Part shown: piece by piece, positions 1 through 64,000 of the stretch | How the letters are laid out: each line of letters begins with the position of its first letter | Position numbering within the stretch: the stretch's first letter is position 1 | DNA from: a virus | Lineage: Duplodnaviria; Caudoviricetes | DNA length: 64,000 bases | Reading direction: 5' to 3' (one strand) | Virus record (IMG/VR): IMGVR_UViG_3300035675_000001 | Position numbers and translations under genes: made by a program | The notes under the pieces: generated by a model | The model's database searches: none | The model's input: the letters and a program-made list of their open reading frames with translations, nothing else | Told to the model about the DNA's origin: nothing

Positions 1-603
1 CATGACCGGCGCTACGACCAGGCAGTCGCGCTCCTGGAGAAGTATGGCAAAGACCTGGAATGCCTGGCGTTCTCCAGCACCGGCGAACCGTTTTTCAGCC
101 GATACTACCTGCGGCTGATGCGCGAATACCTCTGCCGGGAAAAGCTGCCCATAGCCAACATCCACATTGGCACCAACGGCACCCTGCTCGATGCCAAAAT
201 GTGGGAGAGCTTGAAGTGCAAAGACATGGTTCACCTAATCTGCGTCAGCATTGACGCAGCGACGAAGGAGACCTACGAAAAGGTGCGCGGGCCAAACTGG
301 GACCGGCTGATGGACAACCTGGCCTTCATCAAATCGCTCCACGAATCCAAGGTCGTGCCCTACTTCCAGATCAGGATGGTTGTCCAGGCGCTCAACTGGC
401 GCGAGATGGAGCAGTTCGCCTACCTAGCCTCCACCTTCCTGGCCCACCCGGTTTACCAGCTCGTGTATCCCTGGGGCACGCTGACTGACGCGGACATGAT
501 CTACTACAAGGAGCATCCCGACTACGAGGAGTTCATGACCCACCTGCGGGCCTTCGACAAGAAGTTCCACTGGGTGGAGGCGTATTACCGCCAACTGCTC
601 TGA
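1..603 (+). CDS. Radical SAM protein, 5'-truncated
   Basis: Frame open from base 1; STGEPF, TNGTLL and VSIDAAT..TYEKVRG motifs typical of radical SAM/SPASM enzymes; CxxxCxxC lies outside the window. Confidence 0.75.
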   Translation, partial: HDRRYDQAVALLEKYGKDLECLAFSSTGEPFFSRYYLRLMREYLCREKLPIANIHIGTNGTLLDAKMWESLKCKDMVHLICVSIDAATKETYEKVRGPNWDRLMDNLAFIKSLHESKVVPYFQIRMVVQALNWREMEQFAYLASTFLAHPVYQLVYPWGTLTDADMIYYKEHPDYEEFMTHLRAFDKKFHWVEAYYRQLL

Positions 604-605
604 AA

Positions 606-680
606 TGGTGCGCGTGGAGAGGATCGCACTCCCAACCTCCGCCGTGTCGAGGCGTTGCTCTGCTGCTGAGCTACACGCGC
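606..680 (-). tRNA. tRNA-Val(GAC)
   Basis: Acceptor GCGCGTG/CACGCGC, A-CCA; anticodon loop TC-GAC-AC (C33); T-loop TGCGATC. Confidence 0.9.
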
Positions 681-681
681 A

Positions 682-831
682 TTAAGATTGTCGCTGCTTG
701 GCGATGATTTCGACCGAGTGAGCGATCCGATTGACCGCATCCGCAATTTTACGGATGGAGTCGTCCGTAGCCGCCCCGACGCCGAACATGACCACCAGAC
801 CCAGGAAGAAGCCTAATGTAAACTTTTTCAT
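682..831 (-). CDS. Small membrane/secreted protein (49 aa)
   Basis: Read by hand: MKKFTLGFFLGLVVMFGVGAATDDSIRKIADAVNRIAHSVEIIAKQRQS; below the ORF-track cutoff. Confidence 0.55.
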   Translation of the reverse strand: MKKFTLGFFLGLVVMFGVGAATDDSIRKIADAVNRIAHSVEIIAKQRQS

Positions 832-848
832 CCAGGATAGTTAATGCG

Positions 849-1220
849 ATGAAAGTCGCTGGTCAAGAGATCGAAGTTCAAACCGACCGCTATCATGGCG
901 GCTGGCTGAGCGTCGCCTACATGCCTGATGGCAAGAGAGTTGCCTCGGCCCCCTGGGACACCAGGGAAGCTGCCGAGAACGACGTGTATCAGCAGGTCTT
1001 GATGCGCCTGGCACCCGCGCCGACTTTCGACCCGACCAGAAGCTACGAATCGGCCATCATTCAAAGCCGAGCCGATGGTCTCCTGGAGCACTGCGGGCAC
1101 TGCCCCAACGACATCCGCAAGCGTCGGCTGGCCCGGCTGCGTAAGACCCCGCCGCCCAAAGCTTCGTTTTACCCTGGCAGCGGTGGATCAGCCGGGGTTG
1201 GAGGGACCACAAGTGCCTGA
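849..1220 (+). CDS. Hypothetical protein
   Basis: 123-aa ORF preceded by ATAGTTA; stop overlaps the next GTG start. Confidence 0.55.
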   Translation: MKVAGQEIEVQTDRYHGGWLSVAYMPDGKRVASAPWDTREAAENDVYQQVLMRLAPAPTFDPTRSYESAIIQSRADGLLEHCGHCPNDIRKRRLARLRKTPPPKASFYPGSGGSAGVGGTTSA

Positions 1221-2136
1221 GTTCGGCCTCAAATACGACTACCGGCCCTACGTCTGCATGACTTGCGGGCAGGAGAAGATGATCGGCACCAACCACACCG
1301 ACATCTGCTTTGACCACTGCCCAGGGTGCTCCTGGCGCGGCGGTATGCACCCGACCGGCGAAGTTTACCATCCCAGCCACACCCGCGCTTTTCAGTTCGC
1401 AGGACAGGAACCGGAGGACAAAATGATCGACCGTGATTTACTGGGCGAAGCCGATGAGCTTCTGCCGCGCCCGCCCTCGATGAAGGTGCGCGATCTCCAG
1501 GACAAAGCTACCCAGTCGCGGGCAAAACTTGCCCAGCTCCGCGCCCAAATGGGCAACCGGCCCGATGTGCTGGCCAAGATCGACGACCTCGACAAGAAGA
1601 TGAACCAGCGCGACAGCCTGTTGCGCCAGCTCAAATACAGCCTGGAGTTCCGCGAGGCCGCAGCCCGGCACAATGTTCCTCTCGATCAGGTCCGCGCCTT
1701 GATCCCGCACCCCAGCACACCTTTCGGCCAAACGCCACGATCCGTGGTCGGCCTGGTCACCAACGACGGTCGCCGGGTCATGTTCACCCGGCCCATTGAC
1801 GTTCACCGGCCAGATGTCGTTGAGCACTGGGAAGACCTGGATGAAGGCTGGCGCAAATGGGCGGCTGGAGCGGCAATGGGAGCTGCGCTCCTGGGCGCTG
1901 GCATCCACAGCCAGCACCACGCCAAAGCTCCGCAGCAGGCCAGCTACGTCGATCCCGACGCCGAGCGCGAAGCCAAAGCCGAGCAGCGGTTGCGGAACAA
2001 AGCGGACCAGCTCAAGAGCGCCGGAAAAACCAGCGGCACTTTCAAGCAGGGCAAGCTCCAGCCTGACACATTCCAGCCGGGCACACTGGGCGGCTCGAAC
2101 ACCGCCGAGCGCCGTGTCAGCCACACGGACTTCTGA
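1213..2136 (+). CDS. Hypothetical protein with N-terminal CxxC zinc-binding motifs and a hydrophobic segment
   Basis: GTG start inside ORF 1075-2136; CMTC...CPGC; EDLDEGWRKWAAGAAMGAALLG. Confidence 0.6.
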   Translation: MPEFGLKYDYRPYVCMTCGQEKMIGTNHTDICFDHCPGCSWRGGMHPTGEVYHPSHTRAFQFAGQEPEDKMIDRDLLGEADELLPRPPSMKVRDLQDKATQSRAKLAQLRAQMGNRPDVLAKIDDLDKKMNQRDSLLRQLKYSLEFREAAARHNVPLDQVRALIPHPSTPFGQTPRSVVGLVTNDGRRVMFTRPIDVHRPDVVEHWEDLDEGWRKWAAGAAMGAALLGAGIHSQHHAKAPQQASYVDPDAEREAKAEQRLRNKADQLKSAGKTSGTFKQGKLQPDTFQPGTLGGSNTAERRVSHTDF

Positions 2137-2208
2137 TGGAGCCGAAGGCCGGTGCTGCCCCGGCCTGGTCAAGTTTACAAAACTCGTCCCCTCGCTGGAG
2201 GCTTCGGC
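2137..2208 (-). tRNA. tRNA-Thr(TGT)
   Basis: Acceptor GCCGAAG/CTTCGGC, T-CCA; anticodon CGAGT-TTTGTAA-ACTTG; T-loop GGCAGCA; C8. Confidence 0.85.
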
Positions 2209-2250
2209 GTCAATACCTTAGTGCATAGGACGTGTTCCCCGTGGAACAAA

Positions 2251-2326
2251 TGGTGGGCTGGGCGGGCCACGATCCCGCAACCTGACGGTTAAGAGCCGCC
2301 TGCTCTGCCGATTGAGCTACCAACCC
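2251..2326 (-). tRNA. tRNA-Lys(CTT)
   Basis: Cloverleaf with CCA; loop CT-CTT-AA; T-loop ATCGTGG. Confidence 0.9.
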
Positions 2327-2332
2327 GTAAAA

Positions 2333-2407
2333 TGGTCGCTGCGCCCGGACTCGCACCGGGAACCGTCACCTTATGAGGGTGCCGCGCTACTATTGCGCCA
2401 CGCAGCG
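2333..2407 (-). tRNA. tRNA-Met or Ile2 (CAT)
   Basis: C1-G72 paired, so not initiator; loop CT-CAT-AA; T-loop TGCGAGT. Confidence 0.85.
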
Positions 2408-2411
2408 TTCG

Positions 2412-2466
2412 CCTGGCCTTGGTTCGCACCGTGTCTTCGGCACCACCATGACAAGACAGGGCCAGG
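2412..2466 (-). ncRNA. Candidate small structured RNA between tRNAs
   Basis: CCTGGCC/GGCCAGG closing stem, TGTCTT/AAGACA inner stem, GGT-GCGA-ACC GNRA hairpin. Confidence 0.4.
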
Positions 2467-2473
2467 TTTGAAG

Positions 2474-2549
2474 TGGAGCCAACCCAGGGACTTGCACCCT
2501 GCATCACCCGCTTACCAAGCGGGGTCACCGCTGTCTGTGAGTGGTTGGC
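2474..2549 (-). tRNA. tRNA-Thr(GGT)
   Basis: Acceptor GCCAACC/GGTTGGC, T-CCA; loop TT-GGT-AA; T-loop TGCAAGT; A8. Confidence 0.9.
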
Positions 2550-2552
2550 AAA

Positions 2553-2628
2553 TGGAGCGAACGACCGGCAATGATCCGGCAACCTGATGCTTGGAAGGCA
2601 CCTGCTCTGCCTATTGAGCTACGTTCGC
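2553..2628 (-). tRNA. tRNA-Gly(TCC)
   Basis: T73-CCA; loop CT-TCC-AA; T-loop ATCATTG. Confidence 0.9.
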
Positions 2629-2951
2629 GTTGGAAAACCTTGTTCGGCGCGGCGGACCTTTTTGGCGGCTTCACGAGCCTCCCGGCCCGCTTCCCATTCT
2701 TCCGGGGAAGGCACTGGATCAAGAATCTCGTCGCCGGGATGAAGCATCCCGTGGGACCAGCCGCCCTGGCCATCATCGTAGCCGACCGAGTGGTGGATAC
2801 CCCTGCCGATCTCGCGGAGATCGTAATAGCCGTTCCAGTGAGCCTTGACGACCCCCTGCGGCGTGCGGACGCGGATGACTTTTCCGCCGCCTGGGTAATC
2901 TTCCTCACCCTCCAGGAGCGTCTTTACGATGAATTGTGCCACGCTAATCAT
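2619..2951 (-). CDS. Hypothetical protein with N-terminal LLE-acidic motif
   Basis: Start re-assigned to MISVAQFIVKTLLEGEED because the longer ORF overlaps tRNAs; GTAGTTA 8 nt upstream. Confidence 0.65.
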   Translation of the reverse strand: MISVAQFIVKTLLEGEEDYPGGGKVIRVRTPQGVVKAHWNGYYDLREIGRGIHHSVGYDDGQGGWSHGMLHPGDEILDPVPSPEEWEAGREAREAAKKVRRAEQGFPTRT

Positions 2952-2985
2952 GTCGGCATAACTACGCGGGGACTTGAGGACAGAA

Positions 2986-3060
2986 TGGAGGCCAGCCGGG
3001 GAATCGCACCCCGCGCCACGGTTTTGCAGACCGGTCAGTTCGCTTGCTCTGTCGCTGGCC
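2986..3060 (-). tRNA. tRNA-Cys(GCA)
   Basis: T73-CCA; loop CT-GCA-AA; T-loop TGCGATT; G8. Confidence 0.9.
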
Positions 3061-3061
3061 C

Positions 3062-3137
3062 TGGAGCCTCCGGCTGGAATTGCACCAGCCACGTCCTGTT
3101 TACGAAACAGGCGCACCGCTGTCTGTGCTTCGGAGGC
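3062..3137 (-). tRNA. tRNA-Thr(CGT)
   Basis: Loop TT-CGT-AA; T-loop TGCAATT; A8. Confidence 0.9.
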
Positions 3138-3140
3138 AAA

Positions 3141-3215
3141 TGGTGGGAACGGCTGGTGCTGCCCCAGCGACCTTGAGTTTGTAGGACTCCTGCTCTACTG
3201 CTGAGCTACGCTCCC
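3141..3215 (-). tRNA. tRNA-Val(TAC)
   Basis: Loop CC-TAC-AA (C33); T-loop GGCAGCA. Confidence 0.9.
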
Positions 3216-3235
3216 GAAATCGGTTCTAAAAAGGC

Positions 3236-3964
3236 ATGAGTGAATTGTTTCGAGCACGGGTCGAGAAGTTTTTCCTGGAGTATGTCCTCCACGACAGCCC
3301 GCACAGCCGCAATCCGTTTGTCACGACGCACTGCCAACGCTACGTCCACTCCATGCTGTTCGCCGAGGCCGAGCTGAAAGAGGCCAAGGTGATCCTGGAA
3401 GTGGGCGCACCGGGCGCTTTCACCGAGGGCCTGCGGTCCATGCTGCCGGACCTGGTGATCGAAAACTCAAGCGCCGATCTCCGCACCGTCTTTACGGACA
3501 AGCGAGACTACTACGACTTCATCCTGAACATGGAGGTCATCGAGCACATGAAAGACCTGGACGTGCCGGAGGACTGGTTCCATCGGGATGCCTACGTCGG
3601 CGACGGCTTGAAAAATTTTGTAAACACTTGCTACCAGTGCTTGAAACCTGGCGGAAAGATGTTCTTGACGACCCCCAATCTCAGTTCCATCGGAACTCTT
3701 TGGAGGGTAATGAACTGTGGAAACCCATTTTCCTACGAGCTGCACATCCGCGAACTTTCAGTCAGTGATCTCTGGAAGGCGCTCACCGATGCCGGATTCA
3801 AGATCGACCGCTATACAACCATGCGTTGTTACGAGCAAAACCAGGTTCCACCGGACAAAGAGGCCCGAATCATGGGCTTCTTGCGCGAGATGAATCTGCC
3901 CACGGACAACCGCGATGAAGTCCAGTTCGTCTTGGCGTCCAAGCCTGTAGTTAAACCGCAATGA
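3236..3964 (+). CDS. Class I SAM-dependent methyltransferase
   Basis: ILEVGAPG motif I, MEVIEHM, LKPGGKMFLTTPN. Confidence 0.85.
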   Translation: MSELFRARVEKFFLEYVLHDSPHSRNPFVTTHCQRYVHSMLFAEAELKEAKVILEVGAPGAFTEGLRSMLPDLVIENSSADLRTVFTDKRDYYDFILNMEVIEHMKDLDVPEDWFHRDAYVGDGLKNFVNTCYQCLKPGGKMFLTTPNLSSIGTLWRVMNCGNPFSYELHIRELSVSDLWKALTDAGFKIDRYTTMRCYEQNQVPPDKEARIMGFLREMNLPTDNRDEVQFVLASKPVVKPQ

Positions 3965-4101
3965 CGACCTGGCTACTCATAGCGGTAGTTGCCGGACTGG
4001 CTTTCGCTGCCGGATGGTGGTGGAGGGGTCGCCGGAAACGCAGACAAATTCGGGTCGAGTTCGACATCGGCCCAGTAACATTGAAACAAAACTATGGTTA
4101 A
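3961..4101 (+). CDS. Small membrane protein (46 aa)
   Basis: MTTWLLIAVVAGLAFAAGWWWRGRRKRR...; ATGA overlap with upstream stop; GTAGTTA upstream. Confidence 0.5.
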   Translation: MTTWLLIAVVAGLAFAAGWWWRGRRKRRQIRVEFDIGPVTLKQNYG

Positions 4102-4630
4102 GATCACAACCGAACAACAAGTCCGTTTGCACGCGGCCTTCCTGACGGCAGCGGGTTCTCCCGCTCCGATTGAGGGAACGCCGGAATGGAGTGCCGCTCC
4201 TGCGGGAGTGGTCAACCTCATCGTGGACCCTGATGGCCGCGCAGCCCTTTGCCAGAGCGTAGCTGCTGGCACCGCCCAGGTGTCCGTCTCGGCTGACGCC
4301 GACCTTGGCACCGGGGTCCGAACAATCACCGGCACCATCGGGATCGAAGTCAGCGAAGCCTCTGCCGAAGCAGTGGAGATCACCGCCGATACGCCTGAGT
4401 TCAAGACCGTGACGCTTACCGTCACCGTTGAAATGCTCCCGGACGGCACGGCCAAGGTCACCGGCCACGGCAACCCCGACACGCTGTATCACGTCGAAGC
4501 CGCCGATGATGTCGCTGGCCCGTATGCTGAGATCGGGACCACCCTGTCGGATTCGACCGGCGTCGCTATCTTCATCGACCCGGATGCCGCTTCGCACACC
4601 ACTCGGTTTTATCGTCTTCGTTGGCCCTAA
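4094..4630 (+). CDS. Ig-like protein with Verrucomicrobia-type C-terminal domain
   Basis: Beta-rich N-terminal half; ends YHVEAADDVAGPY...FIDPDAASHTTRFYRLRWP. Confidence 0.65.
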   Translation: MVKITTEQQVRLHAAFLTAAGSPAPIEGTPEWSAAPAGVVNLIVDPDGRAALCQSVAAGTAQVSVSADADLGTGVRTITGTIGIEVSEASAEAVEITADTPEFKTVTLTVTVEMLPDGTAKVTGHGNPDTLYHVEAADDVAGPYAEIGTTLSDSTGVAIFIDPDAASHTTRFYRLRWP

Positions 4631-4701
4631 AGGCTGACGTTGTTGGTGGTCAGTCCAGTCGTTGACGGCCCGGAGCTGTTCTCCGGGCCGTTTCTTTGCA
4701 A

Positions 4702-4833
4702 TGGTGGGGACGATAATCCTTCAAGTTCGGCCCTATTCAGGCAAGGATTTTCGGAGGTTTATTTGAGACGGGATTTGAACCCGCGACCTCCCGCTTTTCA
4801 GGCGGGCGCTCTACCAGGCTGAGCTACGTCCCC
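4702..4833 (-). tRNA. tRNA-Phe(GAA) with a 55-nt insert between the T arm and the acceptor 3' strand
   Basis: 5' GGGGACG pairs with distal CGTCCCC-A-CCA; normal D arm; CCCGC-CTGAAAA-GCGGG; T-loop TTCAAAT; insert at 4713-4767. Confidence 0.8.
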
Positions 4834-4853
4834 ATAAATCTGTTCTACGCAAT

Positions 4854-5585
4854 ATGCTGACAATCGGAATCTTGAACTGCAAACGGCAGAATAACGTCGT
4901 GGCCCTGGTCAACCGTTATTCGGCCATGCCCATCGTCTCTCGCGTCACCGTGTGGAGCAGTCCGCCCGGCGACTTCCGCGTGAGCGACAACCCCAAACTC
5001 CTGACCGCGACCTGCGCCCCGGACTGGGGCATGTATGCCCGGTTCCAGTCGGTCCTCAACGCGCCCACGGAGTGGGTCATGACGGTCGATGACGACCTGT
5101 TCATCCCGGAGGAGTCGATCAAGGTCATGCTCGACGCCCGGATGAAGGACAAGGACAAGAGGATCAGCGGCATGTTCGGCAGACGGCCTTCCCAAACCCA
5201 GGGCTTTGCCGTGTTCAAAGACCTGGTGGACGAGGACTGCGAAATCGTCGTGGCCCGCGTCATGGTGTTTCACGTCAGCCTGATCGCCCGCTTCTTCGAT
5301 GTCGTGCGCGACCCGCGCTGGGAGGAGCTTTACGCCAAAGGCCGGGCCAATGGCTGGACAAAGACCACCAACATCGAGGACATCATCATGAGCTACACCG
5401 CGATGCGCGACACCGGCAGGCTCAACCAGATTCACAAGGTGCCCCACCAGGAGTTCGACGCGCCGGAGCCGATCTGGAAGATGCCGAACTTCTTCCCGTA
5501 TCGCCAAGCGGGCCTGACGTTCACCCAGCAGTTTTTCAACAACTGGTCCCACAGCGATCAGCCGACCGGCTGGACCGGCTGTTAA
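4854..5585 (+). CDS. GT-A fold glycosyltransferase (GT64/EXTL-like)
   Basis: VMTVDDDLFI DxD motif; NIEDIIMS resembles the EXTL NCEDI motif. Confidence 0.65.
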   Translation: MLTIGILNCKRQNNVVALVNRYSAMPIVSRVTVWSSPPGDFRVSDNPKLLTATCAPDWGMYARFQSVLNAPTEWVMTVDDDLFIPEESIKVMLDARMKDKDKRISGMFGRRPSQTQGFAVFKDLVDEDCEIVVARVMVFHVSLIARFFDVVRDPRWEELYAKGRANGWTKTTNIEDIIMSYTAMRDTGRLNQIHKVPHQEFDAPEPIWKMPNFFPYRQAGLTFTQQFFNNWSHSDQPTGWTGC

Positions 5586-5586
5586 A

Positions 5587-5661
5587 TGGTGCTCGCGGTT
5601 GGAATCCCACCAACGGCCTCAGCCTTCGCAGGGCTGCGCTCTATAACTGAGCTACGCGAGC
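5587..5661 (-). tRNA. tRNA-Arg(GCG)
   Basis: Loop CT-GCG-AA; T-loop TGGGATT. Confidence 0.9.
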
Positions 5662-5665
5662 AAAA

Positions 5666-5741
5666 TGGTGCCCCAAACTGGAATCTCACCAGTGGCCTTC
5701 GCCTTCGGAGGGCGACGCTCTATAGACTGAGCTACTGGGGC
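5666..5741 (-). tRNA. tRNA-Arg(CCG)
   Basis: Loop CT-CCG-AA; T-loop TGAGATT. Confidence 0.9.
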
Positions 5742-5742
5742 A

Positions 5743-5821
5743 TGGCGTTCCTGGCGGGACTCGCACCCGCTAGAGATTCGGCTTGAAAGGCCGACCGCTG
5801 GACGACTTTGCGCTCAGGAAC
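5743..5821 (-). tRNA. tRNA-Glu(TTC)
   Basis: Loop CT-TTC-AA; G73; T-loop TGCGAGT; A8. Confidence 0.88.
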
Positions 5822-5826
5822 AAAAA

Positions 5827-5903
5827 TGGTATCCCCGGTGGGATTCGCACCCACGATCTTCTGGTTGAGAACCAGGCGTGTTGGGCTGCTACACTACGGG
5901 GAC
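5827..5903 (-). tRNA. tRNA-Glu(CTC)
   Basis: Loop TT-CTC-AA; T-loop TGCGAAT. Confidence 0.9.
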
Positions 5904-5907
5904 AATC

Positions 5908-5977
5908 CACGGACAAGGAGAGCGACGTGGGAGGTTTCTCATTAGTGGTAAGATAACCCACATCAATTCGGCCCGTG
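5908..5977 (-). ncRNA. Minimal Y RNA-like RNA (Ro60-binding stem)
   Basis: CACGGGCCGA...GTGGGTTATCT...CCCAC...CCTTGTCCGTG; bulged-C helix and GUUAUCU as in Y RNAs. Confidence 0.7.
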
Positions 5978-5981
5978 AAAG

Positions 5982-6056
5982 TGGTCCCTGGGATCGGTAA
6001 CGCACCGATGTCTCCGGTTTTTCAGACCGGCGCTAATCTATCTCAGCTACCCAGGG
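5982..6056 (-). tRNA. tRNA-Phe(GAA), uninterrupted copy
   Basis: Loop CT-GAA-AA; T-loop TGCGTTA. Confidence 0.9.
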
Positions 6057-6057
6057 T

Positions 6058-6243
6058 TCAAGGCTCCAGCGTTTCCGCGAGCAGGAGGGCTGCTGCGAGA
6101 CGACGCGCCTCCCTGCGCGTCAGATGATGATAGACGGTCTCGCCTGCGGATGAGGACAAACTGACCTTGATGAAATTGGATCGTCGGGTCTTGGAAACCT
6201 CCACCCGATACTGCTTCGCTTTGCTGACAAGACGGTAGCTCAC
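6058..6243 (-). CDS. Hypothetical protein
   Basis: 61-aa ORF; ATGA overlap with upstream gene. Confidence 0.5.
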   Translation of the reverse strand: MSYRLVSKAKQYRVEVSKTRRSNFIKVSLSSSAGETVYHHLTRREARRLAAALLLAETLEP

Positions 6244-6647
6244 TCAGGGAACCGGGGGAGTTTGTGATCGTCAGCCTGCTTCTCGTAATACTCCAGCTTG
6301 GACCGAATATCGTTCAGCACTTTGGCCAGCTCGGCAGCAAAGCTCACTGGCTCCGGTTCCACTTTGGCGTGAATGATGACCTTCAAATGATCGGCTGCTT
6401 TCTTCTGCGCCCGCATCTCGATGCGGGTTGCGCCCGCCGCCCAGGCGAAGAACAGCGAGTTCAAAAACGCCAGGATGTAATGTGCCGAGCTATGGGACGC
6501 CGCGACCTCGGTCAGACGATAGATGGTGATGACCACGATGCCCAGGAACACCAGCACCCAAATTCTCCGCTTCACGATACGGTAGAGCGTCGTCCACACG
6601 TAGAGGACGTAGAGCTGCAACAGGATCGCTATGACCAAAAATGCCAT
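6240..6647 (-). CDS. Membrane protein (3 TM segments plus basic/coiled tail)
   Basis: Three hydrophobic stretches; GTATTTA upstream. Confidence 0.6.
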   Translation of the reverse strand: MAFLVIAILLQLYVLYVWTTLYRIVKRRIWVLVFLGIVVITIYRLTEVAASHSSAHYILAFLNSLFFAWAAGATRIEMRAQKKAADHLKVIIHAKVEPEPVSFAAELAKVLNDIRSKLEYYEKQADDHKLPRFPE

Positions 6648-6673
6648 GCCGGTCTAAATACGCAGGCTGAAAT

Positions 6674-6750
6674 TGGTAGCCGCAGTTGGAGTTGCACCAA
6701 CGACCTGACGCTTATCAAGCGCCTGCTCTGACTAGCTGAGCTACGCGGCC
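6674..6750 (-). tRNA. tRNA-Ile(GAT)
   Basis: Loop TT-GAT-AA; T-loop TGCAACT. Confidence 0.9.
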
Positions 6751-6753
6751 ACA

Positions 6754-6841
6754 TGGCGGCTGGTGCAGGATTTCCACCTGCGCGGGTTTTACCCCGTCCA
6801 CGGTTTTCGAGACCGGAACCTTGGTGCTCGGTCAACCAGCC
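6754..6841 (-). tRNA. tRNA-Ser(CGA)
   Basis: Long variable arm, G73; loop CT-CGA-AA; T-loop TGGAAAT. Confidence 0.9.
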
Positions 6842-6851
6842 GGAAAGATTT

Positions 6852-6975
6852 GACGGACAAGGGGAACCAAGGAGTTTTTGCTACCTCCGAGGTCACGGCA
6901 CATGGAGCCGTGAGTGAGAGTCGAACTCACATCGCTTCATTTACAGTGAAGATAATCCTCAGTAATCGGCCCGTC
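6852..6975 (-). ncRNA. YrlA-type Y RNA enclosing a circularly permuted tRNA-Tyr(GTA)-like domain
   Basis: GACGGGCCGA/TTGTCCGTC Ro stem; ACTGAGGA/TCCTTGGT; CTTCA-CTGTAAA-TGAAG; GTGAG-TTCGACT-CTCAC; TCACGGC-TCCATGT-GCCGTGA. Confidence 0.8.
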
Positions 6976-6979
6976 AAAA

Positions 6980-7067
6980 TGGCGGATGGTGCAGGATTTC
7001 CACCTGCGCTGGTGTTACCCAGTCCTCCGGCTTCCAACCGGGAACCTTGGTGCTCGGTCAACCATCC
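6980..7067 (-). tRNA. tRNA-Ser(GGA)
   Basis: Long variable arm, G73; loop TT-GGA-AG; T-loop TGGAAAT. Confidence 0.9.
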
Positions 7068-7084
7068 AAAAAGTTTACAAAAAG

Positions 7085-7173
7085 TGGCGGAGGGCACAGG
7101 AGTCCAACCTGTTCAGGTTTCACCCTGGCGTCGGTTTTCAAGACCGCCCCGTTCGACGTTCCGGCAGCCCTCC
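7085..7173 (-). tRNA. tRNA-Ser(TGA)
   Basis: Long variable arm, G73; loop CT-TGA-AA; T-loop TTGGACT. Confidence 0.9.
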
Positions 7174-7194
7174 GCAAGAAGGTAGTTAGCGCAG

Positions 7195-7641
7195 ATGCCG
7201 GAAAAGACATTAGCCTATCACCTGCTGCAAAAGTTTGAAGCAGACCGGGAGAAGATCGAGCGATACTCGTCCATAGCGGAACACTGCCCGCTCCCCGCGT
7301 TTATCGCTGGATCAGACGGCATTTCCATCCTCTACATCAACCCGGCCTACCGGGAATTGACCGGACGCAACATCGAAGAACTCCAGGACGGCAAGTGGGT
7401 TACGTCGGTTATTCACCCGGACGATCAGGCGTCAGTTATTGATGCCTGGAAATTGTTTACAAAAACTGTCCAGCGACAGGCTCATCATCACCGCTATGTT
7501 CACGTCGATGGCCGGGTCACGGATGCGGTGACTGTAGTGGACCGGGTTGAAGGCAACGGCTACGTTGGCTTCATCATTCCCCACTGCGGCAAAGAGGACT
7601 GCCCGATGCAACAGTTGGTCCCACTTGGTCACCACACGTAA
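7195..7641 (+). CDS. Stand-alone PAS-domain protein
   Basis: ILYINPAYRELTGRNIEELQDGKWVTSVIHPDD is a typical PAS_3/PAS_4 signature; no output domain. Confidence 0.8.
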   Translation: MPEKTLAYHLLQKFEADREKIERYSSIAEHCPLPAFIAGSDGISILYINPAYRELTGRNIEELQDGKWVTSVIHPDDQASVIDAWKLFTKTVQRQAHHHRYVHVDGRVTDAVTVVDRVEGNGYVGFIIPHCGKEDCPMQQLVPLGHHT

Positions 7642-7642
7642 A

Positions 7643-7718
7643 TGGTGCTCGCGGCAGGAATCTCACCTGCGACCAGCCGCTTAGGAAACGACCGCTCTGA
7701 TAACTGAGCTACGCGAGC
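7643..7718 (-). tRNA. tRNA-Arg(CCT)
   Basis: Loop TT-CCT-AA; T-loop TGAGATT. Confidence 0.9.
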
Positions 7719-7719
7719 G

Positions 7720-7796
7720 TGGCACCCCTGCCAGGATTCCCACCTGGATCAGACCGCTTAGAAGACGGTCGCTCTAATACATTGAGCTACAGGGGC
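7720..7796 (-). tRNA. tRNA-Arg(TCT)
   Basis: Loop CT-TCT-AA; T-loop TGGGAAT. Confidence 0.9.
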
Positions 7797-7808
7797 TTAC
7801 AACTAAAA

Positions 7809-7884
7809 TGGCTGCCAAGACTGGGGACGATCCAGTAACCGCCCGGTTAACAGCCGGGTGCTCTACCAGTTGAGCTACTTGGCA
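7809..7884 (-). tRNA. tRNA-Asn(GTT)
   Basis: T1-A72, G73; loop CT-GTT-AA; T-loop ATCGTCC. Confidence 0.9.
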
Positions 7885-7890
7885 ATGAAA

Positions 7891-8106
7891 TCAGGCCGGA
7901 ATCGGCGTCGAGCCAGGGATGAACGGGGCTTTGGTGCCGCCGCCTCCACTGGGGTTGGCCGGATTCGGAATGAGCGTGGACTCGGCAACGTAATCGGCAG
8001 CGGTCCCGCCGCCGCCATCAGCCTTGGCCGAGTTTGGAACGAGGGTCGCGCCTGGAGGCGTCGTATCGCCCGTCCGAACCGGCGCTGGAATGATCGTCAT
8101 GTCCAT
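7891..8106 (-). CDS. Small Pro/Gly-rich protein with internal duplication
   Basis: TLVPNSAKADGGGGT / TLIPNPANPSGGGGT; GTAGTTA 6 nt upstream. Confidence 0.55.
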   Translation of the reverse strand: MDMTIIPAPVRTGDTTPPGATLVPNSAKADGGGGTAADYVAESTLIPNPANPSGGGGTKAPFIPGSTPIPA

Positions 8107-8122
8107 CGCTCTTAACTACAAA

Positions 8123-8199
8123 TGGTCAGCGCGGAGGGCTTCGATCCCTCGGCCTCCTGGCCCCGAACCAGGCGCTCTGCCAAGCTGAGCTACGCGCTG
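8123..8199 (-). tRNA. tRNA-Pro(CGG)
   Basis: C1-G72, A73, G37; T-loop ATCGAAG. Confidence 0.9.
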
Positions 8200-8206
8200 A
8201 TGAAAA

Positions 8207-8282
8207 TGGTCGGGCTGGCCGGGTATGATCCGGCGACCTTCTGGCCCCCAGCCAGACGCGCTGCCAACTGCGCTACAGCCCG
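8207..8282 (-). tRNA. tRNA-Pro(GGG)
   Basis: C1-G72; loop CT-GGG-GG; T-loop ATCATAC. Confidence 0.9.
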
Positions 8283-8286
8283 AAAA

Positions 8287-8361
8287 TGGTCAGGGCGGGG
8301 AGTTTCGCAATCCCGGCCTCCTGGTCCCAAGCCAGGCGCTCTGCTTCTGAGCTACGCCCTG
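8287..8361 (-). tRNA. tRNA-Pro(TGG)
   Basis: C1-G72; loop CT-TGG-GA; T-loop TGCGAAA with a T53.C61 mismatch. Confidence 0.85.
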
Positions 8362-8387
8362 ATCGCCGTGTAGTTACGGTGAAAGTT

Positions 8388-10454
8388 ATGGAAATCACAT
8401 ACGTTCCAGACCCGTCCAAAGCGGATGGCAAACCGGTTGTTGCCGAGGTTGTTGCCCTGGGCACGACTGTTGTTCAATTCGCCACGCCACAACAGGTTTA
8501 CGTGACGGGCGGGACGCTCGCCACGAACGTCCAGTTCACCGGCTCAATTTCGACCGACATCGGCAACGTCAAAATCGAAGACCAGAACGGAAACTACGCC
8601 GAAATGCCAGCGGCGAGTGACGCCAAGACTGGAGCCAACAAAGCCCTACTCGTTCAGCACGTTGACGAAACCGGAACTCCGCTCCGCCAATCGACGCAGG
8701 TCAGCATCATGCAGAACCAGGGGACGCTCGCAACAAGCGCCCTCCAGGCTACCGGAATCGCACTGGCCTCGGTCATCCTGAACAACCAGGGCACCCAGGC
8801 CACAGCAGCTCTCCAGCAAGCAGGCAACGGCGCTCTGAGCGTAATTGTAAACAACCAGGGCACCCAGGCCACGGTCGCAGCTCAGGATAGCCAGACAGCG
8901 ATCCTGGCCGTGATGATGAACAATCAGGGCACGCTGACTCCGGCAACGGACTCGACGACCCTGACGGCGGTCATGAACAACCAGGGGACGCAGGCGACCT
9001 CGGCCAAGCAAGATGCCACGAACAACCTGCTGACGGTCATCATGAACGCGCAGGGGACGCAGGCGACCAGCGAGGTCGCTGAAAGCATTACGTTCTCGGC
9101 CATCCTGAACAACCAAGGAACCCTGGCGACCAGCGCCCAACAGACCGCCGCACAGGCGACGCTGACCACGGTCATGAACAGCCAGGGGACACAGAGCACG
9201 GCGCTGCTCTCGCCCATCCTGAATGCTTTCGGAACTCTCGCTACGGCGGCAGCTCAAGCCAACGGAAATACAGCTCTCCAAAATCTGCTGACGCCCATCC
9301 TGAACGCCCAGGGCACGCAGAGCACTGCCCTGCTGTTGCCCATCCTGAACAACCAGGGAACTCAGGCGACCAGCGCCAACCAGGAGACCCAAATCACGGC
9401 GCTGAACACGCTGATCGACACCCTGCGGTCGGTCGATACGGTTGGGACCAACCTCGAAGTGACGCTGTTCAATGGCGTTTACGCAGTCGGACCCAGTGTG
9501 GCTGCCAACGTCAACGGCTACACCCGGCACACCGTCCAGCACGTCATCATGAACGGCAGCGTGGCCGCGCACATCGAGACCAGCCTTGACGGCACGACCT
9601 GGAATACCGAAGCGGTCGATACGGCTTCAAATCTTCAACGGCTCACGGGAGCCTGCAAATACATCCGCGCCGTTTACATGGGCGGAGCGGGCACGCTCAG
9701 CACCTTCCTGAACTCGGCAGCCGGAAACGGAGGCGGAGCGCCCAACGGCGCAGGCCAAGCCGAGCTTTGCATCGTCGGCACCGTTGCCAGCACCCTGGGG
9801 TCAGCCGTGGCTTTCGAGACGGGAGGGGCCAACAGCTTAGGCTTCCACTACGAGCCGCCTGCCGGTTCGACTTCGATTTTTGAAGGTTCGTGGGACGGCA
9901 GCCATTGGGTTGACATAACGCTGCGCCAAATGGGAGCGCACGGCTACACAAGCATCACCGATGACACCCACCAGGATTGGGTCGGTTCATGCGCGACATG
10001 GCGCTATTTTCGCCTGCGAATCACCCAGGGCGGCACAGGTGTTGGAGTTATCAGAGGCAGGTTCAGCTATGCTCCCAGCACGATTGAAGGCGTCGAAAAC
10101 CAGGCGATGCCCCACCGCATCGGCGCATCATCGCAATCAAAGAGCTTTTCCTTTACTGGCGTCACAAGCAACGGGACCATTTGGGCACCCACTACATCTT
10201 ACCACCGGCTCTACATCACGGACTTGTTCTTCACGGTCGATGCTACGACTACTGTCATCTTCTCCGATGGCAGCAACGCAGAAGGCAAACTCGTCTTCAA
10301 GGGCAAATTCAAACCCGCGTCTGGCGAAAGCTCCTATGTCCCGGCTGCTTTTTCACTCCCGCACGTATTCACCGGACCCAACCGGGCGCTGATGTTCACG
10401 CAAAGCGGAGGCGCAGAAGTTGACGGCGTGGTTCACGGCTACGAAGCAGAATAA
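8388..10454 (+). CDS. Repeat-rich fibre-like (probable virion) protein
   Basis: Many (N/S/A)QGT(Q/L)AT repeats followed by beta-rich C-terminal domains; start moved out of tRNA-Pro (in-frame GTG at 8379 also possible). Confidence 0.7.
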   Translation: MEITYVPDPSKADGKPVVAEVVALGTTVVQFATPQQVYVTGGTLATNVQFTGSISTDIGNVKIEDQNGNYAEMPAASDAKTGANKALLVQHVDETGTPLRQSTQVSIMQNQGTLATSALQATGIALASVILNNQGTQATAALQQAGNGALSVIVNNQGTQATVAAQDSQTAILAVMMNNQGTLTPATDSTTLTAVMNNQGTQATSAKQDATNNLLTVIMNAQGTQATSEVAESITFSAILNNQGTLATSAQQTAAQATLTTVMNSQGTQSTALLSPILNAFGTLATAAAQANGNTALQNLLTPILNAQGTQSTALLLPILNNQGTQATSANQETQITALNTLIDTLRSVDTVGTNLEVTLFNGVYAVGPSVAANVNGYTRHTVQHVIMNGSVAAHIETSLDGTTWNTEAVDTASNLQRLTGACKYIRAVYMGGAGTLSTFLNSAAGNGGGAPNGAGQAELCIVGTVASTLGSAVAFETGGANSLGFHYEPPAGSTSIFEGSWDGSHWVDITLRQMGAHGYTSITDDTHQDWVGSCATWRYFRLRITQGGTGVGVIRGRFSYAPSTIEGVENQAMPHRIGASSQSKSFSFTGVTSNGTIWAPTTSYHRLYITDLFFTVDATTTVIFSDGSNAEGKLVFKGKFKPASGESSYVPAAFSLPHVFTGPNRALMFTQSGGAEVDGVVHGYEAE

Positions 10455-10458
10455 TTTT

Positions 10459-12417
10459 ATGAGCCTACTCGACATCAATCAGACTCAGGTCGCAGCAGTC
10501 ATGGCCCCGGTTATCAATAACCAGGGGACACAGGCGACGGAGCAGACGCTCATCACCGTCATGAACAGTCAGGGCACGCAGGCAACTGCTGCCCTCCAGG
10601 CCAACAGCAACGCTCTCCTGACCACCATCATGAACAACCAGGGGACGCTCGCCGATTACGACGACGCGACTCTCCAGGCGGTCATGAACAACCAGGGGAC
10701 GTTGGCCACGAGCAGCAAACAGGACGCTCAAACTGCCATCCTGGGTGCGATGCTGAACAACCAGGGAACACTGACTCCTGTAACTGGTGGAGCCACAGAA
10801 ATCACTTTGGTCCGACTTGCTAATGACCAAGGCACGTTGGCCACGAGTGCGAATCAAGCCGCGAGCAATGCCTTGTTAACGGTCGTAATGAATGACCAGG
10901 GCACATTGGCGACCAGCTCCTATCAGGCGGTCCAGCTCGAACTCCTGGGCTTGATTCTGAACAGCCAGGGAACTCAAAACACGTCCAGCCTGGCGACCAG
11001 CGCCAACCAGGCGCAGGCCAACAGCTCCCTCACAGTCATTCAGAACAACCAAGGAACGCAGGCCACGGCATCGAACCAAAGCACTGAAATCAGCCTGCTC
11101 AGCCTGATCCTGAACGCCCAGGGGACTCAAGGCGAAGGGCTGAACGCACTCTCACAACAGCAAGCGGACACGGTAACGACTTACGGACCAACCGGAACTC
11201 TAGCCTCAGCGCGAGTGGCCACGCTGATGACGACTGATCCGAACTCGGTAAGCGTTGACGCATTTGGTCGGCTGCGCGTCAGCAACGCGGACTACCGGTT
11301 TGACGGCCAGCTTGTTTACCAGGTCAACGCTGACCTATGGGACTCCGCCTGGAACAGCACTGGCACGGTGACCTATGACCGCAAGAACCGAATGGCTCAG
11401 CTCACTTGCGCGGCTAACGGCACCAGCGTCATGCAGAGCCACTATCACGTCCCCTACACGCCCGGACGCGGCCAGCTCGCTTTCGTCACGTTTGCCGGAA
11501 CGGCTGCGCCAGCCGAAAACACCTACCACCGGGTAGGCTACTTCGACGAGACAAACGGTATTTTCCTGGAGCGCACCAGCGCGGGAGCAAGCTTGACACT
11601 CAAAAGCTCAACCGATGCGGGGTCCGAGACAGTTTTACAGGCAAACTGGAACATCGACAAGATGGACGGCACCGGCCCCAGCGGGTTAACGCTCGACCTG
11701 ACCAAATCTCAAATCCTGTTTATCCAGCTCCAGGCGCTCTACATCGGTCGTGTAATCGTCGGCTTCGACATCGACGGCGTTGCCTGGCCGGTCCATCAGT
11801 TCACGCACGCCAACAAGTTCGTCAAGCCCTACATTGGCAACGCGAGCTTGCCGGTGCGCTACGAAGTGGGTTCAACGGGCGTCAATACCGCCCAGCTTAA
11901 TCCCGTCTGCGCCTCCGTCATCAGCGAAGGCGGCGGGCCGCTGATCGACATTCCGGCCCGCACATTCACCGCAGGCAACGGTGCAACACCCATCAGCGTA
12001 AACGCCCGGAGACCCGTGCTTTCAATCAGGCCCAAAGCGCAGTTTAACCAAAACCAGAACGAAGGCATTGTTCTGCCGTCTGACCTGTCGATCCGAAATT
12101 CGACTGCGGACATCTACGTTGAAGTCATCCGCAACGCCGTGCTCACGGGAGCATCCTGGACAAGCGTGGATGCGGTCAACAGCGTTTGTGAATATGATGT
12201 CGCGGCAACTGCCGTCAGCGGAGGCCAAACGGTTTTCTCAGGCTACAGCAACGTCTCGTCAGGGCTATCAACAAGCATCAAGGACAACCTGCTCAGCCGC
12301 CTGACCATCGTCTATTCAGAACTTCTTCAAACAGCGGACACGCTCACCATCGTCTGCACATCTCTCGGCGGTGCTGCTTCAACTGTCGCCGCGCTTAACT
12401 GGAAAGAAATTCGTTGA
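10459..12417 (+). CDS. Repeat-rich fibre-like protein, paralog of the upstream gene in its N-terminal half
   Basis: NNQGT(Q/L)AT repeats, then VSVDAFGRLRVS and a beta-rich C-terminal domain of a kind seen in phage virion proteins. Confidence 0.7.
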   Translation: MSLLDINQTQVAAVMAPVINNQGTQATEQTLITVMNSQGTQATAALQANSNALLTTIMNNQGTLADYDDATLQAVMNNQGTLATSSKQDAQTAILGAMLNNQGTLTPVTGGATEITLVRLANDQGTLATSANQAASNALLTVVMNDQGTLATSSYQAVQLELLGLILNSQGTQNTSSLATSANQAQANSSLTVIQNNQGTQATASNQSTEISLLSLILNAQGTQGEGLNALSQQQADTVTTYGPTGTLASARVATLMTTDPNSVSVDAFGRLRVSNADYRFDGQLVYQVNADLWDSAWNSTGTVTYDRKNRMAQLTCAANGTSVMQSHYHVPYTPGRGQLAFVTFAGTAAPAENTYHRVGYFDETNGIFLERTSAGASLTLKSSTDAGSETVLQANWNIDKMDGTGPSGLTLDLTKSQILFIQLQALYIGRVIVGFDIDGVAWPVHQFTHANKFVKPYIGNASLPVRYEVGSTGVNTAQLNPVCASVISEGGGPLIDIPARTFTAGNGATPISVNARRPVLSIRPKAQFNQNQNEGIVLPSDLSIRNSTADIYVEVIRNAVLTGASWTSVDAVNSVCEYDVAATAVSGGQTVFSGYSNVSSGLSTSIKDNLLSRLTIVYSELLQTADTLTIVCTSLGGAASTVAALNWKEIR

Positions 12418-12502
12418 CGTAAGCCAGTCACGCCGGTCGCTGGCATAACCAACGACCGGCATGGCAGGGGCGTGTTGCTGCTCTGCTTCATCAGCAGGAC
12501 AA

Positions 12503-12579
12503 TGGCGGGCACGACCGGACTCGCACCGGCTGACTTCGCCGTGACAGGGCGCTGATTCGACTCCTTCATCTCCGTGCCC
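12503..12579 (-). tRNA. tRNA-Asp(GTC)
   Basis: G73; loop CT-GTC-AC; T-loop TGCGAGT; G8. Confidence 0.9.
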
Positions 12580-12585
12580 GTAAAA

Positions 12586-12673
12586 TGGTGGGAGGCGCTG
12601 GTTACGCTCCAGCCGCCACTACCCGTGATGTTGAAGGCACCGGTTTTACAGACCGGCCACGGGACCGCCTCCC
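12586..12673 (-). tRNA. tRNA-Tyr(GTA)-like RNA lacking a D arm
   Basis: Acceptor GGGAGGC/GCCTCCC, A-CCA; CCGGT-CTGTAAA-ACCGG; only 10 nt between acceptor and anticodon stems; T-loop AGCGTAA. Confidence 0.75.
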
Positions 12674-12675
12674 AT

Positions 12676-12764
12676 TTACCCAGGTCCAAACCACTGTGGC
12701 TCTGACCCCGTTACTTCCGCTGTGGCGCGTAGGGGCCTTCCTCCACTCTTTCTGGACTGGGCAA
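12676..12764 (-). ncRNA. Candidate rod-like structured RNA
   Basis: TTGCCCAG/CTGGGTAA, TCCAGA/TTTGGA, GTGG/CCAC, GGCCCC/GGGGTC nested stems. Confidence 0.5.
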
Positions 12765-12775
12765 GTAGCTAAAGC

Positions 12776-13297
12776 ATGAAATTGATACCGGTTCTCATGG
12801 CGTGTTTGGTTCTTTCAGGCTGTATGATCGTCAACGTGAAAGAACGGGGCTTTCCGCCCGAACACCAAATTGTAAACTTTGATCGGGTGACCAGCGACCT
12901 CTACCGGGGCGCTCAACCGACCATCGCCAGCCTCGATTACCTCAAGTCGTTGGGGATCAAAAGCGTCGTCTGCCTGCGAGAACCTTCTGACATTCTGCCG
13001 GGCGAACCAATATCGGTCTCGGCGCTCGGCCTGCGCTTCGAGAACCTGCCGATGGACGGCGTGACGGCTCCCAGCGAAGCGGACATAGACAAGATGCTGG
13101 ACGTGATCGACGCGCTGCCCAAGCCGGTCTTCATCCACTGCCAGTTCGGCTGCGACCGCACCGGGACCGTGATCGCCTGCTGGCGCATCAAGCATGGCTG
13201 GGACAACGACGCAGCCTACCGGGAAGCCAAGCAATACGGCATCTCGCCGCTGCTCCCGGCGCTTCATCATCTCATCAAGACCTACAAGAAAAAGTAA
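12776..13297 (+). CDS. Cys-based protein tyrosine/dual-specificity phosphatase, lipoprotein
   Basis: HCQFGCDRTG (CX5R), LYRGAQP; lipobox LVLSGC. Confidence 0.85.
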   Translation: MKLIPVLMACLVLSGCMIVNVKERGFPPEHQIVNFDRVTSDLYRGAQPTIASLDYLKSLGIKSVVCLREPSDILPGEPISVSALGLRFENLPMDGVTAPSEADIDKMLDVIDALPKPVFIHCQFGCDRTGTVIACWRIKHGWDNDAAYREAKQYGISPLLPALHHLIKTYKKK

Positions 13298-13385
13298 CGG
13301 GCAAGGGTTGGCGTCGGAGATGCCTGGTTGCCCAGGCGGTTTCCATACCAATGATAGAAGATAACCGACATCCATTCGGCCCGTT
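13296..13385 (-). ncRNA. Y RNA-like RNA (Ro60-binding stem)
   Basis: AACGGGCCGA...GTCGGTTATCT...CCGAC...CCTTGCCCGTT; inner hairpins TTCTAT/ATGGAA and GCCTGG-GCAA-CCAGGC. Confidence 0.75.
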
Positions 13386-13387
13386 GA

Positions 13388-13490
13388 ATCACCACCGGTA
13401 TTGCAACCCGCACCGCACATCAGCACTTCTTCGGCCTCGACGGCTGTGCTTTCGCTGGTCATGGGAGTCGAACCCATTGTTCACGGTGAT
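13388..13490 (-). ncRNA. tRNA-mimic RNA with a 5'-proximal canonical T arm (YrlA-like order)
   Basis: ATCACC/GGTGAT closing stem; ATGGG-TTCGACT-CCCAT; further hairpins; no anticodon arm or CCA end. Confidence 0.6.
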
Positions 13491-13498
13491 GAAAATTA

Positions 13499-13571
13499 TG
13501 GCACGGAGTGTGGGTGCTGCCCCCACCAGGACTGGTTTTGGAGACCGGTCTGCACGGCTGGTGCCCTCCGT
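13499..13571 (-). tRNA. tRNA-Trp(CCA), atypical compact fold
   Basis: G73-CCA; loop CT-CCA-AA; D arm GCAC-CAGCC-GTGC; extended anticodon stem; T-loop GGCAGCA. Confidence 0.8.
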
Positions 13572-13572
13572 A

Positions 13573-13666
13573 TTCAGCACCCCCTTTTACGCTGACGGTC
13601 AGAGTCGCGTTCACAGGCTCGCACGACCGGCCTGCTGCCGTCCCACGGATAAGCCAAGGTGCCGAA
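13573..13666 (-). ncRNA. Candidate pseudoknotted RNA
   Basis: TTCGGCACC/GGTGCTGAA; GACGG/CCGTC; CAGGC/GCCTG whose loop GGTCGTG can pair with downstream CGCGACT. Confidence 0.5.
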
Positions 13667-13668
13667 AT

Positions 13669-13744
13669 TGGTGGAAGCGCCGGGACTCGCACCCGGAACA
13701 TCGACGATGCCATCGTCGCGCTCTACTGATTGAGCTACGCCCCC
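13669..13744 (-). tRNA. tRNA-Ala(GGC)
   Basis: G3.T70, A32-T38; T-loop TGCGAGT. Confidence 0.9.
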
Positions 13745-13751
13745 GAAAGAG

Positions 13752-13843
13752 CCGGGCCGAGTTTGCTTCGAGGTTGCAACCCCGTTGCCTTATCGTGCGG
13801 GATGTGCGCCCGCCCTCCGTTCATGAGACGGAGTGCTCCCCGG
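13752..13843 (-). ncRNA. Permuted tRNA-like RNA with a CAT anticodon-like arm
   Basis: CCGGG/CCCGG closure; CTCCGT-CTCATGA-ACGGAG; GCGGG-CGCACAT-CCCGC; no CCA end. Confidence 0.5.
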
Positions 13844-13854
13844 ATACCGACGTT

Positions 13855-13928
13855 TGGTGGAATCGGAGGGAGTCCCACCCTCATCTCCCGCGTGCGAGGC
13901 GGGCGCTCTAGTGCTGAGCTACGACCCC
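13855..13928 (-). tRNA. tRNA-Ala(CGC)
   Basis: G3.T70; loop CT-CGC-AC; T-loop TGGGACT. Confidence 0.9.
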
Positions 13929-13933
13929 AAAAA

Positions 13934-14797
13934 ATGAAACCGCGCTGCGTCTCGATCTTTCCGACCAACCACTGCAACGCGCACTGCTACTACTGCGCCT
14001 ACCAGACCAGTTACGCCTTCGCGGATGCGACCACGATGTGCCGCAAGACGGACCAGCTCTCACGCGAGCTGCTGGCCAAGGCGCTGGACGAGGCGAAAAT
14101 CTGCAACAACATCGAAATCTCTGGCGGCGGCGAACCCCTTTGCCATCCCGACTTCGCCTGGTTTGCCAGGGAGGTCGTGGCCCGTGGGATCGGGGCCAAG
14201 CTCATTACCAACGGCGTGCTGCTCACCGGCGAGCTGCTGGAAGTCTCCGCCCAGCTCAGCTACGTGGAGTTCTCGATCAATTACTACGACCACCTGAGCT
14301 TCGAGGCCAACCGCAGTATGCCTCGTGGCTGGTTTGAAACCGTGACGGCCAACGTCAGAAATCTGATGAGCAGCCCGCACTCCTGCGTGATCGGGGCCAA
14401 GGTCGTGCTCACAGGCCGGAACTACCAGACGCTCCCGCAGATCAAGCAATACCTGGGGTCGCTGGGAATCCATCGCCTGGTCGTGACGCCCAGCTACAGC
14501 CGAGACGCGAGCGACGTGCCCCCGCCTGCGGTGTTTGGGATGGACCGGATCGCGCACGTCAAACCGAAGTGCGCTTACTGCCAGCGCCGAATCGACCATC
14601 CGGTCATCGGAGCTGACGGGAAATACTACGCCTGCTGCTACTTCACCTACATGCCGTCCATGCAGATCGGCGACCTGGCCACGCAGAGCTTGTCAAACGT
14701 GTTAGACAACGGACCCGTGTTCGACCAGGGCCTCTGCTGCCGGGTCGAGCAGGTGATCGCCGACTACCGGCGCGGGGTCGTCACTGCGTTTCCGTAA
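13934..14797 (+). CDS. Radical SAM protein with C-terminal Cys-rich (twitch/SPASM-like) region
   Basis: CNAHCYYC, SGGGEPL, TNG, YACCY; start moved out of tRNA-Ala. Confidence 0.85.
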   Translation: MKPRCVSIFPTNHCNAHCYYCAYQTSYAFADATTMCRKTDQLSRELLAKALDEAKICNNIEISGGGEPLCHPDFAWFAREVVARGIGAKLITNGVLLTGELLEVSAQLSYVEFSINYYDHLSFEANRSMPRGWFETVTANVRNLMSSPHSCVIGAKVVLTGRNYQTLPQIKQYLGSLGIHRLVVTPSYSRDASDVPPPAVFGMDRIAHVKPKCAYCQRRIDHPVIGADGKYYACCYFTYMPSMQIGDLATQSLSNVLDNGPVFDQGLCCRVEQVIADYRRGVVTAFP

Positions 14798-14799
14798 AA

Positions 14800-14928
14800 G
14801 GAGCCATGCGGCGGGATTTGAACCCGCGCTCTGGATACTCGTGTCACCTTTCTCCAGGATTTGGTGCGACGCGCCACTTGGCCTCCCCGAAGTGTGACAC
14901 CCCCAGGTCGGTTGCAGTCGCCACAGGC
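14800..14928 (-). ncRNA. tRNA/tmRNA-like RNA (129 nt) with canonical T arm
   Basis: GCCTGTG/CGCATGGC acceptor-like stem with one bulge; CGAC then CTGG..GTGTCAC/GTGACAC..CCAG; GCGGG-TTCAAAT-CCCGC; ends TCC. Confidence 0.6.
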
Positions 14929-14934
14929 ATAAAT

Positions 14935-15010
14935 TGGTGGAAGTGATGGGACTCGCACCCACAACCTCAAGCTTGCAAAGCTCGCGCTCTACTAATTGAG
15001 CTACACCCCC
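14935..15010 (-). tRNA. tRNA-Ala(TGC)
   Basis: G3.T70; loop TT-TGC-AA; T-loop TGCGAGT. Confidence 0.9.
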
Positions 15011-15012
15011 AA

Positions 15013-15135
15013 TCCGAAACCGCCTGCTGTTCGGCAAGCCTCACTCCCCACAGCCGTAGAGGGACCGGTTTCCCCGGCTGAGCGTAGCGGCATTCAGCCA
15101 GGCGGAAGTCTCTTTCAACCGCCCAGCTTATCGGA
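15013..15135 (-). ncRNA. Candidate multi-hairpin structured RNA
   Basis: TCCGA/TCGGA closure; GGGCGG/CCGCCT; GGCTGA/TCAGCC; CCGG-GGAAA-CCGG. Confidence 0.45.
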
Positions 15136-15141
15136 AAATAT

Positions 15142-15266
15142 ACGGAGGCCGGTATCCAGCCCGGACTCACGGCCTTGAACGGAACGCCTGTTGCGGTCAG
15201 CGAAATCGCCTCCTACCAGGTGTCCACCGCAGCCGGGAGCTTCGCATTGGGTTGCGAGCACTCCGC
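15142..15266 (-). ncRNA. Candidate tRNA-like structured RNA
   Basis: GCGGAG/CTCCGT closure; TCGCA-ACCCAA-TGCGA; TGCGGT/ACCGCA; CCGG-GCTGGATA-CCGG. Confidence 0.45.
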
Positions 15267-15272
15267 GTTAAA

Positions 15273-15346
15273 TGGAGCGGGTGAGCGGTAACGATCCGCC
15301 GTCTCAGCGTTGGCAACGCCGTATTCTGCCATTGAACCACACCCGC
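15273..15346 (-). tRNA. tRNA-Gly(GCC)
   Basis: T73; loop TT-GCC-AA; T-loop ATCGTTA. Confidence 0.9.
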
Positions 15347-15351
15347 AGAAA

Positions 15352-15429
15352 TGGGGTGGACGACCGGACTTGCACCGGCACCGGGCAGGTTCACAACCTG
15401 CGGCTACCACTATTTGAGCTACGTCCACC
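15352..15429 (-). tRNA. tRNA-His(GTG)
   Basis: G-1:C73 encoded; loop TT-GTG-AA; T-loop TGCAAGT. Confidence 0.9.
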
Positions 15430-15433
15430 ATGA

Positions 15434-15494
15434 TGGTTTTAGGAAAACCCATCGTTTTACTGTTCCACTAAAACGATGGGTTTTCCTAAAACCA
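15434..15494. repeat. Perfect 26-bp inverted repeat with 9-nt spacer
   Basis: tggttttaggaaaacccatcgtttta-ctgttccac-taaaacgatgggttttcctaaaacca. Confidence 0.95.
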
Positions 15495-15547
15495 AGAAAT
15501 CAAAGCCCCACGGCCTCCACCTATGTTTGTGGATTGGGCCGTGGGGC
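15494..15547 (-). terminator. Possible intrinsic terminator
   Basis: GCCCCACGGCC/GGCCGTGGGGC stem followed by TTTGATTTCTT (interrupted U tract). Confidence 0.5.
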
Positions 15548-15669
15548 GTTTCAACAAAGAACACACACTATGACAAGTTTTCCTCTTGAACCCGCAAGTC
15601 TTCCACGGCGGTCTTCGCTGCATTATCGGCGCAGCTCTCGGCTCCCTGCGGAGCATGTGTGCTAAAATG

Positions 15670-15704
15670 AAAAAACCCTGCTACTCTTTCGGGTAGCAGG
15701 GTTT
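15670..15704 (-). terminator. Intrinsic terminator (attenuator-type)
   Basis: AAACCCTGCTACCC-GAAA-GAGTAGCAGGG-TTTTTT. Confidence 0.8.
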
Positions 15705-15723
15705 CAAAAATCTGGTTCGTCCG

Positions 15724-15870
15724 TTATCCTGCTACCTCCTGGCCTGGTTCGAGTGTGCTACGGACAGCAAAGCACAACGTGGCCTTATCCCACCCTTGAA
15801 TCGGGGCAGAATAATTCGCCCGACCCGCAGTGGCGGGCTTCGGCGACACGTTATGTTTCATTGACATCAT
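15724..15870 (-). CDS. Putative attenuator leader peptide (48 aa)
   Basis: Starts about 7 nt after a -10 box; last codons carry GGTAGCAGG, complementary to the terminator 5' arm. Confidence 0.5.
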   Translation of the reverse strand: MMSMKHNVSPKPATAGRANYSAPIQGWDKATLCFAVRSTLEPGQEVAG

Positions 15871-15877
15871 CGCGGAC

Positions 15878-15906
15878 ACTCTAAATCCGTTTTGTTTACG
15901 GTGCAA
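15878..15906 (-). promoter_or_regulatory. Sigma70-type promoter facing the tRNA array
   Basis: TTGCAC-17 nt-TAGAGT. Confidence 0.6.
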
Positions 15907-15973
15907 GCATTTTCTCAACTTTTTTTCGTTTACACAACCCATTGAGCGCCAAGGCTCAACAGGCGGTGTGCGA

Positions 15974-17983
15974 TTATTCCTCGAAATTTTTTGTCACGAC
16001 GGGCATCGGAACACCGAGCATTTGATACAATTCCTCCTCCGAAATGACCCGCGTGCCGTGCTTCATCGCGCCTGCGGCCTTGTTGTTGCCGCCGCCAACA
16101 CCTTGCACCAGAAAATCCACCTTCTTGGTGACCTGCCCCTTGACGATGCCGCCGTGCTGCTCGATCAACGCGCTCACGTCATCGCGGCGACCGCTCTGGA
16201 GAGCGCCGGTGATGCAGAAGGTTTTTCCGCTCAGCACGCCTGCGGCTTTGCGGTCCTCCTCAAAGTAGAACTCGTGGCCCGCCAGCGCCGTCAGCTCGGT
16301 CTCGATGTTCTTGTCCAGCCAGGTCATGAGGCTGATGGTGCGCGATTCTTCGATCAACTCCTGGACTTCATCCTGGTTGGCCGACATCTCGCTCAAGCTG
16401 CTGAACCGCCCGGCCAAAGTCTGGCAGGTGACCTTGCCGATCTCGTCGATATTCAGCGCCGACAGCTTGCGCCAGAGCGGTGCGGACTTGGCCTTCTCCA
16501 ACCCCTCGCGCATTTTCTTGGCCGTGGCCGGTTTCAAAAAGCTGAAATCCTTGATCGCATACAGGTCCGAAAGCTTCTTCACGTCGGCCTTGTCCATCAG
16601 CGTCCGCACCGTCGTTTCACCACAGCCGTCAATGTCGAGAGCGTCCTTGCCCACCGCGTAAACCAGCCGAGCAAACACCTGGTCGTCGCAGTCAGGATTG
16701 ACACAGTAGGAGTGAACCATGCCTGGGGGCCGCTCCAGGGGAGTCGAGCAGCATGGGCAGGTCTTGGGCATCTGGTAGCTCTTGCCGTGATTCTTCTTGG
16801 TCGGCGAAGGCCGCGCCAGGCCCACGATCTTCGGGATCACTTCGCCGCTGCGCTGGACGAGCACGTAATCGCCCACGTCAATACCGAGACGGTCCAGCTC
16901 ATCCTGGTTGCAGAGCGAAGCGCGGGCGACCATCGCCCCACCCAAGTTCACCGGCTGCAATTCCGCAACCGGCGTCACCTGACCGGTCTTGCCAACCTGG
17001 ATGATGACGGCGTTCAGGCGCGTCTCCTTGGTCTCAGGCGGGAACTTGAAAGCCGCGCCCCACTTCGGGGACCGCTCCCCTTCGCCCAGGTCGCGCTGCT
17101 TTTCCAGGGAGTTGACCTTTATGACCAGTCCGTCCGTATCCATGTCCAGGGCCTTGCGGTAGCCGTCCAGGTGTTGGATCGCGGGCATCAGCTCCTCGTT
17201 GGCCAGACAGGTCATATAGGGCAACCCAGCCATGTCCTGGCGGACGGGGAGGGTCAGGGTGCTGGGGAAGCCCAGGCTTTCGAGGTATTCCAGCAGGGCC
17301 TCCTGGGTGGTCACGGCTGCTGGCAGGTCGGAAGGAACGCTGTAGGCGGCAAAGCTGAGCTTACGCTTGGCGACCTCCCTGGAATCTTTGAGGAGCATAC
17401 TGCCGGAAGCTCCATTGCGCGGGTTAGCCAAGCGGTCGCCTTCGGACACGCTGGCGTTGTAGGCGTTGAACGAGGTCAAGCTCCAGTAGATTTCGCCTCG
17501 GACCTCGATGGTGACCGGCTTTCGGAGAACCAGGGGGATGGAGTGGACCGTCCTGGCGTTCTCGGTCACGTCTGCGCCCTCGGTGCCATTTCCACGGGTT
17601 ACCGCCTGGATGAGCTGGCCCTCCTTGTAGCTCAGGTGAAGGCTGAGGCCGTCGATTTTCATTTCCAGGATAACCTCCTGGTCCTCCAGGCCGTCGAAAA
17701 ATGTGGCGACTTCCTCGGCATTGTTGACATTATCCAGCGAGAGCATCTTGACCTTGTGCCGGATTTTTCGTAGCCCGTTGGGAATCGGGCAGCCCACGCG
17801 CATGGTGGGTGAGTTGGCGTCGGCCATTTCCGGGTGGTCTCGCTCCAGGGCAACCAGCTCACGGAACTTCTTGTCATACTCCTGGTCGGAGATGGACGGG
17901 GCGTTCGCCACGTAGTAGCGAAACGAGTGATCGGTCAGCTCCTTGCGGAGCGCCAGAATCTTTTGTGCGTCTGTCATGCTCAT
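15974..17983 (-). CDS. ligA: NAD-dependent DNA ligase
   Basis: EMKIDG (KxDG), TRGNG, SGEVIPK, Zn finger CPCC...C, C-terminal BRCT. Confidence 0.95.
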   Translation of the reverse strand: MSMTDAQKILALRKELTDHSFRYYVANAPSISDQEYDKKFRELVALERDHPEMADANSPTMRVGCPIPNGLRKIRHKVKMLSLDNVNNAEEVATFFDGLEDQEVILEMKIDGLSLHLSYKEGQLIQAVTRGNGTEGADVTENARTVHSIPLVLRKPVTIEVRGEIYWSLTSFNAYNASVSEGDRLANPRNGASGSMLLKDSREVAKRKLSFAAYSVPSDLPAAVTTQEALLEYLESLGFPSTLTLPVRQDMAGLPYMTCLANEELMPAIQHLDGYRKALDMDTDGLVIKVNSLEKQRDLGEGERSPKWGAAFKFPPETKETRLNAVIIQVGKTGQVTPVAELQPVNLGGAMVARASLCNQDELDRLGIDVGDYVLVQRSGEVIPKIVGLARPSPTKKNHGKSYQMPKTCPCCSTPLERPPGMVHSYCVNPDCDDQVFARLVYAVGKDALDIDGCGETTVRTLMDKADVKKLSDLYAIKDFSFLKPATAKKMREGLEKAKSAPLWRKLSALNIDEIGKVTCQTLAGRFSSLSEMSANQDEVQELIEESRTISLMTWLDKNIETELTALAGHEFYFEEDRKAAGVLSGKTFCITGALQSGRRDDVSALIEQHGGIVKGQVTKKVDFLVQGVGGGNNKAAGAMKHGTRVISEEELYQMLGVPMPVVTKNFEE

Positions 17984-18043
17984 AAAAATCGTTCTTTCCA
18001 TCGAAGATGACGGCTCAGATCGAAAAAGTAAACAAAATTGTGT

Positions 18044-18496
18044 ATGATGCGTGACGTGTTCCTGGACCTGCTCTACGCCTGCGGAGGAATCTCCGGTTTG
18101 GCGATCACCATTGCCATCGTGAAAGCTGCCCACGATTACGTGCGCGGAAAGATGTTTCAGCCTAAGCCACAGGTATTTCTGACTACGGCCACGGCAGGCA
18201 CCACGGCGGGCGCAACGGCCACAACCAGCCTATCGGCCAACTTCATCGCTCCGGCTCCACAGCCGGTTCAGACAGCGCCGGTCCTGGTGCAAAAAGTCGA
18301 GCCAGTTGACAGCACTTTTCCCCCTCCCGAACCCCGCGAATCCGTCCCGCCCCAAAATGAGTTTCTGCTGGAGTGCGGCAACTGCCACAAGAACATCAAA
18401 ACCCCGCCCATCAAGGTGGACGCGAAGGGGCCGGGAAAAACAGAGATGCGCTACCGCTGCGAGCACTGCGGAGCAACGGTAGCCGTGAAAGTTTAG
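18044..18496 (+). CDS. Membrane-anchored protein with C-terminal zinc ribbon
   Basis: N-terminal TM segment; CGNC...CEHC. Confidence 0.65.
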   Translation: MMRDVFLDLLYACGGISGLAITIAIVKAAHDYVRGKMFQPKPQVFLTTATAGTTAGATATTSLSANFIAPAPQPVQTAPVLVQKVEPVDSTFPPPEPRESVPPQNEFLLECGNCHKNIKTPPIKVDAKGPGKTEMRYRCEHCGATVAVKV

Positions 18497-19737
18497 CCGA
18501 TCAGCGCCCGAACGATTTCCTGGGCGCTCTCCCTCACGTCGTCGCCTTCGGCCTCGGCCATGTCAGCCTTGACCCGCTGCGCCAACTGCCGGAGCATTTG
18601 CATTCCTCGCGGCGATTTGGCGTAAAGCTCCTTCATGAAGCCGTTGAACTCATCCACACCCATCCGCTGGATGTAGGAGTAAAGGTGCATGGCCAGCTCG
18701 CGCTCATTCTCGGCGTCGGTGATGGCCACAAACTGATCCCAAAGCTGCGGTCCCAGGATCATGTGCCAGGCTTCCATGTCCACCAGGTCCGCCTTGCTGA
18801 GCACTTCCTGGCGCTCCTCCGGGTCACGAGGCAGGCTCGGCAAGGATGCCAGCTCGGTCAGACCCTTGATAATCTCTTGGATCAAGACCGGGAAGTGCAT
18901 GGCCTGGGCAGTGACCTTGGGCATCCGCCGTTGTGGTGGGGGCTGCTCCTCCGGCTGTTCAGCCTGCTCTGGCTCCTCCTCATCGGTGAAGCCGACTTTC
19001 GCCGAGCCTACCTGTAGCTCAGCTCGTGCCCCGGCAATGACGGCGCTTTGCGGGAACATCCAGTAGCCGATCTCGGTCGAGACCATGAGGGTGCCGTATG
19101 CCTTGCGAAGACCAGGATGAATGCGGTCGAGGGCCTGCCCGCCCAGCTCAAACAGGTAGTTGTTGCTGACGGCTGACCCCTGGATCAAAGCGTTGGTAAA
19201 GTGCCGCCGCTGGATCATCTTCTCGATCCACTGCTTTTCGGCTGGCGTGCGCTCCTGGCTCAGCGGCTTTTGAGCCTCCGGCTCATCGGAAGTCATGCCG
19301 CCTTCCATGCTCGGCTCCTCGGTCAGCTCCGCGTCAATCTGGATGCGGTTGGCCTCGTAAGCCTTCTTGGCGCTCTTGAACTCCGGCAGCTCGAAGACCA
19401 GCTCGATAGCCAGGGCCTCCAGCTCCTCCTTGTGAGTCGCCTCGGCCTGGGCGATCAGGCGCATGGACTGAATCAGCTTTTGCTGGATCGTGCCGAGCGC
19501 CTGGCGCGTGAGGGGGACGCCGAGATACTGCTGGCCTTTCTGGAGGATTTTCTGCCACTGGCGGGTCGCCAGGACTTCCTCGTAGTTGGTCGCGTGCTCC
19601 CCTGGCCCGGCCCGGTGTTCCGGGTAAGCAGGGTGACCTCCCAGCGGGTGCGTCCTACCGGCAATCGCCTGGTGCTTTTCCGGGTGGATCAAGCCGCTGG
19701 GATCGTCGATTGCCTCGATGATCTCCCAGGCTTTCAT
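18493..19737 (-). CDS. Hypothetical phage protein (414 aa)
   Basis: Long ORF with coding-like composition; RRHFTNALIQGS segment. Confidence 0.7.
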   Translation of the reverse strand: MKAWEIIEAIDDPSGLIHPEKHQAIAGRTHPLGGHPAYPEHRAGPGEHATNYEEVLATRQWQKILQKGQQYLGVPLTRQALGTIQQKLIQSMRLIAQAEATHKEELEALAIELVFELPEFKSAKKAYEANRIQIDAELTEEPSMEGGMTSDEPEAQKPLSQERTPAEKQWIEKMIQRRHFTNALIQGSAVSNNYLFELGGQALDRIHPGLRKAYGTLMVSTEIGYWMFPQSAVIAGARAELQVGSAKVGFTDEEEPEQAEQPEEQPPPQRRMPKVTAQAMHFPVLIQEIIKGLTELASLPSLPRDPEERQEVLSKADLVDMEAWHMILGPQLWDQFVAITDAENERELAMHLYSYIQRMGVDEFNGFMKELYAKSPRGMQMLRQLAQRVKADMAEAEGDDVRESAQEIVRALIG

Positions 19738-20654
19738 TTTCCTTCGACTTGCTCCAGCTTGACGTAGTATTGGGCGTCTTCGTCCAAGTGATCCTTGGCG
19801 ATCTTCTTGGCCTCCTCCGGGTCGTCGGTGTGCTCCAGCTCGATCTGGATGCCCTTGGCCAGCTCAGCCTCGTCGTAATTCTCGTCGGGGCGCTCGTCGG
19901 GGGCTGCCAGGGCCAGCTCGCCGCTTGATTCGTCGCCTTCGCCCGGCATCGGTTCCCCGACCGGTTCCCCGGCAGGTTGCGTGGGGGCCTGAACCACGCC
20001 CAGGATCGCCGAGACCAGTTGGTCAACGGCCTGGGTAAGCTGCTGAGCCGGTTCTCCGGCCACAACTTCGGGGTTCATGTCGGCGGTGCCAAGGATGGCT
20101 GCGATGGTGTCATCCTGGGGAGCGCCGGGACAGCCGCCCGCGTCTTCACCGGGTTCGCCGCCCTCCTCCTTGCCGAACGGGGGTTCGTCGGAGGACTCAG
20201 CTTCGCCGCCTTCCTCGCCGCCCTCGTCTTTGTCGCCGTCCTTCTCGCCTTCGTCCTCGTCTTCTTTCAGGCTCTCGGCAAAGGCCATTTCACCGAACAC
20301 GCCGATCTCGTCAAGTTGCTGGCGCGTATAGGTTTCAACGGTGCCGTCCTGGAGGAGCAGGCGCAAATTCTCGCCATCCCATTCCCAATCCTGGATGGGC
20401 TGCTGGGTTGCTTCCAGCCAGCCTTCGATGGCTTCGCTCTCGTCGCCCGCCTTGGGGTGCGGGAACGTGCCCGGTTCGTAATCCGGGGGCACGGTCCAGG
20501 GGTCTGGCGACGGCTCACGCGGAGTGCGCGGGGCAGGCGGTGCCGAAGGGGCCACATCAGGATCAACGTCCGGCGCGACATCCGGTTCAACCTCTGGTGC
20601 TGCCGGGGCCTCGTCCAGAGCGGCCAATCGTTCGATAATATCTCTCGCGTTCAC
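19734..20654 (-). CDS. Acidic Pro-rich protein with C-terminal DUF5661-like domain
   Basis: ELAKGIQIELEHTDDPEEAKKIAKDHLDEDAQYYVKL; GTAGTTA upstream. Confidence 0.75.
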   Translation of the reverse strand: MNARDIIERLAALDEAPAAPEVEPDVAPDVDPDVAPSAPPAPRTPREPSPDPWTVPPDYEPGTFPHPKAGDESEAIEGWLEATQQPIQDWEWDGENLRLLLQDGTVETYTRQQLDEIGVFGEMAFAESLKEDEDEGEKDGDKDEGGEEGGEAESSDEPPFGKEEGGEPGEDAGGCPGAPQDDTIAAILGTADMNPEVVAGEPAQQLTQAVDQLVSAILGVVQAPTQPAGEPVGEPMPGEGDESSGELALAAPDERPDENYDEAELAKGIQIELEHTDDPEEAKKIAKDHLDEDAQYYVKLEQVEGK

Positions 20655-20662
20655 GTCCTTAA

Positions 20663-23600
20663 CTACTCGTGCTTGCCCCAGGGTTGAAGCAGTTTTTCCC
20701 AGTCCGGGTTGTCCCCGGAGATTTTGTTGGTTTCCAGATAGTTTAGCCCCACTTCGGAATCGCCCGCAAGCGGCACAATCATCCAGGAAGTGTCGAAATC
20801 CGGCAACAGGCTTTCGATCACCGTGGGGATGTTGTTCATGACGTTGAACACGATGTCATGGACCTGCGGCAGCTCCTCGCGGATCGTATCCACGACTAAG
20901 CTGTCATGGACCGTGGACACCAGCAGGCTGTTCAGCCCGGCATCCCGCATAAGCGCCTCAATCGTAATCAGACAGAGGAGCATCATGTCGGAAGCCGTGC
21001 TTTGGATCAGGTGATTGCAGCCAGCGCGGAGGGCTTTGTTGCGGGCTTCGTTGTCGTCGCTCCAGATTTCCTCGAAATGGCGGACGCGGCCAAAGATGGA
21101 GACCGCCCGGCCATTCTCCTCGATGAAATTTTTGTAAACACCGAGGAACTTCTTGAGGGCCGGATACGCCTCGAAGAAGGACTCGATGATGTCCTCGCAC
21201 TCCTCCAGCGGGATATAGACCTCGTTGTTCGCAAGAACATTTTGTAAACCAAAAGCACCGCCGCCGTAACCGGTCAAAAAGTTTACAGTTTTTGCTACCT
21301 TGCGCTTGAGGTCCAGCTTCTTTGCCTGGTCGGCCTTGCCCGCCTTCTGGAGTCCTTCCATGTGCTTCTTCGTGAACTCCTCATAGCTGTGCATCCCGTC
21401 CTTCCACTTGATCTTGCTGGCCGTCAGGGAGTGAAGGTCAACGTCCTGGAGATAGGCGTTGACCATTGACTCGTCGCCGCAGGCAGCCGCCATCAGGCGC
21501 AGCTCGATCTGGCTCAGGTCCGCCGCGTAGATGCAACCGCGCCCGCCGAAGCGCGAGCTGAACAGCCGCTTGACGATGCCGTCGTTGGGAAGCTGCTGGA
21601 GGTTTGGGTCACGGCAGGACAACCGTCCCCCGCGTGTGCCCGTGAGCATGAAGCTGGCGTGGATGCAGTGGTCAACCGACAGGTGCGGCTCTTTGACCCG
21701 CTGCTTCTTATCCAGGTGCTCGGCCATCATGTTGCGGAGAGGCCGGACGTAGGTGCTGTAGAGCTTGAAGACCTTCCGGTATTCCTGGAGCGGGCGCAGG
21801 TTGGGATGATCGACCGCGAGCTTGTTCAGCGTGAACTTATCCACGGCGGCATACTGGACCTGCTCCTCGCGGCTCAGATGACCCCAGTCAGCCGGGTCGT
21901 CGCCGTAAAGCTTGCGGCCCGCCTTGGTGAACCGGTGGATCGGGCACTTGAGGATGCCGAACAACAGCTCCTTCAACTGGCCCTTGTTTTCCAGGTCCAG
22001 CTCCCAGGTTGATCCTTCGGGCGCGGATTCGGTGGGCTGCGCGGCTTCCTGGGCCTTGGTCTGGCACCACCGCTCGATGACTTCATCCACGTCCCGCAGC
22101 TTCTTCTTGGCTGCCTCGACCTTGTGCGGAAAGCCCTCCTCCTGCCGCCCCAGCTCCTCCGGGTCGATGAACATGCCCCTGGCCATCATCTTGGTCAGCG
22201 TGCGCGAGGCGGGGGAAACGATGTTGCGATAGACCCAGTGCCGGTTGGGAGCTTCGTAGCGCCGGAAGTGACCGGGACGGCCCGGCCACGCCAGAGGTAT
22301 TTTGTAAACTTTTGTTTTCTCCAGGCGCTCCTCCAGGGCATCGCGGGCCTGGTAGGTGACTTCCACGTCGCCCATGACGTAGGGTTTCAAGTGCGAGTCC
22401 CACAGCGGCTTGGGGCAGTTGGCATAGTGCCCGCCCTTGTTGTTCGCCGGGTTCATCGTGTCACCAAAGAGGTCGATTAGGAGCGTCATCTCCTCCTCGT
22501 AGCCCGCCAGGCTCGGTGCCCAGTCGTAGGCCAGCACTTCCAGGCCAAGGCTGCCCCGGCGCTGGAGCAACGTAAACGCCATGTGCCAGGTGTCCCAGCC
22601 CCCGGCGCTCGCCAGGAGGTTGATGCGGTCCTGGAGGGCGAACCAGTCCGGGTTCCATTGGCCGTCCGGCAGAAACGGTAGGTGCTCGTTCTCGCGCCTG
22701 CCGACCGTGATAATCGTGAACAGCTCGTCAAAGGTCAGGTTGTGGCCGACCACATCAGCCGTTGCCAGCAGCTCAATGACGTAAGGAACGATCTGGTCGA
22801 GGAAGGGTTTCAGCTCGCTGGTCTCGTAGTCCCAGGGGAAGCCGATGGACTCCTCCTGCTTGGTCTCCGGGTTGACCCAGCGGAACATCATGAAGACAAT
22901 CCTGGGGTCCGGCGAACGAACCACCGTGTCGGGCATCTTCTCCACCGGGATGTCCGGCGACTCACCCGAACCTTCCACCTTGACGCGGCGGAAGTGCGCC
23001 CAGGCTTTCAAGCCGGTGGTTTCGGTATCGTAAGCCAGTTTGAGCGGCTGGAAGCGGTTGGCCAGGTCGATGGCGTGCTTGAGACTTTCAATGGCCTCGT
23101 TCGGATCAGTGGTGATGCGATACCAGGGCCGGATGTAGTTGGGCGCGGGCACGCCCTCTTTGCCGACCTTGAGCGCGTAAATCAGATGCTCCTCCCACTC
23201 GCGGGTGAGCACCGGATTCTGGTAGCTCAGTATCAGGTTGCGATTCTGAACCGGCACCATCGGAATGCGAATGTCGGGCGGAGGCCCAAAGATGGGATGA
23301 CCCTTGACGAAGCCGCCTTCGTGGAGCGGATCAGGCCGGTCCAGCATGAAGTCCGGCTCTGTCAGCCAGTCGTCCGGCCAGCCGCGCCAGGTCAGTAGTT
23401 TACCCGACCAGTCCTGGGCATTGCTCTTGTGCGACAGCAGACCGAGGACGTTGGTGCCTACCGGGATCACAACCTTGGGCGGATGGAGCATCAGGTCACG
23501 AATGACGTGATAGCGGCACCAGTTGCCTTTGGTCTTGTAGTTGGGCTGCTTGCCGTCGCGGAACGCGCAGCGCGTCAGCGGCACCCAGCGGATGTCGTCG

Positions 23601-24043
23601 ATGGAAACACCATGAACCTTTTGGAGCTTGTAGATGACAGCGGCCATGCTGGAGGTCGGGCCTTTACCCGATCCCAGCCCGCCATTGCTGTCCTCAGCCC
23701 TCGACACAGACTCGACGATCACAGTCGCCACGGGGTTCTCCGGGCCGACGTATTCGAGGTAGGGGTTGTAGGCTCCCATCTGGTCGAGACCACACGCCGC
23801 GCAAATGGGGCTGTTCCGGCCAGGAGTGATTTCCTTCTCTCCCAGCGGAGCATTGGCGTCGGGCACTTCCACCAGCTCCGACTTCTCCCAGGCGCGGACC
23901 CCGTTGTGGTAGGCGATGATGTCGCGGAAGAACTTCTTCATCCCCTTGTAGCTCACCGGTTCGCCCGCGAGCGTCCGGTAAACCCGTGGAGCGTTCTTCC
24001 GCTTCTTTGCTACGGGAGCATCGACTTTTGCTTCATCAGCCAT
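20663..24043 (-). CDS. polA: Family A DNA polymerase with N-terminal UDG-like and 3'-5' exonuclease domains
   Basis: AYDTETTG, GHNLTFD; GRLSCRDPNLQQLP, ADLSQIELR, KVAKTVNF..YG, TVHDS; N-terminal C..C and P..V..VG like family-4 UDG. Confidence 0.93.
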   Translation of the reverse strand: MADEAKVDAPVAKKRKNAPRVYRTLAGEPVSYKGMKKFFRDIIAYHNGVRAWEKSELVEVPDANAPLGEKEITPGRNSPICAACGLDQMGAYNPYLEYVGPENPVATVIVESVSRAEDSNGGLGSGKGPTSSMAAVIYKLQKVHGVSIDDIRWVPLTRCAFRDGKQPNYKTKGNWCRYHVIRDLMLHPPKVVIPVGTNVLGLLSHKSNAQDWSGKLLTWRGWPDDWLTEPDFMLDRPDPLHEGGFVKGHPIFGPPPDIRIPMVPVQNRNLILSYQNPVLTREWEEHLIYALKVGKEGVPAPNYIRPWYRITTDPNEAIESLKHAIDLANRFQPLKLAYDTETTGLKAWAHFRRVKVEGSGESPDIPVEKMPDTVVRSPDPRIVFMMFRWVNPETKQEESIGFPWDYETSELKPFLDQIVPYVIELLATADVVGHNLTFDELFTIITVGRRENEHLPFLPDGQWNPDWFALQDRINLLASAGGWDTWHMAFTLLQRRGSLGLEVLAYDWAPSLAGYEEEMTLLIDLFGDTMNPANNKGGHYANCPKPLWDSHLKPYVMGDVEVTYQARDALEERLEKTKVYKIPLAWPGRPGHFRRYEAPNRHWVYRNIVSPASRTLTKMMARGMFIDPEELGRQEEGFPHKVEAAKKKLRDVDEVIERWCQTKAQEAAQPTESAPEGSTWELDLENKGQLKELLFGILKCPIHRFTKAGRKLYGDDPADWGHLSREEQVQYAAVDKFTLNKLAVDHPNLRPLQEYRKVFKLYSTYVRPLRNMMAEHLDKKQRVKEPHLSVDHCIHASFMLTGTRGGRLSCRDPNLQQLPNDGIVKRLFSSRFGGRGCIYAADLSQIELRLMAAACGDESMVNAYLQDVDLHSLTASKIKWKDGMHSYEEFTKKHMEGLQKAGKADQAKKLDLKRKVAKTVNFLTGYGGGAFGLQNVLANNEVYIPLEECEDIIESFFEAYPALKKFLGVYKNFIEENGRAVSIFGRVRHFEEIWSDDNEARNKALRAGCNHLIQSTASDMMLLCLITIEALMRDAGLNSLLVSTVHDSLVVDTIREELPQVHDIVFNVMNNIPTVIESLLPDFDTSWMIVPLAGDSEVGLNYLETNKISGDNPDWEKLLQPWGKHE

Positions 24044-24075
24044 GCCCCAAAGAACCAGATGCCGTTCTTACTTTC

Positions 24076-25098
24076 GTGGAAAGAATCGCCATAGAGCCGC
24101 CGATAAAGTGCTTTGGGCTAGAGCAAACGCTGGACAACCCGCTCTGCCCGAAGTGCCCGCATCAGCCGGAGTGCGCCAGCGTCATGGACTACCTGGCGCG
24201 GCGTGAAAGCCTCGACAAAGCCACGTTCAGCTTTCTGCCTGATGGGCTGATGGACTTTCGGAACGCAGACGTAAACAGTGTTGACCCGGATGTGGCTTCG
24301 ATGGAGGAAGTTTACGAATTTTGCCACAAGTGGGTGTTCGAGGACAAAGCCCCGGCCAACAAAATTGGCATCAACCAGTTTCACCTGGTCCTCAACCGCG
24401 TGCGCGAAGCAGAGACCTCGGTGAAGCTCTTTTTCCTCTGCAACTTGTTGGCCTGGCAACAGGCCAACGGCAAGCAGCCATTCTACTCAAAGATGTTGAC
24501 GGGCGATGCCGCCGTCCACCAGGTCAAGACCTTTGCCTCGGTTTGTCGAACACGCTTCGGGGCCTTCGACACCACAACGCTCGACCGGCTGCTGGGGTCC
24601 GACGTGGCCCGGAAGGACTTCGACCAAATCCTGCTCAGCTCCGAGATGACAGCGGGCAACTGGATCATCGGCTACAAGATGTTCAAGTCCGGCAACGTCG
24701 CGCAGAACCTATACGCCGACAAGGAAACGCTGCTTCACCCCTACTGGCTGGCGATTGAGCCGACCTACTACGAGCACGTTCTGCGCGGCCACGTTAATCA
24801 CCCGGACCCAAACCTGTCCGCCCTGATACGCAAGCACCGCTGGACCGTCGTCCACATTCACGGCCAGCTCAAAAGGCGGCAGCGCAAAGCCGTGGCGGTT
24901 TTTCACGCCAGAGAGCGCATCATGCCGGAAGCGATCCATCGCGTCCTGGCGCAGCGCGGCTTCCAGCCGGATGACTTCATGATTGAGCGCAGCGTCGTCA
25001 CGGACTCGATCCGCTTCTGGTCGAGGCTCGCGGTCGCAATCCAGCAGGTGGAACTGCTCAAATTAGTGGACGGAAATACCTCTGTCTTTACGACTTGA
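24076..25098 (+). CDS. Hypothetical protein upstream of the helicase
   Basis: Long ORF with N-terminal Cys cluster; start uncertain (GTG chosen to avoid overlapping polA). Confidence 0.6.
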   Translation: MERIAIEPPIKCFGLEQTLDNPLCPKCPHQPECASVMDYLARRESLDKATFSFLPDGLMDFRNADVNSVDPDVASMEEVYEFCHKWVFEDKAPANKIGINQFHLVLNRVREAETSVKLFFLCNLLAWQQANGKQPFYSKMLTGDAAVHQVKTFASVCRTRFGAFDTTTLDRLLGSDVARKDFDQILLSSEMTAGNWIIGYKMFKSGNVAQNLYADKETLLHPYWLAIEPTYYEHVLRGHVNHPDPNLSALIRKHRWTVVHIHGQLKRRQRKAVAVFHARERIMPEAIHRVLAQRGFQPDDFMIERSVVTDSIRFWSRLAVAIQQVELLKLVDGNTSVFTT

Positions 25099-25116
25099 AA
25101 TTCGATTCTTTGAACC

Positions 25117-26541
25117 ATGTTTGAGCGTTACAATTTTTCGGGCGACTTCCAGGACTTGCTCCTGGCCTGCATAATGAAGCACCCGAAAATGTTCCTGCAC
25201 AACGCAGGGACATTGAACTCGGCCTACTTCGAGGGGGTCGAGCGCACGGCCACGGCCCGTGCCCTGTTCGCTTATTGGCGCAAGAACGGTCGCTTTCCCA
25301 CCGAAGAAGCCCTGGGTCAGATTGTTTACGATTCCATCATCCGCAGCACGGAGGCCAAAGAGGAAGACAACGTGATGGCCTACGTGCGGAAGCTCCGGGA
25401 CATGGACACCGGGGACGCACAGTATGTGGTCGAGCGCGTGGTTCAGTTCGCCAAGGAGCGGGCCATCTTCATCGCCATTCAGAAATCTTATGACTTCTTG
25501 AAGTCAGGTGAGACGCCGCCCGGAGGATTCAGCCGGATGTTTGAGGACGCGCTCAAAATCGGGATGAACCTCGAAGACCTGGGCTACAAGTTTTGGAAGG
25601 ACTACCCCGATGAGTTCGCCAAAATCATGGAGAAAATCAAGAGCAAGGACTACGGCACACCGACCGGCTTTAGCGACCTGGACAAGCTCTGGCCTTTCGG
25701 CTGGGGACCAGGCTGGCTCATCTCGATCCTGGCTCCCCCGAAGCGTTACAAGACGGCGTTCTGCATCAACCTGGCCATGAACATCGTCACGGAGTTCAAG
25801 AAACCGGTCCTCTACTACCCGTGCGAAATCACCCAGGAACTTGCTGCCGTCCGCTGCGCCTGCAACCTGACCAACACTCCCAGCGATTTCGTTTACAAAA
25901 ACCCGAACACGTTCGCGGAGATCGCCACGCAGGCCATCATCGAGAAGTGCGAGAAGCCGCTCATCATTAAAGGATTTCCGGCCAGGGCCGCGACCATCGC
26001 CGGGGACATCCGCTCCCACGCGCTGACGGTCTGCCAGCAGTTTCAGATTCAGCCGGGAGCCATCTTCATCGACTTCGCCGAAACCGTGAAGTCCACGGCA
26101 GACCCCAAGCGGACCAGTGAGTGGCGTGCCCAGGGCGAGATTTACCTGGAGGCCCGCGCCCTGGGGGCGGAGTTCAAGTGCCCGGTGATCCTGCCCGACC
26201 GCTGCAACAAGGAGACGGTCGGCCACGCCGTGCCGAGCATGAAGTCATTCCAAGGGTCGTTCGAGAAGGCGGGCATCGTGGACGTGGCCATCGGCCTGTG
26301 CGCCAGCGACCAGGAATACATGGACAACATCATCCGCTATTTCGTCTTCCTGAACCGGCACGGCGAAGCGTTCCAGCACTACCGGGGTGAAGTCGATCCC
26401 ACGGCGATGAAAATGTCGATCCTGGAGAAGATTGAATGGAATCCCGAAGAAGACGATGGAGGCGGCGACCGTCAAAACAATCGCCGCCCCAACAGGAATC
26501 GTAACCGGCGTGCCCCCGCCCCGGTGGACCGAATCGGTTAA
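25117..26541 (+). CDS. DnaB-like replicative helicase
   Basis: TPTGFSDLD, APPKRYKT P-loop variant, IFIDF, NRHG. Confidence 0.8.
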   Translation: MFERYNFSGDFQDLLLACIMKHPKMFLHNAGTLNSAYFEGVERTATARALFAYWRKNGRFPTEEALGQIVYDSIIRSTEAKEEDNVMAYVRKLRDMDTGDAQYVVERVVQFAKERAIFIAIQKSYDFLKSGETPPGGFSRMFEDALKIGMNLEDLGYKFWKDYPDEFAKIMEKIKSKDYGTPTGFSDLDKLWPFGWGPGWLISILAPPKRYKTAFCINLAMNIVTEFKKPVLYYPCEITQELAAVRCACNLTNTPSDFVYKNPNTFAEIATQAIIEKCEKPLIIKGFPARAATIAGDIRSHALTVCQQFQIQPGAIFIDFAETVKSTADPKRTSEWRAQGEIYLEARALGAEFKCPVILPDRCNKETVGHAVPSMKSFQGSFEKAGIVDVAIGLCASDQEYMDNIIRYFVFLNRHGEAFQHYRGEVDPTAMKMSILEKIEWNPEEDDGGGDRQNNRRPNRNRNRRAPAPVDRIG

Positions 26542-26894
26542 ACGTGGACCGGATTCCGGGAGACACCCGGACTGGCAAACGGAATAAACTTGGGAGCAAT
26601 CTGGCGCTCGACGACCCGCAGGCCAATCGCTTCCGTGGCCCGCAGCATCTTCTTGGCTACCGGCCCAGTGCCGTTTCGGTAGTCAGAGCGGAACTTCGTT
26701 CCCATCGAGTTTTGGGCCTTCATGACCCGATACTGAGCCTGGGTTTCGCTGACACCGAGTTCGTTGGCAATGGCCTTGGTGCTCCGGCCCTGCATAGCTC
26801 GAACTGCTACGAGGGCGTCGCTGATGTCGGTAAAGACGATCTTGTGCCGACAGAGCTTGCGAGCGGTTTTCTCGATTTCTTTGCTGGTGCTCAT
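26538..26894 (-). CDS. HTH DNA-binding protein
   Basis: GRSTKAIANELGVSETQAQYRV. Confidence 0.65.
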   Translation of the reverse strand: MSTSKEIEKTARKLCRHKIVFTDISDALVAVRAMQGRSTKAIANELGVSETQAQYRVMKAQNSMGTKFRSDYRNGTGPVAKKMLRATEAIGLRVVERQIAPKFIPFASPGVSRNPVHV

Positions 26895-27338
26895 TTAGCC
26901 TTTCATGTGCGCGGCCACGGCCATGCCCATTGCCACAGCCTTGATGTGGCACCCGCACTCTGGACAAAAGTTGATGGTGACTTCCCGAACAGCAGCGTGC
27001 TTGTTCGTCCGCTTCTTCATCCGGCGCTTGATCTCGGCGCTGCGCTCCTCCTTGCTCATCCCGGCCCAGTAGGTGGACTGCGGGCGCTTGACTTCTTCCG
27101 GGTGAGCTTCGCGCCAGGCCCTCGTGCGGCGGTCAACCTTGACCGGCTGCTCCTCCAGAGCCACAGCGGTTCCTCCGTTGCCACTGCCGTTGAAACGCAC
27201 CAGGGCACGCTCTGGCCGCTTCTGGCCGAGCGCCACGATGGTTTTGCTGTGGACGCGGCCATAGTGCATGGCTTCGGCCTGGGGACTGTCAAACGGTGCG
27301 TGATCGCACCCCTTTTCTCTGCATCGGTATTTTTTCAT
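26895..27338 (-). CDS. Basic protein with C2H2-like and CxxC motifs
   Basis: CREKGC...HYGRVH; FCPECG. Confidence 0.6.
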   Translation of the reverse strand: MKKYRCREKGCDHAPFDSPQAEAMHYGRVHSKTIVALGQKRPERALVRFNGSGNGGTAVALEEQPVKVDRRTRAWREAHPEEVKRPQSTYWAGMSKEERSAEIKRRMKKRTNKHAAVREVTINFCPECGCHIKAVAMGMAVAAHMKG

Positions 27339-27356
27339 GTTTGTGTTTTGGTGGAC

Positions 27357-28115
27357 TCAGACGGCGATTGTCGCCATCGAAACGTCATCCTCGGCGAAGC
27401 TGTCATTCATCACCAAGGAAAGCTGGCCCTCTGTGTAGGCAGTGAGCATTTCGCGCCAATCGCGCAAACCTGCGTGCTTGTCACGAAATCCATCAATGCC
27501 GTCAGAACAGAGGTAAATGATGTCGCCGGGCTGAACCACCGACTCGATCACGACAGGCTCCAAATGCTTAGCTGGCCTCTGACTCCCGCTCTCGTTGCCA
27601 TTCTGGATGATGCAATCGTAGTAAGCCTTGACCTCGGTGCGGTGCTCTGTGAGGTAGCTCGTCTTACGAACCTCGTCCTGCTGGTAAGCCAGAAAGTCAG
27701 GCTCCGGCAGGTTAACGTGAACCACTCGGACGTGGTTGTGATTTTTGTGAATCAGCGTGCCGTTGCCGTAGAGATAGACAGTGAGCTTGTCCCCGTTCAC
27801 CCAGGCCGCAAGCAAAGAGGCATCGAGTGCCATGCGATGCAGAGCTGGAAAGATGGCGTGCGTCGCTGACGCCTTGCCAATCGTGTAGGTGCCGAAGAAG
27901 GCAGGCAGCAGCGCAGTTGTCCGGCACAAGCGCACGGTCTCTCTGGCCGCATAAGCAAGCGCCCGCACACCGAAGTCGATGTCCTGGATGCCGTCTCGGC
28001 CTTGGCCATCACAGACGATGGCGTAGGCAAAGTCACCAGACGCACCCGCGAGCGCGTAGTCAGCGCAAACAGGATGGTCTGCGCCTCCCTTGAGATATGT
28101 GTAGCTGGTTTTCAT
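27357..28115 (-). CDS. PP2C-like phosphatase
   Basis: CADY, AIVCDG, YLCSDG, EDDVS. Confidence 0.75.
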   Translation of the reverse strand: MKTSYTYLKGGADHPVCADYALAGASGDFAYAIVCDGQGRDGIQDIDFGVRALAYAARETVRLCRTTALLPAFFGTYTIGKASATHAIFPALHRMALDASLLAAWVNGDKLTVYLYGNGTLIHKNHNHVRVVHVNLPEPDFLAYQQDEVRKTSYLTEHRTEVKAYYDCIIQNGNESGSQRPAKHLEPVVIESVVQPGDIIYLCSDGIDGFRDKHAGLRDWREMLTAYTEGQLSLVMNDSFAEDDVSMATIAV

Positions 28116-29023
28116 TTCTTGCTGCCTTTCTGGAGACGTTGAAGTTTGGAAGCCAGGTCAACCCTGGGAGGGAGAGCATCCATGCTCTTGGGAGAGGTCA
28201 ACCTGGCTCCAAAATCGTGAGTCTTGAGGTAAGTCACCGGGACCGGAGTCTCCACTTCGTGTCCGTTGACGTTGACTGCCTTGAAGACGTATGCCTTTCG
28301 GCCCAGTGCTTTGACCAGGGCCATGCCCATCTGAAACGAGTTCTCGACAACGCTCATCTGCACGTATTCCTCGCGGCTGTGCATTCGGAAGTAGCCCGCA
28401 GGCAGATTCAGGCAAGGAAAACTGAACTTGCGCTTGAGCACCGAGACATCCGTGTAGGGATGATGCTGCCAGTTCACCGCTCCATAGTTCTGGAGAACCG
28501 GCCATACCGCGTCGAAGAACGGCCCCTGGGTTGGGAACAACTGGGTGCCGTCACAGGTGAAGGTCAGGATGTCGTCGCAAGGCGAGTCGAACTCCATGAC
28601 GTAGCCCGCGCTCAGAAACCACTCCTCCAGGCAGTGGCGCGAGCCGACACAGCCGTTCTCCTCGGAGACGAAAAAAGCTGCTTTGCACACGTCGAGCTGT
28701 TCGAGCATCTGGAGGCAGATGTAGATGCCAGCTTTGTCGTCGCCGCCACAGCCGACCTGCTTCTCGCTCCAGTCGGTTGCAAAGAGCTTGTCGCCCTCCT
28801 CGTGGATGATGACGTTGGTAGGGGCGTGAACGGTGTCGGTGTGAGCGGCCACGCAGGGATACACGTCCGAAACGCCTTTCGTCACGTAGATGTTGCCTCT
28901 GGAGTCCTTCTTGGCAACGCAGTTTGTGCCTCGGAAATACTCCATAAGCCATTCGACCATAGTGCCTTCATGGCCGGTGCTGGTCGGCACCCGGAGCACG
29001 TCTTTGAGCAGTCGTTTGTTCAT
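28112..29023 (-). CDS. M28/M20-type zinc peptidase
   Basis: AAHTDTVH, GGDDKAG, SEENGCVGS, MHSREE. Confidence 0.85.
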   Translation of the reverse strand: MNKRLLKDVLRVPTSTGHEGTMVEWLMEYFRGTNCVAKKDSRGNIYVTKGVSDVYPCVAAHTDTVHAPTNVIIHEEGDKLFATDWSEKQVGCGGDDKAGIYICLQMLEQLDVCKAAFFVSEENGCVGSRHCLEEWFLSAGYVMEFDSPCDDILTFTCDGTQLFPTQGPFFDAVWPVLQNYGAVNWQHHPYTDVSVLKRKFSFPCLNLPAGYFRMHSREEYVQMSVVENSFQMGMALVKALGRKAYVFKAVNVNGHEVETPVPVTYLKTHDFGARLTSPKSMDALPPRVDLASKLQRLQKGSKK

Positions 29024-29032
29024 TCGGTAGAA

Positions 29033-29061
29033 AAGGTAAACAATTTCCAGTCCCGCGTCAA
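29033..29061 (-). promoter_or_regulatory. Sigma70-type promoter
   Basis: TTGACG-17 nt-TACCTT upstream of the peptidase. Confidence 0.6.
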
Positions 29062-29126
29062 GGGTGTTGTGAAGAATTTTTCAGGGGGTGCCCAGCCAGG
29101 CAGTTTCGTTCTTAGTGGGAGACGAT

Positions 29127-29729
29127 ATGCCATACTCGCAAAACAACGAAGAAACGGTGGTCCTGGGTCTGCTGGAAAAGGCCGGTTTGAAGACGGGCCG
29201 ATTCCTGGACATCGGGGCTTACGACGGAAAAACTTTCAGCAACACCCTGCGCCTGGCGGAACTGGGCTGGTCAGGGGTCTGTGTTGAGCCATCCCCCACT
29301 GCATTTACGGGGCTGCTCAAGGTCCACCAGAACAACCCGGAGATCGTTCTCGTCAACGCAGCCATCAGCACCGATGGCGGCTGGCTGGAGTTCTACGACA
29401 GCGGCGGTGATGCCGTCTCATCCTCGGACAAAGCCCACGTCGAGCGGTGGAGCCACAACGCCGGGGTCAAGTTCACCCGATTCAGCTTGAAGTCGGTCTC
29501 CATCGAAGAATTGTTTACAAAATTCGGCGTGAACTTCGAGTTCATCAACCTGGACGTGGAGAGCTTGAACTGGCAGCTCTTTCAAAAACTCCCCTGGGAC
29601 TTCCTGGGCAGGGTCCAGGTCATTTGCGTCGAGCACGACCAGCACACGGACGCGATGACCAGCCTGGCCAGCGCCCACGGGTTCAAACAGATCACGACGA
29701 ACGCTGAGAATTTGATCCTGGCTCGATGA
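29127..29729 (+). CDS. FkbM-family methyltransferase
   Basis: YSQ, FLDIGAYDG..FSNT, CVEP, FINLDVE. Confidence 0.85.
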   Translation: MPYSQNNEETVVLGLLEKAGLKTGRFLDIGAYDGKTFSNTLRLAELGWSGVCVEPSPTAFTGLLKVHQNNPEIVLVNAAISTDGGWLEFYDSGGDAVSSSDKAHVERWSHNAGVKFTRFSLKSVSIEELFTKFGVNFEFINLDVESLNWQLFQKLPWDFLGRVQVICVEHDQHTDAMTSLASAHGFKQITTNAENLILAR

Positions 29730-30451
29730 GATGCGTGGTCAACTTTGCCAAGGCTGCTCCGTGGCCGAACACCTGGTATCCACGCGGACAGCTCCGGCTG
29801 GAGCGAAGCCTGTTTGACCAGGGCTTCGACGGCCAGGTCATCCTGTTCCGGGATGAGTCTGAGCTGAACGTGCTGCCGCATCGGGAAATGCCCTATGCTT
29901 TCAAGGTCGCGGCTTTGCGGGCAGCAGCCAAACGCGGTTGCACCAGCCTGCTGTGGGCCGACGCCTCGATCTTCGCCATCAAGCCGCTGGACCCGATATT
30001 CGACCACATTGAGAAGACCGGCCATCTGTTTTTCATGTCCGGCTTCAACTGCGCCCAGTGGACGAACGATCAGGCGCTCTCGATCATGGGGGTCACCCGC
30101 GACCAGGCCGACCAAATGCCCATGCTGATGGCCTGCTGCATGGGCTTCGACCTGCGGAACGAGCGCACGCGCCAGTTTCTCGACCGCTTCGAGCACATCG
30201 TCCACCACACCTTGGCCGTGCGCGGCAACTGGACGAATGACCTCGGCACCGAATCCCAAGACCCGCGCTGCAAAGGCCATCGCCACGACCAGTCCGTGGC
30301 GAGCATCATCGCCGCGCAGCTTGGAATGGAGCTGCAACCTCCCGTGCTGCTGAACTACTACGGGCCTGCGATTTACCAGTATGGCCAGCCCAACGACATG
30401 AGCAAAATTTCGCCCGACACCGTTCTGCTGGGCCAAGGGATGATGTCATGA
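29726..30451 (+). CDS. Putative nucleotide-sugar transferase
   Basis: PYAFK, LLWADAS, GHRHDQS. Confidence 0.6.
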   Translation: MRCVVNFAKAAPWPNTWYPRGQLRLERSLFDQGFDGQVILFRDESELNVLPHREMPYAFKVAALRAAAKRGCTSLLWADASIFAIKPLDPIFDHIEKTGHLFFMSGFNCAQWTNDQALSIMGVTRDQADQMPMLMACCMGFDLRNERTRQFLDRFEHIVHHTLAVRGNWTNDLGTESQDPRCKGHRHDQSVASIIAAQLGMELQPPVLLNYYGPAIYQYGQPNDMSKISPDTVLLGQGMMS

Positions 30452-31128
30452 AACGCTGCGTCATCAACGTCGCTGTCGGAGCCTGGTATCCTCGCGGCCA
30501 AGACCGCCTTCGGACCAGCCTTCACGCTGTGGGCTTCCAGGGCGACTTCATCTGCTGGCGCGATAGCTGGCCTCCTGGCAGCCCGCCGCACTCGGAGCTG
30601 CCCTATGGCTTCAAGTCCTACGCTTTTCAGGATGTGGTCAAGCAGGGCTACGACACGATCCTCTGGTTGGACTGCTCCTGCTGGGCCATCCGTCCGCTGG
30701 AGCCTTTGTTCAATCACATCGAGCAGGAGGGCCATGTCTTTTCCTACGAAGGCTGGAAGGCCGGGCAGTGGCTCAAAGACGAAGCCCTGGCCAACCTCGG
30801 CATCACCCGCGACGAGGCGCTGGAAGTGCCGCTGATCGGCGGCATGTTCATGGGCATCTGCCTGACGCACGAACGCTCGCGCAAATGGCTGGAGGGCTTC
30901 TGCAAGTTTTGCCAGGATGGCACCACGCTCCCCGGTCAACTCCGCAACGTGAACCACTCTGTCTCAAACGACGACCGCTGCCTCGGCCATGTTGCCGATC
31001 AGTCCGTGGCGTCAATTTTGGCCCATCGCTTGGGCATGGGCATCACGTATCCTCCGACCTGGCGGGACTGGGGGCACGACAAAAAACAGTTCGACCCGTC
31101 CACTGTAATTCTGGCAGCAGGCATGTAA
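30448..31128 (+). CDS. Putative nucleotide-sugar transferase, tandem paralog
   Basis: PYGFK, ILWLDCS, GHVADQS; same N-terminal RCV(V/I)N.A...WYPRGQ.RL. Confidence 0.6.
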   Translation: MKRCVINVAVGAWYPRGQDRLRTSLHAVGFQGDFICWRDSWPPGSPPHSELPYGFKSYAFQDVVKQGYDTILWLDCSCWAIRPLEPLFNHIEQEGHVFSYEGWKAGQWLKDEALANLGITRDEALEVPLIGGMFMGICLTHERSRKWLEGFCKFCQDGTTLPGQLRNVNHSVSNDDRCLGHVADQSVASILAHRLGMGITYPPTWRDWGHDKKQFDPSTVILAAGM

Positions 31129-31130
31129 CC

Positions 31131-31682
31131 ATGAACATCGTCGAAGGATCATTTACCGGACTCCACCCCACTGAAATTGATGTTTTCCGCCGCGTGCTCC
31201 AGGGCCGCAGCGGCTTCGGAGTTGAAATTGGCTGCTGTGACGGCTACAGCACGGTCAATATCCTGGCCGTCTCGGACCTCCACCTGACCAGCATCGACCC
31301 CTTCATTGTTGATCCAGTAGCGCCTTGCCTCCAGGGAAAGCTGGAGCGGTTCCTGGCGAACGTGAAGCCCTTTGGCAAGCGCATCGCGCTGATCGAAGAC
31401 TACTCCTGGAACGCGGTCAAAACGTGGAAGAATCCGCTCGATTTCCTCTTTATCGACGGCGACCATCGTTATGAAGGTGTGCTGCGCGACTTCAACGAGT
31501 GGACCCCACTGCTTAAAGTCGGAGGTATCCTGGCTATGCACGATTCCCGGATGGGTCGGCATGAAGCTGCTCCCTTCCATCCCGGCCCCAGCCAGGTCGC
31601 AAAAGAAAATGTTTACGGTCAGCCGGATCGCTGGGCGATCATTGGCGAAGCCTTCTCCCTAACCGTCGCACGAAAGAAATAA
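31131..31682 (+). CDS. Class I methyltransferase (Methyltransf_24-like)
   Basis: VEIGCCDGYS, FLFIDGDHRYEGV..D, LKVGGILAMHD. Confidence 0.85.
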   Translation: MNIVEGSFTGLHPTEIDVFRRVLQGRSGFGVEIGCCDGYSTVNILAVSDLHLTSIDPFIVDPVAPCLQGKLERFLANVKPFGKRIALIEDYSWNAVKTWKNPLDFLFIDGDHRYEGVLRDFNEWTPLLKVGGILAMHDSRMGRHEAAPFHPGPSQVAKENVYGQPDRWAIIGEAFSLTVARKK

Positions 31683-31683
31683 T

Positions 31684-32295
31684 ATGGGTATCGTTCCACT
31701 AAGCCTCGACTTCCTCTACCGCTACCTGCCCGTGGTGGGCGGGCTGCAAAACTGCCACATGATGGAGCTGGGTGACCAGCAAATGTATTGTCACCACAAC
31801 ATCCCCGAAGGCAGCGCGGCCAAGTCCTGGTTTGAGCGCATGGGGGCCAAGCACACATCCATCGACACCAATGGCCAGCTTGGAGCGATTGCCCTTGATC
31901 TGTCGGTCCCAATCAACCGTCCTGAGTGGGACGGCCAATTCGACGTGGTGACTGACTTTGGAACGAGCGAGCACGTTGGCACCACCATCGAAGCCCTCTA
32001 CAACTGCCGGGCCAACTGCCATCGCTGGTGCCGCCAGGGCGGACTGCTCTACTTCATGAATCCGAAGACGGGCCACTGGCCCAAGCACGGGTTCCACTAC
32101 TTCACGATGGCCCATTACCACAAGTTGGCCGAAGCCTGCGGCTATCTGGTATTGGAGATTTCAGAGAACCCATCGCTGGGCAACTACAGGGACGGCTGGC
32201 AAGTTCACGCTGCCTTCCAAAAGATGACCTCCACGCCCTTTATCTCGCTGGAAAAGTTCAGTGAGATTTACGCGAACACCGTCTTCGCGGCTTAG
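31684..32295 (+). CDS. Class I methyltransferase-like protein
   Basis: MELGDQ, FDVVTDFGTSEHV. Confidence 0.7.
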   Translation: MGIVPLSLDFLYRYLPVVGGLQNCHMMELGDQQMYCHHNIPEGSAAKSWFERMGAKHTSIDTNGQLGAIALDLSVPINRPEWDGQFDVVTDFGTSEHVGTTIEALYNCRANCHRWCRQGGLLYFMNPKTGHWPKHGFHYFTMAHYHKLAEACGYLVLEISENPSLGNYRDGWQVHAAFQKMTSTPFISLEKFSEIYANTVFAA

Positions 32296-32915
32296 ACTGC
32301 AAACCAGCACTTGTCGCAGGGTGGATGGCAGCGCGAGATTTCCTCGCGCCAATTTTCCGTCAGCGGAATACCGTGCTCCGGCAGGCCAGGACCGACACAG
32401 CAGGGATACAGCAAACCCCTGGCATAAGCCACGCTGAGCTGACCCCGGTAGCACATCTCTGTTCCCCTTTGGGTGCGCGGTGTGAACTCGATGGTGCCGA
32501 CGACGAGTTTCTTTAAGCCCATCCCTGACAGCGTGCGGAGCGCATCCAGGTTATTGGGGCAACCTGGGAAACTTGCCTCAGTATAGGTGCTGAAATAGAC
32601 CTCATCAAACAGGCGGAAGACCTCCGGGAACTTGCGTGCGCCGTAGCCATTGGTCTCAATCGTCAAGAGCTTACATCCGAATAGCTGCTTGAACTTCGCA
32701 GCGAACTCCGGGAATTGGGGATGGACCGTAGGTTCACCGCCTGTGCAGTGGATTTGCTCGATGCCGTAAAAGTATCGAGCCGCGTGCTCGAAATACTCCC
32801 AGGAGTGATGCTCGCGCTCGACCGCCTTTTTATCCGGGATGCCGCAGGCGCAATCCGGGCACCGCATGGAGCAGTGGCTTGTGACCTCCAAGCTGACTGC
32901 CGCGATCTTCCTCAT
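32292..32915 (-). CDS. Radical SAM protein
   Basis: CSMRCPDC, TGGEPT, ETNG; start at the ATGA overlap. Confidence 0.85.
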   Translation of the reverse strand: MRKIAAVSLEVTSHCSMRCPDCACGIPDKKAVEREHHSWEYFEHAARYFYGIEQIHCTGGEPTVHPQFPEFAAKFKQLFGCKLLTIETNGYGARKFPEVFRLFDEVYFSTYTEASFPGCPNNLDALRTLSGMGLKKLVVGTIEFTPRTQRGTEMCYRGQLSVAYARGLLYPCCVGPGLPEHGIPLTENWREEISRCHPPCDKCWFAV

Positions 32916-33700
32916 GAACAGCCGGTCGTCTCCCCGCAGTTCGGGCAGACATGGCACTTCCCGGCAGGCCGGGTGATCGTGCCGCACTTCGGGCACGGTG
33001 GACCGTCATTCCGCACTTCCTTCTCATGAGGCGGGGCCACAGCGGCAGTGATTTCCTTCGGCGGTTCAGCCGTGGGAGGAGACAGCTTGGTCGGCTCAGC
33101 CGGGAGCACGGGGGTATTCTGGACGAAGTAAATCCGCATCCACCGGAACACGTAGTCGATGATCGAGGAAGCCTGGCGAATCTCCGGGTTGCCCGTCCAC
33201 CCGGATGGCTCAAATCGCTGGTAGCTGAACTTGGTGGAAAGGGTGTCGATGTCCACGCCAAACTGGAGCGCAATGCTCGTCAGGCACCCAATGGTGTCCA
33301 TCAGCCCGCCGATGGTCGAGCCTTCCTTGGCCATCGTAATGAACAACTCGCCGGGAGCGCCATCGTCATACATGCCCACCGTCAGGTAGCCCTCGTGGCC
33401 CCCGACCGTGAACTTGTGGGTCACGGCGCGTCGGGTATCCGGCAGGCGCTTTCGCACCGGCGCACCAACCTTGGAGTGGAGCTGTTCGTTGTGCCGGACA
33501 AGATCGAGACAGCGGACGTTCAGCTCGTTGATCTGGCGGACGAAATCCGCGTTTTGGACAAGGAGCTGGGCGTGCTGGCCCTGGACCTCATCGAGCCGGG
33601 ATTGGACTTCGGCCCGGCCTTTTTGGTAGGCAGCTTCGAGCTGCGCGGAAACGTCAACTTTTTGAGTCTTCTTCGACATATCCTTGAAGAACGAAATCAA
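32912..33700 (-). CDS. Stand-alone class II ribonucleotide reductase C-terminal (TSCPD) domain plus zinc ribbon
   Basis: RKRLPDTRRAVTHKFTVGGHEGYLTVG..PGELF..KEGST; SIIDYVFRW; CPKC...CPNCGETTGCS. Confidence 0.85.
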   Translation of the reverse strand: MISFFKDMSKKTQKVDVSAQLEAAYQKGRAEVQSRLDEVQGQHAQLLVQNADFVRQINELNVRCLDLVRHNEQLHSKVGAPVRKRLPDTRRAVTHKFTVGGHEGYLTVGMYDDGAPGELFITMAKEGSTIGGLMDTIGCLTSIALQFGVDIDTLSTKFSYQRFEPSGWTGNPEIRQASSIIDYVFRWMRIYFVQNTPVLPAEPTKLSPPTAEPPKEITAAVAPPHEKEVRNDGPPCPKCGTITRPAGKCHVCPNCGETTGCS

Positions 33701-36027
33701 TCGACTTCGTTGTTCAGGATAACGTCGCCGATGCGAAGAAGTTCAGTTTCGACCGCTGACAGCATCTTGGTCGTATTGCCGGGGGTGTCGAGGGCCACAC
33801 GGTTGACGCCGACCACGCCGCTGATTGCCGCGATGACCTCAGTGATATTGGACTTGGAACCGACGATGCCGGATACCTCGCTGGCATAAATCGGAGAGCC
33901 GATTTGGAGGCCGTCGCCCCAGGCGCGAATCGCGGAACGAATCTCCCGGCGCTTGCTCTGAGACGTGTCGCCGGTGTAGCCCACGTAAATGTTTACAGTT
34001 TTGTCCGAAGCGTAGCCGACGATGGGAATGAGCTTCATGCTCAAGTCGCCGGGCACGCCCTTGATCCAAAGCGTGATCTGGCCGGTGAGCAGGTTGATCG
34101 TCGAGGGATAGTCGAGCGTGCCGCTCAGGTTGTCGCCAAACACTTGGGCGGTGCCGGGGATGATGCCGGGCACGACCGTCAATTCTTGGATGCCCAGGAA
34201 CAGGCGCACGGACCAGGCCGAAATCGGATAGATCACGAGCTGCGCGGAATACTGGCTCACCGTCACCTGGTCGTAGGTGCTGTAAACCGGAGTGCCGACC
34301 GACTGCTTGCTGAGCGCGTAAACAAACTCCTGGTCGGGTCGCGTCCACAGCTCCAGCGAGTTGGACGGATACAGGTCCGAAGTCGGCGTGGACATGTTGA
34401 TCGTATCGACGCCGTAAACCTCGTCGAGCGCCCGGACCAGGTTGGAGTAGAGCACCGGCTGGCCGGGCCGGAGCACGTCCACAAAGCTGTTGAGCGTGTC
34501 CTGAACCAGCAGCCCAGTATCGGTGACGCTGAACCCGGTGAAGACCTTGTAGCGCACGCTGACCGGGATGGGCCTGGCGGTGCCGTCGCCCAGGCGGACC
34601 AGATCGGTGCCGATGGCCTTCGTCTGCATGTAGTTCTCCAGGTCGATCTTTTGCGAAGCTGTCAAGTTGACCAGTGTGCCATTGGGTCCGCTCGTCCAGG
34701 CGTAGATGAAGACGAGATTGCCCTCCAAGAGCGAGTTCTCCGTCCGCACTGTGGCGCGGGCAAAGGTGACGCCCGGATACATCATGGCGATGGTCTGGTA
34801 ATCTTCTAAGGTTACCGCCCGGTCGTTGGCCCGTGTGGCGGCGGGGATGTTGACCCGCGCTTCCTCCAGGGTTTCAGCCTCGCGCCCGCCCGATCCGGCG
34901 TTTGTCCGGTTCGTAATCGCAATGGTGATCGGGTTGTTTGTGGAGCTAATCAGCCCGGTAATGGACGTGCTGATGGCGTTGATCTCGACGTTGCCTGCGG
35001 ACCCGCCGCCCACCCGGTAAGTGACGTTGATAGTCGCATCCGTAGGGATGACGGCTCCCAGGGTGCCGTCTCCAAAGATGATGAGCGGCTGGCCGGAAGC
35101 GGTGGTTTTGAAGACGAAATCGGTGGAGTCGCCGGTGGACTTGGCAAAGCTGGTAACCTGGTTCCAGATCGCACCGTTGACTACGACCTGAACAGAGCCT
35201 TCGATGACGGGGGTGGTGCTCAGCTTGACGACAAAAGAGGGAGTGGAATCCGAAGGCGACACGAAGCTATCGACCACGGTCAATCCCTGGACGCAGTTGA
35301 TGCGCTGGTCGTAGATCGTCGCCGTCACGGACGCCTGGATGCTGCCCTCGTAGGGGGTGGACAGAATCAGCCTGTTGTTCGTGATGGCCCCCGGCGATGC
35401 CTGGATGTCCTGGATCAAGTAGGTGTCCAGCTCGCCTGACACCTTGAAAACCTGGCCCGGTTGGACGAAATCAGCCAGGTTGATGGTGGTGTCGAGCAGA
35501 TCGACGTTCGACGAACCGGGTGTCACCAGGGCGAAGGTTGACAGCACGCTGGCACCTGTGGCCGAAGGGGAAATCGTGACGATGGGCGTGACCGGCGTCG
35601 TGTTGCCCGGCAGAATGAAATAGTCCTTCTCGACCTCGAACGGGATGGAATCCTGGGAGGAACTGCGGATGACGGTGCCCTTGGAAATGGTCACGGTCGC
35701 GCTCTCCAGGGCTGCCGTGATGGTCGCTTCGCAAGACACCGATGCGGCGGTCGGCCCGCGCAACTCGTATCCGGTCAGGCTGCCGATGTTCACGGCAGAC
35801 TCCCGCAGGGTCATCGTGTTGATGTAGTTCTCGCCCGCCGCCCGGTTGACCAGGAAGGCCATCGTGGCGGTTGACCAGGCGATCAGATCGACCAGAACGA
35901 TCCCGAAAGAGTTGTTCAGGAAGTCGTTCCAGACGCGGGGATACCGAGCGCGAACGCGCTGGAGGAGCGCGTCCTTGTGCGCCTGGTAATCGACGCGGAT
36001 AAATCGTAGCGTATTCTCTGTCGCCAT
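33697..36027 (-). CDS. Baseplate wedge subunit (T4 gp6/baseplate J-like)
   Basis: RESAVNIG..GY, GG..GNV, DRAVTLEDY. Confidence 0.85.
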   Translation of the reverse strand: MATENTLRFIRVDYQAHKDALLQRVRARYPRVWNDFLNNSFGIVLVDLIAWSTATMAFLVNRAAGENYINTMTLRESAVNIGSLTGYELRGPTAASVSCEATITAALESATVTISKGTVIRSSSQDSIPFEVEKDYFILPGNTTPVTPIVTISPSATGASVLSTFALVTPGSSNVDLLDTTINLADFVQPGQVFKVSGELDTYLIQDIQASPGAITNNRLILSTPYEGSIQASVTATIYDQRINCVQGLTVVDSFVSPSDSTPSFVVKLSTTPVIEGSVQVVVNGAIWNQVTSFAKSTGDSTDFVFKTTASGQPLIIFGDGTLGAVIPTDATINVTYRVGGGSAGNVEINAISTSITGLISSTNNPITIAITNRTNAGSGGREAETLEEARVNIPAATRANDRAVTLEDYQTIAMMYPGVTFARATVRTENSLLEGNLVFIYAWTSGPNGTLVNLTASQKIDLENYMQTKAIGTDLVRLGDGTARPIPVSVRYKVFTGFSVTDTGLLVQDTLNSFVDVLRPGQPVLYSNLVRALDEVYGVDTINMSTPTSDLYPSNSLELWTRPDQEFVYALSKQSVGTPVYSTYDQVTVSQYSAQLVIYPISAWSVRLFLGIQELTVVPGIIPGTAQVFGDNLSGTLDYPSTINLLTGQITLWIKGVPGDLSMKLIPIVGYASDKTVNIYVGYTGDTSQSKRREIRSAIRAWGDGLQIGSPIYASEVSGIVGSKSNITEVIAAISGVVGVNRVALDTPGNTTKMLSAVETELLRIGDVILNNEVD

Positions 36028-36031
36028 AGCC

Positions 36032-36226
36032 TTAACTACCCGTCACCAAATCGGCCATGATCGCCGCTACCTTTTCATCGTCCGGGTCTTCCTTGAGGCA
36101 TTCCACGGCGATCTTTGACACCTGCGCCAAAGTGTAAATCGCATCCCGCAAGGCCGGATCGTTGCTTTTTGCCGCCACTTTGGCCACAGCGGCGGCTTGT
36201 TGCCCGAAAGTCGTTCTCTTTCCCAT
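36032..36226 (-). CDS. Hypothetical protein (64 aa)
   Basis: C-terminal part of ORF 36032-36433 starting at MGKRTT. Confidence 0.55.
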   Translation of the reverse strand: MGKRTTFGQQAAAVAKVAAKSNDPALRDAIYTLAQVSKIAVECLKEDPDDEKVAAIMADLVTGS

Positions 36227-36242
36227 GACGGTTAGAACCGGA

Positions 36243-36650
36243 TCAGAGCTTGAAGATGCCGTTGGGACCGGTGTCCCAATGGATGCGGACCACTTCCCCC
36301 TGCGGCGTAAAGGGGAGGTCTGTCGCCGTGTCCAGGTAGCAAACCAGCTCCGACGTGTTCTCCGTCCCGGTATCGTGGTAGATGACCAACGCCGTAACGT
36401 CCTGGCCGAACACCGGCCCGATTGTGGGATCATCCGCCCGCGCTACGCCGCCCGTGGCGGTTTTGCCGCTAAGTGGATTGCTGGTAAAGACCCGCGCTGC
36501 CAGCGGGAGGTCCGCCAGCGTGTGGTGAACGTCGATCTGGACAAAGTAGTTCCGCGTGTCAACCAGCACGACCCGAAACATATCGGTGAGCCAGTTGAGC
36601 TGGCCGGACAAGAAACGCTCGTTCGCGTAGGTGTAGCGTTGATTCGCCAT
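36243..36650 (-). CDS. Probable minor tail/structural protein
   Basis: MAN..Y...E.FL.G.LNW..D...VLVD...H..L pattern common in phage tail modules. Confidence 0.6.
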   Translation of the reverse strand: MANQRYTYANERFLSGQLNWLTDMFRVVLVDTRNYFVQIDVHHTLADLPLAARVFTSNPLSGKTATGGVARADDPTIGPVFGQDVTALVIYHDTGTENTSELVCYLDTATDLPFTPQGEVVRIHWDTGPNGIFKL

Positions 36651-36694
36651 GCCATAGATACGAAGTAGAAATTGCTTACAATTTTGAGTTCTGC

Positions 36695-38356
36695 TTGAAT
36701 GTGAATGTGACCGACGAAAAACCAGTGGCGGAAATCATGGGGCACTTTGTGCTCCAGGAGGCCCGCGCCAAACAAGTCACTGCCCTGGAATACATTGAAC
36801 GCAAGTATTATGAGGGCTTTAAGGACATTGTGATCGCCGCTCCCACGGGCATTGGCAAGTCCGCGATTGGGGCGACCGCCTGCATGTGGTCGAACAGTCT
36901 CGACGAGGATGGCGACAACGGGGGCTACTACCTGGTCACGCAGAAGATGCTCCAGGACCAGCTCCAGCGGGACATCCCCAAATACCGGATGACCGACGCC
37001 GCCCGGCAGTGCTGCTCGATCAAGTCAGCCTCCGAATACTCCTGCCCGAAGCACGGCAACTGCGCCTTCGGCATGAGCCGAAAGACCAAGTGCGCCTGCG
37101 TCGGCCAGGGCACCTGCGCCTACGTCCGCGCCCGGATGGCGTTTGGCAGGGCGAAGATGGCGGTAACCAACTACCCCTACCTGTTCACCGAGCATCAGCT
37201 CGTCAACAAACTCTTGCCCAGGAAGGTGCTGGTCCTGGACGAGTGCCACAGCCTGGAGCGCCAGATTCTCAAGTTCGTCGAAATCAACATCACCCAGGAA
37301 AGCCTCCGAAAGTGGGCCAGAACCATCAAGCAGGTGCCCCACTTTGATGACGTGGTGGAGTTCGCTAACTACTTGTTGAACACCTACTTGCCGACCATCA
37401 AGCCGCGCCTGGAAGCCTTGATCGAGTGGGAGTCAACCTCCGACTCGGAACAAGACCGCCAGTTGAACCAGGAGAAGCTGGACCTGCAAAAGCACTACGG
37501 CCAGGTCTTGTCCGGGGCCAAGCTGGTCATCAACGACCCCAAAAACTGGGTGTTCTGGCAAGAGGAAGACCGGCACGGCAACCTCGAAGCTCTCGCCAAA
37601 CCTCTTGACGCTTCTCCGTTTGGTCAAGAGTTGATCTTCGAGATGGGCCGCGTCCGCATCTTCATGTCCGCTTACCCCGGCAGCAAGAAGGTGTTCTGCG
37701 ACAGCCTGGGCCTGGACAGCAACCGCGTAGCCTGGCTGAACCTGAACAGCACCTTCCCCGTCGAGAACCGGCAGATTTTCCTGACCACGATTGGCTCGAT
37801 GAGCCGGAGGAACCGGGATGACACCATGCCCGCCTTCCTGCGGTTCACGGCGAAAATCATGGAAACCCACTACGACACCAAGGGGATCATCCACTGCAAC
37901 AGCTACGAGCTGGGCAAAGCCATCTACGATGCCTTCCGTGGCACCGAGCACGGTGCCCGGCTGCTCTTTCCCCAGTCTTCCGATGAACGCGACCCGACGT
38001 TCGCCCGGCACAAAGTGACCCCCGCGCCGACCGTCATCATCAGCCCATCCATGACCGAAGGGTTCGACTTTGCCGAAGACCTGGCCCGCTGGCAGATCAT
38101 CGCCAAGGTGCCCTACCCTTACCTGGGGGACCGCCAGGTCGCCGCCAAGAAAGACATCAACGCCGACTGGTATGACCTCCAGGCGGTCATGTCGATCATC
38201 CAGGCGTGCGGGCGCATCGTCCGGTCGGATACGGATATAGGCCAGACCTACATCCTGGACAGCGATTTTCTCCAGCTTTACGAGCGGCAGAGTCACATGT
38301 TTCCCCGGTGGTGGACGGATGCCCTGGTATGGCCTAAACGGAAGGGTAGTCGGTAA
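36695..38356 (+). CDS. DinG/XPD-like SF2 helicase
   Basis: APTGIGKS, DECH, SPSMTEGFDF, QACGRIVRS; Cys cluster. Confidence 0.88.
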   Translation: MNVNVTDEKPVAEIMGHFVLQEARAKQVTALEYIERKYYEGFKDIVIAAPTGIGKSAIGATACMWSNSLDEDGDNGGYYLVTQKMLQDQLQRDIPKYRMTDAARQCCSIKSASEYSCPKHGNCAFGMSRKTKCACVGQGTCAYVRARMAFGRAKMAVTNYPYLFTEHQLVNKLLPRKVLVLDECHSLERQILKFVEINITQESLRKWARTIKQVPHFDDVVEFANYLLNTYLPTIKPRLEALIEWESTSDSEQDRQLNQEKLDLQKHYGQVLSGAKLVINDPKNWVFWQEEDRHGNLEALAKPLDASPFGQELIFEMGRVRIFMSAYPGSKKVFCDSLGLDSNRVAWLNLNSTFPVENRQIFLTTIGSMSRRNRDDTMPAFLRFTAKIMETHYDTKGIIHCNSYELGKAIYDAFRGTEHGARLLFPQSSDERDPTFARHKVTPAPTVIISPSMTEGFDFAEDLARWQIIAKVPYPYLGDRQVAAKKDINADWYDLQAVMSIIQACGRIVRSDTDIGQTYILDSDFLQLYERQSHMFPRWWTDALVWPKRKGSR

Positions 38357-38421
38357 ATGTTTACAAAACTACTCGTGAGAAGGGCCGAAACTGGGGGCGT
38401 AGTTAGGTCGAATTGAACGGC

Positions 38422-39273
38422 ATGAAAAAGAATTTGCTAAGCTTCCTGTTCCTGGAGTCGGCTGAGGCTGATGCCGCAGACGCGGAACGCCGCGATTTGA
38501 GCATCGCTGAGAACCTGGAACAACTGTTCGAGGCCGCAGCCGACATCGAAATGGGCGAGCTGGAGTCCAAGAAGACGCCTCTGGCCAAAGCCCTTGGCGA
38601 GTTCGGTATTTCCGATGCCGACCTCCAGATGGACCCGGAGGGATTCTGCCTTTGCACCGATAATCGGGACCGCTACACCGACATTCTTGCTGTGTTGGGT
38701 GATGCCGACGCCATGCACAAGCTGGCTCAGATGGGCTGGGTTGTGACCAAGCCTGGCGACGCCGCAATGACCAACGAACCCCCTGAGTTCCGCATCCGCT
38801 TCCTTGAGATCACCACCGTTGACACTGGTGACTCGGACAAGCCCGATGAAAAGGTCAAAGCCATCACTAAAGCGGCCCGCGAGTTCGCTACCACGCCGCT
38901 CGACCGGGATGACAAAGACAACCCGGTGGAAACGGATACCGGTAAAATGGGGAAGAAGCAGACGGGAGTGGGTAAGCCTAAAGAGGGTGAAGACCCCGAA
39001 AAGGCCATCCACGACAGCCTGCAAGAAATGACCTCGACCGGGAGCATGGGCACCGTCGAAGGCGGTCCCCAGGGTATCGCCGGAGCGGGCATCATCAAGA
39101 AGCCCAAGCCCTACGGCAAGGGCACCAAGTTCGCCATGCCCGGCCAGTGGACCGTGAAGCAGCCGGTCGTCAAACAGCAGATCAAGCGGAAGGTCCGCAC
39201 CGAATCTGCCGAAGAATTTCTGAGCGAACCTCTGCCCGGCGCGGCAAAACCCAACCCTGAAAAGGCATCGTAA
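38422..39273 (+). CDS. Acidic hypothetical protein (possible head/core protein)
   Basis: FLFLESAE, SLQEM; GTAGTTA upstream. Confidence 0.65.
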   Translation: MKKNLLSFLFLESAEADAADAERRDLSIAENLEQLFEAAADIEMGELESKKTPLAKALGEFGISDADLQMDPEGFCLCTDNRDRYTDILAVLGDADAMHKLAQMGWVVTKPGDAAMTNEPPEFRIRFLEITTVDTGDSDKPDEKVKAITKAAREFATTPLDRDDKDNPVETDTGKMGKKQTGVGKPKEGEDPEKAIHDSLQEMTSTGSMGTVEGGPQGIAGAGIIKKPKPYGKGTKFAMPGQWTVKQPVVKQQIKRKVRTESAEEFLSEPLPGAAKPNPEKAS

Positions 39274-39860
39274 TGGCCAAAATCTTTCATGATTACGAGA
39301 GCATGGGCACAGTAGGCCCCCTCGAAGTCTTGGAGCCGCCTCTGCTCGAAGCCTTTCGCGGTAGCGACATCGTGGGCTGGTATAGCATGATCGAAGATCA
39401 GCTCCAGCGGATGCTCGACGACCAGGAAGCTTCCCGCAATTTCGAGAATGCTGACCGCATTCGCTCGTTCCTGAACACCTGGCGCGAGAACGAAATCACC
39501 GGCTCGATGAACATTGACGAGATCAAGCCGCTCAAGGCAGCCGCCGAGCAGCAGGCATCCGTCAAGTGGCCCCTTCGGAATTACTTTAGCAGCCTCAAAG
39601 GCAAGCTTCGCAAACTCGAAGCGACCGAAGTTGAACTGCCTCGCGGCATCGACACCAACCAGGTTGACCCGATGGCGGGCGGACTGGGCGCTGGCGCTCC
39701 GCCGATGAGTCCCGACTTCGGGCCGGAGGAAGAAGCTCCTGGTGACCTCGGTGCCGAGGAGGAACTGGGGCCGGAGGCCGGAGCTGGATTGGAACAGCCT
39801 GGCGAAGATGAAAAACTCGACAAAGAAATCGCCTTTGCTGAGTCCAAAACACGCAAATAA
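39273..39860 (+). CDS. Hypothetical protein, acidic C-terminus
   Basis: ORF track; coupled start. Confidence 0.65.
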   Translation: MAKIFHDYESMGTVGPLEVLEPPLLEAFRGSDIVGWYSMIEDQLQRMLDDQEASRNFENADRIRSFLNTWRENEITGSMNIDEIKPLKAAAEQQASVKWPLRNYFSSLKGKLRKLEATEVELPRGIDTNQVDPMAGGLGAGAPPMSPDFGPEEEAPGDLGAEEELGPEAGAGLEQPGEDEKLDKEIAFAESKTRK

Positions 39861-39866
39861 TTCGTT

Positions 39867-40505
39867 ATGAGCAAGACACATCCTGAAATCGCAAAAGCAC
39901 TCCTGGAACGCCGCAACAGGATGACCCACGTCATTCTGCCTGGCGAAATCACCGCCGAGATCGGTCCCGATGGGGTCGCCGAGGCGCTGAAACAACGCTG
40001 GCTCGTGCCCGACGTGGAGGAGTCTGGCTACCTGTGCGTCAGCAAAGACCTGGGTGTCATCGCTGAAATGCGCCGGTTGGCCGAGATGAAGCCGGAGGAA
40101 TACAAGCCCGAAGCGATGCCCGTCGCCGAGAGCCACGACATCTCCTTGCTCCACACCAAGCGCAACCACCGTCTCCAGGAGGTTGCCGCCCCCATGACGG
40201 GTGCGCCGTCGCCTGGTTTGTCCAGCATGGCACAGCCGCAGGCTCCCGTCTCCCCCACTGCCCCCAGGGGAACGCCGGGAGCGGACATGCCAGTGAGCAC
40301 CAAGGTCATGGTGTCGCGCCAAGGCAAGTCTTTCAACGGTGTGATCGAGAAGCTTCTGCCCGATGGTCGTTTCCAAGTTGGTTTCCCTGACAACGAGAGG
40401 CCACAAGGTGAGCATGTTTTCTCCAAGGATGAAGTGAGCGTCGTCCCGACGAGTCCTCAGCGTCCTGGCGGAAGCGTGGCGACTGTTGGTGCGGCAGCTT
40501 CATGA
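39867..40505 (+). CDS. Hypothetical protein
   Basis: ORF track; coding-like composition. Confidence 0.6.
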   Translation: MSKTHPEIAKALLERRNRMTHVILPGEITAEIGPDGVAEALKQRWLVPDVEESGYLCVSKDLGVIAEMRRLAEMKPEEYKPEAMPVAESHDISLLHTKRNHRLQEVAAPMTGAPSPGLSSMAQPQAPVSPTAPRGTPGADMPVSTKVMVSRQGKSFNGVIEKLLPDGRFQVGFPDNERPQGEHVFSKDEVSVVPTSPQRPGGSVATVGAAAS

Positions 40506-41002
40506 ACACGTTACTGCTACGCCGAATCCTGGAGGCCGACGACGAGGATACGATTAAGGACATCCTCGGCGCGGACTATCAAGAGCCAGAACAAGCTCCC
40601 GAACAGGGCGAAGTCGAGCGGCACGACCGCTGGGCTGACGTGAAGATGGGAGACTGGAACTGGTGCGTTTCCTACCTCACCCCGGTCGCTTTTTACGAGC
40701 CGGGCGCGGGCATTACCGTGACCCAAAAGCGGTGGTCGAACGCCACGCTCAACCACATCAAGAAGTGGGCGGACCACATCGGTTTTGGCGGCGGCTTCCG
40801 CCGTTACGCCGACCTGGAAGCTCGTGCCAAGACGATGCCCCAGGAGGAGATGATCGAGCTGTTCAGGATGCGGGCTGGCCGCGTGCGCTGGACAAAGCGC
40901 CACGCCCGAAAACTGTCGGCGGTCCCCTACAACAAGATTCAAACCGGCCTCAAAGGTGACCGCGAAGATCGCGTCGAAATCGAACCTCACCGTGAGCAAT
41001 GA
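40502..41002 (+). CDS. Hypothetical protein, SYLTPVA family
   Basis: RILEADDED; VSYLTPVA...KRWSNATLNHIKKW. Confidence 0.7.
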   Translation: MNTLLLRRILEADDEDTIKDILGADYQEPEQAPEQGEVERHDRWADVKMGDWNWCVSYLTPVAFYEPGAGITVTQKRWSNATLNHIKKWADHIGFGGGFRRYADLEARAKTMPQEEMIELFRMRAGRVRWTKRHARKLSAVPYNKIQTGLKGDREDRVEIEPHREQ

Positions 41003-41706
41003 ACGAAGTCAAATCCATTCTCGCGCACCTGCTCGAAGCCGAGGAGGAAGACTTCGGGATCAAGGATGTTGAGCCGACAGAGCCGGTAGCAGGCCAGGCC
41101 AAGGTCACACGTCACGGGCGCTGGAAGGTTGTGGACATGCCCCACTACACCTTCCTGATTTCCTACCTCACTCCTGTCGCCTACTACGACAAGCTGCTCG
41201 ACGCCTTCTACCAAACGCGCAAACAGTGGTCGCCCACGACCAACGGCCACATCCAGCAGTGGATCAGCCAGGTTTACAAGTCGCCGGAATGGCAAAACCG
41301 CGAGGACAACAAAGAGTGGGAACCTCCCACGGAGTGGAGGCCGGAAGGCTACTTCCGGGTGAAGTATCCCCAGCTTGCCTACAAGAAGCAGGACGAGATT
41401 TCAGGCTTGTTCAAGAAGCTGATGGCGACGATGGAATTGAAGCCCCGCGAAAAGAAACGGCTCTACCACGTTGCTCCCGTGATGCGAGCGGGCAGTGAAG
41501 CAGCTCGCCGGGCAAGCCAATGGGTTTCGGGCCACGGCAAGCACCACGATACCGGCGAACAAGGCTTGCCCCGACCTGGATCGACCTGGCGCAGAGAAGA
41601 CCCGGACCTCGGTAAGTTCTTCGCTGACTTCGAGCCGGATGAAGCTGAAATGTGGGACTGGCAACAGAGTGAGCGCCGGAGCCAAGAACCCCATGAGCCA
41701 GAGTGA
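40999..41706 (+). CDS. Hypothetical protein, SYLTPVA family paralog
   Basis: HLLEAEEED; ISYLTPVA...KQWSPTTNGHIQQW. Confidence 0.7.
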   Translation: MNEVKSILAHLLEAEEEDFGIKDVEPTEPVAGQAKVTRHGRWKVVDMPHYTFLISYLTPVAYYDKLLDAFYQTRKQWSPTTNGHIQQWISQVYKSPEWQNREDNKEWEPPTEWRPEGYFRVKYPQLAYKKQDEISGLFKKLMATMELKPREKKRLYHVAPVMRAGSEAARRASQWVSGHGKHHDTGEQGLPRPGSTWRREDPDLGKFFADFEPDEAEMWDWQQSERRSQEPHEPE

Positions 41707-42484
41707 TGAAATCCTTCGAGCACTGCTTGAGTCCGACGCCGATGACGAATCGGGCGTGAAGGACTTCCTGGGTATTCCCCAGGAGATTCTGGACCGCCAG
41801 TTGAAGGAGCTGTTGCCCGCCGCCATTGATCGCAAGTCCAAATACCTGGGCTACCCGTGCGTTTGGGTGGGCAAGCCATTCACCAATCCCCAGGGCGAGA
41901 CCTTCATCTTCGGCAAGTTCGGCAAGAAGCAGCCTCACTCCACCATGTCCACGCTGCTCTACCTGAACCCTGACACGGGCTGGCAGCTCGCGGAGAGCTT
42001 GAACGAGGACGAGGAGGACGAGTTCAAAGAAGTTTACGGTGGAGTCGAGCCGACCGCCTACCTGCCCCTGGGCACGGTGATCCACCACACCATGCGCCCG
42101 GAAGACCTGATCCCGGCCTTCCTGGACGCCCTGGAAAGCGTGGCCCCGGACGAAGCCGCTGAGATTCGAGCCGGTTACGCGGAGGAGATTGCCAACGACG
42201 ACGAGGAGTTCCTGAACGAAACCCTCTGGAACGTGCTGAACAGGCACACGCCTCCCTACACCTACTTCGGATCACATCCCGGCGACGGCAGCGATTACGG
42301 CGTGTGGGTGAACACCGAGGCCATCGACGATGACATCCGTTACGAGGAAACCGACAAGCTCCTGCCGATGCGGAAGGGCGAACGGATGCCCCAGGGCAGC
42401 CAATACGTCATCGTCATGGATCACGCGGGCAACTACGAGGAGCTGATCGACGGCTTAACCGGTCGGCAGATTTGGGTCCAATGA
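41693..42484 (+). CDS. Hypothetical protein
   Basis: Start re-assigned to MSQSDEILRALLES; YFGSHPGDGSDYG. Confidence 0.7.
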   Translation: MSQSDEILRALLESDADDESGVKDFLGIPQEILDRQLKELLPAAIDRKSKYLGYPCVWVGKPFTNPQGETFIFGKFGKKQPHSTMSTLLYLNPDTGWQLAESLNEDEEDEFKEVYGGVEPTAYLPLGTVIHHTMRPEDLIPAFLDALESVAPDEAAEIRAGYAEEIANDDEEFLNETLWNVLNRHTPPYTYFGSHPGDGSDYGVWVNTEAIDDDIRYEETDKLLPMRKGERMPQGSQYVIVMDHAGNYEELIDGLTGRQIWVQ

Positions 42485-43434
42485 CAACTACCGACCTCAT
42501 CCTCACCGGCCTGCTGTCTGAAAAAGGGACCGGCATCTTCGTGAAGCAGCTCCGCACCGGGCCGATCTACACCTGCAAATGCCCCACCTGCGGCACGCTC
42601 CACGGCGCGTTCAGGAGTTACCCCGAAGCCGAAGCCAACCTGAAATGCCGCCAGTGCAACCGCACTGCCGTTGACAAGCTCAAGAAGGACGTGGCCAAGG
42701 TGGAGGAGCCGGAGAAGCCGCAGAAGAACATCTTCCAGAATCCGCTCAAGAAACCGACCGTGATCGGCGAAGCAGAGGACGATGACTTCCAGGTGAAGGA
42801 CGTGGGCCTGCCGGTGCAGGATCACATCCGCTACGAGATTTTCGATGGTCGTGAATACTACCCGCTGACCAACACCGGCCTGATCGGTCGCCAGGGCTGG
42901 AAAGACCTCGGCCAGTTCAGCGGCCAGTGGCGCTTCATGGGGATCAAGCCCAACGCCGCCGACCGGCGCTTCATCCCCTGGGCGGAAGTCGTGAAGGAGC
43001 TGGAGAGCGGCCAGTCCATCAGCGGCCACATCGTGGATTTCGACCACGGCAGCTACCGGCAGTGGGGCGCAATGGCAAAAGTTTACAGATTAACTGTAAA
43101 CGAATCCTTCGAGGACGATGAGATCGAGGATGTGAAGTCGATCTTGGGCGACATCCCGCTGGACCCCGATGCTCCCACGGAGCCAGGTCAGGTAAATAAG
43201 TGGGTGTGCGTGAACGCGCACCACGGGCAAGAATTTTACAGCCGCAGCGAGTTTCACGCGAATGGGTATCCCAAGCGCGTGCGCGTGAGCGGGAAATGCA
43301 AAACCTGGAAGACACGACCAAATGAATTTAAGCTCCCCGTCAAGTATGGACTCAATAAGAACCTTTATATCACCGATGCTGACGCGAGCGACTGGAGCAC
43401 AGTCGCCATTGGTCGAGACGGCAGGCCGATATGA
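42481..43434 (+). CDS. Multi-module hypothetical protein with zinc ribbon
   Basis: CPTC...CRQC; acidic linkers; VRVSGKCKTWKTRP. Confidence 0.7.
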   Translation: MTTTDLILTGLLSEKGTGIFVKQLRTGPIYTCKCPTCGTLHGAFRSYPEAEANLKCRQCNRTAVDKLKKDVAKVEEPEKPQKNIFQNPLKKPTVIGEAEDDDFQVKDVGLPVQDHIRYEIFDGREYYPLTNTGLIGRQGWKDLGQFSGQWRFMGIKPNAADRRFIPWAEVVKELESGQSISGHIVDFDHGSYRQWGAMAKVYRLTVNESFEDDEIEDVKSILGDIPLDPDAPTEPGQVNKWVCVNAHHGQEFYSRSEFHANGYPKRVRVSGKCKTWKTRPNEFKLPVKYGLNKNLYITDADASDWSTVAIGRDGRPI

Positions 43435-43438
43435 CGGT

Positions 43439-44107
43439 TTGATCCAGGAGGCTTCGGCACTCCTGAAAGACGGCCCGATCAGCGAGCTGACGCACATCCA
43501 GCGCATGTGGGCCGACGTGACCTGGAACAAGGTGGAAGACCAGCGCGTGTCCACTGACGCCGAAGTTGCCCGCGACGGTTCACACCGAATCGCCCTTTAC
43601 CCATCGCTCACGCAGAAGCCCAAACAGCTCGCGTGCTCCATTCTGATCCGGGAGTTCGGTCACCTGCTCTACCGCAAAGCCCCGGAAGCATTGAAGCGCC
43701 GGTGGACGAACAAGCTCTGCCTGCCCGCCAGCGCACAGATCGACGCAGTTCAGCGCAAGCTCACGCCGGAGTTCAAGAGCTACCGCAGCCTGGTTGAGTC
43801 CTTCAAGACGGCGATGGACCGCTACGTCGCCCTGAATCTGGCCAACGCGCTGATCGCCAAGGGTGTCCCCTACGCCCAAGTCCAAAATGTAAACTTGCGG
43901 CAATGGGGTGCCACGCAGGAATACGCCAACCGCAGGCGCTACCACGTCCTGATCCCGCTGGTCTCGGCCTACAGCTCGAAGGACATCTTCGAGGACTTTG
44001 GGACGGCCTTGGCGGATTGGGTGTGCGGCACCAACGGGATCACGGAGTCCAGCGTCGCCGAAGCCACGCACGGGATCATCAAAGACATTCTGGAAGGGAT
44101 GCGCTAA
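43439..44107 (+). CDS. Hypothetical protein with degenerate zincin-like motif
   Basis: LIREFGHLL; TTG start inferred. Confidence 0.55.
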   Translation: MIQEASALLKDGPISELTHIQRMWADVTWNKVEDQRVSTDAEVARDGSHRIALYPSLTQKPKQLACSILIREFGHLLYRKAPEALKRRWTNKLCLPASAQIDAVQRKLTPEFKSYRSLVESFKTAMDRYVALNLANALIAKGVPYAQVQNVNLRQWGATQEYANRRRYHVLIPLVSAYSSKDIFEDFGTALADWVCGTNGITESSVAEATHGIIKDILEGMR

Positions 44108-44766
44108 ATCCGCTGCCCAAGCGCCTGCTCGGCCTCGCGCTTCGACATCTCGAACTTGTGGCCCAGCTCGTCCACGCCGACGTAGCGCGTCAGCTCGCAG
44201 AGCTGGTTTTGCAGCGGCCATGATCGAAACTCCTCCACGGTCTGACCCATCGCCTGGGCAGCCCCTTCGGCGTGTTGCTCCAGCCAGGAGTCCAACTTGC
44301 CGTCGTCGCTGACGTGGATTTCATACCAGGGGAACCGCTTGCGCTCATTCAGGAAGGCGGCACGGGCCGTCTGATACTGGCTGACGAGCTGTTCGCGCTC
44401 GCGCTCATTGTCGTCCCGCGTGCGCTGCTGCCATTCCAGGTCTCCGTCCGGGTCCAGGTAATTGGAGGGGAACCGATGCTCTATATTGGCCATGACCTGG
44501 GGCGGAACCTCCACGTCTTCGGGCTGGATTTCGTGGATGCCCAACTGATCCATCACATCCATGCCCTCGAAATACCAGATGATCCGCTTGATCGGGTTGT
44601 AGAAGTAGCCGCCGTAGTCCCACGCGCTGCCGAAGTCGCCGTCGATCTGCTCCCACCACCCATCCTCACTTTGGGGGTCATCAACCTCCTTCACGTCAAA
44701 GTCATCCTCGTCTTCCAGCAGATGGCGGACGATTTCCGGCGCGGTCAACAGGGCTTCTTCTCTCAT
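44104..44766 (-). CDS. Acidic hypothetical protein
   Basis: EIVRHLLEDEDDFDVKEV. Confidence 0.7.
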   Translation of the reverse strand: MREEALLTAPEIVRHLLEDEDDFDVKEVDDPQSEDGWWEQIDGDFGSAWDYGGYFYNPIKRIIWYFEGMDVMDQLGIHEIQPEDVEVPPQVMANIEHRFPSNYLDPDGDLEWQQRTRDDNEREREQLVSQYQTARAAFLNERKRFPWYEIHVSDDGKLDSWLEQHAEGAAQAMGQTVEEFRSWPLQNQLCELTRYVGVDELGHKFEMSKREAEQALGQRI

Positions 44767-46490
44767 TGCAGCAAGAGGGTGACGAGCTGGGCGGCACGCT
44801 CCTCGATCTGCTCGCGCAGACCGCGCTTCTGCCCCATGCGCTCTTTGTGATAGGCGGCTGGATCGGCGATGATGTTCGACGGGTCAAAGCCTTCGCCCCA
44901 CTCACGGATCGTGCGAAAAGCCCGATTGAAGCTCCGGGCCAGGGCTTGAAATTCAGCGGGCTGGAGCCTCTGCCGCCAGTCCTGAATGATGTCAGCCCAG
45001 GTTGCCCTTTCCTCGGATTGGCCACGGCGGAAAACAACGCCCTGGTAAGGCGGTCTCAGCTCCACGAGGTCATCAATGCTCACCACGGCCAGAATTTTCT
45101 CAGGCTGCCCGGTCTTGACGTGGAACATGATCGGGATTTTCTTGAACGGCCTGATACCCGCATCGCCGCTGTAATCGTAAGCGTCAATGCCCGCCTGGAA
45201 CTGCGACCAGGGCGTCAAACTGTGCCGGGAGCCGGTCGTGACCTGGGTAAGCTGCTCAGGGTCGGAAATATCCCACTCCTTCTGCCCGGCCCGCACGGCT
45301 GCCGCCAGGGTGAGCGGGACATAGACATCAACATTGGCGTCAGAATACAGACGCTCATTCCGGCCCACCTTCCCCTTGGCCCCGGCATAGCGCACATCAC
45401 CCAGGATGCGCTCGCGCATGGGCAGATTGGAGATGGCTTCATTCGCCTTGTTGACTTCCTGGATCGTCGGATATGGACCCTTGTAAACCAGGTCGCCGCC
45501 CTTGCTGAGCGTGACCTTGCCGATCTCCAGGTTGATGTCGATAGGCTCGCGGGGAGGGATTTGCTGCTCCGGGGGTAACCCCTGATTCTTCTGTGCCAGG
45601 CTGGCGTTGTAGGCGTCGAGCTGCGAGTTCCGGCGCTCCACGCGCTCCTTGTTGATGAGGAACTGGCGCATCGCGTTGTAAACGATCTCGTAGCGCCCCT
45701 CCTTGCCGCCCGGCCAGTGCCGCCAAAAGCCGAACAGCGTGTAGTGCTTGGAATCTTCGTCGCCGAACAGATACTCGCGGCGGCGATCCGGCTCAACCGA
45801 CTTCCACTCCTGCTCCGCCGCCTCACGGTCGATACCGCGCATGAGCTTGCTGTAAACGAACAGGGCATGAACGCGGTCACGGACCTTGGTTTCGAGCTGA
45901 TTCTTGATCCACTTCTTGATCTTGCCGCTGACCAGCGCCATCGCCACTTTCTCCTCCTTGCCGGGCGCGACATTGTTGGTCCGCAGGACGTTGAGGATGC
46001 CAGTAAACCGCGCACCCACGTCAGGAGAAGATGTAGCCGAAGCCAGGGCGGTAGTCAGGCTGGTGAGCTGCTGCAACCCGGTGGTGCGGGCGTAGTCGCT
46101 GATTTCCTGAGTCGTCAAACGGGTGTTCGGCGCTTCTGCCTGGAACTTTCGGAAGAAGTCCTCCGGCGTCTTTTCCGGGAACCCATCGCCCCACTGCTTC
46201 TTGGCCTTCTCGAATGCCTCCGAGCCGCCGCCCGCCTGGTAGAGCATCCAGTCCAGGTAGCGTTTGTCCGGGGTGCTATCGAGTTCGGCAAACTTGTTGA
46301 AGACCTCCGGGTCCAGGAGCGGTCCTTTGCCCAGCGGGCGGTTATCAGGGCCAACCGCATTGATCGAGACCGTATCATCAAGCCGATACTTCTTTTTCAG
46401 CTTGTTGAGCGTGGCCTCTGGACTCTTGCGAGTCTTGGGCTTCGGAGCTTCCTCCGGGGCCTGCCCTGGTTGTTCGACTGGTTCCGGCAT
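44763..46490 (-). CDS. Large hypothetical protein (575 aa)
   Basis: Start re-assigned to MPEPVEQ; GTATTTA upstream. Confidence 0.7.
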   Translation of the reverse strand: MPEPVEQPGQAPEEAPKPKTRKSPEATLNKLKKKYRLDDTVSINAVGPDNRPLGKGPLLDPEVFNKFAELDSTPDKRYLDWMLYQAGGGSEAFEKAKKQWGDGFPEKTPEDFFRKFQAEAPNTRLTTQEISDYARTTGLQQLTSLTTALASATSSPDVGARFTGILNVLRTNNVAPGKEEKVAMALVSGKIKKWIKNQLETKVRDRVHALFVYSKLMRGIDREAAEQEWKSVEPDRRREYLFGDEDSKHYTLFGFWRHWPGGKEGRYEIVYNAMRQFLINKERVERRNSQLDAYNASLAQKNQGLPPEQQIPPREPIDINLEIGKVTLSKGGDLVYKGPYPTIQEVNKANEAISNLPMRERILGDVRYAGAKGKVGRNERLYSDANVDVYVPLTLAAAVRAGQKEWDISDPEQLTQVTTGSRHSLTPWSQFQAGIDAYDYSGDAGIRPFKKIPIMFHVKTGQPEKILAVVSIDDLVELRPPYQGVVFRRGQSEERATWADIIQDWRQRLQPAEFQALARSFNRAFRTIREWGEGFDPSNIIADPAAYHKERMGQKRGLREQIEERAAQLVTLLLQ

Positions 46491-46560
46491 ATCAGACCTA
46501 AATACGTTCTCTACAGTGCAGAACGGCATGATTGTCGGCTGAACGATTGAAAATGTAAAC

Positions 46561-47103
46561 ATGGGCATCACCCCTGAACAATTTCGTGAGATGGAAGCGC
46601 GGAACGACGCCAACCGAAAGAAGGGCCTGGCGACTCGTCCGGCTCCCGTCCCAGCCACGGCTACGGCTGCGCCGATGGTGGGTTGGCCCTGGCCCCTGCT
46701 ACCCTTCCCGGCATTCGACACCAGGGAGTTCACCTACCACGGGTCGCCCATCGGCAAACCCAGGATGACCCGAAGTGACAAGTGGAAGAAGCGCCCCCGC
46801 GTTCTCAAATACCGCGCCTTCTGCGACTCCCTCCGGGCCGCATCGGGCGTATTGCCGGAAAAGGCAGACATGGTGCTGGTCACCGCCTACTGCCCCATGC
46901 CGCTGTCCTGGTCGGGTAAAAAGAAAGCCGCCCTGAACGGCAAGCCCTGCCGGTCCAAACCAGACTGGGACAACATCGGCAAGGCCGTGTGCGACGCGCT
47001 CTTTGACGAGGACTGCTGTATCTGGCTCGGCCTGACCATCAAATACTGGTGCTTCACGGGCGAGGAACGACTGAACGTAAAGGTGCTCTATGCTAAATCC
47101 TAA
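46561..47103 (+). CDS. rusA: RusA-family Holliday junction resolvase
   Basis: PIGKPRMTRSDKWKKRP, KPDWDNIGKAVCDAL. Confidence 0.85.
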   Translation: MGITPEQFREMEARNDANRKKGLATRPAPVPATATAAPMVGWPWPLLPFPAFDTREFTYHGSPIGKPRMTRSDKWKKRPRVLKYRAFCDSLRAASGVLPEKADMVLVTAYCPMPLSWSGKKKAALNGKPCRSKPDWDNIGKAVCDALFDEDCCIWLGLTIKYWCFTGEERLNVKVLYAKS

Positions 47104-47449
47104 CGAAATCAACCCCAAGCACATCCACTCGCTCCAGGCGACGCTCATGAAGTATCGCTCGAAGCTGGATGAGCGGAAGATCACGAACCTCTACAAAGCG
47201 GCCAAAACGCTGTTTTTCCAGAGCAACCCATCGGCGAGCTTGCTCCAGGACCAGACCATGTGGCGGTCCCGCATCGCCAACAACGCCGTCGTGATCTCGA
47301 CCTGCACCGACGTAGAAACGGGCCTGTTCATCCAGCTCGCCGGTGACCCCAACTCCCACGAGGACGCCCTGCTCCTGACCTTCGGCCAGAAGTATTGCGT
47401 CGAGTGGAAAGACGCCATGCGGAACAACGTGGCAACCAAGATTTGGTAG
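47090..47449 (+). CDS. Hypothetical protein
   Basis: ORF track. Confidence 0.6.
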   Translation: MLNPNEINPKHIHSLQATLMKYRSKLDERKITNLYKAAKTLFFQSNPSASLLQDQTMWRSRIANNAVVISTCTDVETGLFIQLAGDPNSHEDALLLTFGQKYCVEWKDAMRNNVATKIW

Positions 47450-47475
47450 CCTTGAATAATGTAAACATTTCCCAC

Positions 47476-47504
47476 TTGACCCGGTGGACGCTTTTGTTTA
47501 CATT
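47476..47504 (+). promoter_or_regulatory. Sigma70-type promoter
   Basis: TTGACC-17 nt-TACATT. Confidence 0.6.
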
Positions 47505-47512
47505 TATTCCGT

Positions 47513-48136
47513 ATGGACGATACCAGTAAGCAATTACGGGACACGAACCTGAGATTTCACGGCCTTTGCCAAAAGGCGCGTGAATGGCTCCTGACGCAGC
47601 TTGCGACCAGGGGCTTCAACAGCAAGGCAGACGGGCACAAGATCACTACCACTGTCGAGGACGAAGCTACCGGTATCACCGCTGATGCCACGATCTGCAT
47701 TTGGCCAAAGGTGCGAGATTTTTCAAAGCTCGCTGAGGGGATCAAAGTTAGGGTAGAGCGCGACCGCCACGCGGTCAACTACGCGAGGGCGACCGAGAAG
47801 TGGGAGGACTTCCCGTGGGAGAAAATCATCGAAGCCCATGTCGAGGAGCTGAAACGACGCCTCAAGTCGAGGCTCCAATACCGGGCCGAGGAGAATGAGC
47901 GCGAGCGCCTTGAAACGCTCGCCAAGGAAGAAGTTCCACTGCCGTTGAACCCCGATCACTTCCGGGGTGAATACCTGTCCGGGTATGAGAGACGGCGCAA
48001 CCGAGACGGCACGTATCACGTTCAGGTGAACTGTCACCGTCTTACCGCAGAGCAAGCCCGCATCGTTCGGGATTTCGTTCTTGCGGCTAACCAGATCACT
48101 ACTCATGAAAAAACAACAGACACCGACCCGACCTAA
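47513..48136 (+). CDS. Hypothetical protein
   Basis: ORF track; directly after the promoter. Confidence 0.6.
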   Translation: MDDTSKQLRDTNLRFHGLCQKAREWLLTQLATRGFNSKADGHKITTTVEDEATGITADATICIWPKVRDFSKLAEGIKVRVERDRHAVNYARATEKWEDFPWEKIIEAHVEELKRRLKSRLQYRAEENERERLETLAKEEVPLPLNPDHFRGEYLSGYERRRNRDGTYHVQVNCHRLTAEQARIVRDFVLAANQITTHEKTTDTDPT

Positions 48137-48563
48137 GAAACGTGAGCCACGGACGCACATCGTGTCCTTCCGCCTGCGCGAAACCGAAGCCGACATGCTG
48201 CTCCAACACCTGGAGAAGCACCCTATCGCCGGATTCAAGTCCTTGAAGCAGTTCTGCCGCAAACTCAGCGTGGACTACGCGCTGGAACGGCTCATCTACA
48301 TCAATCCCATCGACTGCGAAATCAACTTCGACTCGCGGGAGTTTCTGCCGATTGAGCCGCCCAACTGCAAAATGTCCGACAAGAAGTTCATCAAGGCCCT
48401 CCGCGATTTCATCACGGTGCCGGAGAACTGGAACAAACTCCGCCTGTTCATGCTGCGGGCAGGCTGGCCGGAAAAACTCAAGAACGAGTGCCGCGATGCC
48501 GACAGTCAGGAACGTCTGCTGCTCGCGCAGCGCGTGCTCACCGAAATGCTAATCAAACCATGA
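48105..48563 (+). CDS. Possible ribbon-helix-helix DNA-binding protein
   Basis: RTHIVSFRLRETE...L. Confidence 0.55.
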   Translation: MKKQQTPTRPKKREPRTHIVSFRLRETEADMLLQHLEKHPIAGFKSLKQFCRKLSVDYALERLIYINPIDCEINFDSREFLPIEPPNCKMSDKKFIKALRDFITVPENWNKLRLFMLRAGWPEKLKNECRDADSQERLLLAQRVLTEMLIKP

Positions 48564-48745
48564 ATTACACACTCACCAAAGGCAAGGTCAGGGTCCAAAT
48601 CCGGTTTCTCGCTGAAACCGCCGAGGTCTCGAAAACTGTCGGGGGCAACCTCGACACCAACAAAACCGTCATCACCCACCAGGAAGCCAACCGTAAGGTC
48701 AACGAGCTGGTTCGGGAGGGTTACAAGGCGACAAAGCACTCCTGA
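48560..48745 (+). CDS. Hypothetical protein (61 aa)
   Basis: ATGA-coupled start MNYTLTKG. Confidence 0.55.
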   Translation: MNYTLTKGKVRVQIRFLAETAEVSKTVGGNLDTNKTVITHQEANRKVNELVREGYKATKHS

Positions 48746-48746
48746 C

Positions 48747-49445
48747 ATGGATGCCGAGGAGTTCAAAGAGCTTGCCCTGGAGATGACCGATTGTGCGGAC
48801 GAGTCGCTGGAAAGTGTTCGACGCCTCATAGGTCTTCTCAAGGGCAGTCCCCTGGTGGTGATATGCGGCGGGCGTGCCTGTGGAAAAACCGCCCTGCTCG
48901 CCGCTATCACCAAGCTCCTCGATGGCGACTGCTACTACCTGGACGAAGGGGCGCACTGCCAGCTCGATCCGCACGACCTGAACAACCGGGCGCAGTGGAT
49001 GCGGGACCGGGCCAGGCAAAGCCAGAAGTCTGCCTTCCTGACGGTCAGTATGCACCGGAACGTCGGCCCCAACGATGACTTCCTGGCGGACTTCACGCTC
49101 CAGCACCCGCCGCCCGCGCACGTCGCCTTCATCGCCGACGCCGCCGTTTACATGAACCGGACAGGCTGGAAGATCGTCAAGAGCCGCCTGGGGCCTGCGG
49201 GCGACCACGGACGCTTTGAGCTGGAACATCTGCTGTCCGACCGCACGGCTTACGACAGCGTGCTTTACCGCAGCAACCAGCGCCCCTGCAAAACCGACCA
49301 GCAGACGGAGCGGGAGGAGCGGATTGTCAACCGGGGCTGGAGGCACATGGTTCACCTGGTTCACGGCATTGACCTGGCGGCTGGACCCGACCGAACAGGC
49401 TACCAAATCGTCGGCACGCGCACCGGGCGCATCGCATACGCATGA
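48747..49445 (+). CDS. P-loop NTPase-like protein
   Basis: GGRACGKT, YYLDE, IVKSRLG. Confidence 0.5.
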   Translation: MDAEEFKELALEMTDCADESLESVRRLIGLLKGSPLVVICGGRACGKTALLAAITKLLDGDCYYLDEGAHCQLDPHDLNNRAQWMRDRARQSQKSAFLTVSMHRNVGPNDDFLADFTLQHPPPAHVAFIADAAVYMNRTGWKIVKSRLGPAGDHGRFELEHLLSDRTAYDSVLYRSNQRPCKTDQQTEREERIVNRGWRHMVHLVHGIDLAAGPDRTGYQIVGTRTGRIAYA

Positions 49446-50131
49446 ACCCCTCGCGCATAGGCACCCCAGTCCAGAAGGAAATCGACGAGTGGCATTTCCG
49501 GTTCAACCACAAGATCATCGTCTTTAAGGTCTTCATCCACCGCGCCCGCGACCCCCAGCGCAGCGAGGACCACCCCGATCCCTGGATCAAGTTCAGCGCC
49601 GAAGTGGATAGCCGGTCAATGGAGAAGGCCAAGATCGACCCCAAGGAATTTGCCCTGGTCACGATCAAGGAGGACACCATCCAGAAGCTCCGCGACCGCT
49701 GCCAGGCCCATGTCGAGGCCATGCTGCGGCTCAACTGGAAGAAGGTCATCATCGTCGGCTTCCAGCCGGAGCACGAGAAGGAGCTGTTCATGGGCCGCGA
49801 ACGCCGCGATCCTGCGGTCCAGCTCCAGTTCGACTACGCGACCGGCGAGCAGGCCGGAGAGTTCTTCCGGCGCGAGGACGAAGATGAGTCCAAATGCTAC
49901 TTCCTCAAGGAAGCAGCCAACCTGCTCAACGGCTATTCCTGGGAGAAGAAATTTGTCCACGTTTTTGACTATGACGAAAGCCTGATGGCGACCCTGGCGC
50001 TGCTCAAAACCAAGTATGAGGAGCTGAACAACCGAGTCGCTGAACTGGTCAAGCCCGGCAAACTGGAGCTGCTGGGCGCGGCCTTAAATCGAATGCTCCC
50101 ACCACCCCCACCCGATGCACATACTCCGTAA
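49442..50131 (+). CDS. Hypothetical protein
   Basis: ORF track; ATGA overlap. Confidence 0.65.
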   Translation: MNPSRIGTPVQKEIDEWHFRFNHKIIVFKVFIHRARDPQRSEDHPDPWIKFSAEVDSRSMEKAKIDPKEFALVTIKEDTIQKLRDRCQAHVEAMLRLNWKKVIIVGFQPEHEKELFMGRERRDPAVQLQFDYATGEQAGEFFRREDEDESKCYFLKEAANLLNGYSWEKKFVHVFDYDESLMATLALLKTKYEELNNRVAELVKPGKLELLGAALNRMLPPPPPDAHTP

Positions 50132-50501
50132 ACACGTTGCCCACCTGGGCTTCAAGGGCATCAGCCCGTTCGACAGCTCCTTCCAGTCCGTCTGGTATAA
50201 GGTCATCCCGGAGAAGAACGTCGTCATCGGCATCAGCAACACGATCCCCAGGGGTGTTTTTCGGTTCGACCTGACGCCGCAGCAGATGAAAGCTTTCCAG
50301 AACGGCAAGCTCTCGCTGACGCCGCCCGGCCACTGCCACGTCACCGGAGGTCCGAACGTGGAGGACTGCTCCTGGGTCTTCCAGGGCGAGTTCGAGCGCA
50401 TCAAAGAGCTTTACGAAATCCTCAAGCTGACCCGCGTGTTCCCGGCAGGAACGCTCAAACCTTTACCCCGAAAGAAACCCAATGCCTGTATCGCCGCATG
50501 A
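50115..50501 (+). CDS. Hypothetical protein
   Basis: ORF track. Confidence 0.6.
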   Translation: MHILRKHVAHLGFKGISPFDSSFQSVWYKVIPEKNVVIGISNTIPRGVFRFDLTPQQMKAFQNGKLSLTPPGHCHVTGGPNVEDCSWVFQGEFERIKELYEILKLTRVFPAGTLKPLPRKKPNACIAA

Positions 50502-50691
50502 GTTCATGGAATGGGTCGTCCTGACCCTGGTCTTTATCGTCGCCGGAAACTTCGGCGCTATCGCGCTTTCCAGGCTGCTCAAGCTGGAGAAGGACGCCAA
50601 AACCGTCGCCAGAGCTGTGCTCGTCATGGCCCTGATCGGCAACCTGATCGCCCTCCTTTTCGCCCTTACCGGCCTCGCCATCGCTCGCTGA
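50482..50691 (+). CDS. Small 2-TM membrane protein
   Basis: Two hydrophobic segments; start uncertain. Confidence 0.55.
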   Translation: MPVSPHEFMEWVVLTLVFIVAGNFGAIALSRLLKLEKDAKTVARAVLVMALIGNLIALLFALTGLAIAR

Positions 50692-50707
50692 TTCCGTTCT
50701 ATCCGGC

Positions 50708-51157
50708 ATGAGCGACTACATCGGGTTTTTGGTGGTAAGTAGGAAAGACGGCTACTTGCTGGAAGGCAAAGATCATGCAGCGAAGGTTTTTGAACGACGG
50801 GCAGACGCACAAAGCGCGTGCGGGGCTTTGCAGAACCGAGAGGTTGTGCGGCTTCGATACGACGTGGCCGTGCAATCGCTCATGGAGGGTTCCGCATTCA
50901 GCTTTGACTGCCAGGAGGGCCTGGAGCGGTTTCAAAAGAAGGTGCGAAACGACATGGCGCACAAGCCCTACCTCGCCAAGAGCCAGGACCACACCCTGGT
51001 CCGATGGAAAGAGTCCGATGCACGACCTGCTGAAAACGATAGCCCTGGTGCCCGTATGGTTTCTGACGCTGCTGCTCAAGCCGCTGCTGCCAGCCAGCCA
51101 TCCGTGGAAACACCAAAGTTTAACCCTGCAATCCTGGTGCCGGAACGGAACCAGTAA
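50708..51157 (+). CDS. Hypothetical protein
   Basis: ORF track; last ~45 codons overlap the next ORF. Confidence 0.55.
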   Translation: MSDYIGFLVVSRKDGYLLEGKDHAAKVFERRADAQSACGALQNREVVRLRYDVAVQSLMEGSAFSFDCQEGLERFQKKVRNDMAHKPYLAKSQDHTLVRWKESDARPAENDSPGARMVSDAAAQAAAASQPSVETPKFNPAILVPERNQ

Positions 51158-51236
51158 CGCCATCCAGTTTGGTGTGACGTTTTGGATTCTTGGCCTGTGC
51201 CAGTGTGCGCTAATCTACCTGCTATGCCGAAAGTGA
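51018..51236 (+). CDS. Small membrane protein overlapping the upstream ORF
   Basis: MHDLLKTIALVPVWFLTLLL...FGVTFWILGLCQCALIYLL. Confidence 0.45.
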   Translation: MHDLLKTIALVPVWFLTLLLKPLLPASHPWKHQSLTLQSWCRNGTSNAIQFGVTFWILGLCQCALIYLLCRK

Positions 51237-51424
51237 AAAAGAAAGCCAAGGCGCAAGCCAAGGCCGGAGACATCTGTGAGTTTTGCTCTGGCGTCCTGAT
51301 CGAAGTCCAGGGGAATCTCTGCTGCCAAAGGTGCCATCGCGTGCCCGGCCAGGTTGACCCGGAGGTCAAGGCCCCCGAAGTCATCCACCCACCCGTGGGT
51401 CCACGCCGGAGCATGAGACCATGA
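51224..51424 (+). CDS. Small zinc-ribbon protein
   Basis: CEFC...CQRC. Confidence 0.55.
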   Translation: MPKVKKKAKAQAKAGDICEFCSGVLIEVQGNLCCQRCHRVPGQVDPEVKAPEVIHPPVGPRRSMRP

Positions 51425-51846
51425 AAGCCGTTCCCATTGACCTGCTCCAGCAGATCGCTGATCGCAAGCTGGAGGTCACCGGCAAGAACATCTGGAACGC
51501 GCTCCGCTACCGCGCCCATATCCAGTTGATCGGCCACGACGGCGACGTGCTCACTGGCGTCCCTGGCACGGACAAGGTTGCCTCCATCCGGTTAACCAAG
51601 CGCGGGGAGGAAGCCCTGGCCAGCGCCGGAGCCAAGGCCATGTTCAACAAGGACGACCTTCCGATGGACGTGCGCCTGTGGGTCAGCTCCTTCCGCCGCT
51701 GGTGCCGGAACTGCCCGAAGCACGTCCACCTGGCCTACTCTGACGGCCAGCTTCACGTCCTGGGCGAAGACAGCAGCGGCCAGGTCAAGGATGATGACGG
51801 GCATCGGCTTTCGTCGATGAAAGTGCCGTGGGTAGTTAAGGCGTGA
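51421..51846 (+). CDS. Hypothetical protein
   Basis: ORF track; ATGA overlap. Confidence 0.6.
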   Translation: MKAVPIDLLQQIADRKLEVTGKNIWNALRYRAHIQLIGHDGDVLTGVPGTDKVASIRLTKRGEEALASAGAKAMFNKDDLPMDVRLWVSSFRRWCRNCPKHVHLAYSDGQLHVLGEDSSGQVKDDDGHRLSSMKVPWVVKA

Positions 51847-52415
51847 ACGACGCCGTTCAGGACATCATAGACTTTCTCTTGGAAGACGATCCGGTTCGCC
51901 GCGAGCGAGCCGCCTACGTCGCCCGGCTGCGGAAGCGCCACGTCCCTTTCTCCAAGATCGGCAAGACGATGCACGTCAGCCGCCAGCGTGCCCACCAACT
52001 CTACCGGTCCTTTGCCGAAACCGAAGAAGACTTCGAGGCGAAGGACTTGGCCAGCCCCTCCAGCCCGGAGGAAGCCCAGCAGAAGATCGCGGAGTGGATG
52101 AACGCCCACCAGATGCGCGGGGAGTTCAAGCTTTGGCCCAAGGGCACCTATCGCGGTCCCTACCCGGAATACGCCCAAAACGCCGAGTTCTCCATGACCC
52201 TGAGCGGCCTCCTGGCCGACGAATGGGAGGAGAACTTCCGCATCCAGGACGAGTTCGATCTGGTCTGCAAAAGCCTGGGCTACCACTACGAGCACGGCAC
52301 CCGCAGCTCCCTCCACTTCTATCTCAACCCGCCGATGGAAGCCAGCGAACTAGGGGAACCTCCGCCTGAGCGCGAACCGCTGCCGCCGCCCAATCTCCGA
52401 GACATCGAATTTTAG
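51843..52415 (+). CDS. Protein with sigma70 region-4-like HTH
   Basis: FLLEDD; VPFSKIGKTMHVSRQRAHQL; GTAGTTA upstream. Confidence 0.65.
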   Translation: MNDAVQDIIDFLLEDDPVRRERAAYVARLRKRHVPFSKIGKTMHVSRQRAHQLYRSFAETEEDFEAKDLASPSSPEEAQQKIAEWMNAHQMRGEFKLWPKGTYRGPYPEYAQNAEFSMTLSGLLADEWEENFRIQDEFDLVCKSLGYHYEHGTRSSLHFYLNPPMEASELGEPPPEREPLPPPNLRDIEF

Positions 52416-52492
52416 TTCTACCTGGTGCGAATTGGGGGCCTTCACTGATGGTCCTTGAATTTGTTTACAAAATTTAGCACCGTGTGGAATCA

Positions 52493-52804
52493 ATGAATCG
52501 GCGCGGCTTTTTCAAAATCCTGGCGTCCGGTCTGGTCATAGCGACCGGCCCGACAATCTTCATTCCGAAGATCATCAAACCCGTCTGGAAGCCACTGGTG
52601 GTGCCCCGCGCCAGCATCGGCAACTTCGACCGCTGGATTTTTCCGATCATCGCCAACATGTCCGAGACGGACGTGATCGACCAGCTCGTTAAGGTTCAGC
52701 CAATGAGCCTGCCAACCGGCGCTACCTTCTACATGGACTTCAAGTATGGCCCGCCGCGACGGCGACCTTTCCTGGAACGGCTATTCCCCTGGCTTCCCGC
52801 ATGA
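52493..52804 (+). CDS. Small protein: twin-arginine-like N-terminus plus a T4 gp23-like capsid segment
   Basis: MNRRGFFKIL; FPII...LVKVQPMSLPTGATFYMDFKYG. Confidence 0.6.
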   Translation: MNRRGFFKILASGLVIATGPTIFIPKIIKPVWKPLVVPRASIGNFDRWIFPIIANMSETDVIDQLVKVQPMSLPTGATFYMDFKYGPPRRRPFLERLFPWLPA

Positions 52805-53430
52805 TCCCGAAAATCATTCATCAGATTTGGTTTAACGTCCACGAGCTGCCGCCGCGCTACGTGGCCTACCAGGAGACTTGGAAAAAGCACCACCCCGGCT
52901 GGGAATACCGATTGTGGACGAAAGACAATCTGCCGGGCATGGCCAACCGGCACATCTTCGATCATTTGAACAACTATGGAGCCAGGGCCGACGTGCTGCG
53001 CTACGAACTGATCTACCAGTTTGGCGGCTGGTATTGCGACATGGACACCCAGTGCTTCCGCGCCATCGACCCCGTGCTCGAAGGCAAGCGAGTCGCGCTC
53101 TGCTACGAAAGCCCGCCGCCCCGCACGGACATGATCTGCAACTGCTACCTGGGAGCCGAACCGCGCCATCCGCTGTTCGAGGCTCTGCTGCGCGAGCTAC
53201 CTGACAGCGCCTTCAAGCAGGACTGGCCCGTAGTTGGAGCAACCGGACCTGGTTTCCTCACTCGTGTCGCCAAACAGGTCGGCGTCGAACCGGACTTGCC
53301 TTACTACCAGTTCGTGCCGTTCCTGTGGAACGAGCGAGAAAAAGCCAGCAATCTGCCGCCCGGCATCTACGCCGCGCACTACTGGGACATGGGCTGGCGC
53401 GACAAAGACTCAAACCCAACCGTCTCATGA
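52801..53430 (+). CDS. GT32 (OCH1-like) glycosyltransferase
   Basis: MIPKIIHQIWF, ADVLRYELIYQFGGWYCDMD, TGPG. Confidence 0.9.
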   Translation: MIPKIIHQIWFNVHELPPRYVAYQETWKKHHPGWEYRLWTKDNLPGMANRHIFDHLNNYGARADVLRYELIYQFGGWYCDMDTQCFRAIDPVLEGKRVALCYESPPPRTDMICNCYLGAEPRHPLFEALLRELPDSAFKQDWPVVGATGPGFLTRVAKQVGVEPDLPYYQFVPFLWNEREKASNLPPGIYAAHYWDMGWRDKDSNPTVS

Positions 53431-53717
53431 AAGAGCAAACCAGCCGAGGCACCACCAACCGTTTGATCTGCGCGGTCGCCTACTGGTTTTGGGAAAGCCA
53501 CGCGGCATGGCCGCACCGCATCATCCGGGTGTATGGGTTCAGCGAATACCAGACCAACCACGGCAGCCACGTTTGGGTGGAGCACTACAAGTTCTGGCAC
53601 ACGCTCTGGCGGGCCACAGGCATGATCTTCCCAGCCTGCAAAAAGGTGTGGGACAAAATCGAGCAGAAGGTCTGGCTTAGGAATGTGGACAAAGATGAGT
53701 TCCGAGGCGGTATGTGA
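53427..53717 (+). CDS. Hypothetical protein
   Basis: ATGA-coupled start MKEQTS. Confidence 0.5.
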   Translation: MKEQTSRGTTNRLICAVAYWFWESHAAWPHRIIRVYGFSEYQTNHGSHVWVEHYKFWHTLWRATGMIFPACKKVWDKIEQKVWLRNVDKDEFRGGM

Positions 53718-53739
53718 TCTGAAAGAGCTGGCGCTCGAC

Positions 53740-53922
53740 ATGACCTGGCTGACCTGCGAACGATGCGAGGTCGTGGCCCCGGATGTCACTGTGCGTCCCT
53801 GCATGACCGCCTACGCTGACCCGAAAGAGAACGTCAGGCCGGTCCTCTGCGACCAGTGCGCGGGGGAGTATTTTGACTACTGGGATTCGCTCTGGAAAGA
53901 ATACAACTCGTCACGCGGATGA
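53740..53922 (+). CDS. Small zinc-binding protein
   Basis: CERC...CDQC; start uncertain. Confidence 0.5.
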   Translation: MTWLTCERCEVVAPDVTVRPCMTAYADPKENVRPVLCDQCAGEYFDYWDSLWKEYNSSRG

Positions 53923-54101
53923 AACCGTTAACGCTCAAAGAACCAGCCAAGTGCTGCGGGTCGCCAACCTTGCTCTGGATACCGGCCAAGGGCTTCTACA
54001 TGTGCCCCTGCGGCGAAACCAGGGCAGACCTCGACGGCCAGCTCATTGGCAAACGTAAACCTTTCGGATACGGTCGCAGAAAGAATGAACGACGGCCTTG
54101 A
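53919..54101 (+). CDS. Small Cys-rich protein
   Basis: KCCG...CPCG. Confidence 0.5.
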   Translation: MKPLTLKEPAKCCGSPTLLWIPAKGFYMCPCGETRADLDGQLIGKRKPFGYGRRKNERRP

Positions 54102-54321
54102 ACTGATGTCGGACGCCGACATGCCGGACGACCCGCCGATCCCCGGTGGTCACTCGCGGGCCTGGATAGAGCAGATGCTTGGCCTCACCCGCGCCCCGGA
54201 GCACATCGTCCTGGACTTCACCATTACCCCGGAAGGGGCGCAGATGGCCGAAGACGTTCAACGGCTTGCGGATACTGTGCGCCAGGGGGTCGGCATCCCG
54301 CGTGAGTTCTTCGGCCCGTAG
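54085..54321 (+). CDS. Hypothetical protein
   Basis: Start MNDGLEL inferred. Confidence 0.5.
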   Translation: MNDGLELMSDADMPDDPPIPGGHSRAWIEQMLGLTRAPEHIVLDFTITPEGAQMAEDVQRLADTVRQGVGIPREFFGP

Positions 54322-54324
54322 TTA

Positions 54325-54804
54325 ATGGCGGTCATGAAAAACTTCGTCGTTGTTCTCGTCGTCGCTGCACTGGCCGGATGTTCAACTCCGCCCGTGTCAA
54401 AACCCGCTACCACCACGGCGGTTGTGATGCCGCCATTGCCGCCCATGCCGCCCCTGCCTTCGGCAGCGCCAAAAGCTCGCATTGCCAGGATGGCCCTGGC
54501 AGCAGCGGGCGCACCGGCTGCCGCCCCACAGTCGTTTACATTTTCGGCCACGGACCCCTGTGCTCCCCGTGCCTGGGTGCAAGGGACCAACGTCCACCTG
54601 GAGTGGCCCTGCTTTACCAATGCGTGTTTCAGGATCGACAGCAGCACGAACCTGTTCACCTGGGAAACTATCGGGACCAGCATCAACTACGACACAGAGC
54701 CAGTGACGAATACCATTGTCGTCATTGACTTCACCGCTGGTCTCCGCTCGTGTCGATACTACCGCGTCGTGCCTGTGGACACCAACGGCGTCCGGTTACC
54801 CTGA
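54325..54804 (+). CDS. Lipoprotein with Verrucomicrobia-type C-terminal domain
   Basis: Lipobox ALAGC; Pro/Ala linker; LEWP...IDSSTNLFTW...RYYRV. Confidence 0.75.
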   Translation: MAVMKNFVVVLVVAALAGCSTPPVSKPATTTAVVMPPLPPMPPLPSAAPKARIARMALAAAGAPAAAPQSFTFSATDPCAPRAWVQGTNVHLEWPCFTNACFRIDSSTNLFTWETIGTSINYDTEPVTNTIVVIDFTAGLRSCRYYRVVPVDTNGVRLP

Positions 54805-55565
54805 TGTTGTCCACAGCCACAAAGAAGATGAAGAAAATCCTGGTCATGGGACTCTCCGGGAGCGGCAAAAGCACGCTCACCGGCGAGCTGGCTCCGCTCC
54901 TGGGAGCAGTCGTGTTCAACAACGATGAGGTCCGCAAAAACATCAATCGAGACCTTGGGTTCACGATGACCGACCGCATCACGCAGGCCGAGCGCATGGG
55001 CTGGCTCTGCGAACAGGTGGTCAAGGCCGGTCACTTCGCCATTGCCGATTTCATCTGCCCGACCGAGCAAACGCGGATCGCGTTCGGCCCATGCTTCACC
55101 ATTTTCATGGATACCGTGAAGCACAGCCGCTTCCCGGACACCGACAAAATCTTCGAGCGGCCACAGCAGCCCGACCTGGTGATCGACAACTTCCGGCAGC
55201 CACGGCTGCTCGCGCTCCAGATCAGGGACCGACTGGTAGGCACCACAGCCAAGAGCATGTTCATCGGTCGCTACCAGCCACTCCACGAAGGCCACATCAA
55301 GCTGATCCAAAAGGTGCTCGACGAAGGCCGCGAAGTTGTAGTTGCCCTGCGCGATACCACGCTCAACGAATCGAACCCATATACGCTGGCGGAGCGCCGG
55401 GAGATGTTCAGAAAAGCTTTCGGCAGCCGGGTGCAGGTCGTCTCGATTCCAGACATCACTGAGGTATGTTACGGTAGAGGCGTCGGCTGGGGCGTGCGCG
55501 AGATACGCCTGGATGCTGAGACCGAGGCCATCAGCGCCACAGCCATCCGATCCGCCTGTAGTTAG
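54804..55565 (+). CDS. APS kinase-like / nucleotidyltransferase fusion
   Basis: GLSGSGKST, RDLGFTMTDR (CysC-like); FIGRYQPLHEGH (HxGH). Confidence 0.85.
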   Translation: MLSTATKKMKKILVMGLSGSGKSTLTGELAPLLGAVVFNNDEVRKNINRDLGFTMTDRITQAERMGWLCEQVVKAGHFAIADFICPTEQTRIAFGPCFTIFMDTVKHSRFPDTDKIFERPQQPDLVIDNFRQPRLLALQIRDRLVGTTAKSMFIGRYQPLHEGHIKLIQKVLDEGREVVVALRDTTLNESNPYTLAERREMFRKAFGSRVQVVSIPDITEVCYGRGVGWGVREIRLDAETEAISATAIRSACS

Positions 55566-55571
55566 CTTGGC

Positions 55572-55934
55572 GTGAATGAAATATCGACCATGCAGACACG
55601 CATCAAGACCCAAGTTGCCCGATGCGAAAGAAGACAACACGCGGCCAACGTGATGGTCTTGCTGTCTGTCGTTTTCGGATCAATCGCGCTACTCCTGGTG
55701 TTCCAGGACGAGCTTGTCTATCCACTTCTGATTGGAGGCTGGATCGTCCACTTAGTGGCCGCAGCCTACTGCCATAAGCTGTGGGTAGGCAGGAAGTTGT
55801 GCTGGATGGCCCTGGGCAAATGGTGCGCCATAATGGACGACATTACGGCTTCCATAGCCGGTCCAGGATCGCTTTTACCAGCACCGGAAGACAGATTAGC
55901 AGAAATGCGGCAACCACTGCCCATTTTGAGCTGA
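55572..55934 (+). CDS. Membrane protein
   Basis: Two TM segments; GTAGTTA upstream. Confidence 0.55.
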   Translation: MNEISTMQTRIKTQVARCERRQHAANVMVLLSVVFGSIALLLVFQDELVYPLLIGGWIVHLVAAAYCHKLWVGRKLCWMALGKWCAIMDDITASIAGPGSLLPAPEDRLAEMRQPLPILS

Positions 55935-56166
55935 CCATTGATTTCCAGTCCTGTAACTCTTGGACGCGCAGATCGGTCTCGATGGCGCTACGGTTGCCCT
56001 CAAGGACGGCCTTGATAAGCCATTCATTCTGAGCCTCCATCCGAGAAAGAGTCTCAACGAGATACTTCTCCTGCTCCGACAACTTGTTCACCAAGTGCGG
56101 AGGGATCGCGGACTTGAACTCAGGCTTTTCGAGTTCCTGGTATCTCGGAATGCGTTGATCGGCCAT
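55843..56166 (-). CDS. Coiled-coil plus C-terminal TM protein
   Basis: Start MADQRIP; GTAGTTA upstream. Confidence 0.65.
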   Translation of the reverse strand: MADQRIPRYQELEKPEFKSAIPPHLVNKLSEQEKYLVETLSRMEAQNEWLIKAVLEGNRSAIETDLRVQELQDWKSMVSSKWAVVAAFLLICLPVLVKAILDRLWKP

Positions 56167-56237
56167 TCTGCGCTTAACTACGTGCGCCATCGTCCTTAGA
56201 CGCAGGAGGCAGCCCAAAAATAAATGCACTTCCACTC

Positions 56238-56266
56238 TTGACACCGGAATCGAAATCGTTTACACT
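56238..56266 (+). promoter_or_regulatory. Sigma70-type promoter
   Basis: TTGACA-17 nt-TACACT. Confidence 0.7.
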
Positions 56267-56323
56267 TCTTTCCAGAATGAAAGACGGCCAGGCTCGTAGC
56301 CCGGCCAAAACGAACGGAACATT

Positions 56324-56776
56324 ATGATCGAGATTGGAAAGAGCAAGACCATCAAGGTCCGCACCAAGAAGCACGGCAAGCTCGTGTTCAAGACGGACGC
56401 GGACGGAAACCCGGAGACCAAGGTCGTTTGCGCCGAAGTCGTCCGATGCACACGCGGCGAACTCGACGGCCACTACGGCAGAGACCGTGGCCGCAAGCTG
56501 GTTGTCCGGCTCAAGGCCGGTGACGTAATCGAGATTTGGCCGATGGGCACCCGGCAGCGTTACACCGCCGAGATCAAGTCGGTGTTCTCCTGGATGCTCA
56601 GGAACGCCGCCAACAAGGCGCAACTGGAGAAGGCCCGCGAGCGCAAGGTCAAGGTCGAGCAACGCCGCTCCGTCCGCCGCCAGGAAGCCCGCGACCGCCG
56701 CTTCCGCGAAGGCTGCCGGGCGCAGACCCTCAAGTCCCTCGCCGGTCAGGAAATCAAAAGCCTTGGCCAAGCCTGA
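56324..56776 (+). CDS. Basic hypothetical protein
   Basis: ORF track. Confidence 0.6.
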   Translation: MIEIGKSKTIKVRTKKHGKLVFKTDADGNPETKVVCAEVVRCTRGELDGHYGRDRGRKLVVRLKAGDVIEIWPMGTRQRYTAEIKSVFSWMLRNAANKAQLEKARERKVKVEQRRSVRRQEARDRRFREGCRAQTLKSLAGQEIKSLGQA

Positions 56777-57126
56777 TGAAACTGGCACCCGCAACCTACC
56801 TGGGGATGAGCGCGTCCGAGCGCGAGCAATGGCACCGCGACCATCCCCAGGGTTTGCCTAAACCCAAAACCGGACTCCCTATGAACGCTCCCACGCCTGC
56901 CCAACTGGTCTGCATGACCACCATCCAGGAAGCTCTGAACCACGTCGTGTGGCTCGACCCACACGTCACCTACGAAGCCCTGGGCGACCGCGTATTCTGC
57001 ACCGCCCACTGCCGCACACCCCAGGAACAGAAAGAAGTCCTCCTGGCTTTTTCCGCCATCCCCAACGTCGGGATGTCGAGCACCCAAAACCCGCCAACCG
57101 TAACCGTCGTCATCCAACAGTCATGA
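56776..57126 (+). CDS. Hypothetical protein
   Basis: TGATG-coupled start MKLAPATY. Confidence 0.55.
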   Translation: MKLAPATYLGMSASEREQWHRDHPQGLPKPKTGLPMNAPTPAQLVCMTTIQEALNHVVWLDPHVTYEALGDRVFCTAHCRTPQEQKEVLLAFSAIPNVGMSSTQNPPTVTVVIQQS

Positions 57127-57473
57127 AACTCAAACAAATCCGCTGCGAGATCACCCTGGAGGAAGCCAGGAAGCACGAGCAGTATCGCAAGATTCCCGAC
57201 CACATCCTCCAAAGCATCTTCCTCTACGTTCACGAAGGCCGTCACCCCGGCCACTTCCTGAGCGCCGTGCTCTGCAACGATCTGTTCGAGGCCGTGGGCC
57301 GCGCCGACAAAGAGGCCCTGGTCTCGCTGCCGGAGCTGGTCATCTTCATCCACAACCGAGTGCCGACCTGCGCCTACAAAATTCACGGCGTCCCCGGACC
57401 CAAAGCGATGAACCGCTGGGTGAAGTGGCACCGGGATCAGGTCGAAGAAATCGACACCGACCAGGAGGAATAA
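57123..57473 (+). CDS. Hypothetical phage protein
   Basis: ATGA-coupled start; PGHFLSAVLCNDLFEAVGRAD. Confidence 0.65.
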   Translation: MKLKQIRCEITLEEARKHEQYRKIPDHILQSIFLYVHEGRHPGHFLSAVLCNDLFEAVGRADKEALVSLPELVIFIHNRVPTCAYKIHGVPGPKAMNRWVKWHRDQVEEIDTDQEE

Positions 57474-57474
57474 C

Positions 57475-57774
57475 ATGGCCAAAAAAGTCCGCATCACCCT
57501 GGAGCTGGAAAACGGCTTCATCAAACTGCTCAACGCGAAGTGCCAGCTCGACGGCGCAATCCATTCCGCCATGAAGGGCGACCCGTCGCGGCAGCTCGAT
57601 CCCGCCGAAGTGCTGGCCATGCTGGTCCTGGCCGAAGCACGCGGAGGAACCGAGGAGCAGATTCACGCCATGACGCCGCACGAGTGGCGATCCGAGATCA
57701 ACCTGATTCATGAGGAGCGCCGGGTTTATGAAGGCGGCAAACAGATCGCCGGTCCAAAATTTTCAGCCTCGTAG
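57475..57774 (+). CDS. Hypothetical protein
   Basis: ORF track with GGAGG RBS. Confidence 0.6.
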   Translation: MAKKVRITLELENGFIKLLNAKCQLDGAIHSAMKGDPSRQLDPAEVLAMLVLAEARGGTEEQIHAMTPHEWRSEINLIHEERRVYEGGKQIAGPKFSAS

Positions 57775-57783
57775 GGAATTTCG

Positions 57784-57812
57784 TTTACATTTTCGAGGCA
57801 ACCCCGTAAAGT
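57784..57812 (+). promoter_or_regulatory. Sigma70-type promoter
   Basis: TTTACA-17 nt-TAAAGT. Confidence 0.55.
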
Positions 57813-57824
57813 GGGTGAGCAGCG

Positions 57825-58067
57825 TTGGCTATGTCACTCACTTTATCAAAACTATCGAAGCCGGACCTGAGCGTATCTTCCGCCCCCTACCGGGTTACGC
57901 TCAAGTCCGGCAAACAATTCTTCTACAGCACCCTGCGGGAAATAGTTCATGACTTCCCGGTCAGCAGGATTGAGCAAATCTACGACCGCCACAAGCGGCG
58001 GGTCGTGGACCTGCTCAAGATCGGGCGTCGAGAAAGAAAACGTAAACATGAGCAGAAAAACGATTGA
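57825..58067 (+). CDS. Small basic hypothetical protein
   Basis: ORF track. Confidence 0.5.
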   Translation: MAMSLTLSKLSKPDLSVSSAPYRVTLKSGKQFFYSTLREIVHDFPVSRIEQIYDRHKRRVVDLLKIGRRERKRKHEQKND

Positions 58068-58635
58068 GCACCCCAGTTTCGGACACGTAACCATTGGCAG
58101 GCAGTCCAGCAACCGCGACCGGCTTTTCGGAGCCGCTGGCTCCAACCACAACTGCATAAGCATCGAAATCAGCGACGCGACTGTGGACGTGGATGAGGCC
58201 GAAGGCAGCTACTTCATCAACGCCAGGAAGCGCATCCTGGAGATCGCCATGACCCCGCTCCAGTTCGCCGAGGCGATTGCTTCGCTGAACTGCTCGGAAG
58301 GGTCGCCTTGCACGATCACCTGGCGGGACGGCAAGTTTCTGTCCGCGCCCGACGAACCGCCGACCACGCGCCTGGAGCACGTCGAAAAGCAGTTCCAGCA
58401 CGAGATGATCGAGCTGGGCAAAGAGTGCGACGAGTTTCTGGCCACGGCCAGGGCGCTCCGGGAGAAAGCAAATGTAAACAAAGGTGACCGGGAACAGTTC
58501 GTCAAGCTGGCCGAGGGGCTGGTCAACAAGATCACCGCCACGACCCCCTACCTCATGAAGCGGTTCACCGAGTGCGTCGAAGACCTGATGTGCGAGATCA
58601 AGGTCGATTCCAGTGCCAAGCCTCCCGGTAGTTAA
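58048..58635 (+). CDS. Hypothetical phage protein
   Basis: MSRKTIEHPSFG...LFG...HN.CI.IEI. Confidence 0.65.
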   Translation: MSRKTIEHPSFGHVTIGRQSSNRDRLFGAAGSNHNCISIEISDATVDVDEAEGSYFINARKRILEIAMTPLQFAEAIASLNCSEGSPCTITWRDGKFLSAPDEPPTTRLEHVEKQFQHEMIELGKECDEFLATARALREKANVNKGDREQFVKLAEGLVNKITATTPYLMKRFTECVEDLMCEIKVDSSAKPPGS

Positions 58636-58638
58636 GGC

Positions 58639-60810
58639 GTGGCAGTCTATGCTTACTACGACCTGAACCGGGTCACCCGGTATCTGAGCGACGCCGAGTT
58701 GAACTGGCGCGGAACCTGGGCGGCGGGAACGACCTACCTGCCCGCCTCCAATGGAACGCCCGGCGACGCTGTGACCTACGCCGGGGCGATGTGGCTCGCA
58801 CTGACCACCAACACCGGCATCACCCCCACGGCGATTATGCGCCAACGGGTTTGGGCGCAGCTCGTTTACTACAAGGAGGGTTCCGTCCCGGACTACACCC
58901 CTCTGGCCCAAGCCGCTTACGACATCGCCGTCACCGGGACCAATCTCGGTTGGGACGCTCTCCACACCGCCTGGGCAGCCGGATCGCTCGCCCAAGACGC
59001 TTACGACATCGCCGTGGCGGGCACCAACCTGGCTCAAGCCGCTTACGATCTGGCCGTCACCGGGACCAACCTCGCCCTGACGGCCATCGACACCGCCAAC
59101 GGAGCCGTGGACATCGCCACGGACGCTTTGACCACGGCCTGGAACGGCACGGCGGGCGTCGATCAAGTGCTCCAGATCGCGGCCAGCGGAACCTCTGGTG
59201 CAAATTCTGCACTCCAGATCGCGGTCCAGGGGACATCTGGCGTCAATCAGCTCTATCCGATTGCTGTCGCGGGCACCAACCTGGCCCAAGCCGCTTACAA
59301 TCTCGCCGCCATCGGCACCAATGTCGGGACGAATGCCCTGAACTTGGCGACCGCAGGCAGCAACCTGGCCTGGCAGTCCTACCTGCTGGCCTCCGAAGCC
59401 AGCTTCCCGCAGATCGCCGAGGACGCCTGGAGCCTGGCCAACATCGGCACCAATGTCGGGACGAATGCCCTGAACTTGGCAACAACCGGCTCGAATCTCG
59501 CCTGGCAAGCCTACCTCCTGGCTGCTACTCCCCAGCCAAGCGACGGGCCGGTTGCCCAAGCCGCCTACAGCCTGGCTGCCATCGGCACCAACGTCGGCAC
59601 CAACGCACTGAATCTGGCCACAGCAGGCAGCAACGTCGCCTGGCAGGCCCTCGTGACCGCTCAGACGGGCACCAACGGCCTCCAGGTCATCACCCTGGAC
59701 CTGGCCGACACGGACAGCCTCGCGCAGTCGGCCTACCAGATCGCAGGCATCGGGACGAACCAGGCGCAACAGGCTTACGCCCTCGCGGCCATCGGCACCA
59801 ACGTCGGCACCAATGCCCTGACCCTCGCGCAGTCGGCCTACAACCTGGCTGCCATCGGCACCAACGTCGGGACGAACGCCCTGAACCTCGCGCAGCAGGC
59901 TTACGACATCGCCGTGGCCGGGACCAGCGCCGGGGCTGCTTTTGCGATGGCCGAAGCCGCCTACCTGCTCGCCCAGCGCGGCACGAACGCGGCCAATGAC
60001 GCCTACGCCATCGCCGTGGCCGGGACCAACGTGGCCAACGACGCCTACGCGATGGCCCAAAACGGCACCACGGTCGCCCAGGTCGCATACGAACTGGCTG
60101 TCTTCGGCACCGAAGGGGTCCAGCAGCTTTACCCGATTGCAAACGCCGGAACAGCCGGTGTCAACCAGCTCTACCCCATCGCCACGGCAGGCACGGCAGG
60201 CGTGAACCAGCTCTACCCGATTGTCGTGGCTGGGACCAACCGCGCCGATGCCGCCTACGCCTTGGCCATCAACGGAACCGAAGGTGTCCAGCAGCTCTAC
60301 GCCATCGCCAATGCGGGCACGGACCTGGCACTCCTGGCCATGACCTGGACCGGCACCAACGCCAGCCTGGCCCAAGCTGCTTACGATCTGGCCGCGATTG
60401 GCACCAACGTCGGAACCAATGCCTACACCCTGGCGACCAGCGCCAACGGGCTGGCCCAGGTCGCCTACAACCAAGCGATCAACGGGACGATTTCCACGAC
60501 CGGCACGTTGCCCACCGCGCAGGCCGTCAGCGGCACGCTCTATTTCGACTTCGCCGGATCAGCGGCTTCTTACCAAACAACCACGGTCGATCAGAACGTC
60601 TGGATCAGCGCCAAAAACCTGCAAGCTGGCCGCGAGATCGGTGTGATCCTGGTTCCCGACAACACGAATCACTGGCTGGGCTATTCCTCTTTCAAGTGGT
60701 TTGGGACGTATCCGCCCGGCACGATCTCGACGAAGGAAATTCTGATCGCCATGACCGCTTTCGACGGGAACCTCGGCAGCATCCGGGCAGCGGCCAGCGT
60801 TCAGATATGA
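58639..60810 (+). CDS. Repeat-rich fibre protein (GTN repeats)
   Basis: WRGTWAAGTTY N-terminus; many AQ.AY.LA..GTN repeats; beta-rich C-terminal tip. Confidence 0.75.
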   Translation: MAVYAYYDLNRVTRYLSDAELNWRGTWAAGTTYLPASNGTPGDAVTYAGAMWLALTTNTGITPTAIMRQRVWAQLVYYKEGSVPDYTPLAQAAYDIAVTGTNLGWDALHTAWAAGSLAQDAYDIAVAGTNLAQAAYDLAVTGTNLALTAIDTANGAVDIATDALTTAWNGTAGVDQVLQIAASGTSGANSALQIAVQGTSGVNQLYPIAVAGTNLAQAAYNLAAIGTNVGTNALNLATAGSNLAWQSYLLASEASFPQIAEDAWSLANIGTNVGTNALNLATTGSNLAWQAYLLAATPQPSDGPVAQAAYSLAAIGTNVGTNALNLATAGSNVAWQALVTAQTGTNGLQVITLDLADTDSLAQSAYQIAGIGTNQAQQAYALAAIGTNVGTNALTLAQSAYNLAAIGTNVGTNALNLAQQAYDIAVAGTSAGAAFAMAEAAYLLAQRGTNAANDAYAIAVAGTNVANDAYAMAQNGTTVAQVAYELAVFGTEGVQQLYPIANAGTAGVNQLYPIATAGTAGVNQLYPIVVAGTNRADAAYALAINGTEGVQQLYAIANAGTDLALLAMTWTGTNASLAQAAYDLAAIGTNVGTNAYTLATSANGLAQVAYNQAINGTISTTGTLPTAQAVSGTLYFDFAGSAASYQTTTVDQNVWISAKNLQAGREIGVILVPDNTNHWLGYSSFKWFGTYPPGTISTKEILIAMTAFDGNLGSIRAAASVQI

Positions 60811-61775
60811 GATTAGGACTCCGCAACTTTCAATACATCGGCGGTCTTTGGAGACCTGCTGCTGCCGGTCCTGCCGCTGTGAGCCGAGGTTACGAGTTCA
60901 ACGGTTCCACGTATGTCCGGTTCACCGGAGGAGGCGTAACCCTGGCCCACCAAGCCTACACGATTTCTGCGTGGCTGCGCCCGTCCATTCCTGGAAACAC
61001 AGGTGTTACCGTCAGAAGTGACGGCGGGCCTATGGGTTCCTGGTCGCACTCCTTAAAGCAAAGTGGATCAGTCTGGCAAAACTACACCTACGGCGGATCA
61101 GGCGGAACCACCGTCAACAGCATCACCGCTCCGATTGTTGGCACCTGGCAGCACGTCACCGCGTCCGCCACAGCCAATGGCCTGCAAAAGATTTACGTCA
61201 ACGGACAGCCGGAAGGTTCGTATCCAGTTTCGAGTCTTTGGGCGGGCGGCAATGACTATTGGCTCGCTGCTGCTTTTCCAGGTGGCAACACTCCTTTTAC
61301 CGGCCAGATGTGTGAATACGCCATCTGGAGCAGCCAGCTCAGCGACGCCGAAGTTGAACAACTGGCCACAGGCCAGCGCGGCTTGCCGCCCACCATCCAA
61401 CCCGGCACCCTGATTGTTTACATTCCGATGCAAGACACGGCAGAAGGCGTTACCGTGCCAGGCAACTACGACGAAACCCAGGGAGTGACGCAAACCAGGA
61501 CCGGAGCGCCCATCGGAAGAAACGTCACCCTTCCCTCCAATACTCCCCTTGTTCGCGTAAGCGAAGATTTCGAGTCTTACGCAGCGGGAGCTGTTGGAGA
61601 CGGCTCCGGCTTGACCGGTGGAACCGAATGGAGCGGAGCACCTGTCGTCTTCGACTGGGTTCCGACCACATCGTCAGAAGATTTCGAGTCTTACGGAGAG
61701 GGAGCTGTTGGAGACGGCTCCAGCTTGACCGCAGGAGCAAACTGGAACGGAGCACCCGTGGTAACCTCATACTGA
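60807..61775 (+). CDS. LamG/concanavalin A-like domain protein
   Basis: TISAWLRP, WQHVTA, KIYVNG, F.G.MCEYAIWS.QLS..EV; duplicated SEDFESY..GAVGDGS.LT.G..W.GAPVV tail. Confidence 0.8.
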   Translation: MRLGLRNFQYIGGLWRPAAAGPAAVSRGYEFNGSTYVRFTGGGVTLAHQAYTISAWLRPSIPGNTGVTVRSDGGPMGSWSHSLKQSGSVWQNYTYGGSGGTTVNSITAPIVGTWQHVTASATANGLQKIYVNGQPEGSYPVSSLWAGGNDYWLAAAFPGGNTPFTGQMCEYAIWSSQLSDAEVEQLATGQRGLPPTIQPGTLIVYIPMQDTAEGVTVPGNYDETQGVTQTRTGAPIGRNVTLPSNTPLVRVSEDFESYAAGAVGDGSGLTGGTEWSGAPVVFDWVPTTSSEDFESYGEGAVGDGSSLTAGANWNGAPVVTSY

Positions 61776-61777
61776 TT

Positions 61778-62473
61778 ATGGCCGCATCAATCGTTTCAAC
61801 AGCTTATGGACTGGCGCTGAATCCAGACAAGGTTCTCACGCTCGGCAACGAGGAATACGTCCGCACCTTTTCTTTCGGCTCTGCCTGGACAAAGATTCGC
61901 CTCGGCATCTGCTACTCGATTCGCTCAACCACGAGCATTGGCAGCGCCTCTTTTGTCCTGGGAGTCTGTTCTGGAAAAACCAATCCGTATGCAGCCGCTA
62001 CCACGACCAATTTCGTCGGTGTAAACTTAACGTCCTCAAACTCTTTGACCGGAACGATTACGGCAAATTACGGCCCTCCGTGGTATGCAAGCATGAGCGG
62101 AACGGTCGTCATCAAACGATCCGGGAGCACCACAACTATCGGCAATGGCAGCGGGTCCATTCTCTACGGCCACTACACGGCTGCCTCCCTTCGAGCCTTC
62201 ATGATTGTGGACATCACCAAAGGAAGTCCGAACTACACACTCAGCGTTTTCCGATACGTCAACGTCTTTAACCCCTACTTGGACACGGCGATGTTCACTG
62301 CCGCCCTGAACTCAATTTCAGACCCACCGACCAACGCACTCGCTCAGATGAGCGGAGTGACCATTGCCTGCGACGAGTCTGCGGGAGCTTTTGACTGCTT
62401 CGACCTCTTTTGGAACGATTCGCCCAACCCGCTGGATGTCGGATACCTGGGCGCAACCCGCCTCGTTATCTGA
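61778..62473 (+). CDS. Ser/Thr-rich beta protein (probable tail accessory)
   Basis: Start MAASIVST; composition. Confidence 0.6.
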   Translation: MAASIVSTAYGLALNPDKVLTLGNEEYVRTFSFGSAWTKIRLGICYSIRSTTSIGSASFVLGVCSGKTNPYAAATTTNFVGVNLTSSNSLTGTITANYGPPWYASMSGTVVIKRSGSTTTIGNGSGSILYGHYTAASLRAFMIVDITKGSPNYTLSVFRYVNVFNPYLDTAMFTAALNSISDPPTNALAQMSGVTIACDESAGAFDCFDLFWNDSPNPLDVGYLGATRLVI

Positions 62474-62524
62474 AATCGCCTTTGTCAACATTCTCAATGG
62501 GCTGGATCAGGGTGTAGTTATGGC

Positions 62525-64000
62525 GTGGCGACGCAGACGCAATATGCTTACGCCGATAGCTCATTCCGGCGAGTTGTAATCGCGGAAGCGGAACTCCATC
62601 TACGGGGAACCTATTCCGGGACAACGAATTATGGGCCGCTTGACGCCATCGACTACGGCGGTGCCAGATACAACTGCCTGGTTTCAGTTTCCGGGACCGC
62701 ACCGGAGGGAAACCACTCAGATTTTTGGTCGATCCTGAGCCTTATCAACCAAGGCCCAGTCGATCCCTACGCCCAACTCCGAGAGGAGATTGACGCAGCC
62801 CAAAGCACGGCGAACAGCGCGATTTCTGGAGCTGATTCCGCCTTCGATCTGGCCTGCATCGGGACCAACGTCGGCAGCAACGCCTACAGCCTCGCCCAGC
62901 AGGCTTACGACTACGCCCTCCAGGGCACGGCGGCGGGGGCCGCTTTGGCGCTCGCCCAGGTCGCCACGAACACAGCAGACCTCGCCCTGGCCATCGCCTG
63001 CTCCGGGACCAACGGCGTCGTCCAGGTCAGCTACATCGCTGAATCTGGCACGGCAGGGGCCAACCAGGCTTTCCAGCTCGCCACGCAAGGCACTGCCGGT
63101 GCGGACCAGGCTTACTACCTGGCGATGCAGGGCACCAACGGGGCCAACTTCGGAATTTCTCTCGCGGGCGTGGGCACCAACCTCGCCCTGCTCGCCCTGG
63201 AGTGGCTGGGCACGAACGAGCAGATGGACGCCTCGATCCGCGAGGCAGCCTGGAGCGGCACGGCAGGGGTCCAGCAGGTCTATCCCATCGCCAACGCCGG
63301 AACGGCAGGCGTCAACCAGGTTTACCCGATTGCCAACAAGGGCACCGAGCTGGCGATCCTGGCCCTCTCCTGGCTCGGCACCCTCAGCCCGGTTGACCAG
63401 GGCGCTCGTGACGCCGCCTGGTCGGGCACGGCTGGCGTCGAACAGCTCTACCCCATCGCCAACAGCGGCACGGCAGGGGCCAACCAAGCCTTCTACCTGG
63501 CCACGCAGGGAACGAACGGGGCGAACTTTGGCATCTACCTCGCCTCCCAGGGGACCAGCGGTGCCAACGACGCCTACTACCTGGCGACCCAGGGCACCAA
63601 CGGCGCGAACTTCGGCATCTTCCTGGCCGGGCAAGGAACAGCAGGGGTGAACCAGGTTTACCCGATTGCCAACAGCGGAACAGCCGGAGTCAACCAGCTC
63701 TACCCCATTGCGAACAGTGGAACGGCTGGCGCGGAGCAGGCGTTCTACCTGGCGACCCAGGGCACGAACGGAGCCAACTTTGCGATCTACTTGGCAGGCG
63801 TCGGCACCGACGCAGCGGCTTACGCGCTCCAGATCGCCATGATGGGGACGGAGAGCGCGGCGGGCGGAGGAGCCTTGGCCTACACGGCATACCTGATCGC
63901 CGTCAACGGCACCAACGGCATCTTCCAGGTCTATCCGATTGCGAACAGCGGGACAGCCGGGGTCAACCAGGTCTTTCCCATCGCCAACTCAGGAACGGCA
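62525..64000 (+). CDS. Repeat-rich fibre protein, paralog of 58639-60810, 3'-truncated
   Basis: GTG start 4 nt after GTAGTTA; MATQTQYAYAD...LRGTYSGTTNY, then GTN / YPIANSGTAG repeats, open to the window end; absent from the ORF track. Confidence 0.8.
   Translation, partial: MATQTQYAYADSSFRRVVIAEAELHLRGTYSGTTNYGPLDAIDYGGARYNCLVSVSGTAPEGNHSDFWSILSLINQGPVDPYAQLREEIDAAQSTANSAISGADSAFDLACIGTNVGSNAYSLAQQAYDYALQGTAAGAALALAQVATNTADLALAIACSGTNGVVQVSYIAESGTAGANQAFQLATQGTAGADQAYYLAMQGTNGANFGISLAGVGTNLALLALEWLGTNEQMDASIREAAWSGTAGVQQVYPIANAGTAGVNQVYPIANKGTELAILALSWLGTLSPVDQGARDAAWSGTAGVEQLYPIANSGTAGANQAFYLATQGTNGANFGIYLASQGTSGANDAYYLATQGTNGANFGIFLAGQGTAGVNQVYPIANSGTAGVNQLYPIANSGTAGAEQAFYLATQGTNGANFAIYLAGVGTDAAAYALQIAMMGTESAAGGGALAYTAYLIAVNGTNGIFQVYPIANSGTAGVNQVFPIANSGTA

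Follow-up and report, generated by a model that had tools for sequence, protein, structure and literature searches.

The elongator tRNAs of an uncultured jumbo phage of wetland and soil, whose hosts are likely Verrucomicrobiota, carry no T54-T55-C56 (TTC), a nearly universal element of the T-loop (at least 41 of 41 in the analysed stretch of 64,000 nucleotides, hereafter the window, and its upstream flank). Each T-loop change is matched by its tertiary partner, in a manner that keeps the tRNA corner and the L-shape. We tentatively favour the explanation that the elongator elbows were recoded for the avoidance of a T-loop reader, giving an insulated tRNA pool. The recoding itself, its covariation, conservation and rapid turnover between related phages, and the canonical tRNAs of the host clade are observed, whereas this selective cause and the identity of the reader are inferred.

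tRNA inventory and T-loop spectrum

ARAGORN called 24 tRNAs in the window and Rfam added others, while tRNA-Thr(TGT) and tRNA-Trp were contributed by a scan for acceptor stems and CCA ends combined with reading of the sequence. The total amounts to 32 tRNAs between positions 606 and 15429, which make up the larger part of the phage's elongator set and are encoded throughout on the minus strand, each with its CCA (Table 1). An earlier note on this DNA had claimed that TTC is missing from all 32, which was borne out by ARAGORN, Rfam, the CCA scan and an independent hairpin scan (5-bp stem and 7-nt loop). The latter recovered 12 TGCRANN, 7 TG[G/A]RANN, 6 ATCRNNN, 1 AGCGTAA and 3 GGCAGCA loops, and hand parsing added those of Pro-TGG, Phe and Ser-TGA (TGCGAAA, TGCGTTA and TTGGACT), reproducing the spectrum listed earlier. 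Identity elements were also seen directly in the sequences, all three Ala tRNAs carrying G3:U70 and tRNA-His having both G-1 and C73.

Nine further elongator tRNAs, none with TTC, were found in the upstream flank, as represented by near-identical metagenome contigs. Together with the window they span all 20 amino acids and a near-complete anticodon range, with acceptor stems, identity elements and CCA intact, and look translation-competent. The wider statement that all ordinary tRNAs lack TTC holds for the elongators, but not for an initiator-type tRNA-Met in the flank. Since three metagenome assemblies, made independently, give the same phage sequences without a difference, and a soil strain of ~93% identity carries two compensatory double changes in the acceptor stem of Glu-TTC, we consider the genes functional and not decaying. 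No RNA run was found to contain this DNA.

Table 1 Positions of the tRNA genes and TTC-bearing RNAs in the window
Feature	Position	Strand	T-loop or T-arm	Remarks
tRNA-Val(GAC)	606..680	-	TGCGATC	D-loop AGCAGCA (A18 G19)
tRNA-Thr(TGT)	2137..2208	-	GGCAGCA	Not called by ARAGORN or Rfam
tRNA-Lys(CTT)	2251..2326	-	ATCGTGG	A54/T58; canonical GG D-loop
tRNA-Met(CAT), elongator	2333..2407	-	TGCGAGT	D-loop AATAGTA
tRNA-Thr(GGT)	2474..2549	-	TGCAAGT	
tRNA-Gly(TCC)	2553..2628	-	ATCATTG	GG D-loop
tRNA-Cys(GCA)	2986..3060	-	TGCGATT	Discriminator U73
tRNA-Thr(CGT)	3062..3137	-	TGCAATT	
tRNA-Val(TAC)	3141..3215	-	GGCAGCA	D-loop AGCAGTA
TTC RNA 1, tRNA-Phe-like	4702..4834	-	TTCAAAT	Canonical GG D-loop; ~55 nt insertion ahead of the 3' acceptor strand
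tRNA-Arg(GCG), tRNA-Arg(CCG)	5587..5741	-	TGGGATT, TGAGATT	D-loops ...ATA (A18 U19)
tRNA-Glu(TTC), tRNA-Glu(CTC)	5743..5903	-	TGCGAGT, TGCGAAT	
tRNA-Phe(GAA)	5982..6056	-	TGCGTTA	D-loop GAGATAGATTA, common to island Phe tRNAs
tRNA-Ile(GAT)	6674..6750	-	TGCAACT	
tRNA-Ser(CGA)	6754..6841	-	TGGAAAT	D-loop GAGCACCAA (C19:G56)
TTC RNA 2, permuted Tyr-like or Y-RNA-like	6852..6980	-	GTGAG-TTCGACT-CTCAC	
tRNA-Ser(GGA), tRNA-Ser(TGA)	6980..7173	-	TGGAAAT, TTGGACT	
tRNA-Arg(CCT), tRNA-Arg(TCT), tRNA-Asn(GTT)	7643..7884	-	TGAGATT, TGGGAAT, ATCGTCC	
tRNA-Pro(CGG), tRNA-Pro(GGG), tRNA-Pro(TGG)	8123..8361	-	ATCGAAG, ATCATAC, TGCGAAA	T53.C61 mismatch in Pro-TGG, also in the L204 orthologue
tRNA-Asp(GTC), tRNA-Tyr(GTA)	12503..12673	-	TGCGAGT, AGCGTAA	
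TTC RNA 3	13388..13490	-	ATGGG-TTCGACT-CCCAT	
tRNA-Trp(CCA), compact	13499..13571	-	GGCAGCA	
tRNA-Ala(GGC), tRNA-Ala(CGC)	13669..13928	-	TGCGAGT, TGGGACT	G3:U70 in both; Ala(CGC) D-loop AGCACTA (C19:G56)
TTC RNA 4	14800..14935	-	GCGGG-TTCAAAT-CCCGC	Weak tmRNA 3' end match
tRNA-Ala(TGC)	14935..15010	-	TGCGAGT	
tRNA-Gly(GCC), tRNA-His(GTG)	15273..15428	-	ATCGTTA, TGCAAGT	Gly D-loop AATGGCA; His G-1

Compensation in the elbow and turnover between phages

Every phage tRNA with a purine at position 56 has a pyrimidine at 19 (10/10; C:G in six, U:A in two, U:G in two), and where C56 is present, position 19 is G in all 31 assignable tRNAs and a pyrimidine in 0/31. G55 is accompanied by A18, the TGC-type tRNAs having AG D-loops, and the ATC tRNAs have GG D-loops in 7/7 cases. 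A54 is mostly accompanied by T58, A58 also occurring. Among 725 unique tRNAs of the collected loci, the 18:55 pair is A:G in 370, G:U in 265 and discordant in 70, and lineages that regained G18:U55 flipped 54:58 as well.

The related jumbo phage L204 has an orthologous array in identical gene order, in which the 54-56 triplet differs in 15 of 21 elongator orthologue pairs (ATC, TCC, TCA, TTA and others in L204), at ~0.48 differences per site vs. ~0.25 in the remaining molecule. For example, Pro-TGG has TTCAAAA with GG in L204 and TGCGAAA with AG in the window phage, at 84% identity. TTC occurs in 4/30 tRNAs of L204. The separate events seen in the L204 array and in the Gly-GCC comparison below agree with the earlier claim that TTC was lost by several independent substitutions. 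Whole TTC-free arrays were also present in two unrelated viral contigs (23/23 and 34/34).

TTC-bearing RNAs and the Ro60 neighbourhood

The hairpin scan found exactly four TTCRANN T-arms in the 64-kb window (lower coordinates 4768, 6914, 13461 and 14811; 0.2 predicted by shuffles), all inside the four non-standard RNAs in which TTC had been noticed before. In the near-identical contigs, the DNA directly upstream of the window holds a Ro60 gene and YrlA-like RNAs. The same flank carries an initiator tRNA and a tmRNA, 6.7–15 kb ahead of window position 1 (L120/L123). The initiator-type tRNA-Met (C1xA72, D-loop AGTTGGTA) has the canonical T-loop TTCAAAT, and its TTC is preserved across phages at 93% identity; the full-length tmRNA keeps TTC too (GGGTTCAATTCCC). 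The phage Ro60 is nearest to Verrucomicrobiota Ro60 (51–55% similarity), and the host assignment draws only on this similarity and on habitat. The four RNAs, formerly described as tRNA mimics, resemble Y RNAs of the YrlA type. They have the Ro60 gene nearby, and TruB is known to pseudouridylate YrlA of Salmonella in its T-loop (PMC4201824). A role as decoys or baits is speculation.

Core tRNAs and Ro60-linked islands of Verrucomicrobiota

The core tRNAs of a likely host-clade genome have TTC in 41/42 cases, with GG, which excludes chance as the cause of its absence from the phage array; the T-loop spectrum of the phage is thus not that of host-clade housekeeping tRNAs, a possibility raised in the earlier note. 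Verrucomicrobiota genomes with canonical core tRNAs also encode TruB. The recoding is nevertheless not specific to phages, as the same recoded tRNAs adjoin TTC-bearing Y-RNA-like elements in Ro60-linked chromosomal islands of ~25 Verrucomicrobiota MAGs, where TTC is almost absent among several hundred tRNAs. The Gly-GCC tRNAs of window and island are 93% identical outside the loops, and positions 18, 54, 55 and 58 change together (window G18/A54-T55-C56/T58; island A18/T54-G55-C56/A58). An RtcB-like ligase accompanies the recoded set in some of the islands.

Search for a T-loop enemy

No nuclease or toxin was found in the ~40 window ORFs scanned, and neither window nor flank yielded a T-loop nuclease, a toxin or a dedicated modifier. 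Apart from Ro60, the only protein common to phage and islands is one with a Cas9/McrA-type HNH domain, more probably a nuclease that acts on DNA. The recoding fits the idea that a T-loop-recognising nuclease or modifier selected for the loss, with drift after loss of constraint as a live rival. The proposal that the phage itself wields a general T-loop nuclease is argued against by its own initiator tRNA and tmRNA, which retain TTC.

Possible causes of the recoding

Proteins that open the T-loop would be the only factors to read the identity of bases 54-56, with TruB, modification enzymes of the TrmA/TrmFO type and endonucleases of the CdiA-CT(E479) kind as candidates. One bacterial toxin cleaves the tRNA T-loop between T and psi (PMC9086364), and loop mutations let phage tRNAs escape anticodon nucleases (PMC10264068). 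Working staphylococcal tRNA-Gly offers a precedent for UGC T-loops lacking G18-G19 (PMC7826273, PMC13443448). A UUC-free tRNA set would be invisible to such T-loop-opening proteins. The recoded set travels with Ro60 and Y RNAs, and the canonical loop is retained by RNAs that are not elongators (initiator tRNA, tmRNA, the tRNA-like domains of Y RNAs). Against avoidance, a general reader of T-loops would also reach the initiator tRNA and tmRNA, L204 is not entirely free of TTC, and with ~13 tolerated triplets drift and ancestry could partly explain its low frequency.

Relaxed constraint followed by drift is a possible, though not the favoured, cause. The array elongators would no longer need TruB/TrmA-assisted maturation or long-term stability, and the 18:55, 19:56 and 54:58 contacts would wander among structurally equivalent combinations with nothing attacking TTC, A18:G55 perhaps owing its leading frequency to good folding in the unmodified state and TTC being scarce through ancestry and the number of alternatives. 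The range of tolerated triplets (TGC, TGG, TGA, ATC, AGC, GGC, TTG, TCC, TCA, TCT, TTA, GTC, CGC) agrees with this, as do the fast but compensated turnover at 54-56, the few TTC loops of L204 (e.g., Pro-TGG), the lack of an enemy enzyme in the scanned ORFs, and single A18/G55 tRNAs amid normal TTC tRNAs in > 100 viral contigs. However, phage tRNAs elsewhere are mostly TTC, even in contigs selected for a G55 tRNA (319/516), so a brief working life is not by itself enough to remove it. In the arrays TTC falls far under an equal share of ~13 states (0/41, 0/23, 0/34), as its near-absence from the islands also indicates, and 54:58 was flipped as well in lineages that regained G18:U55. The conserved TTC of the initiator means that any release of constraint would have to be elongator-only. 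Drift over equivalent elbows after loss of constraint accounts for part of the pattern, with no enemy needed.

It is unlikely that the pattern reflects partitioning imposed by the Ro60/Y-RNA machinery or another binder of tRNA-shaped ligands, whereby Y RNAs offer a canonical elbow to a partner (TruB, a nuclease tether or a sensor) and the abundant co-expressed elongators are recoded to avoid competing for it or being captured by it. In both the phage clade and the ~25 bacterial islands, recoded arrays are strictly linked to Ro60 and to Y-RNA-like elements bearing TTC, which would fit, as would the action of TruB on YrlA and the confinement of the window's TTC T-arms to non-tRNA RNAs. Canonical host tRNAs in large excess would compete regardless, though, and the contig G003, a fragment, carries a whole recoded array with no Ro60 found there.

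Avoidance of DNA motifs, with restriction sites such as that in TTCGAA-type canonical T-loops being removed, is largely refuted and very improbable: TTCGAA is missing from the window (0 vs. ~17 expected) and 6-bp palindromes are strongly avoided (all 64 summed, 134 vs. 962 expected), but GTTCRA is not depleted there (94 vs. 70 expected), the palindrome-free loops TTCAAAT, TTCGAGT and TTCGATT are equally absent from the 41 elongators, bacterial chromosomes show the same recoding, and D-loop compensation makes sense at the RNA level only. Decaying or non-translational tRNA-like genes are just as improbable: a UGC T-loop without G18-G19 is the hallmark of the non-proteogenic cell-wall tRNA-Gly of staphylococci (PMC7826273, PMC13443448), and Rfam scores of the phage tRNAs lie below those of core tRNAs, yet the amino acid coverage, the intact acceptor stems, identity elements and CCA, the compensatory changes in stems and elbow pairs and the gene order kept between diverged phages speak against it. 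This staphylococcal tRNA-Gly is the nearest published case; no published description of A18/G55 elbows in phages was found.

Published work ties Ro60, YrlA and RtcB to tRNA damage. Should a T-loop reader have driven the recoding, the insulated tRNA pool would keep working during damage, marking or sequestration of the canonical tRNAs. The pattern suggests that the phage tRNAs are built against the action of enzymes that read the normal T-loop.

The tRNA set of the phage

The window has a G+C content of 59.5% and carries genes for a family A DNA polymerase (PolA), an NAD-dependent ligase, a DnaB-type helicase, a baseplate J-like protein, and a PHROG virion protein. Among cultured phages no near relative was found (DNA matches were restricted to tRNA 5' halves, and PolA showed < 30% amino-acid identity), and the viral contig collection gave zero matches for the ligase protein as well as for an exact 42-mer of the window. 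ARAGORN predicted 24 tRNAs between 606 and 15428, every one on the minus strand, and Rfam (at the gathering score and a relaxed E-value) added those for Cys, Thr-CGT, Val-TAC, Glu-TTC, Ser-CGA, Asp, and Tyr. A Thr-TGT was recovered by scanning for acceptor stems and CCA ends (perfect 7-bp acceptor pairing, then N-CCA), and Trp by reading the sequence between 13290 and 13670. The window total is 32 tRNAs within 15 kb, with an encoded CCA in 32/32 and further tRNAs upstream. Twenty-five of them matched RF00005 at 36.7–65 bits, above the cut-off of 29 bits; the other seven were matched only by the tRNA-Sec model or came from the acceptor/CCA scan and hand parsing. The features of the RF00005 cloverleaf (7-bp acceptor stem, anticodon arm, 5-bp T-stem with 7-nt loop, 3' CCA) are present, and 32 tRNAs clustered on one strand beside phage genes constitute a phage (mobile) tRNA array. 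The protein genes that intervene within 1-16000 lie mostly on the opposite strand to the tRNAs.

T-arms were recovered with a separate hairpin scan of the whole 64 kb (5-bp stem and 7-nt loop), which returned 12 loops of the type TGCRANN, seven TG[G/A]RANN, six ATCRNNN, one AGCGTAA, and three GGCAGCA, to which hand parsing added TGCGAAA, TGCGTTA, and TTGGACT. The canonical triplet T54-T55-C56 (TTC) occurs in 0/32, and G18-G19 is kept solely by the six tRNAs of the ATC class, so that the set departs from the near-invariant T54-psi55-C56 plus G18-G19 of bacterial elongators. TTCRANN T-arms were found exactly four times in 64 kb (0.2 expected), each inside one of four non-standard RNAs. The earlier note had counted 32 tRNAs, described them as devoid of TTC, and assigned the canonical T-arm to these four RNAs; the combined predictions and reading arrived at the same total, and the hairpin scan and hand parsing bore out the other two points independently. 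Its broader wording, that all ordinary tRNAs lack TTC, holds for the elongators and fails for the initiator tRNA-Met encoded upstream; its title needs correcting, since the initiator, the tmRNA, and the Y-RNA-like elements of the same phage keep TTC. In tRNA-Pro(TGG) a T53.C61 mismatch was seen where the G53:C61 closing pair of the T-stem is normally invariant, and the orthologue of a related phage shares it.

Coordinates of the features discussed (window positions unless a contig is named; L120 and L123 are metagenome contigs of the same phage covering the DNA upstream of window position 1)
Feature	Position	Strand	Remark
Five radical-SAM proteins	1-603, 13934-14797, 32292-32996; L123 3211-4200, 6578-7552		some SPASM or twitch
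tRNA-Thr(TGT)	2137-2208	minus	
Class I methyltransferase	3236-3964		
TTC-bearing non-standard RNAs	4702-4834, 6852-6980, 13388-13490, 14800-14935	minus	T-arms at lower coordinates 4768, 6914, 13461, 14811
GT64 glycosyltransferase	4854-5585		
tRNA-Glu(TTC), compensatory double substitutions	5743-5821	minus	contigs of run X6, soil metagenomes
tRNA-Pro(TGG)	8287-8361	minus	orthologue at 18929 of L204, a related jumbo-phage array
Cys-based DSP/PTP-type phosphatase	12776-13297	plus	Pfam PTP-NADK, Tc-R-P, PTP-SAK
tRNA-Trp	13499-13571	minus	
Ro60, YrlA-like matches, tmRNA, initiator tRNA, four Leu tRNAs	L123 8150-11900; also L120 1-6765		
Leu tRNAs	L123 8150-8500		
Ro60 (TROVE + vWA_Ro60, 567 aa)	L123 10169-11872		~6.4–8.1 kb upstream of window position 1
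199-aa protein, C-terminal HNH domain (Cas9/McrA-type)	L123 15992-16591		same phage, upstream

The upstream flank

A wetland contig from ENA carries a window protein letter for letter, overlaps the window with one mismatch in 13,964 bases, and reaches 6.7 kb upstream of it; two JGI contigs reach further. A Ro60 gene was identified in this flank, which provides the Y-like RNAs of the window with a nearby Ro60 partner. The YrlA model RF02553 gave two flank matches of 42.2 and 40.9 bits, under its gathering score of 69 bits, and its best match in the window reached 22 bits; none of the four TTC-bearing RNAs was matched in this search. The locus thus has the Ro60 gene within a few kb of Y-like RNAs that marks YrlA/Ro60 modules, with RF02553 scores below threshold. 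Also encoded in the flank are a complete tmRNA with a canonical T-arm (112 bits), a tRNA-Met of the initiator type (C1xA72; canonical GG D-loop and TTCAAAT T-loop), and nine more non-TTC elongators (Arg-TCG, a second CAT tRNA, Lys-TTT, two Gln, and four Leu). Window and flank together give a phage set of at least 41 elongators that covers all 20 amino acids, with TTC in none. The Leu tRNAs of the arrays (those of the flank and the Leu genes of contigs L072 and L198 and of the chromosomal islands described below) measure 73–85 nt and seemingly have a short variable region, with an enlarged D-arm segment replacing the usual long variable arm; one was mis-called Pro by ARAGORN.

Compensating changes in the elbow

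The changed T-loops are accompanied by changes at the partner positions of the elbow (pairs 18:55, 19:56, and 54:58). Every G55 tRNA has an A-N dinucleotide at the usual G18-G19 site, while the A54-T55-C56 tRNAs retain the normal GG and in most cases have T58 instead of A58. A purine at position 56 occurs in ten tRNAs of window and flank, ten of ten with Y19 (six C:G, two U:A, and two U:G), cases that are not fully independent owing to paralogues (five Arg, three Ser); all 31 assignable C56 tRNAs of window and flank have G19. Among 725 unique tRNAs from all loci collected, 18:55 was A:G in 370, G:U in 265, and discordant in 70; 54:58 was for the most part U:A or A:U. A control shifted to the U-rich D-loop position 17 paired equally often, which shows plain counts of paired bases to be inflated. 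Positions 18 and 19 were assigned by a rule blind to the T-loop. We discarded a pair count made on a MAFFT alignment, in which these positions are misaligned owing to the variable length of the D-loop, and because of the inflated control we relied on the association of G19 with C56 and of Y19 with R56 rather than on the number of pairs as such. The covariation is compatible with preservation of the 18:55, 19:56, and 54:58 pairs.

Related phages and separate routes away from TTC

Two related jumbo-phage contigs, 238 kb and 135 kb long, were reached through the 199-aa HNH protein, and both have the same local gene order (Ro60 ... DUF7873 - HNH ...). The 135-kb phage carries an orthologous tRNA array in which the order is kept and identity outside the loops is 58–93%. 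The 54-56 triplet is changed in 15 of its 21 elongator orthologues (ATC, TCC, TCT, TCA, TTA, TTG, or GTC), and orthologues differ at ~0.48 per site at 54-56 vs. ~0.25 elsewhere in the tRNAs. TTC is present in 4/30 tRNAs of this phage (the initiator, one Leu-like tRNA, Pro-TGG, and Asp), and the initiator tRNA retains it in all three phages. The window Gly-GCC, 93% identical outside the loops to one Gly-GCC from a chromosomal island, combines the D-loop AATGGCA with the T-loop ATCGTTA, and five island relatives have AACAGCA with TGCRAYT; by parsimony, a return to G18:U55 would have coincided with a flip of 54:58. The proposal that several independent substitutions reached the same loss is upheld by the 15 differing triplets and by the class switch of Gly-GCC. 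Wholly non-TTC arrays were also found in two unrelated viral contigs, with 23/23 tRNAs (50% G+C) and 34/34 tRNAs (62% G+C), the latter with a Ro60-like gene, and > 100 other viral contigs have an A18/G55 tRNA among a TTC majority.

Two observations indicate that the tRNA genes are genuine. Their sequences were identical across three independent assemblies, and in the acceptor stem of Glu-TTC, a ~93%-identical soil strain has C3:G70 in place of T3:A70 and G5:C68 in place of C5:G68; in the same strain, the junctions between tRNA genes are rearranged. No RNA run was among the runs carrying window DNA.

Likely host clade and chromosomal islands

Several studies contributed metagenomes that contain the phage DNA, sampled from wetland, freshwater, soil, and the subsurface. 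The phage Ro60 shows 51–55% identity to its counterparts in Verrucomicrobiota MAGs, many of which lie on contigs of 0.1–5.9 Mb. A complete 5.9-Mb Verrucomicrobiae chromosome has 42 dispersed tRNAs, 41 with TTC and one with TCC, the D-loops among those listed for it contain GG, and TruB and an m5U-methyltransferase family protein are encoded. The housekeeping tRNAs of the likely host clade (41/42 TTC) do not have the T-loop spectrum of the phage; the condition under which the earlier interpretation would have been undone, a spectrum shared with host-clade tRNAs, therefore fails for housekeeping tRNAs.

The same chromosome carries two islands of tRNAs around Ro60. Such islands were found in ~25 Verrucomicrobiota MAGs, with up to 22 CCA-ended tRNAs each, and their T-loops are recoded as in the phage (TGC, TGG/TGA, AGCGTTA, CGCGATA, TGGAAAT). 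Directly upstream of island Ro60 genes lie TTC-bearing tRNA-like calls with nonsense anticodons, which we read as putative Y RNAs. For some phage tRNAs homology to those of the islands is plain, examples being the unusual D-loop of Phe (GAGATAGATTA) and the D-stem of Gly-GCC. Only two proteins are common to the phage tRNA region and the islands, Ro60 and the 199-aa HNH protein. Homologues of the latter occur in 18–21 Ro60 islands and in contigs L031, L200 (the 238-kb phage), and L202; in phages and bacterial islands alike it travels with Ro60 and recoded arrays. Its profile matched PDB 4h9d (E = 1e-10, Cas9/IscB-type), its N-terminal ~100 aa have no recognised identity, 495 relatives were retrieved (many auto-named McrA), and an AlphaFold model from a 15-sequence alignment was too poor for use (pLDDT 38). 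An RtcB-like ligase is encoded in some islands; tblastn did not find RtcB in the window or the phage flanks.

Possible causes of the recoding

Bases 54-56 are buried in the folded elbow, so that only proteins able to open the loop read which bases they are, namely TruB (psi55), TrmA/TrmFO (m5U54), TrmI (m1A58), and one documented nuclease, CdiA-CT(E479) (PMC9086364, PMC7912444). Since each elongator loses at least one of U54, U55, and C56 with the structure seemingly kept, the set would be unusable by T-loop readers. The linkage of the arrays with Ro60, YrlA, and RtcB would fit a back-up or insulated tRNA pool, because these factors have been tied to tRNA damage and repair (PMC4201824, PMC7790460). 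Our tentative preference, held at somewhat short of even confidence, is that the recoded set may most simply have been placed beyond the reach of T-loop readers as such a pool. The earlier note had proposed selection against a nuclease or modifier that recognises the T-loop, whether a host defence or a weapon of the phage; Pfam, PHROGs, and NCBIfam searches of ~40 ORFs disclosed no nuclease, toxin, or TruB- or TrmA-like enzyme, which counts against avoidance of a reader, as do the canonical initiator and tmRNA and the incomplete exclusion of TTC in the related phage. The same ORFs comprised radical-SAM proteins, a class I methyltransferase, a GT64 glycosyltransferase, a PAS protein, and a DSP-type phosphatase. 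The phosphatase gene, also present among the gene calls of relatives, sits between the Tyr tRNA and the Y-like RNAs, and its product may act in RNA-end or nucleotide chemistry.

A further point against avoidance of a reader is that many triplets are tolerated, so that loss of constraint followed by drift would explain much of the pattern. We hold it to be the less probable account; it does not readily explain the persistence of TTC in most other phage tRNAs or the joint flip of 54:58 in G18:U55 revertants. We consider it improbable that elongators are partitioned, i.e., kept off whatever binds the canonical elbow of the Y RNAs. At the DNA level, the window shows what looks like a strong anti-restriction signature: the 6-bp palindromes (all 64 summed, positions 1-64000) number 134 against ~962 expected under a 4th-order Markov model, 32 of those with an expectation ≥ 5 are entirely absent (including GCCGGC, GAGCTC, CAGCTG, CGGCCG, TTCGAA, and GGATCC), GTAC occurs 0 times vs. 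153 expected, and CTAG 7 times vs. 73. Avoidance of restriction sites as the main cause of TTC loss is nevertheless almost excluded and was rejected, because, the absence of the palindrome TTCGAA aside, no depletion of GTTCRA was seen, and TTC loops that contain no palindrome are missing as well.

Escape from T-loop readers could also be cast as an arms race over the elbow, a more speculative version that we rate as rather unlikely. An enzyme of soil or wetland bacteria, or of competitors, would read U54-U55-C56 and disable elongators; jumbo phages and Ro60 islands would answer with complete sets of shifting 54-56 triplets compensated at 18, 19, and 58, and Y RNAs with canonical T-arms would act together with Ro60 as decoys or damage sensors.

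Relation to known systems

The precedent in the literature comes from the non-proteogenic tRNA-Gly species of Staphylococcus (NP1-3; Ia/Ib in S. epidermidis), which have UGC or UGU instead of UUC and lack G18-G19 and psi55, yet are stable and charged (PMC7826273, PMC13443448). They comprise three isoacceptors for a single amino acid within a single genus, serve cell-wall synthesis, and stay out of translation through weak EF-Tu determinants together with an additional pair in the anticodon stem (PMC7826273, PMC13443448); the type is a tRNA-Gly(UCC) with weak EF-Tu determinants in the T-stem and an extra 31-38 pair in the numbering of the source (PMC13443448). The TGC, TGG, and TGA classes of the phage share the UGC/UGU-type T-loop without G18-G19, but the phage recodes at least 41 tRNAs for 20 amino acids in about ten ways, and its tRNAs have 7-nt anticodon loops in the ARAGORN structures, without the staphylococcal restriction to tRNA-Gly(UCC) or the extra anticodon-stem pair.

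Phage tRNAs of the T5 type escape anticodon nucleases (van den Berg et al. 2023, PMC10264068; Azam et al. 2024, PMC11555353), and the published cases concern the anticodon loop and PrrC, PtuAB, and AriB of the PARIS defence system (PMC10264068, PMC11555353). The eLife paper on phage tRNA escape deals with anticodon loops only and does not mention the T-loop, D-loop, or elbow. In both situations a phage-borne set departs from host tRNAs where a tRNA-targeting enzyme would read, and the same loss is reached by several independent substitutions; here it is the elbow that has changed, there the anticodon loop, with known nucleases. To our knowledge, no such nuclease has been described for the likely host clade. 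CdiA-CT(E479) of Burkholderia pseudomallei is the one documented enzyme that cuts the tRNA T-loop between T and psi (PMC9086364). It shows that a T-loop reader can exist, but is a contact-dependent inhibition toxin of a proteobacterium. We know of no link between it and phage defence.

Ro60/YrlA Y-RNA modules occur in bacteria and phages (Chen et al. 2014, PMC4201824), as does an rsr-yrlBA-rtcBA RNA repair operon (PMC7790460). The phage resembles the former in having Ro60 (TROVE + vWA) beside tRNA-like RNAs with a canonical T-arm, and some related islands resemble the latter through their RtcB-like ligase, whereas the published Ro60/YrlA modules have not been described with a complete recoded tRNA set. 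Full-text literature searches returned no account of G55/A18 or T-loop recoding in phage or array tRNAs. To what is known, the window contributes a full set of elongators of which not one is canonical, additional compensated classes (A54:U58 with canonical G18-G19/U55-C56, GGCAGCA, and TTG), conserved canonical exceptions (initiator, tmRNA, and Y-like RNAs) and, with the related phage, an orthologous array that switches rapidly between elbow classes.

T54-psi55-C56 and G18-G19 are textbook near-invariants of tRNA, and here a whole decoding set manages without them in about ten compensated versions. Read from its genes, this set would show that the near-invariant bases are dispensable for the ribosome, EF-Tu, and the synthetases, which raises the question of what in cells requires them. 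Standard tRNA finders miss recoded genes (ARAGORN recovered 24/32), and the recoded variants may serve as natural templates for tRNAs that escape host modification enzymes. If escape from a T-loop reader is true, the elbow would be a second axis of phage-bacteria tRNA conflict beside the anticodon loop, and the association of tRNA arrays with Ro60 and Y RNAs, so far unexplained, would gain a function.

Follow-up and report, generated by a model that had tools for sequence, protein, structure and literature searches.

The locus considered here raises a simple question: is an RNA that joins a CCA-ended tRNA-Phe to a hairpin of the Ro60-binding type a tRNA, a Y RNA, an interrupted tRNA or the scar of a recombination event? 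Ro60/Y-RNA particles are found from bacteria to humans, and human Ro60 is a major autoantigen. The locus lies in a 64-kb stretch of DNA that was analysed as a whole (hereafter, the window). The window belongs to a large wetland/soil phage of ~59% GC and carries genes for a family A DNA polymerase, an NAD ligase, a DnaB-type helicase and a baseplate J protein, together with ~30 tRNA genes on the minus strand between positions 600 and 15430. The initial annotation had described a complete, CCA-ended tRNA-Phe in which the 3' strand of the acceptor stem is displaced by 55 nt, and every detail of that description is borne out by the sequence (Table 1).

Table 1. Coordinates of the chimeric RNA, its parts and its homologues, and of associated genes and RNAs (positions without a prefix refer to the window)
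Feature	Coordinates	Strand	Remarks
Chimeric RNA, whole	4702..4833	(-)	132 nt; tRNA-Phe body plus Ro-type hairpin, encoded CCA end
Acceptor stem, 5' strand	4827..4833	(-)	GGGGACG; 7/7 pairing with 4712..4706
D arm	4808..4824	(-)	GCUC/GAGC, GG in loop; Rfam tRNA match; 100% paired
Anticodon arm	4790..4806	(-)	Loop CUGAAAA; anticodon GAA at 4799..4797
T arm	4768..4784	(-)	GCGGG-UUCAAAU-CCCGU, canonical UUCAAAU loop; Rfam tRNA match; alignment
Insert	4767..4713	(-)	55 nt, between T arm and acceptor 3' strand
Linker 3' of T arm	4745..4767	(-)	Invariant CCUCC (4757..4753) and upper-stem 5' strand of the Y module
Ro-type helix, first strand	4739..4744	(-)	UUGCCU; counterpart of free Y RNA 3' end
Loop closing Ro-type helix	4734..4738	(-)	GAAUA here; GAAA in G001; GUGUA in L248 and L396
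Ro-type helix, second strand	4727..4733	(-)	GGGCCGA, bulged C; counterpart of free Y RNA 5' end
Internal-loop strand, upper-stem 3' strand and linker	4713..4726	(-)	Upper-stem strand AGGAU; conserved UUAU linker
Acceptor stem, 3' strand	4706..4712	(-)	CGUCCCC; 55 nt away from T arm
Discriminator and CCA	4702..4705	(-)	A, then encoded CCA
GC-rich hairpin	4666..4690	(.)	11 nt past CCA
Ordinary phage tRNA-Phe(GAA)	5982..6056	(-)	Phage-type T loop UGCGUUA
Free Y-like RNA Ya	6852..6975	(-)	Ro helix from RNA ends encloses anticodon-like arm, T arm (UUCGACU) and closed acceptor
Free Y-like RNA Yb	5908..5977	(-)	Directly 3' of ordinary tRNA-Phe
Free Y-like RNA Yc	13296..13385	(-)	
G001 homologue of chimera	L001:3173-3301		238-kb IMG/VR contig; polymerase 74% identical
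L248 homologue of chimera	L248:8650-8780		
L396 homologue of chimera	L396:4586-4716		Identical copy in L397
Ro60 gene	L400:12621-14324		567 aa; TROVE (162 bits) and vWA_Ro60 (178 bits)

The Rfam tRNA model matches model positions 7-64 only (4767-4827, 52 bits) and, therefore, all but the acceptor stem is contiguous. The nucleotides immediately 3' of the T arm are unable to pair with the acceptor 5' strand, whereas the distal strand pairs with it at all seven positions. The 7-bp acceptor stem and the D, anticodon (GAA, with U33 and A37) and T arms of an elongator tRNA-Phe are all present, with AGGUC read between the anticodon and T arms; the departure from an elongator is that the T stem does not run on into the acceptor 3' strand, positions 65 and 66 being held apart. 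The GC-rich hairpin that follows the gene probably serves as a terminator for both the chimera gene and the convergent plus-strand gene at 4094-4630, and it is kept, with changes in the stem, in L001, L248 and L396.

The insert contains the arrangement CUUGCCU-GAAUA-GGGCCGA-N7-GGAUUAUC, which occurs once in the window and in none of 100 shuffles. In vertebrate Y RNAs, a bulged-C helix formed by GGNCCGA and CUUGNC is followed by an upper stem and UUAUC. Within the insert, UUGCCU pairs with GGGCCGA through G-U, G-C and G-C, a bulged C, and then C-G, G-U and A-U, which reads as the arrangement of the conserved Y RNA helix; as in Y RNAs, an internal loop and an upper stem follow. Two features depart from that class: the strands of the Ro helix are adjacent, with only 4-5 nt of loop between them, and the RNA ends in an acceptor stem. 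Additionally, GCCGAA of the handle conforms to the GNCGAA/CGAA motif, by which Chen et al. and the phiLo study identified Ro-binding strands (PMC4201824, PMC12135203). The three free Y-like RNAs said to carry the same strands are real: Ya, Yb and Yc are each closed by (N)ACGGGCCGA ... CCUUGYCCGU(N), and the GGRUUAUC of the chimera insert is also present in them. The proposal that the insert is the Ro-type module of these free RNAs, with its strand order reversed and closed by a loop, is, thus, supported by the sequence. A search of the insert with the Rfam Y RNA and YrlA models, suggested at the same time, found that neither matched. Y_RNA (RF00019) gave no match up to E = 10 in window 1-17000, and the sole YrlA (RF02553) match in the window, at 22 bits against a gathering score of 69, is outside the chimera; on the chimera, the free Y RNAs and the 16 related loci examined, both models fall below threshold, and only the tRNA model matches.

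Pattern scans and neighbour-gene walks identified at least three further homologues of the chimera, all in related uncultured phages, and the chimera in L400 is identical to the window copy. The window phage has no relative in INPHARED, where the only match was one of 56 nt to a tRNA-Phe, and the IMG/VR pattern scans found the layout of T arm followed by handle only in G001. The set used for alignment A3 comprises the window, G001, L248 and L396 RNAs, all from one phage clade, with pairwise identities of 73-89%. Of its 132 pair cells, 97.7% are paired, and sliding the pair partners drops this value to 39-57%; moreover, the covariation score of the alignment was matched by none of 500 shuffles. 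The acceptor helix, formed across the insert, is fully paired (7/7) in all four RNAs, with both-side (compensatory) changes at three of its seven pairs, and the anticodon stem has both-side changes at two of five. U33-GAA-A37 is invariant among the four, positions 32 and 38 are variable, and discriminator 73 is A in the window, L248 and L396 RNAs and G in that of G001. The covariation check proposed for the locus has, therefore, a divided outcome: the acceptor and anticodon stems compensate, whereas the Ro helix gives no covariation signal within the four chimeras because it is invariant. Conservation of this GGGCCGA/CUUGCC helix among homologues had itself been set beforehand as the point on which the Ro-handle reading could fail, and the helix is kept in all four. 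A strain variant from a soil metagenome of another study has no changes in the 132-nt RNA versus 11 in 219 flanking nucleotides (seven substitutions and four indels; hypergeometric p = 0.005). On account of the pairing, the covariation and the constancy of the strain variant, the chimera is evidently a conserved, structured RNA gene, and not a scar. Loose contig ends in runs X6 and X7 suggest two more chimera variants. More distant relatives reached via the 178/179-aa neighbour gene have a free Y RNA and no chimera, and in close relatives the corresponding place is either occupied by a free Y RNA or empty.

The upper stem of the handle is ambiguous, its register differing between the window and G001 RNAs and those of L248 and L396: AAUCC/GGAUU fits the former pair and fails in L396, whereas pairing of 74-79 with 115-120 is complete (6/6) in L248 and L396, and drops to 5/6 in the window and 4/6 in G001. 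Upstream of the handle, the invariant CCUCC (4753-4757) is complementary to an equally invariant GGAGG at 4788-4792, to which the last part of the anticodon stem and the variable loop contribute, and a CCUCC/GGAGG helix around the T arm is drawn in each of the minimum free energy folds, those of the window, G001 and L248 RNAs; this modelled helix could be an alternative fold, a relic of the upper stem or the product of chance.

The ordinary tRNA-Phe noted at 5982 is real, being called by ARAGORN, and the view that the chimera is dispensable for decoding also stands, as a separate tRNA-Phe is present in the window phage and its relatives, and those relatives that have no chimera retain it. The T loops set the chimera apart from the decoding tRNAs of the phage: the T loop is never UUC in the CCA-ended ordinary tRNAs of the window (UGC, AUC, UGG, UGA or UUG is found instead), and the same is true of those of L001, L248 and L396; in L400, the single exception is a tRNA-Met (L400:11034-11109), which lies upstream of the Ro60 gene and has the canonical T loop UUCAAAU. 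As both the chimera and the tRNA-like module of Ya have the canonical UUCRANY T loop, the chimera groups with the Ro-linked RNAs and looks host-like, not phage-like. Homologues of Ya are present at L001:1899-2023 and in L396, and its anticodon-like loop varies across the three phages (GUA in the window, UGA in G001 and GAA in L396). ARAGORN calls the Ya homologue of L396 (L396:3399-3477) a tRNA-Phe, and for the chimera it wrongly returns a 73-nt tRNA-Phe at 4762-4834 with a false acceptor stem; automatic annotation, therefore, hides such RNAs. Immediately after the Ya homologue in G001 lies an open-acceptor counterpart of Ya (L001:2032-2167, plus strand), which is CCA-ended and whose closed handle is flanked by the acceptor 5' strand/D region on one side and an anticodon-like arm (loop CUAAAGA) on the other.

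A GT64-like plus-strand gene (window 4854-5585) intervenes between the chimera and the upstream tRNA-Arg, as it does in L248, and so transcription of the window chimera requires either a promoter of its own or antisense read-through; a tRNA directly precedes the chimera in G001 and L396. The 30 nt upstream of the chimera are conserved between the window and L248, and a sigma-70 promoter scan around the chimera gene gave no match.

There is no TROVE gene in the 64-kb window. The ENA contig behind L398/L400, which matches window 1-6265 and 1-14630 at 99.98% identity, extends 11.6 kb beyond the left edge of the window, and it is in this extension, at about -6.4 to -8.1 kb in window coordinates, that the Ro60 gene is found, on the same strand as the tRNA/Y array and ~11 kb from the chimera. 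Its product is 71% identical to the Ro60 of G001. The chimera and the Ro60 gene are 14 kb apart in G001 and 11.7 kb apart on the L396 contig, and hence, as expected of a Y RNA, a Ro60 (TROVE plus vWA) gene shares a genome with the chimera in L400, in G001 and on the L396 contig. G001 has no RtcB, which leaves no link to an Rtc repair operon.

Loop-closed handles form a widespread family. Scans that covered metagenomes, IMG/VR and one genome per prokaryotic species gave, among the matches listed, more than 100 distinct loop-closed CUUGYC-loop-GGNCCGA-N-GGGUUAUC copies in tRNA-shaped RNAs. At the helix position that corresponds to the third G, all 104 closed-helix relatives among the matches listed are paired (C-G in 79, U-G in 21 and U-A in four); among the listed non-tRNA pattern matches, 46 of 115 are unpairable there. 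A TROVE gene is present in each of the 45 bacterial genomes checked that have such RNAs (among the matches listed), as against two of 14 control genomes, and it is often on the same contig as the RNA. Examples with an open acceptor, in which the handle replaces the anticodon loop, are L002, L045, L138, L148, L157, L202, L278 (Deinococcus lacus) and many Nostoc loci (L251-L370). The Rfam tRNA model reads these anticodon-less RNAs as tRNAs with an insert of ~60 nt, and an encoded CCA is present in 13 of 103 of them among the matches listed. The full anticodon arm kept by the chimera is lost in most closed-handle relatives among the matches listed. In the literature open to search, we found no published description of the anticodon-less closed-handle RNAs. 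On other phage or metagenome contigs, a closed Ro-type hairpin directly follows a complete tRNA on a 165-kb contig (L372:3050-3200, plus strand), and another directly precedes a complete tRNA in L135 (minus strand, near 7600); these tandems are other ways of linking the handle to tRNAs.

How does the chimera relate to the known Ro60-associated RNAs? The initial annotation had regarded it as the reverse permutation, which holds in respect of the helix that contains the RNA ends, but fails in respect of connectivity. A permutation of either YrlA or Ya would be expected to bring the handle to a site between the D arm and the anticodon arm, or to have it stand in for the latter; in the chimera, it follows the T arm and precedes the acceptor 3' strand and, because the junction differs, the chimera is not a strict circular permutation of YrlA. 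RNAs with the expected layout do exist (L001:2032-2167, L002, L045 and at least ~100 more), and the anticodon-less handle RNAs, with the module in the position of the anticodon loop, are circular permutations of YrlA in the true sense. They share with the chimera the loop-closed module and the open-acceptor tRNA frame, and differ from it in the site of the module and in that most, among the matches listed, have no encoded CCA. The remark of the initial annotation that no described example of the layout was known agrees with our own search, as we found no published account of a handle between the T arm and the acceptor in the literature open to search.

For the comparison with YrlA, an RNA bound by bacterial or phage Ro60/Rsr, we used RF02553, Chen et al. 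2014 (PMC4201824) and Wang et al. 2018 (10.1101/312249). The termini of YrlA lie in the Ro helix, and its acceptor is closed by a loop, with neither a free CCA nor an anticodon loop (10.1101/312249). In both RNAs, a bulged helix of the Ro60-binding type is joined to a tRNA-like domain in which the D and T arms are authentic and an acceptor or acceptor-like stem is present, both have a conserved UA/UUAU after the upper stem, and both are found in genomes that encode Ro60. Unlike YrlA, the chimera has a loop-closed Ro helix, an open acceptor with an encoded ACCA, a complete anticodon arm with GAA and a handle that exits after the T arm and before the acceptor strand; the Rfam model of YrlA does not recognise it. 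A further parallel is the YrlA of Mycobacterium smegmatis, for which cleavage by RNase P and addition of CCA have been shown, the RNA remaining in two pieces, and for which Chen et al. raised the possibility of aminoacylation (PMC4201824). It resembles the chimera in being a Ro60-bound RNA, as predicted here for the chimera, whose tRNA-like domain ends in a 7-bp acceptor with CCA; however, its CCA end arises by cleavage, the Ro helix holds its two pieces together and an anticodon arm is absent, whereas the chimera is a single chain, encoded in that topology, with a full tRNA-Phe. Among metazoan-type and Deinococcus Y RNAs (Yrn1/Yrn2), those of vertebrates have the bulged-C helix, upper stem and UUAUC in the same order as the chimera; unlike it, metazoan-type and Deinococcus Y RNAs have their termini in the Ro helix and no CCA-bearing acceptor stem. 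The D. radiodurans Y RNAs keep both Ro strands, and Yrn1 has an element like an anticodon arm (Chen et al., PMC4201824). tmRNA and the viral tRNA-like structures also join a CCA-ended tRNA-like module covalently to another RNA module, but they have no Ro handle, the extra domain exits at another junction and, in tmRNA, there is no anticodon arm.

Y RNAs tether Ro60 to effectors, YrlA has a tRNA-like effector domain, and a phage Ro60 binds both phage Y-like RNAs and host PNPase (PMC4201824; 10.1101/312249; PMC12135203). Against this background, we consider it probable, though by no means assured, that the chimera is a stable tRNA-shaped partner RNA of the phage Ro60, that is, a Y RNA of new layout, in which the tRNA-Phe part acts as an effector and not as a decoder. 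A partner of Ro60 is preferred to a decoder because a separate tRNA-Phe exists, and because the T loop differs from those of ordinary phage tRNAs. RNase P and 3' trimming would set the ends at G1 and the CCA, the body would fold to the L-shape of a tRNA, the extra arm would project from the T-stem/acceptor junction, and the phage Ro60, encoded 11 kb away, would dock on the bulged-C helix. The tRNA-Phe part might then show a host-like tRNA-Phe (canonical T loop, GAA and CCA) to some tRNA-Phe-binding factor, or, alternatively, act as bait or decoy, while staying tethered to Ro60 and to any protein that Ro60 recruits, for which PNPase is the candidate suggested by the literature on other Ro60 proteins. 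That the anticodon is fixed amid changes, while the Ya loop is not conserved, suggests that the tRNA-Phe identity of the chimera matters. On the opposite side, the Rfam Y_RNA and YrlA models recognise neither the insert nor the free Y RNAs, the Ro helix gives no covariation signal among the chimeras, the register of the upper stem is ambiguous and the four homologues all belong to one clade. Known Y RNAs, moreover, form the Ro helix from their termini, whereas in the chimera a loop joins its strands and a single closing pair lies beneath the conserved part.

Two alternatives retain the chimera as a functional RNA and differ on the purpose of its tRNA body. It might be a working tRNA-Phe that also carries Ro60, charged by PheRS and used by EF-Tu and the ribosome, in which case Ro60 could shield the RNA (from host tRNA nucleases, for example) or ride to translating ribosomes. 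A73 is a general PheRS identity element, and its presence in three of the four homologues, like the 7-bp acceptor and the encoded CCA, is as such a tRNA would require, but G001 has G73. The constancy of U33-GAA-A37, while the stem and positions 32 and 38 change, also fits, and it looks selected because the anticodon-like loop of Ya varies in three phages (GUA, UGA and GAA). However, the 55-nt arm leaves exactly where EF-Tu and the ribosome contact the acceptor/T-stem junction and would be awkward for both, an ordinary tRNA-Phe is already in the phage and is still found in relatives that have no chimera, and the T loop is unlike those of the phage decoding tRNAs (the one tRNA-Met of L400 excepted). 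Even with the precedent of the cut M. smegmatis YrlA, for which aminoacylation was raised as a possibility (PMC4201824), we give this reading a small but real chance. At the other extreme, the tRNA body could be a mere scaffold for the processing and stability of a minimal Y hairpin, or the RNA could be nicked in two, as M. smegmatis YrlA is, the Phe identity being incidental: RNase P and 3' trimming would define the ends, and the tRNA fold would protect the hairpin. [quoted passage not shown] A scaffold would, however, hardly need an anticodon with a fixed U33/A37 context amid changing neighbours, nor a full anticodon arm of the kind that most closed-handle relatives have lost, and it has, in our estimate, an outside chance.

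Might the locus, instead, yield no chimeric RNA of consequence? Were the insert an intervening sequence, its removal would give a normal tRNA-Phe, and the exon parts, when joined, do make a perfect 77-nt one. Nevertheless, the insert is only 55 nt long and matches no intron family in Rfam, group I included, and inspection allows no bulge-helix-bulge to be drawn at the junctions, where the 5' end of the insert cannot pair with the start of the 3' exon; the absence of an intron signature reported by the initial annotation is, in these respects, upheld. We know of no splicing system of bacteria or phages that would act at the junction of positions 65 and 66. Moreover, the insert is the most conserved part of the RNA and a Ro-type module common to free RNAs. 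A decaying fusion or pseudogene, born of recombination between a tRNA-Phe and a Y RNA gene, would be in keeping with the restriction of the chimera, among the homologues found, to one small phage clade, and with the free Y RNA, or nothing, at the same place in close relatives; against it stand four lineages that, at 73-89% identity, keep all helices with compensatory changes, a strain variant whose flanks vary and whose RNA does not, and the conserved terminator hairpin after the RNA. Splicing and decay are unlikely readings, the former very markedly so and the latter to a similarly high degree.

Returning to the chimera as a Ro60 partner, a more specific proposal, to which we attach little credence for the present, is that it is charged with phenylalanine or recognised as a tRNA-Phe by a host factor, and so would deliver the Ro60 particle onto a target. 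PheRS, EF-Tu, the ribosome at UUY codons and a tRNA-directed defence nuclease are candidate targets, and an exonuclease recruited by Ro60 would reach the same target. If correct, this would give a tRNA a protein-delivery or decoy job, and would be the first defined job of the tRNA-like domain of a Y RNA. More generally, the chimera could help to show the purpose of the tRNA-like parts of Y RNAs: the published examples are without both a CCA end and an anticodon, which makes links to translation hard to test, whereas the chimera keeps the CCA and the anticodon under visible selection, beside a recognisable Ro handle, in a phage that encodes Ro60. One RNA and one protein would serve as reagents for asking whether a Ro60-bound RNA is charged and which tRNA-binding factors it engages, and the same reagents would address whether phages turn Ro60 particles against tRNA-directed host defences.

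Immediately upstream of the phage Ro60 gene, L400:10650-12200 contains four oddly shaped tRNA-like RNAs together with the canonical tRNA-Met, a tmRNA-like gene at ~L400:11414-11840 that is not called by ARAGORN, and small Y-like RNAs, such as that at L400:12085-12170, which has a T arm. Approximately 2.2 kb downstream of the phage Ro60 is a DUF7873 gene (193 bits; L400:16557-17318 and L393:13529-14290).

What the first reader, a model, noticed from the sequence alone, without database searches (positions are those of the whole stretch)
4713..13385. Family of four Y-RNA modules with compensatory changes and no Ro60 gene in the window
Seen: the motif A(C)GGGCCGA-N5/6-upper stem-TTATC ... upper stem'-linker-CCTTGYCC occurs at 4713-4767, 5908-5977, 6852-6975 and 13296-13385. 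The upper stem covaries (GTGGG/CCCAC, GTCGG/CCGAC, ACTGAGGA/TCCTTGGT). In the three free RNAs TTATC is followed by a 5-6 bp hairpin with a 7-nt loop (GTA, ACT or TTG at the centre). No TROVE/Ro60 or RtcB ORF is recognisable here. Established: in Salmonella, rsr-yrlBA-rtcBA is induced by damaged tRNA fragments through RtcR, and Deinococcus Rsr-Y RNA tethers PNPase. Inference: the phage supplies a panel of Y RNAs to titrate or redirect host (or its own) Ro60/PNPase/RtcB RNA repair and decay machinery.
Basis: partly seen in the sequence, partly recalled or inferred. Interest (0 to 1): 0.82.

Follow-up and report, generated by a model that had tools for sequence, protein, structure and literature searches.

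The report
Phage Y RNAs, Ro60 gene nearby
A wetland jumbo phage carries a family of small Y-type RNAs scattered through its tRNA genes, one of them built into a tRNA-Phe, and it does have its own Ro60 partner protein gene, lying only 6.4 kb beyond the window's left edge, so this is an enlarged version of a known phage Ro60/Y-RNA system, not a set of orphan RNAs.

Summary
GGGCCGA-N9-16-TTATC occurs four times, all on the minus strand within the tRNA array, against 0.07 expected. Three copies (5907-5978, 6851-6976, 13295-13386) fold as closed stems with covarying upper helices. The fourth is a strand-swapped copy inside a tRNA-Phe (4702-4833).

A covariance model built only from RNAs next to Ro60 genes of other phages finds exactly these three free modules in the window. 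Across 52 distinct homologues, all 14 base pairs show two-sided changes.

"No Ro60 in the window" is true but is an edge effect. Contigs overlapping the window at 99.99-100% identity carry a 567-aa TROVE+vWA Ro60 gene 6.4 kb left of position 1, on the same strand. A tmRNA and two more Y RNAs lie just upstream of it. Three related phage lineages also combine Ro60 with four to six such RNAs. No RtcB, Rnl2 or PNPase gene was found in five Ro60-carrying phage records searched, two of them from those lineages.

These are therefore most likely partners of the phage's own Ro60, not decoys for host Ro60. Phage Ro60/Y RNAs are already known (mycobacteriophages, Thermus phage phiLo), and this scan has reported tRNA-ordered Y RNAs on other DNA. 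The new points are the number and dispersal of copies and the insertion site in tRNA-Phe.

The parts
5907..5978 (-). Y RNA module M2, short type: Ro-type basal helix ACGGGC[C]GA / UUGUCCGU, upper stem GUGGG/CCCAC, UUAUC, 5-bp hairpin with a 7-nt loop. It lies 3 nt after the CCA end of tRNA-Phe (5982) and 3 nt before tRNA-Glu (5903).
   Evidence: Fold -28 kcal/mol, z -4.6. R1 scores 36.7 bits, E 1e-5. The best Rfam match is the nematode stem-bulge (Y-homologue) model RF01656 at 28.5 bits, below its 38-bit cut-off.
6851..6976 (-). Y RNA module M3, YrlA-like long type. In order: Ro helix, upper stem ACUGAGGA/UCCUUGGU, UUAUC, anticodon-like arm (loop CUGUAAA), canonical T arm GUGAG-UUCGACU-CUCAC, 7-bp acceptor-like hairpin closed by the loop UCCAUGU, and a degenerate D-like segment.
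   Evidence: Fold z -3.2. R1 scores 31.6 bits. A partial Rfam tRNA hit of 23.4 bits lies at 6906-6970. The G003 homologue (L087 226-358) shows compensatory changes in the upper stem, T arm and acceptor hairpin and keeps the same UCCAUGU loop.
13295..13386 (-). Y RNA module M4: Ro helix ACGGGC[C]GA / UUGCCCGU, upper stem GUCGG/CCGAC, UUAUC and two inner hairpins. A U-rich tail follows. It converges on a phosphatase gene (12776-13297, + strand).
   Evidence: Fold z -3.3. R1 scores 33.6 bits. A homologue with the same synteny (after a tRNA-Trp, convergent to the phosphatase gene) is present in IMG/VR contigs G001 and G002.
4702..4833 (-). M1: tRNA-Phe(GAA) chimera. Acceptor 5' strand GGGGACG at 4833-4827; D, anticodon and canonical T arms; a 55-nt insert (about 4713-4767) holding a closed Ro-type hairpin (UCCUUGCC-UGAAUA-GGGCCGA...AGGAUUAUC); then acceptor 3' strand CGUCCCC at 4712-4706, discriminator A and CCA at 4705-4702.
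   Evidence: Sequence and fold. The Rfam tRNA hit covers only model positions 7-64. It is conserved at 84% identity over 139 nt in G003, with paired changes in the anticodon stem and an unchanged Ro hairpin.
5982..6056 (-). Ordinary tRNA-Phe(GAA) immediately upstream of M2. Its 3' processing would define the 5' end of M2.
   Evidence: ARAGORN and Rfam tRNA at 52.1 bits.
5827..5903 (-). tRNA-Glu immediately downstream of M2. RNase P cleavage at its 5' end would define the 3' end of M2.
   Evidence: ARAGORN and Rfam tRNA at 59.6 bits.
6980..7067 (-). tRNA-Ser immediately upstream of M3.
   Evidence: ARAGORN.
6757..6841 (-). Class-II tRNA-like gene immediately downstream of M3.
   Evidence: Rfam tRNA at 36.7 bits.

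Best explanation
The four elements belong to a family of at least six Y-type RNAs that serve the phage's own Ro60 protein.

Shown: each carries the conserved Ro-type handle. This is a basal helix with a GGGCCGA 5' strand, a bulged C and a UUGYCC 3' strand, then a variable internal loop, a covarying upper stem and a nearly invariant GGUUAUC. The same handle sits directly upstream of Ro60 genes in dozens of phage contigs. This phage's Ro60 gene lies on the same strand, 11-20 kb downstream of the four window copies, with two further copies and a tmRNA beside it.

Inferred: the RNAs are co-transcribed with the tRNA array. Ordinary tRNA processing frees them, since only 3-nt spacers separate M2 from its neighbouring tRNAs. 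Ro60 docks on the handle. The variable distal part is an anticodon-like arm in M2 and M4, a nearly whole permuted tRNA in M3, and a complete CCA-ended tRNA-Phe in M1. That part presents a tRNA-like surface to host tRNA- or RNA-handling proteins. By analogy with Deinococcus RYPER and Thermus phage phiLo, these most plausibly include host PNPase. The RNAs would thus tether and gate Ro60 for RNA surveillance or decay during infection of a host by a phage that brings about 40 tRNAs of its own.
For: Motif enrichment is 4 hits against 0.07 expected. The folds are stable. Model R1 was built from 18 Ro60-adjacent RNAs of other phages only. Run without filters over window plus L031, it returns only M2, M4, M3 and the Ro60-adjacent Y6. 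Over about 1 Mb it gives 68 hits, every one on the Ro60 strand; in the Ro60-centred loci nearly all lie within 1 kb upstream of the gene, while the window's and G001's copies are dispersed. In the alignment, 93.2% of cells are paired against 65.7% in shuffles. The covariation score is 0.80 against 0.28 (0 of 500 shuffles) and 0.07-0.21 when partners are slid. All 14 pairs change on both sides. The Ro60 gene is linked to the window: L028 matches window 1-13964 at 99.99% and L031 matches window 1-3813 at 100%, and both carry the TROVE gene. Its PDB matches are human RO60 (9e-112), Xenopus Ro (1e-108) and Deinococcus Rsr (1e-103). Y6 next to Ro60 hits Rfam YrlA at 42.2 bits, E 6e-7. Relatives G001/G002, G003 and L033 have Ro60 plus six (G001/G002), five (G003) and four or five (L033) handle RNAs. 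M4-to-M3 spacing is 6410 nt here and 6413 nt in G001. M1 and M3 are conserved with compensatory changes in G003. Published precedent: YrlA near Ro60 in bacteria and phages (PMC4201824); phiLo Ro60 binds two upstream Yrl RNAs and host PNPase (PMC12135203).
Against: No binding or expression data exist; no RNA run holds the stretch. The window copies fail every Rfam gathering score: no YrlA or Y_RNA hit, sbRNA 28.5 against a cut-off of 38, Deinococcus Y RNA 14.7 against 80. The four window copies are 11-20 kb from Ro60, not adjacent to it. The alignment used for pair counts was fitted to the model, which favours pairing. The effector step (PNPase or another tRNA-binding protein) rests on analogy only. 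None of the five phage records searched, including the nearly complete G003, encodes PNPase/RNase PH, and the host is unknown.
Confidence: 0.78

Rival explanations
1. One reading: the RNAs are orphan Y RNAs that the phage makes to titrate or redirect host Ro60, PNPase or RtcB machinery.
For: The window holds no Ro60. The handle resembles bacterial and metazoan Ro-binding helices closely enough that a host Ro60 might also bind it. phiLo Yrl RNAs do engage host PNPase (PMC12135203).
Against: The phage encodes its own Ro60 6.4 kb beyond the window edge, on the same strand, with two more family members beside it. Every relative with these RNAs also has Ro60. No RtcB or Rnl2 was found in the five phage records searched. 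The host, and whether it has Ro60, are unknown.
Confidence: 0.08
2. The handle marks permuted or interrupted tRNA precursors. M3 (closed acceptor with an internal CCA) and M1 (55-nt insert) would be matured into working tRNAs, with Ro60 acting as a chaperone or processing platform, not as a stable partner.
For: M3 has an anticodon-like arm, V loop, canonical T arm and a 7-bp acceptor hairpin whose loop contains CCA. M1 has a full cloverleaf and an encoded CCA. M. smegmatis YrlA is cut by RNase P and receives CCA (10.1101/312249). Both strand orders exist in related phages.
Against: The anticodon-like loop of M3 changes from GUA to UGA between close relatives while the rest is kept. That does not fit a decoding identity. 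M2 and M4 have no tRNA body. No RNA ligase (RtcB, Rnl2) was found in the five phage records searched. An ordinary tRNA-Phe(GAA) is already present. No bacterial mechanism is known for removing an insert at the T/acceptor junction.
Confidence: 0.07
3. The modules are spacer structures or decayed tRNA relics within the tRNA array, such as processing signals or terminators, with no link to Ro60.
For: They lie between tRNAs with 3-10 nt spacers. A U-rich tract follows M4. No promoter signal rises above shuffles.
Against: The same sequence and structure sits next to Ro60 in many unrelated phage contigs and nowhere else in them. The 5' strand matches the known Ro60 contact motif GGUCCGA / GNCGAA (PMC4201824). 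Covariation is strong.
Confidence: 0.05

Closest known systems
YrlA / YrlB Y RNAs with Rsr (Ro60) of bacteria and mycobacteriophages (Chen et al. 2014, PMC4201824; Rfam RF02553; structure paper 10.1101/312249)
   Same: There is a basal stem with a GNCGAA-type Ro motif. One long form carries a T arm, a closed acceptor-like hairpin and D-like elements, i.e. a circularly permuted tRNA mimic (M3, Y6). Short forms lack the tRNA body (M2, M4). The genes are encoded with Ro60. Model R1 also hits two RNAs just upstream of Ro60 in Mycobacterium phage Jessibeth14.
   Different: The window copies do not reach the Rfam YrlA score; only Y6 gives a partial hit of 42 bits against a cut-off of 69. There are at least six copies per genome rather than one or two. 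Four are dispersed in the tRNA array 11-20 kb from Ro60. M3 keeps an extra anticodon-like arm. M1 has the reverse strand order, with open CCA ends.
Thermus phage phiLo Ro60 with Yrl1 and Yrl2 (NAR 2025, PMC12135203)
   Same: A phage-encoded Ro60 has phage-encoded Y-like RNAs upstream of the gene. No PNPase gene was found in the phage records searched, so a host effector is expected.
   Different: phiLo has two RNAs adjacent to the gene, with no tRNA array context and no tRNA chimera. Binding is shown experimentally there and not here.
Metazoan Y RNAs and nematode stem-bulge RNAs (Rfam RF01656; Kowalski and Krude 2015, PMC4726728)
   Same: The lower stem is GGNCCGA with a bulged C paired to CUUGNCC. 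An upper stem follows, then UUAUC at the start of the loop. M2 aligns end to end with the sbRNA model.
   Different: The score is below the family cut-off (28.5 against 38). The context is prokaryotic and viral. The UUAUC motif is linked to DNA replication activity in metazoa, and nothing suggests that role here. Homology versus convergence was not resolved.
tRNA-ordered Y RNAs noted earlier in this scan (e1-3458874 crAss-like phage, e1-3140236 cyanobacteria, e1-3785677 myxobacteria, e1-3669910 phage tRNA-Val)
   Same: A closed Ro-type hairpin is grafted into an otherwise tRNA-shaped RNA with open acceptor ends. I saw the same form in L046, L048 and G003.
   Different: In M1 the graft sits at the T-stem/acceptor junction (between positions 65 and 66). 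In the other cases it sits at the D/anticodon junction or in the anticodon arm. The tRNA body of M1 is a complete tRNA-Phe.

Membership tests
Y RNA (Ro60-associated small RNA) | The 5' and 3' ends pair into a stem that holds the conserved Ro-binding helix (GGNCCGA-type 5' strand, bulged C) | tested here: met
   M2, M3 and M4 meet it: folds, R1 alignments, covariation. M1 has the helix, but it is closed by a loop and the RNA ends lie elsewhere.
Y RNA (Ro60-associated small RNA) | Encoded in a genome that has Ro60/TROVE, typically near it | tested here: met
   A Ro60 of 567 aa (TROVE 162 bits, vWA_Ro60 178 bits) lies on contigs identical to the window, 6.4 kb left of position 1. The window copies are 11-20 kb away; Y5 and Y6 are adjacent.
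Y RNA (Ro60-associated small RNA) | Physically bound by Ro60 | not testable with these tools
   This needs EMSA or pull-down.
Y RNA (Ro60-associated small RNA) | Accumulates as a discrete small RNA | not testable with these tools
   No listed RNA run holds the stretch. Discreteness is inferred from the flanking tRNAs only.
Rfam YrlA (RF02553) | Score at or above the gathering threshold of 69 bits | tested here: not met
   There is no YrlA hit on M1-M4. Y6 outside the window gives 42.2 bits over model positions 23-85.
YrlA subfamily (tRNA-mimic Y RNA) | Distal domain with a T arm, a closed acceptor-like stem and a D arm | tested here: inconclusive
   M3 has a canonical T arm and a 7-bp closed acceptor hairpin, but only a degenerate D-like segment. 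Its G001 homologue has a full D arm. M2 and M4 lack the domain and are YrlB-like.
Rfam sbRNA RF01656, Y_RNA RF00019 and Deinococcus_Y_RNA RF01053 | Score at or above the gathering threshold | tested here: not met
   M2 scores 28.5 against 38 for RF01656 and 14.7 against 80 for RF01053. RF00019 is not reported.
   M2 scores 36.7, M4 33.6 and M3 31.6 bits, with E between 1e-5 and 1e-4. There is no other hit in the window at E<=1 with filters off.
tRNA (for M1) | Cloverleaf with a 7-bp acceptor stem, discriminator and CCA, and an anticodon loop | tested here: met
   GGGGACG pairs with CGUCCCC, followed by A-CCA, once the 55-nt insert is looped out. The anticodon is GAA and the T loop is UUCAAAU. 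The Rfam tRNA hit is 52.2 bits over positions 7-64. G003 shows paired changes in the anticodon stem.

The most novel reading that the evidence does not exclude
The Ro-type helix may be a portable Ro60 handle that these phages graft onto tRNA-shaped bodies in either strand order, including a complete CCA-ended tRNA-Phe. Phage Ro60 would then be tethered to genuine, possibly chargeable tRNAs. That could guard or monitor the phage's own unusual tRNA pool, or decoy host tRNA-targeting defences. It would also place the lower-stem-plus-UUAUC core, shared with animal Y and sbRNAs, as an ancient Ro60-linked module instead of a replication-specific one.
Probability: 0.15. Interest if true: 0.75.

Novelty: new variant of a known kind. 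Interest (0 to 1): 0.5.

Why it matters
Ro60/Y-RNA particles are well studied in animals because of autoimmunity, and in a few bacteria. Their role in phages is barely explored: one biochemical study exists, on phiLo. This phage and its relatives show that a single virus can carry five to seven different RNAs with one Ro60 handle, spread through a large tRNA array. The handle can be attached to tRNA bodies in several topologies. That gives a natural panel for asking what the distal module of a Y RNA recruits. It also allows a test of whether Ro60 is tied to phage tRNA biology. For the scan, the case is a reminder that "gene absent from the window" needs a check beyond the window edge.

Tried and rejected
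- Rfam at gathering and at permissive thresholds gave no YrlA or Y_RNA call on the four modules.
- An exact 49-mer of M3 was not found in IMG/VR.
- blastn of the region against cultured phages matched only tRNAs.
- No whole genome is held for the window.
- The first lookup of a window protein failed because of start-codon choice.
- Three of the five IMG/VR pattern hits (L001, L003, L005) were chance matches in coding sequence.
- The co-occurrence of GGGCCGA and CCTTGTCC at 33556-33615 is coding sequence, not a module.
- R1 found nothing near Ro60 in Sinorhizobium phage Phosso or Agrobacterium phage Atu_ph07. In G003 it found nothing at E<=0.1, although G003 has homologues that motif search and alignment do find. 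The model therefore misses long and permuted forms.
- Promoter and terminator scans were not above shuffles.
- RtcB, Rnl2 and RNase PH/PNPase were not found in the five phage records searched. A CCA-adding enzyme appeared in only one.
- The two large unannotated ORFs between M3 and M4 (8286-10454 and 10420-12417) have no Pfam hit and no similarity to Ro60.
Full report
**Setting.** The window is part of a tRNA-rich jumbo phage. Pfam finds a family A DNA polymerase (20663-24043, minus strand), an NAD-dependent DNA ligase (15974-18133, minus strand), a DnaB-type helicase, a helicase with a Helicase_C_2 domain and a baseplate J protein. ARAGORN and Rfam find 24 or more tRNA genes, all on the minus strand between 600 and 15430. 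No whole genome is held for the window.

**Checking the observation.** The composite pattern GGGCCGA-N9-16-TTATC occurs four times, all on the minus strand: 4712-4733, 5952-5974, 6951-6972 and 13360-13382. Shuffles give 0.07 on average, and none of 100 reaches four. The short motifs on their own are not enriched. A fifth co-occurrence at 33556-33615 is coding sequence without TTATC.

- M2, 5907-5978, -28.0 kcal/mol, z -4.6
- M3, 6851-6976, z -3.2
- M4, 13295-13386, z -3.3

Each has a basal stem ACGGGC/GYCCGU with a bulged C followed by G-U and A-U pairs. An asymmetric internal loop follows, then an upper stem that differs in every copy but stays paired, then UUAUC, then a 5-6 bp hairpin with a 7-nt loop.

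**The fourth copy.** The copy at 4713-4767 has the two handle strands in the reverse order, joined by the loop UGAAUA. It is a 55-nt insert in a tRNA-Phe(GAA). The 5' acceptor strand GGGGACG (4833-4827) finds its partner CGUCCCC, followed by A and CCA, only at 4712-4702, downstream of the insert. This explains why Rfam matched only tRNA model positions 7-64. An ordinary tRNA-Phe(GAA) lies at 5982-6056.

**Ro60 is present in this phage.** Exact-protein lookups with window genes returned public contigs of the same phage.
- L028 (ENA, 28 kb) matches window 1-13964 at 99.99% and extends 6.8 kb further left.
- L031 (JGI wetland metagenome) matches window 1-3813 at 100% and extends 16 kb further left.

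Both carry a 567-aa gene on the strand of the tRNAs. Its start lies 6355 nt left of window position 1. My own Pfam run gives TROVE 162 bits and vWA_Ro60 178 bits. Against the PDB it matches human RO60 (9e-112), Xenopus Ro (1e-108) and Deinococcus Rsr (1e-103).

Just upstream of this gene lie several RNA genes and one small ORF:
- a tmRNA at 111.6 bits;
- two more handle RNAs: Y5 has GGCGGGUCGC...GGUUAUC...CCUUUAUCCGCC, and Y6 has GCGCGGGUCGAAUG...GGUUAUC, a T arm, a closed acceptor, a D arm and CCCUUACCCGUGC;
- an 81-aa ORF.

Y6 hits Rfam YrlA at 42.2 bits, E 6e-7, and folds as a textbook YrlA. So "no Ro60 in the window" is correct but is an edge effect. The four window copies lie 11-20 kb upstream of Ro60 on the same strand.

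**Relatives.** A degenerate pattern scan of IMG/VR found an M4 homologue in two contigs, G001 (108 kb) and G002 (199 kb). The synteny matches the window: the RNA follows a tRNA-Trp and converges on a phosphatase gene. Both contigs encode a 580-aa TROVE protein and six handle RNAs. The M4-to-M3 spacing is 6413 nt there and 6410 nt here.

A Ro60 alignment then retrieved 53 viral loci. The closest is G003 (238 kb, 96% complete, Ro60 71% identical). Across the whole G003 record the handle core occurs five times, all upstream of Ro60 on its strand, plus one chance hit in coding sequence. The five are homologues of M3, M1, Y5 and Y6, and one further closed, tRNA-ordered form.

The M1 chimera is 84% identical over 139 nt in G003. 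It shows paired changes in the anticodon stem and an unchanged Ro hairpin. The M3 homologue shows compensatory changes in the upper stem, T arm and acceptor hairpin and keeps the loop UCCAUGU. Its anticodon-like loop changes from CUGUAAA to CUUGAAA.

**Independent test of family membership.** I aligned 18 short RNAs found upstream of Ro60 genes in other phages, none from the window's phage. RNAalifold gave 14 pairs, 10 of them with compensatory changes. Model R1 was built from that alignment.

With filters off, over the window plus L031, R1 returns only four hits at E<=1:
- M2, 36.7 bits
- M4, 33.6 bits
- M3, 31.6 bits
- Y6, 25.3 bits

Over about 1 Mb of loci it gives 68 hits at E<=0.01. All are on the Ro60 strand. 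In the Ro60-centred loci nearly all lie within 1 kb upstream of the gene.

On the resulting alignment (52 distinct rows), 93.2% of cells are paired against 65.7% in shuffles. The covariation score is 0.80 against 0.28 (0 of 500 shuffles reach it) and 0.07-0.21 when partners are slid. All 14 pairs change on both sides; the pair next to the bulged C, for example, is C-G in 34 rows and U-A in 18. This alignment was fitted to the model, which favours pairing. The location and strand bias are independent of that.

R1 also hits two RNAs just upstream of Ro60 in Mycobacterium phage Jessibeth14. This ties the family to the phage Y RNAs described by Chen et al. 2014 (PMC4201824).

**Relation to known models.** No window copy reaches an Rfam gathering score. 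Scanned alone, M2 aligns best, end to end, with the nematode stem-bulge RNA model RF01656, at 28.5 bits against a cut-off of 38. That model's consensus reads CGGUCCGGA...UGGGUUAUC...CCCA...CUUGACCG. sbRNAs are the nematode homologues of Y RNAs. [quoted passage not shown] In 56 distinct phage modules found with a pattern descriptor, the motif is TTATC or TTACC, mostly preceded by GG or GA. I did not resolve whether this reflects common descent or convergence.

**Both strand orders occur.** Besides M1, closed handles inside tRNA-shaped RNAs with open acceptor ends occur in L046 (3505-3634), L048 and G003 (L087 362-492). There the handle sits between the D and anticodon arms. These are circular permutations of the M3/YrlA order. 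The literature already treats YrlA as a circularly permuted tRNA mimic, and reports that M. smegmatis YrlA is cut by RNase P and then receives CCA (10.1101/312249). Earlier notes of this scan report tRNA-ordered Y RNAs in a crAss-like phage, a giant virus, cyanobacteria and myxobacteria, and a Felix O1-type phage with four partner RNAs. This class has therefore been found before on other DNA. In the papers I searched, no description of the tRNA-ordered form turned up. The insertion site of M1, at the T-stem/acceptor junction, differs from the cases I saw.

**How it most likely works.**
- Shown: the handle, its covariation, its association with Ro60 genes, and linkage to Ro60 in this phage.
- Inferred: co-transcription with the tRNA array and release by RNase P and tRNA 3' processing. 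M2 is separated by 3 nt from the CCA end of tRNA-Phe and by 3 nt from tRNA-Glu. M3 is similarly flanked. A U-rich tract follows M4. No separate promoter signal rises above shuffles.
- Inferred from published work (PMC4201824, PMC12135203): Ro60 docks on the handle, and the distal module recruits a host protein, most plausibly PNPase or another tRNA-recognising enzyme. The RNAs would then act as tethers and gates for Ro60.

The five phage records searched encode no RtcB, Rnl2 or RNase PH/PNPase. Any effector would therefore be supplied by the host.

**Limits.** There are no expression data and no binding data. The host is unknown. Only the window plus 16 kb to its left could be examined for this phage, so the family may be larger. 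R1 misses long, divergent and permuted copies (Y5, M1 and the G003 homologues).

**Verdict.** The structural observation is confirmed. The Y RNA reading is supported. The orphan-decoy reading is not supported. This is a new variant of a known kind: a phage Ro60/Y-RNA system with an unusually large and dispersed RNA set and a tRNA-Phe chimera.

Noticed in passing
window 606-15428, minus strand: Most ordinary phage tRNAs have non-canonical T loops, for example UGCGAAU, UGGGAUU, AUCGUCC and AUCAUAC. A 5-bp stem plus a TTCRANN loop occurs on the minus strand only at 4784 (the M1 tRNA-Phe), 6930 (M3), 13477 and 14827.
   Followed up: partly
window 13389-13492, minus strand: Directly upstream of M4 lies a roughly 105-nt element closed by a 9-bp stem (UCAUCACCG/CGGUGGUGA). 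It has a canonical T arm (AUGGG-UUCGACU-CCCAU) and an internal GAGGCCGAAG, which resembles the Ro motif of the mycobacteriophage RNAs. It may be another tRNA-mimic or Y-like RNA. Its fold z-score is only -1.2.
   Followed up: partly
window 14800-14930, minus strand: An uncalled structured element carries a canonical T arm (GCGGG-UUCAAAU-CCCGC). Rfam gives a weak hit to permuted tmRNA just upstream, at 14893-14962 (23.5 bits).
   Followed up: no
window 13500-13590, minus strand: A tRNA-Trp-like sequence (loop CUCCAAA, 3' end GCCA) is called by neither ARAGORN nor Rfam. The homologous position in G001 holds a normal tRNA-Trp.
   Followed up: no
L031 8150-8500 (about 4.3-4.7 kb left of window position 1, minus strand of the window): Four tandem tRNA-Leu-like genes have anticodon-like loops UAA, UAG, CAG and CAA, CCA ends, T loops UGCAAGU and an odd extended D region. 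ARAGORN does not call them.
   Followed up: no
L031 8963-9388: A phage-encoded one-piece tmRNA (Rfam 111.6 bits) lies immediately upstream of Y5, Y6 and Ro60.
   Followed up: no
L094 (Mycobacterium phage Jessibeth14) 2590-2662 and 2866-2935: Two R1 hits just upstream of the Ro-like gene overlap the annotated hypothetical CDSs 231 and 232. Those small CDSs may be Y RNA genes annotated as proteins.
   Followed up: no
L033 9971-11582: The Ro60 homologue in this IMG/VR contig loses its frame after about 160 residues. This may be a frameshift or an assembly error. Four or five handle RNAs lie upstream of it.
   Followed up: no
window 12776-13297 (+ strand), and G001 and G002: A dual-specificity/tyrosine phosphatase-like gene (PF22741, PF22785) converges on M4. 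The arrangement is conserved in G001 and G002.
   Followed up: no
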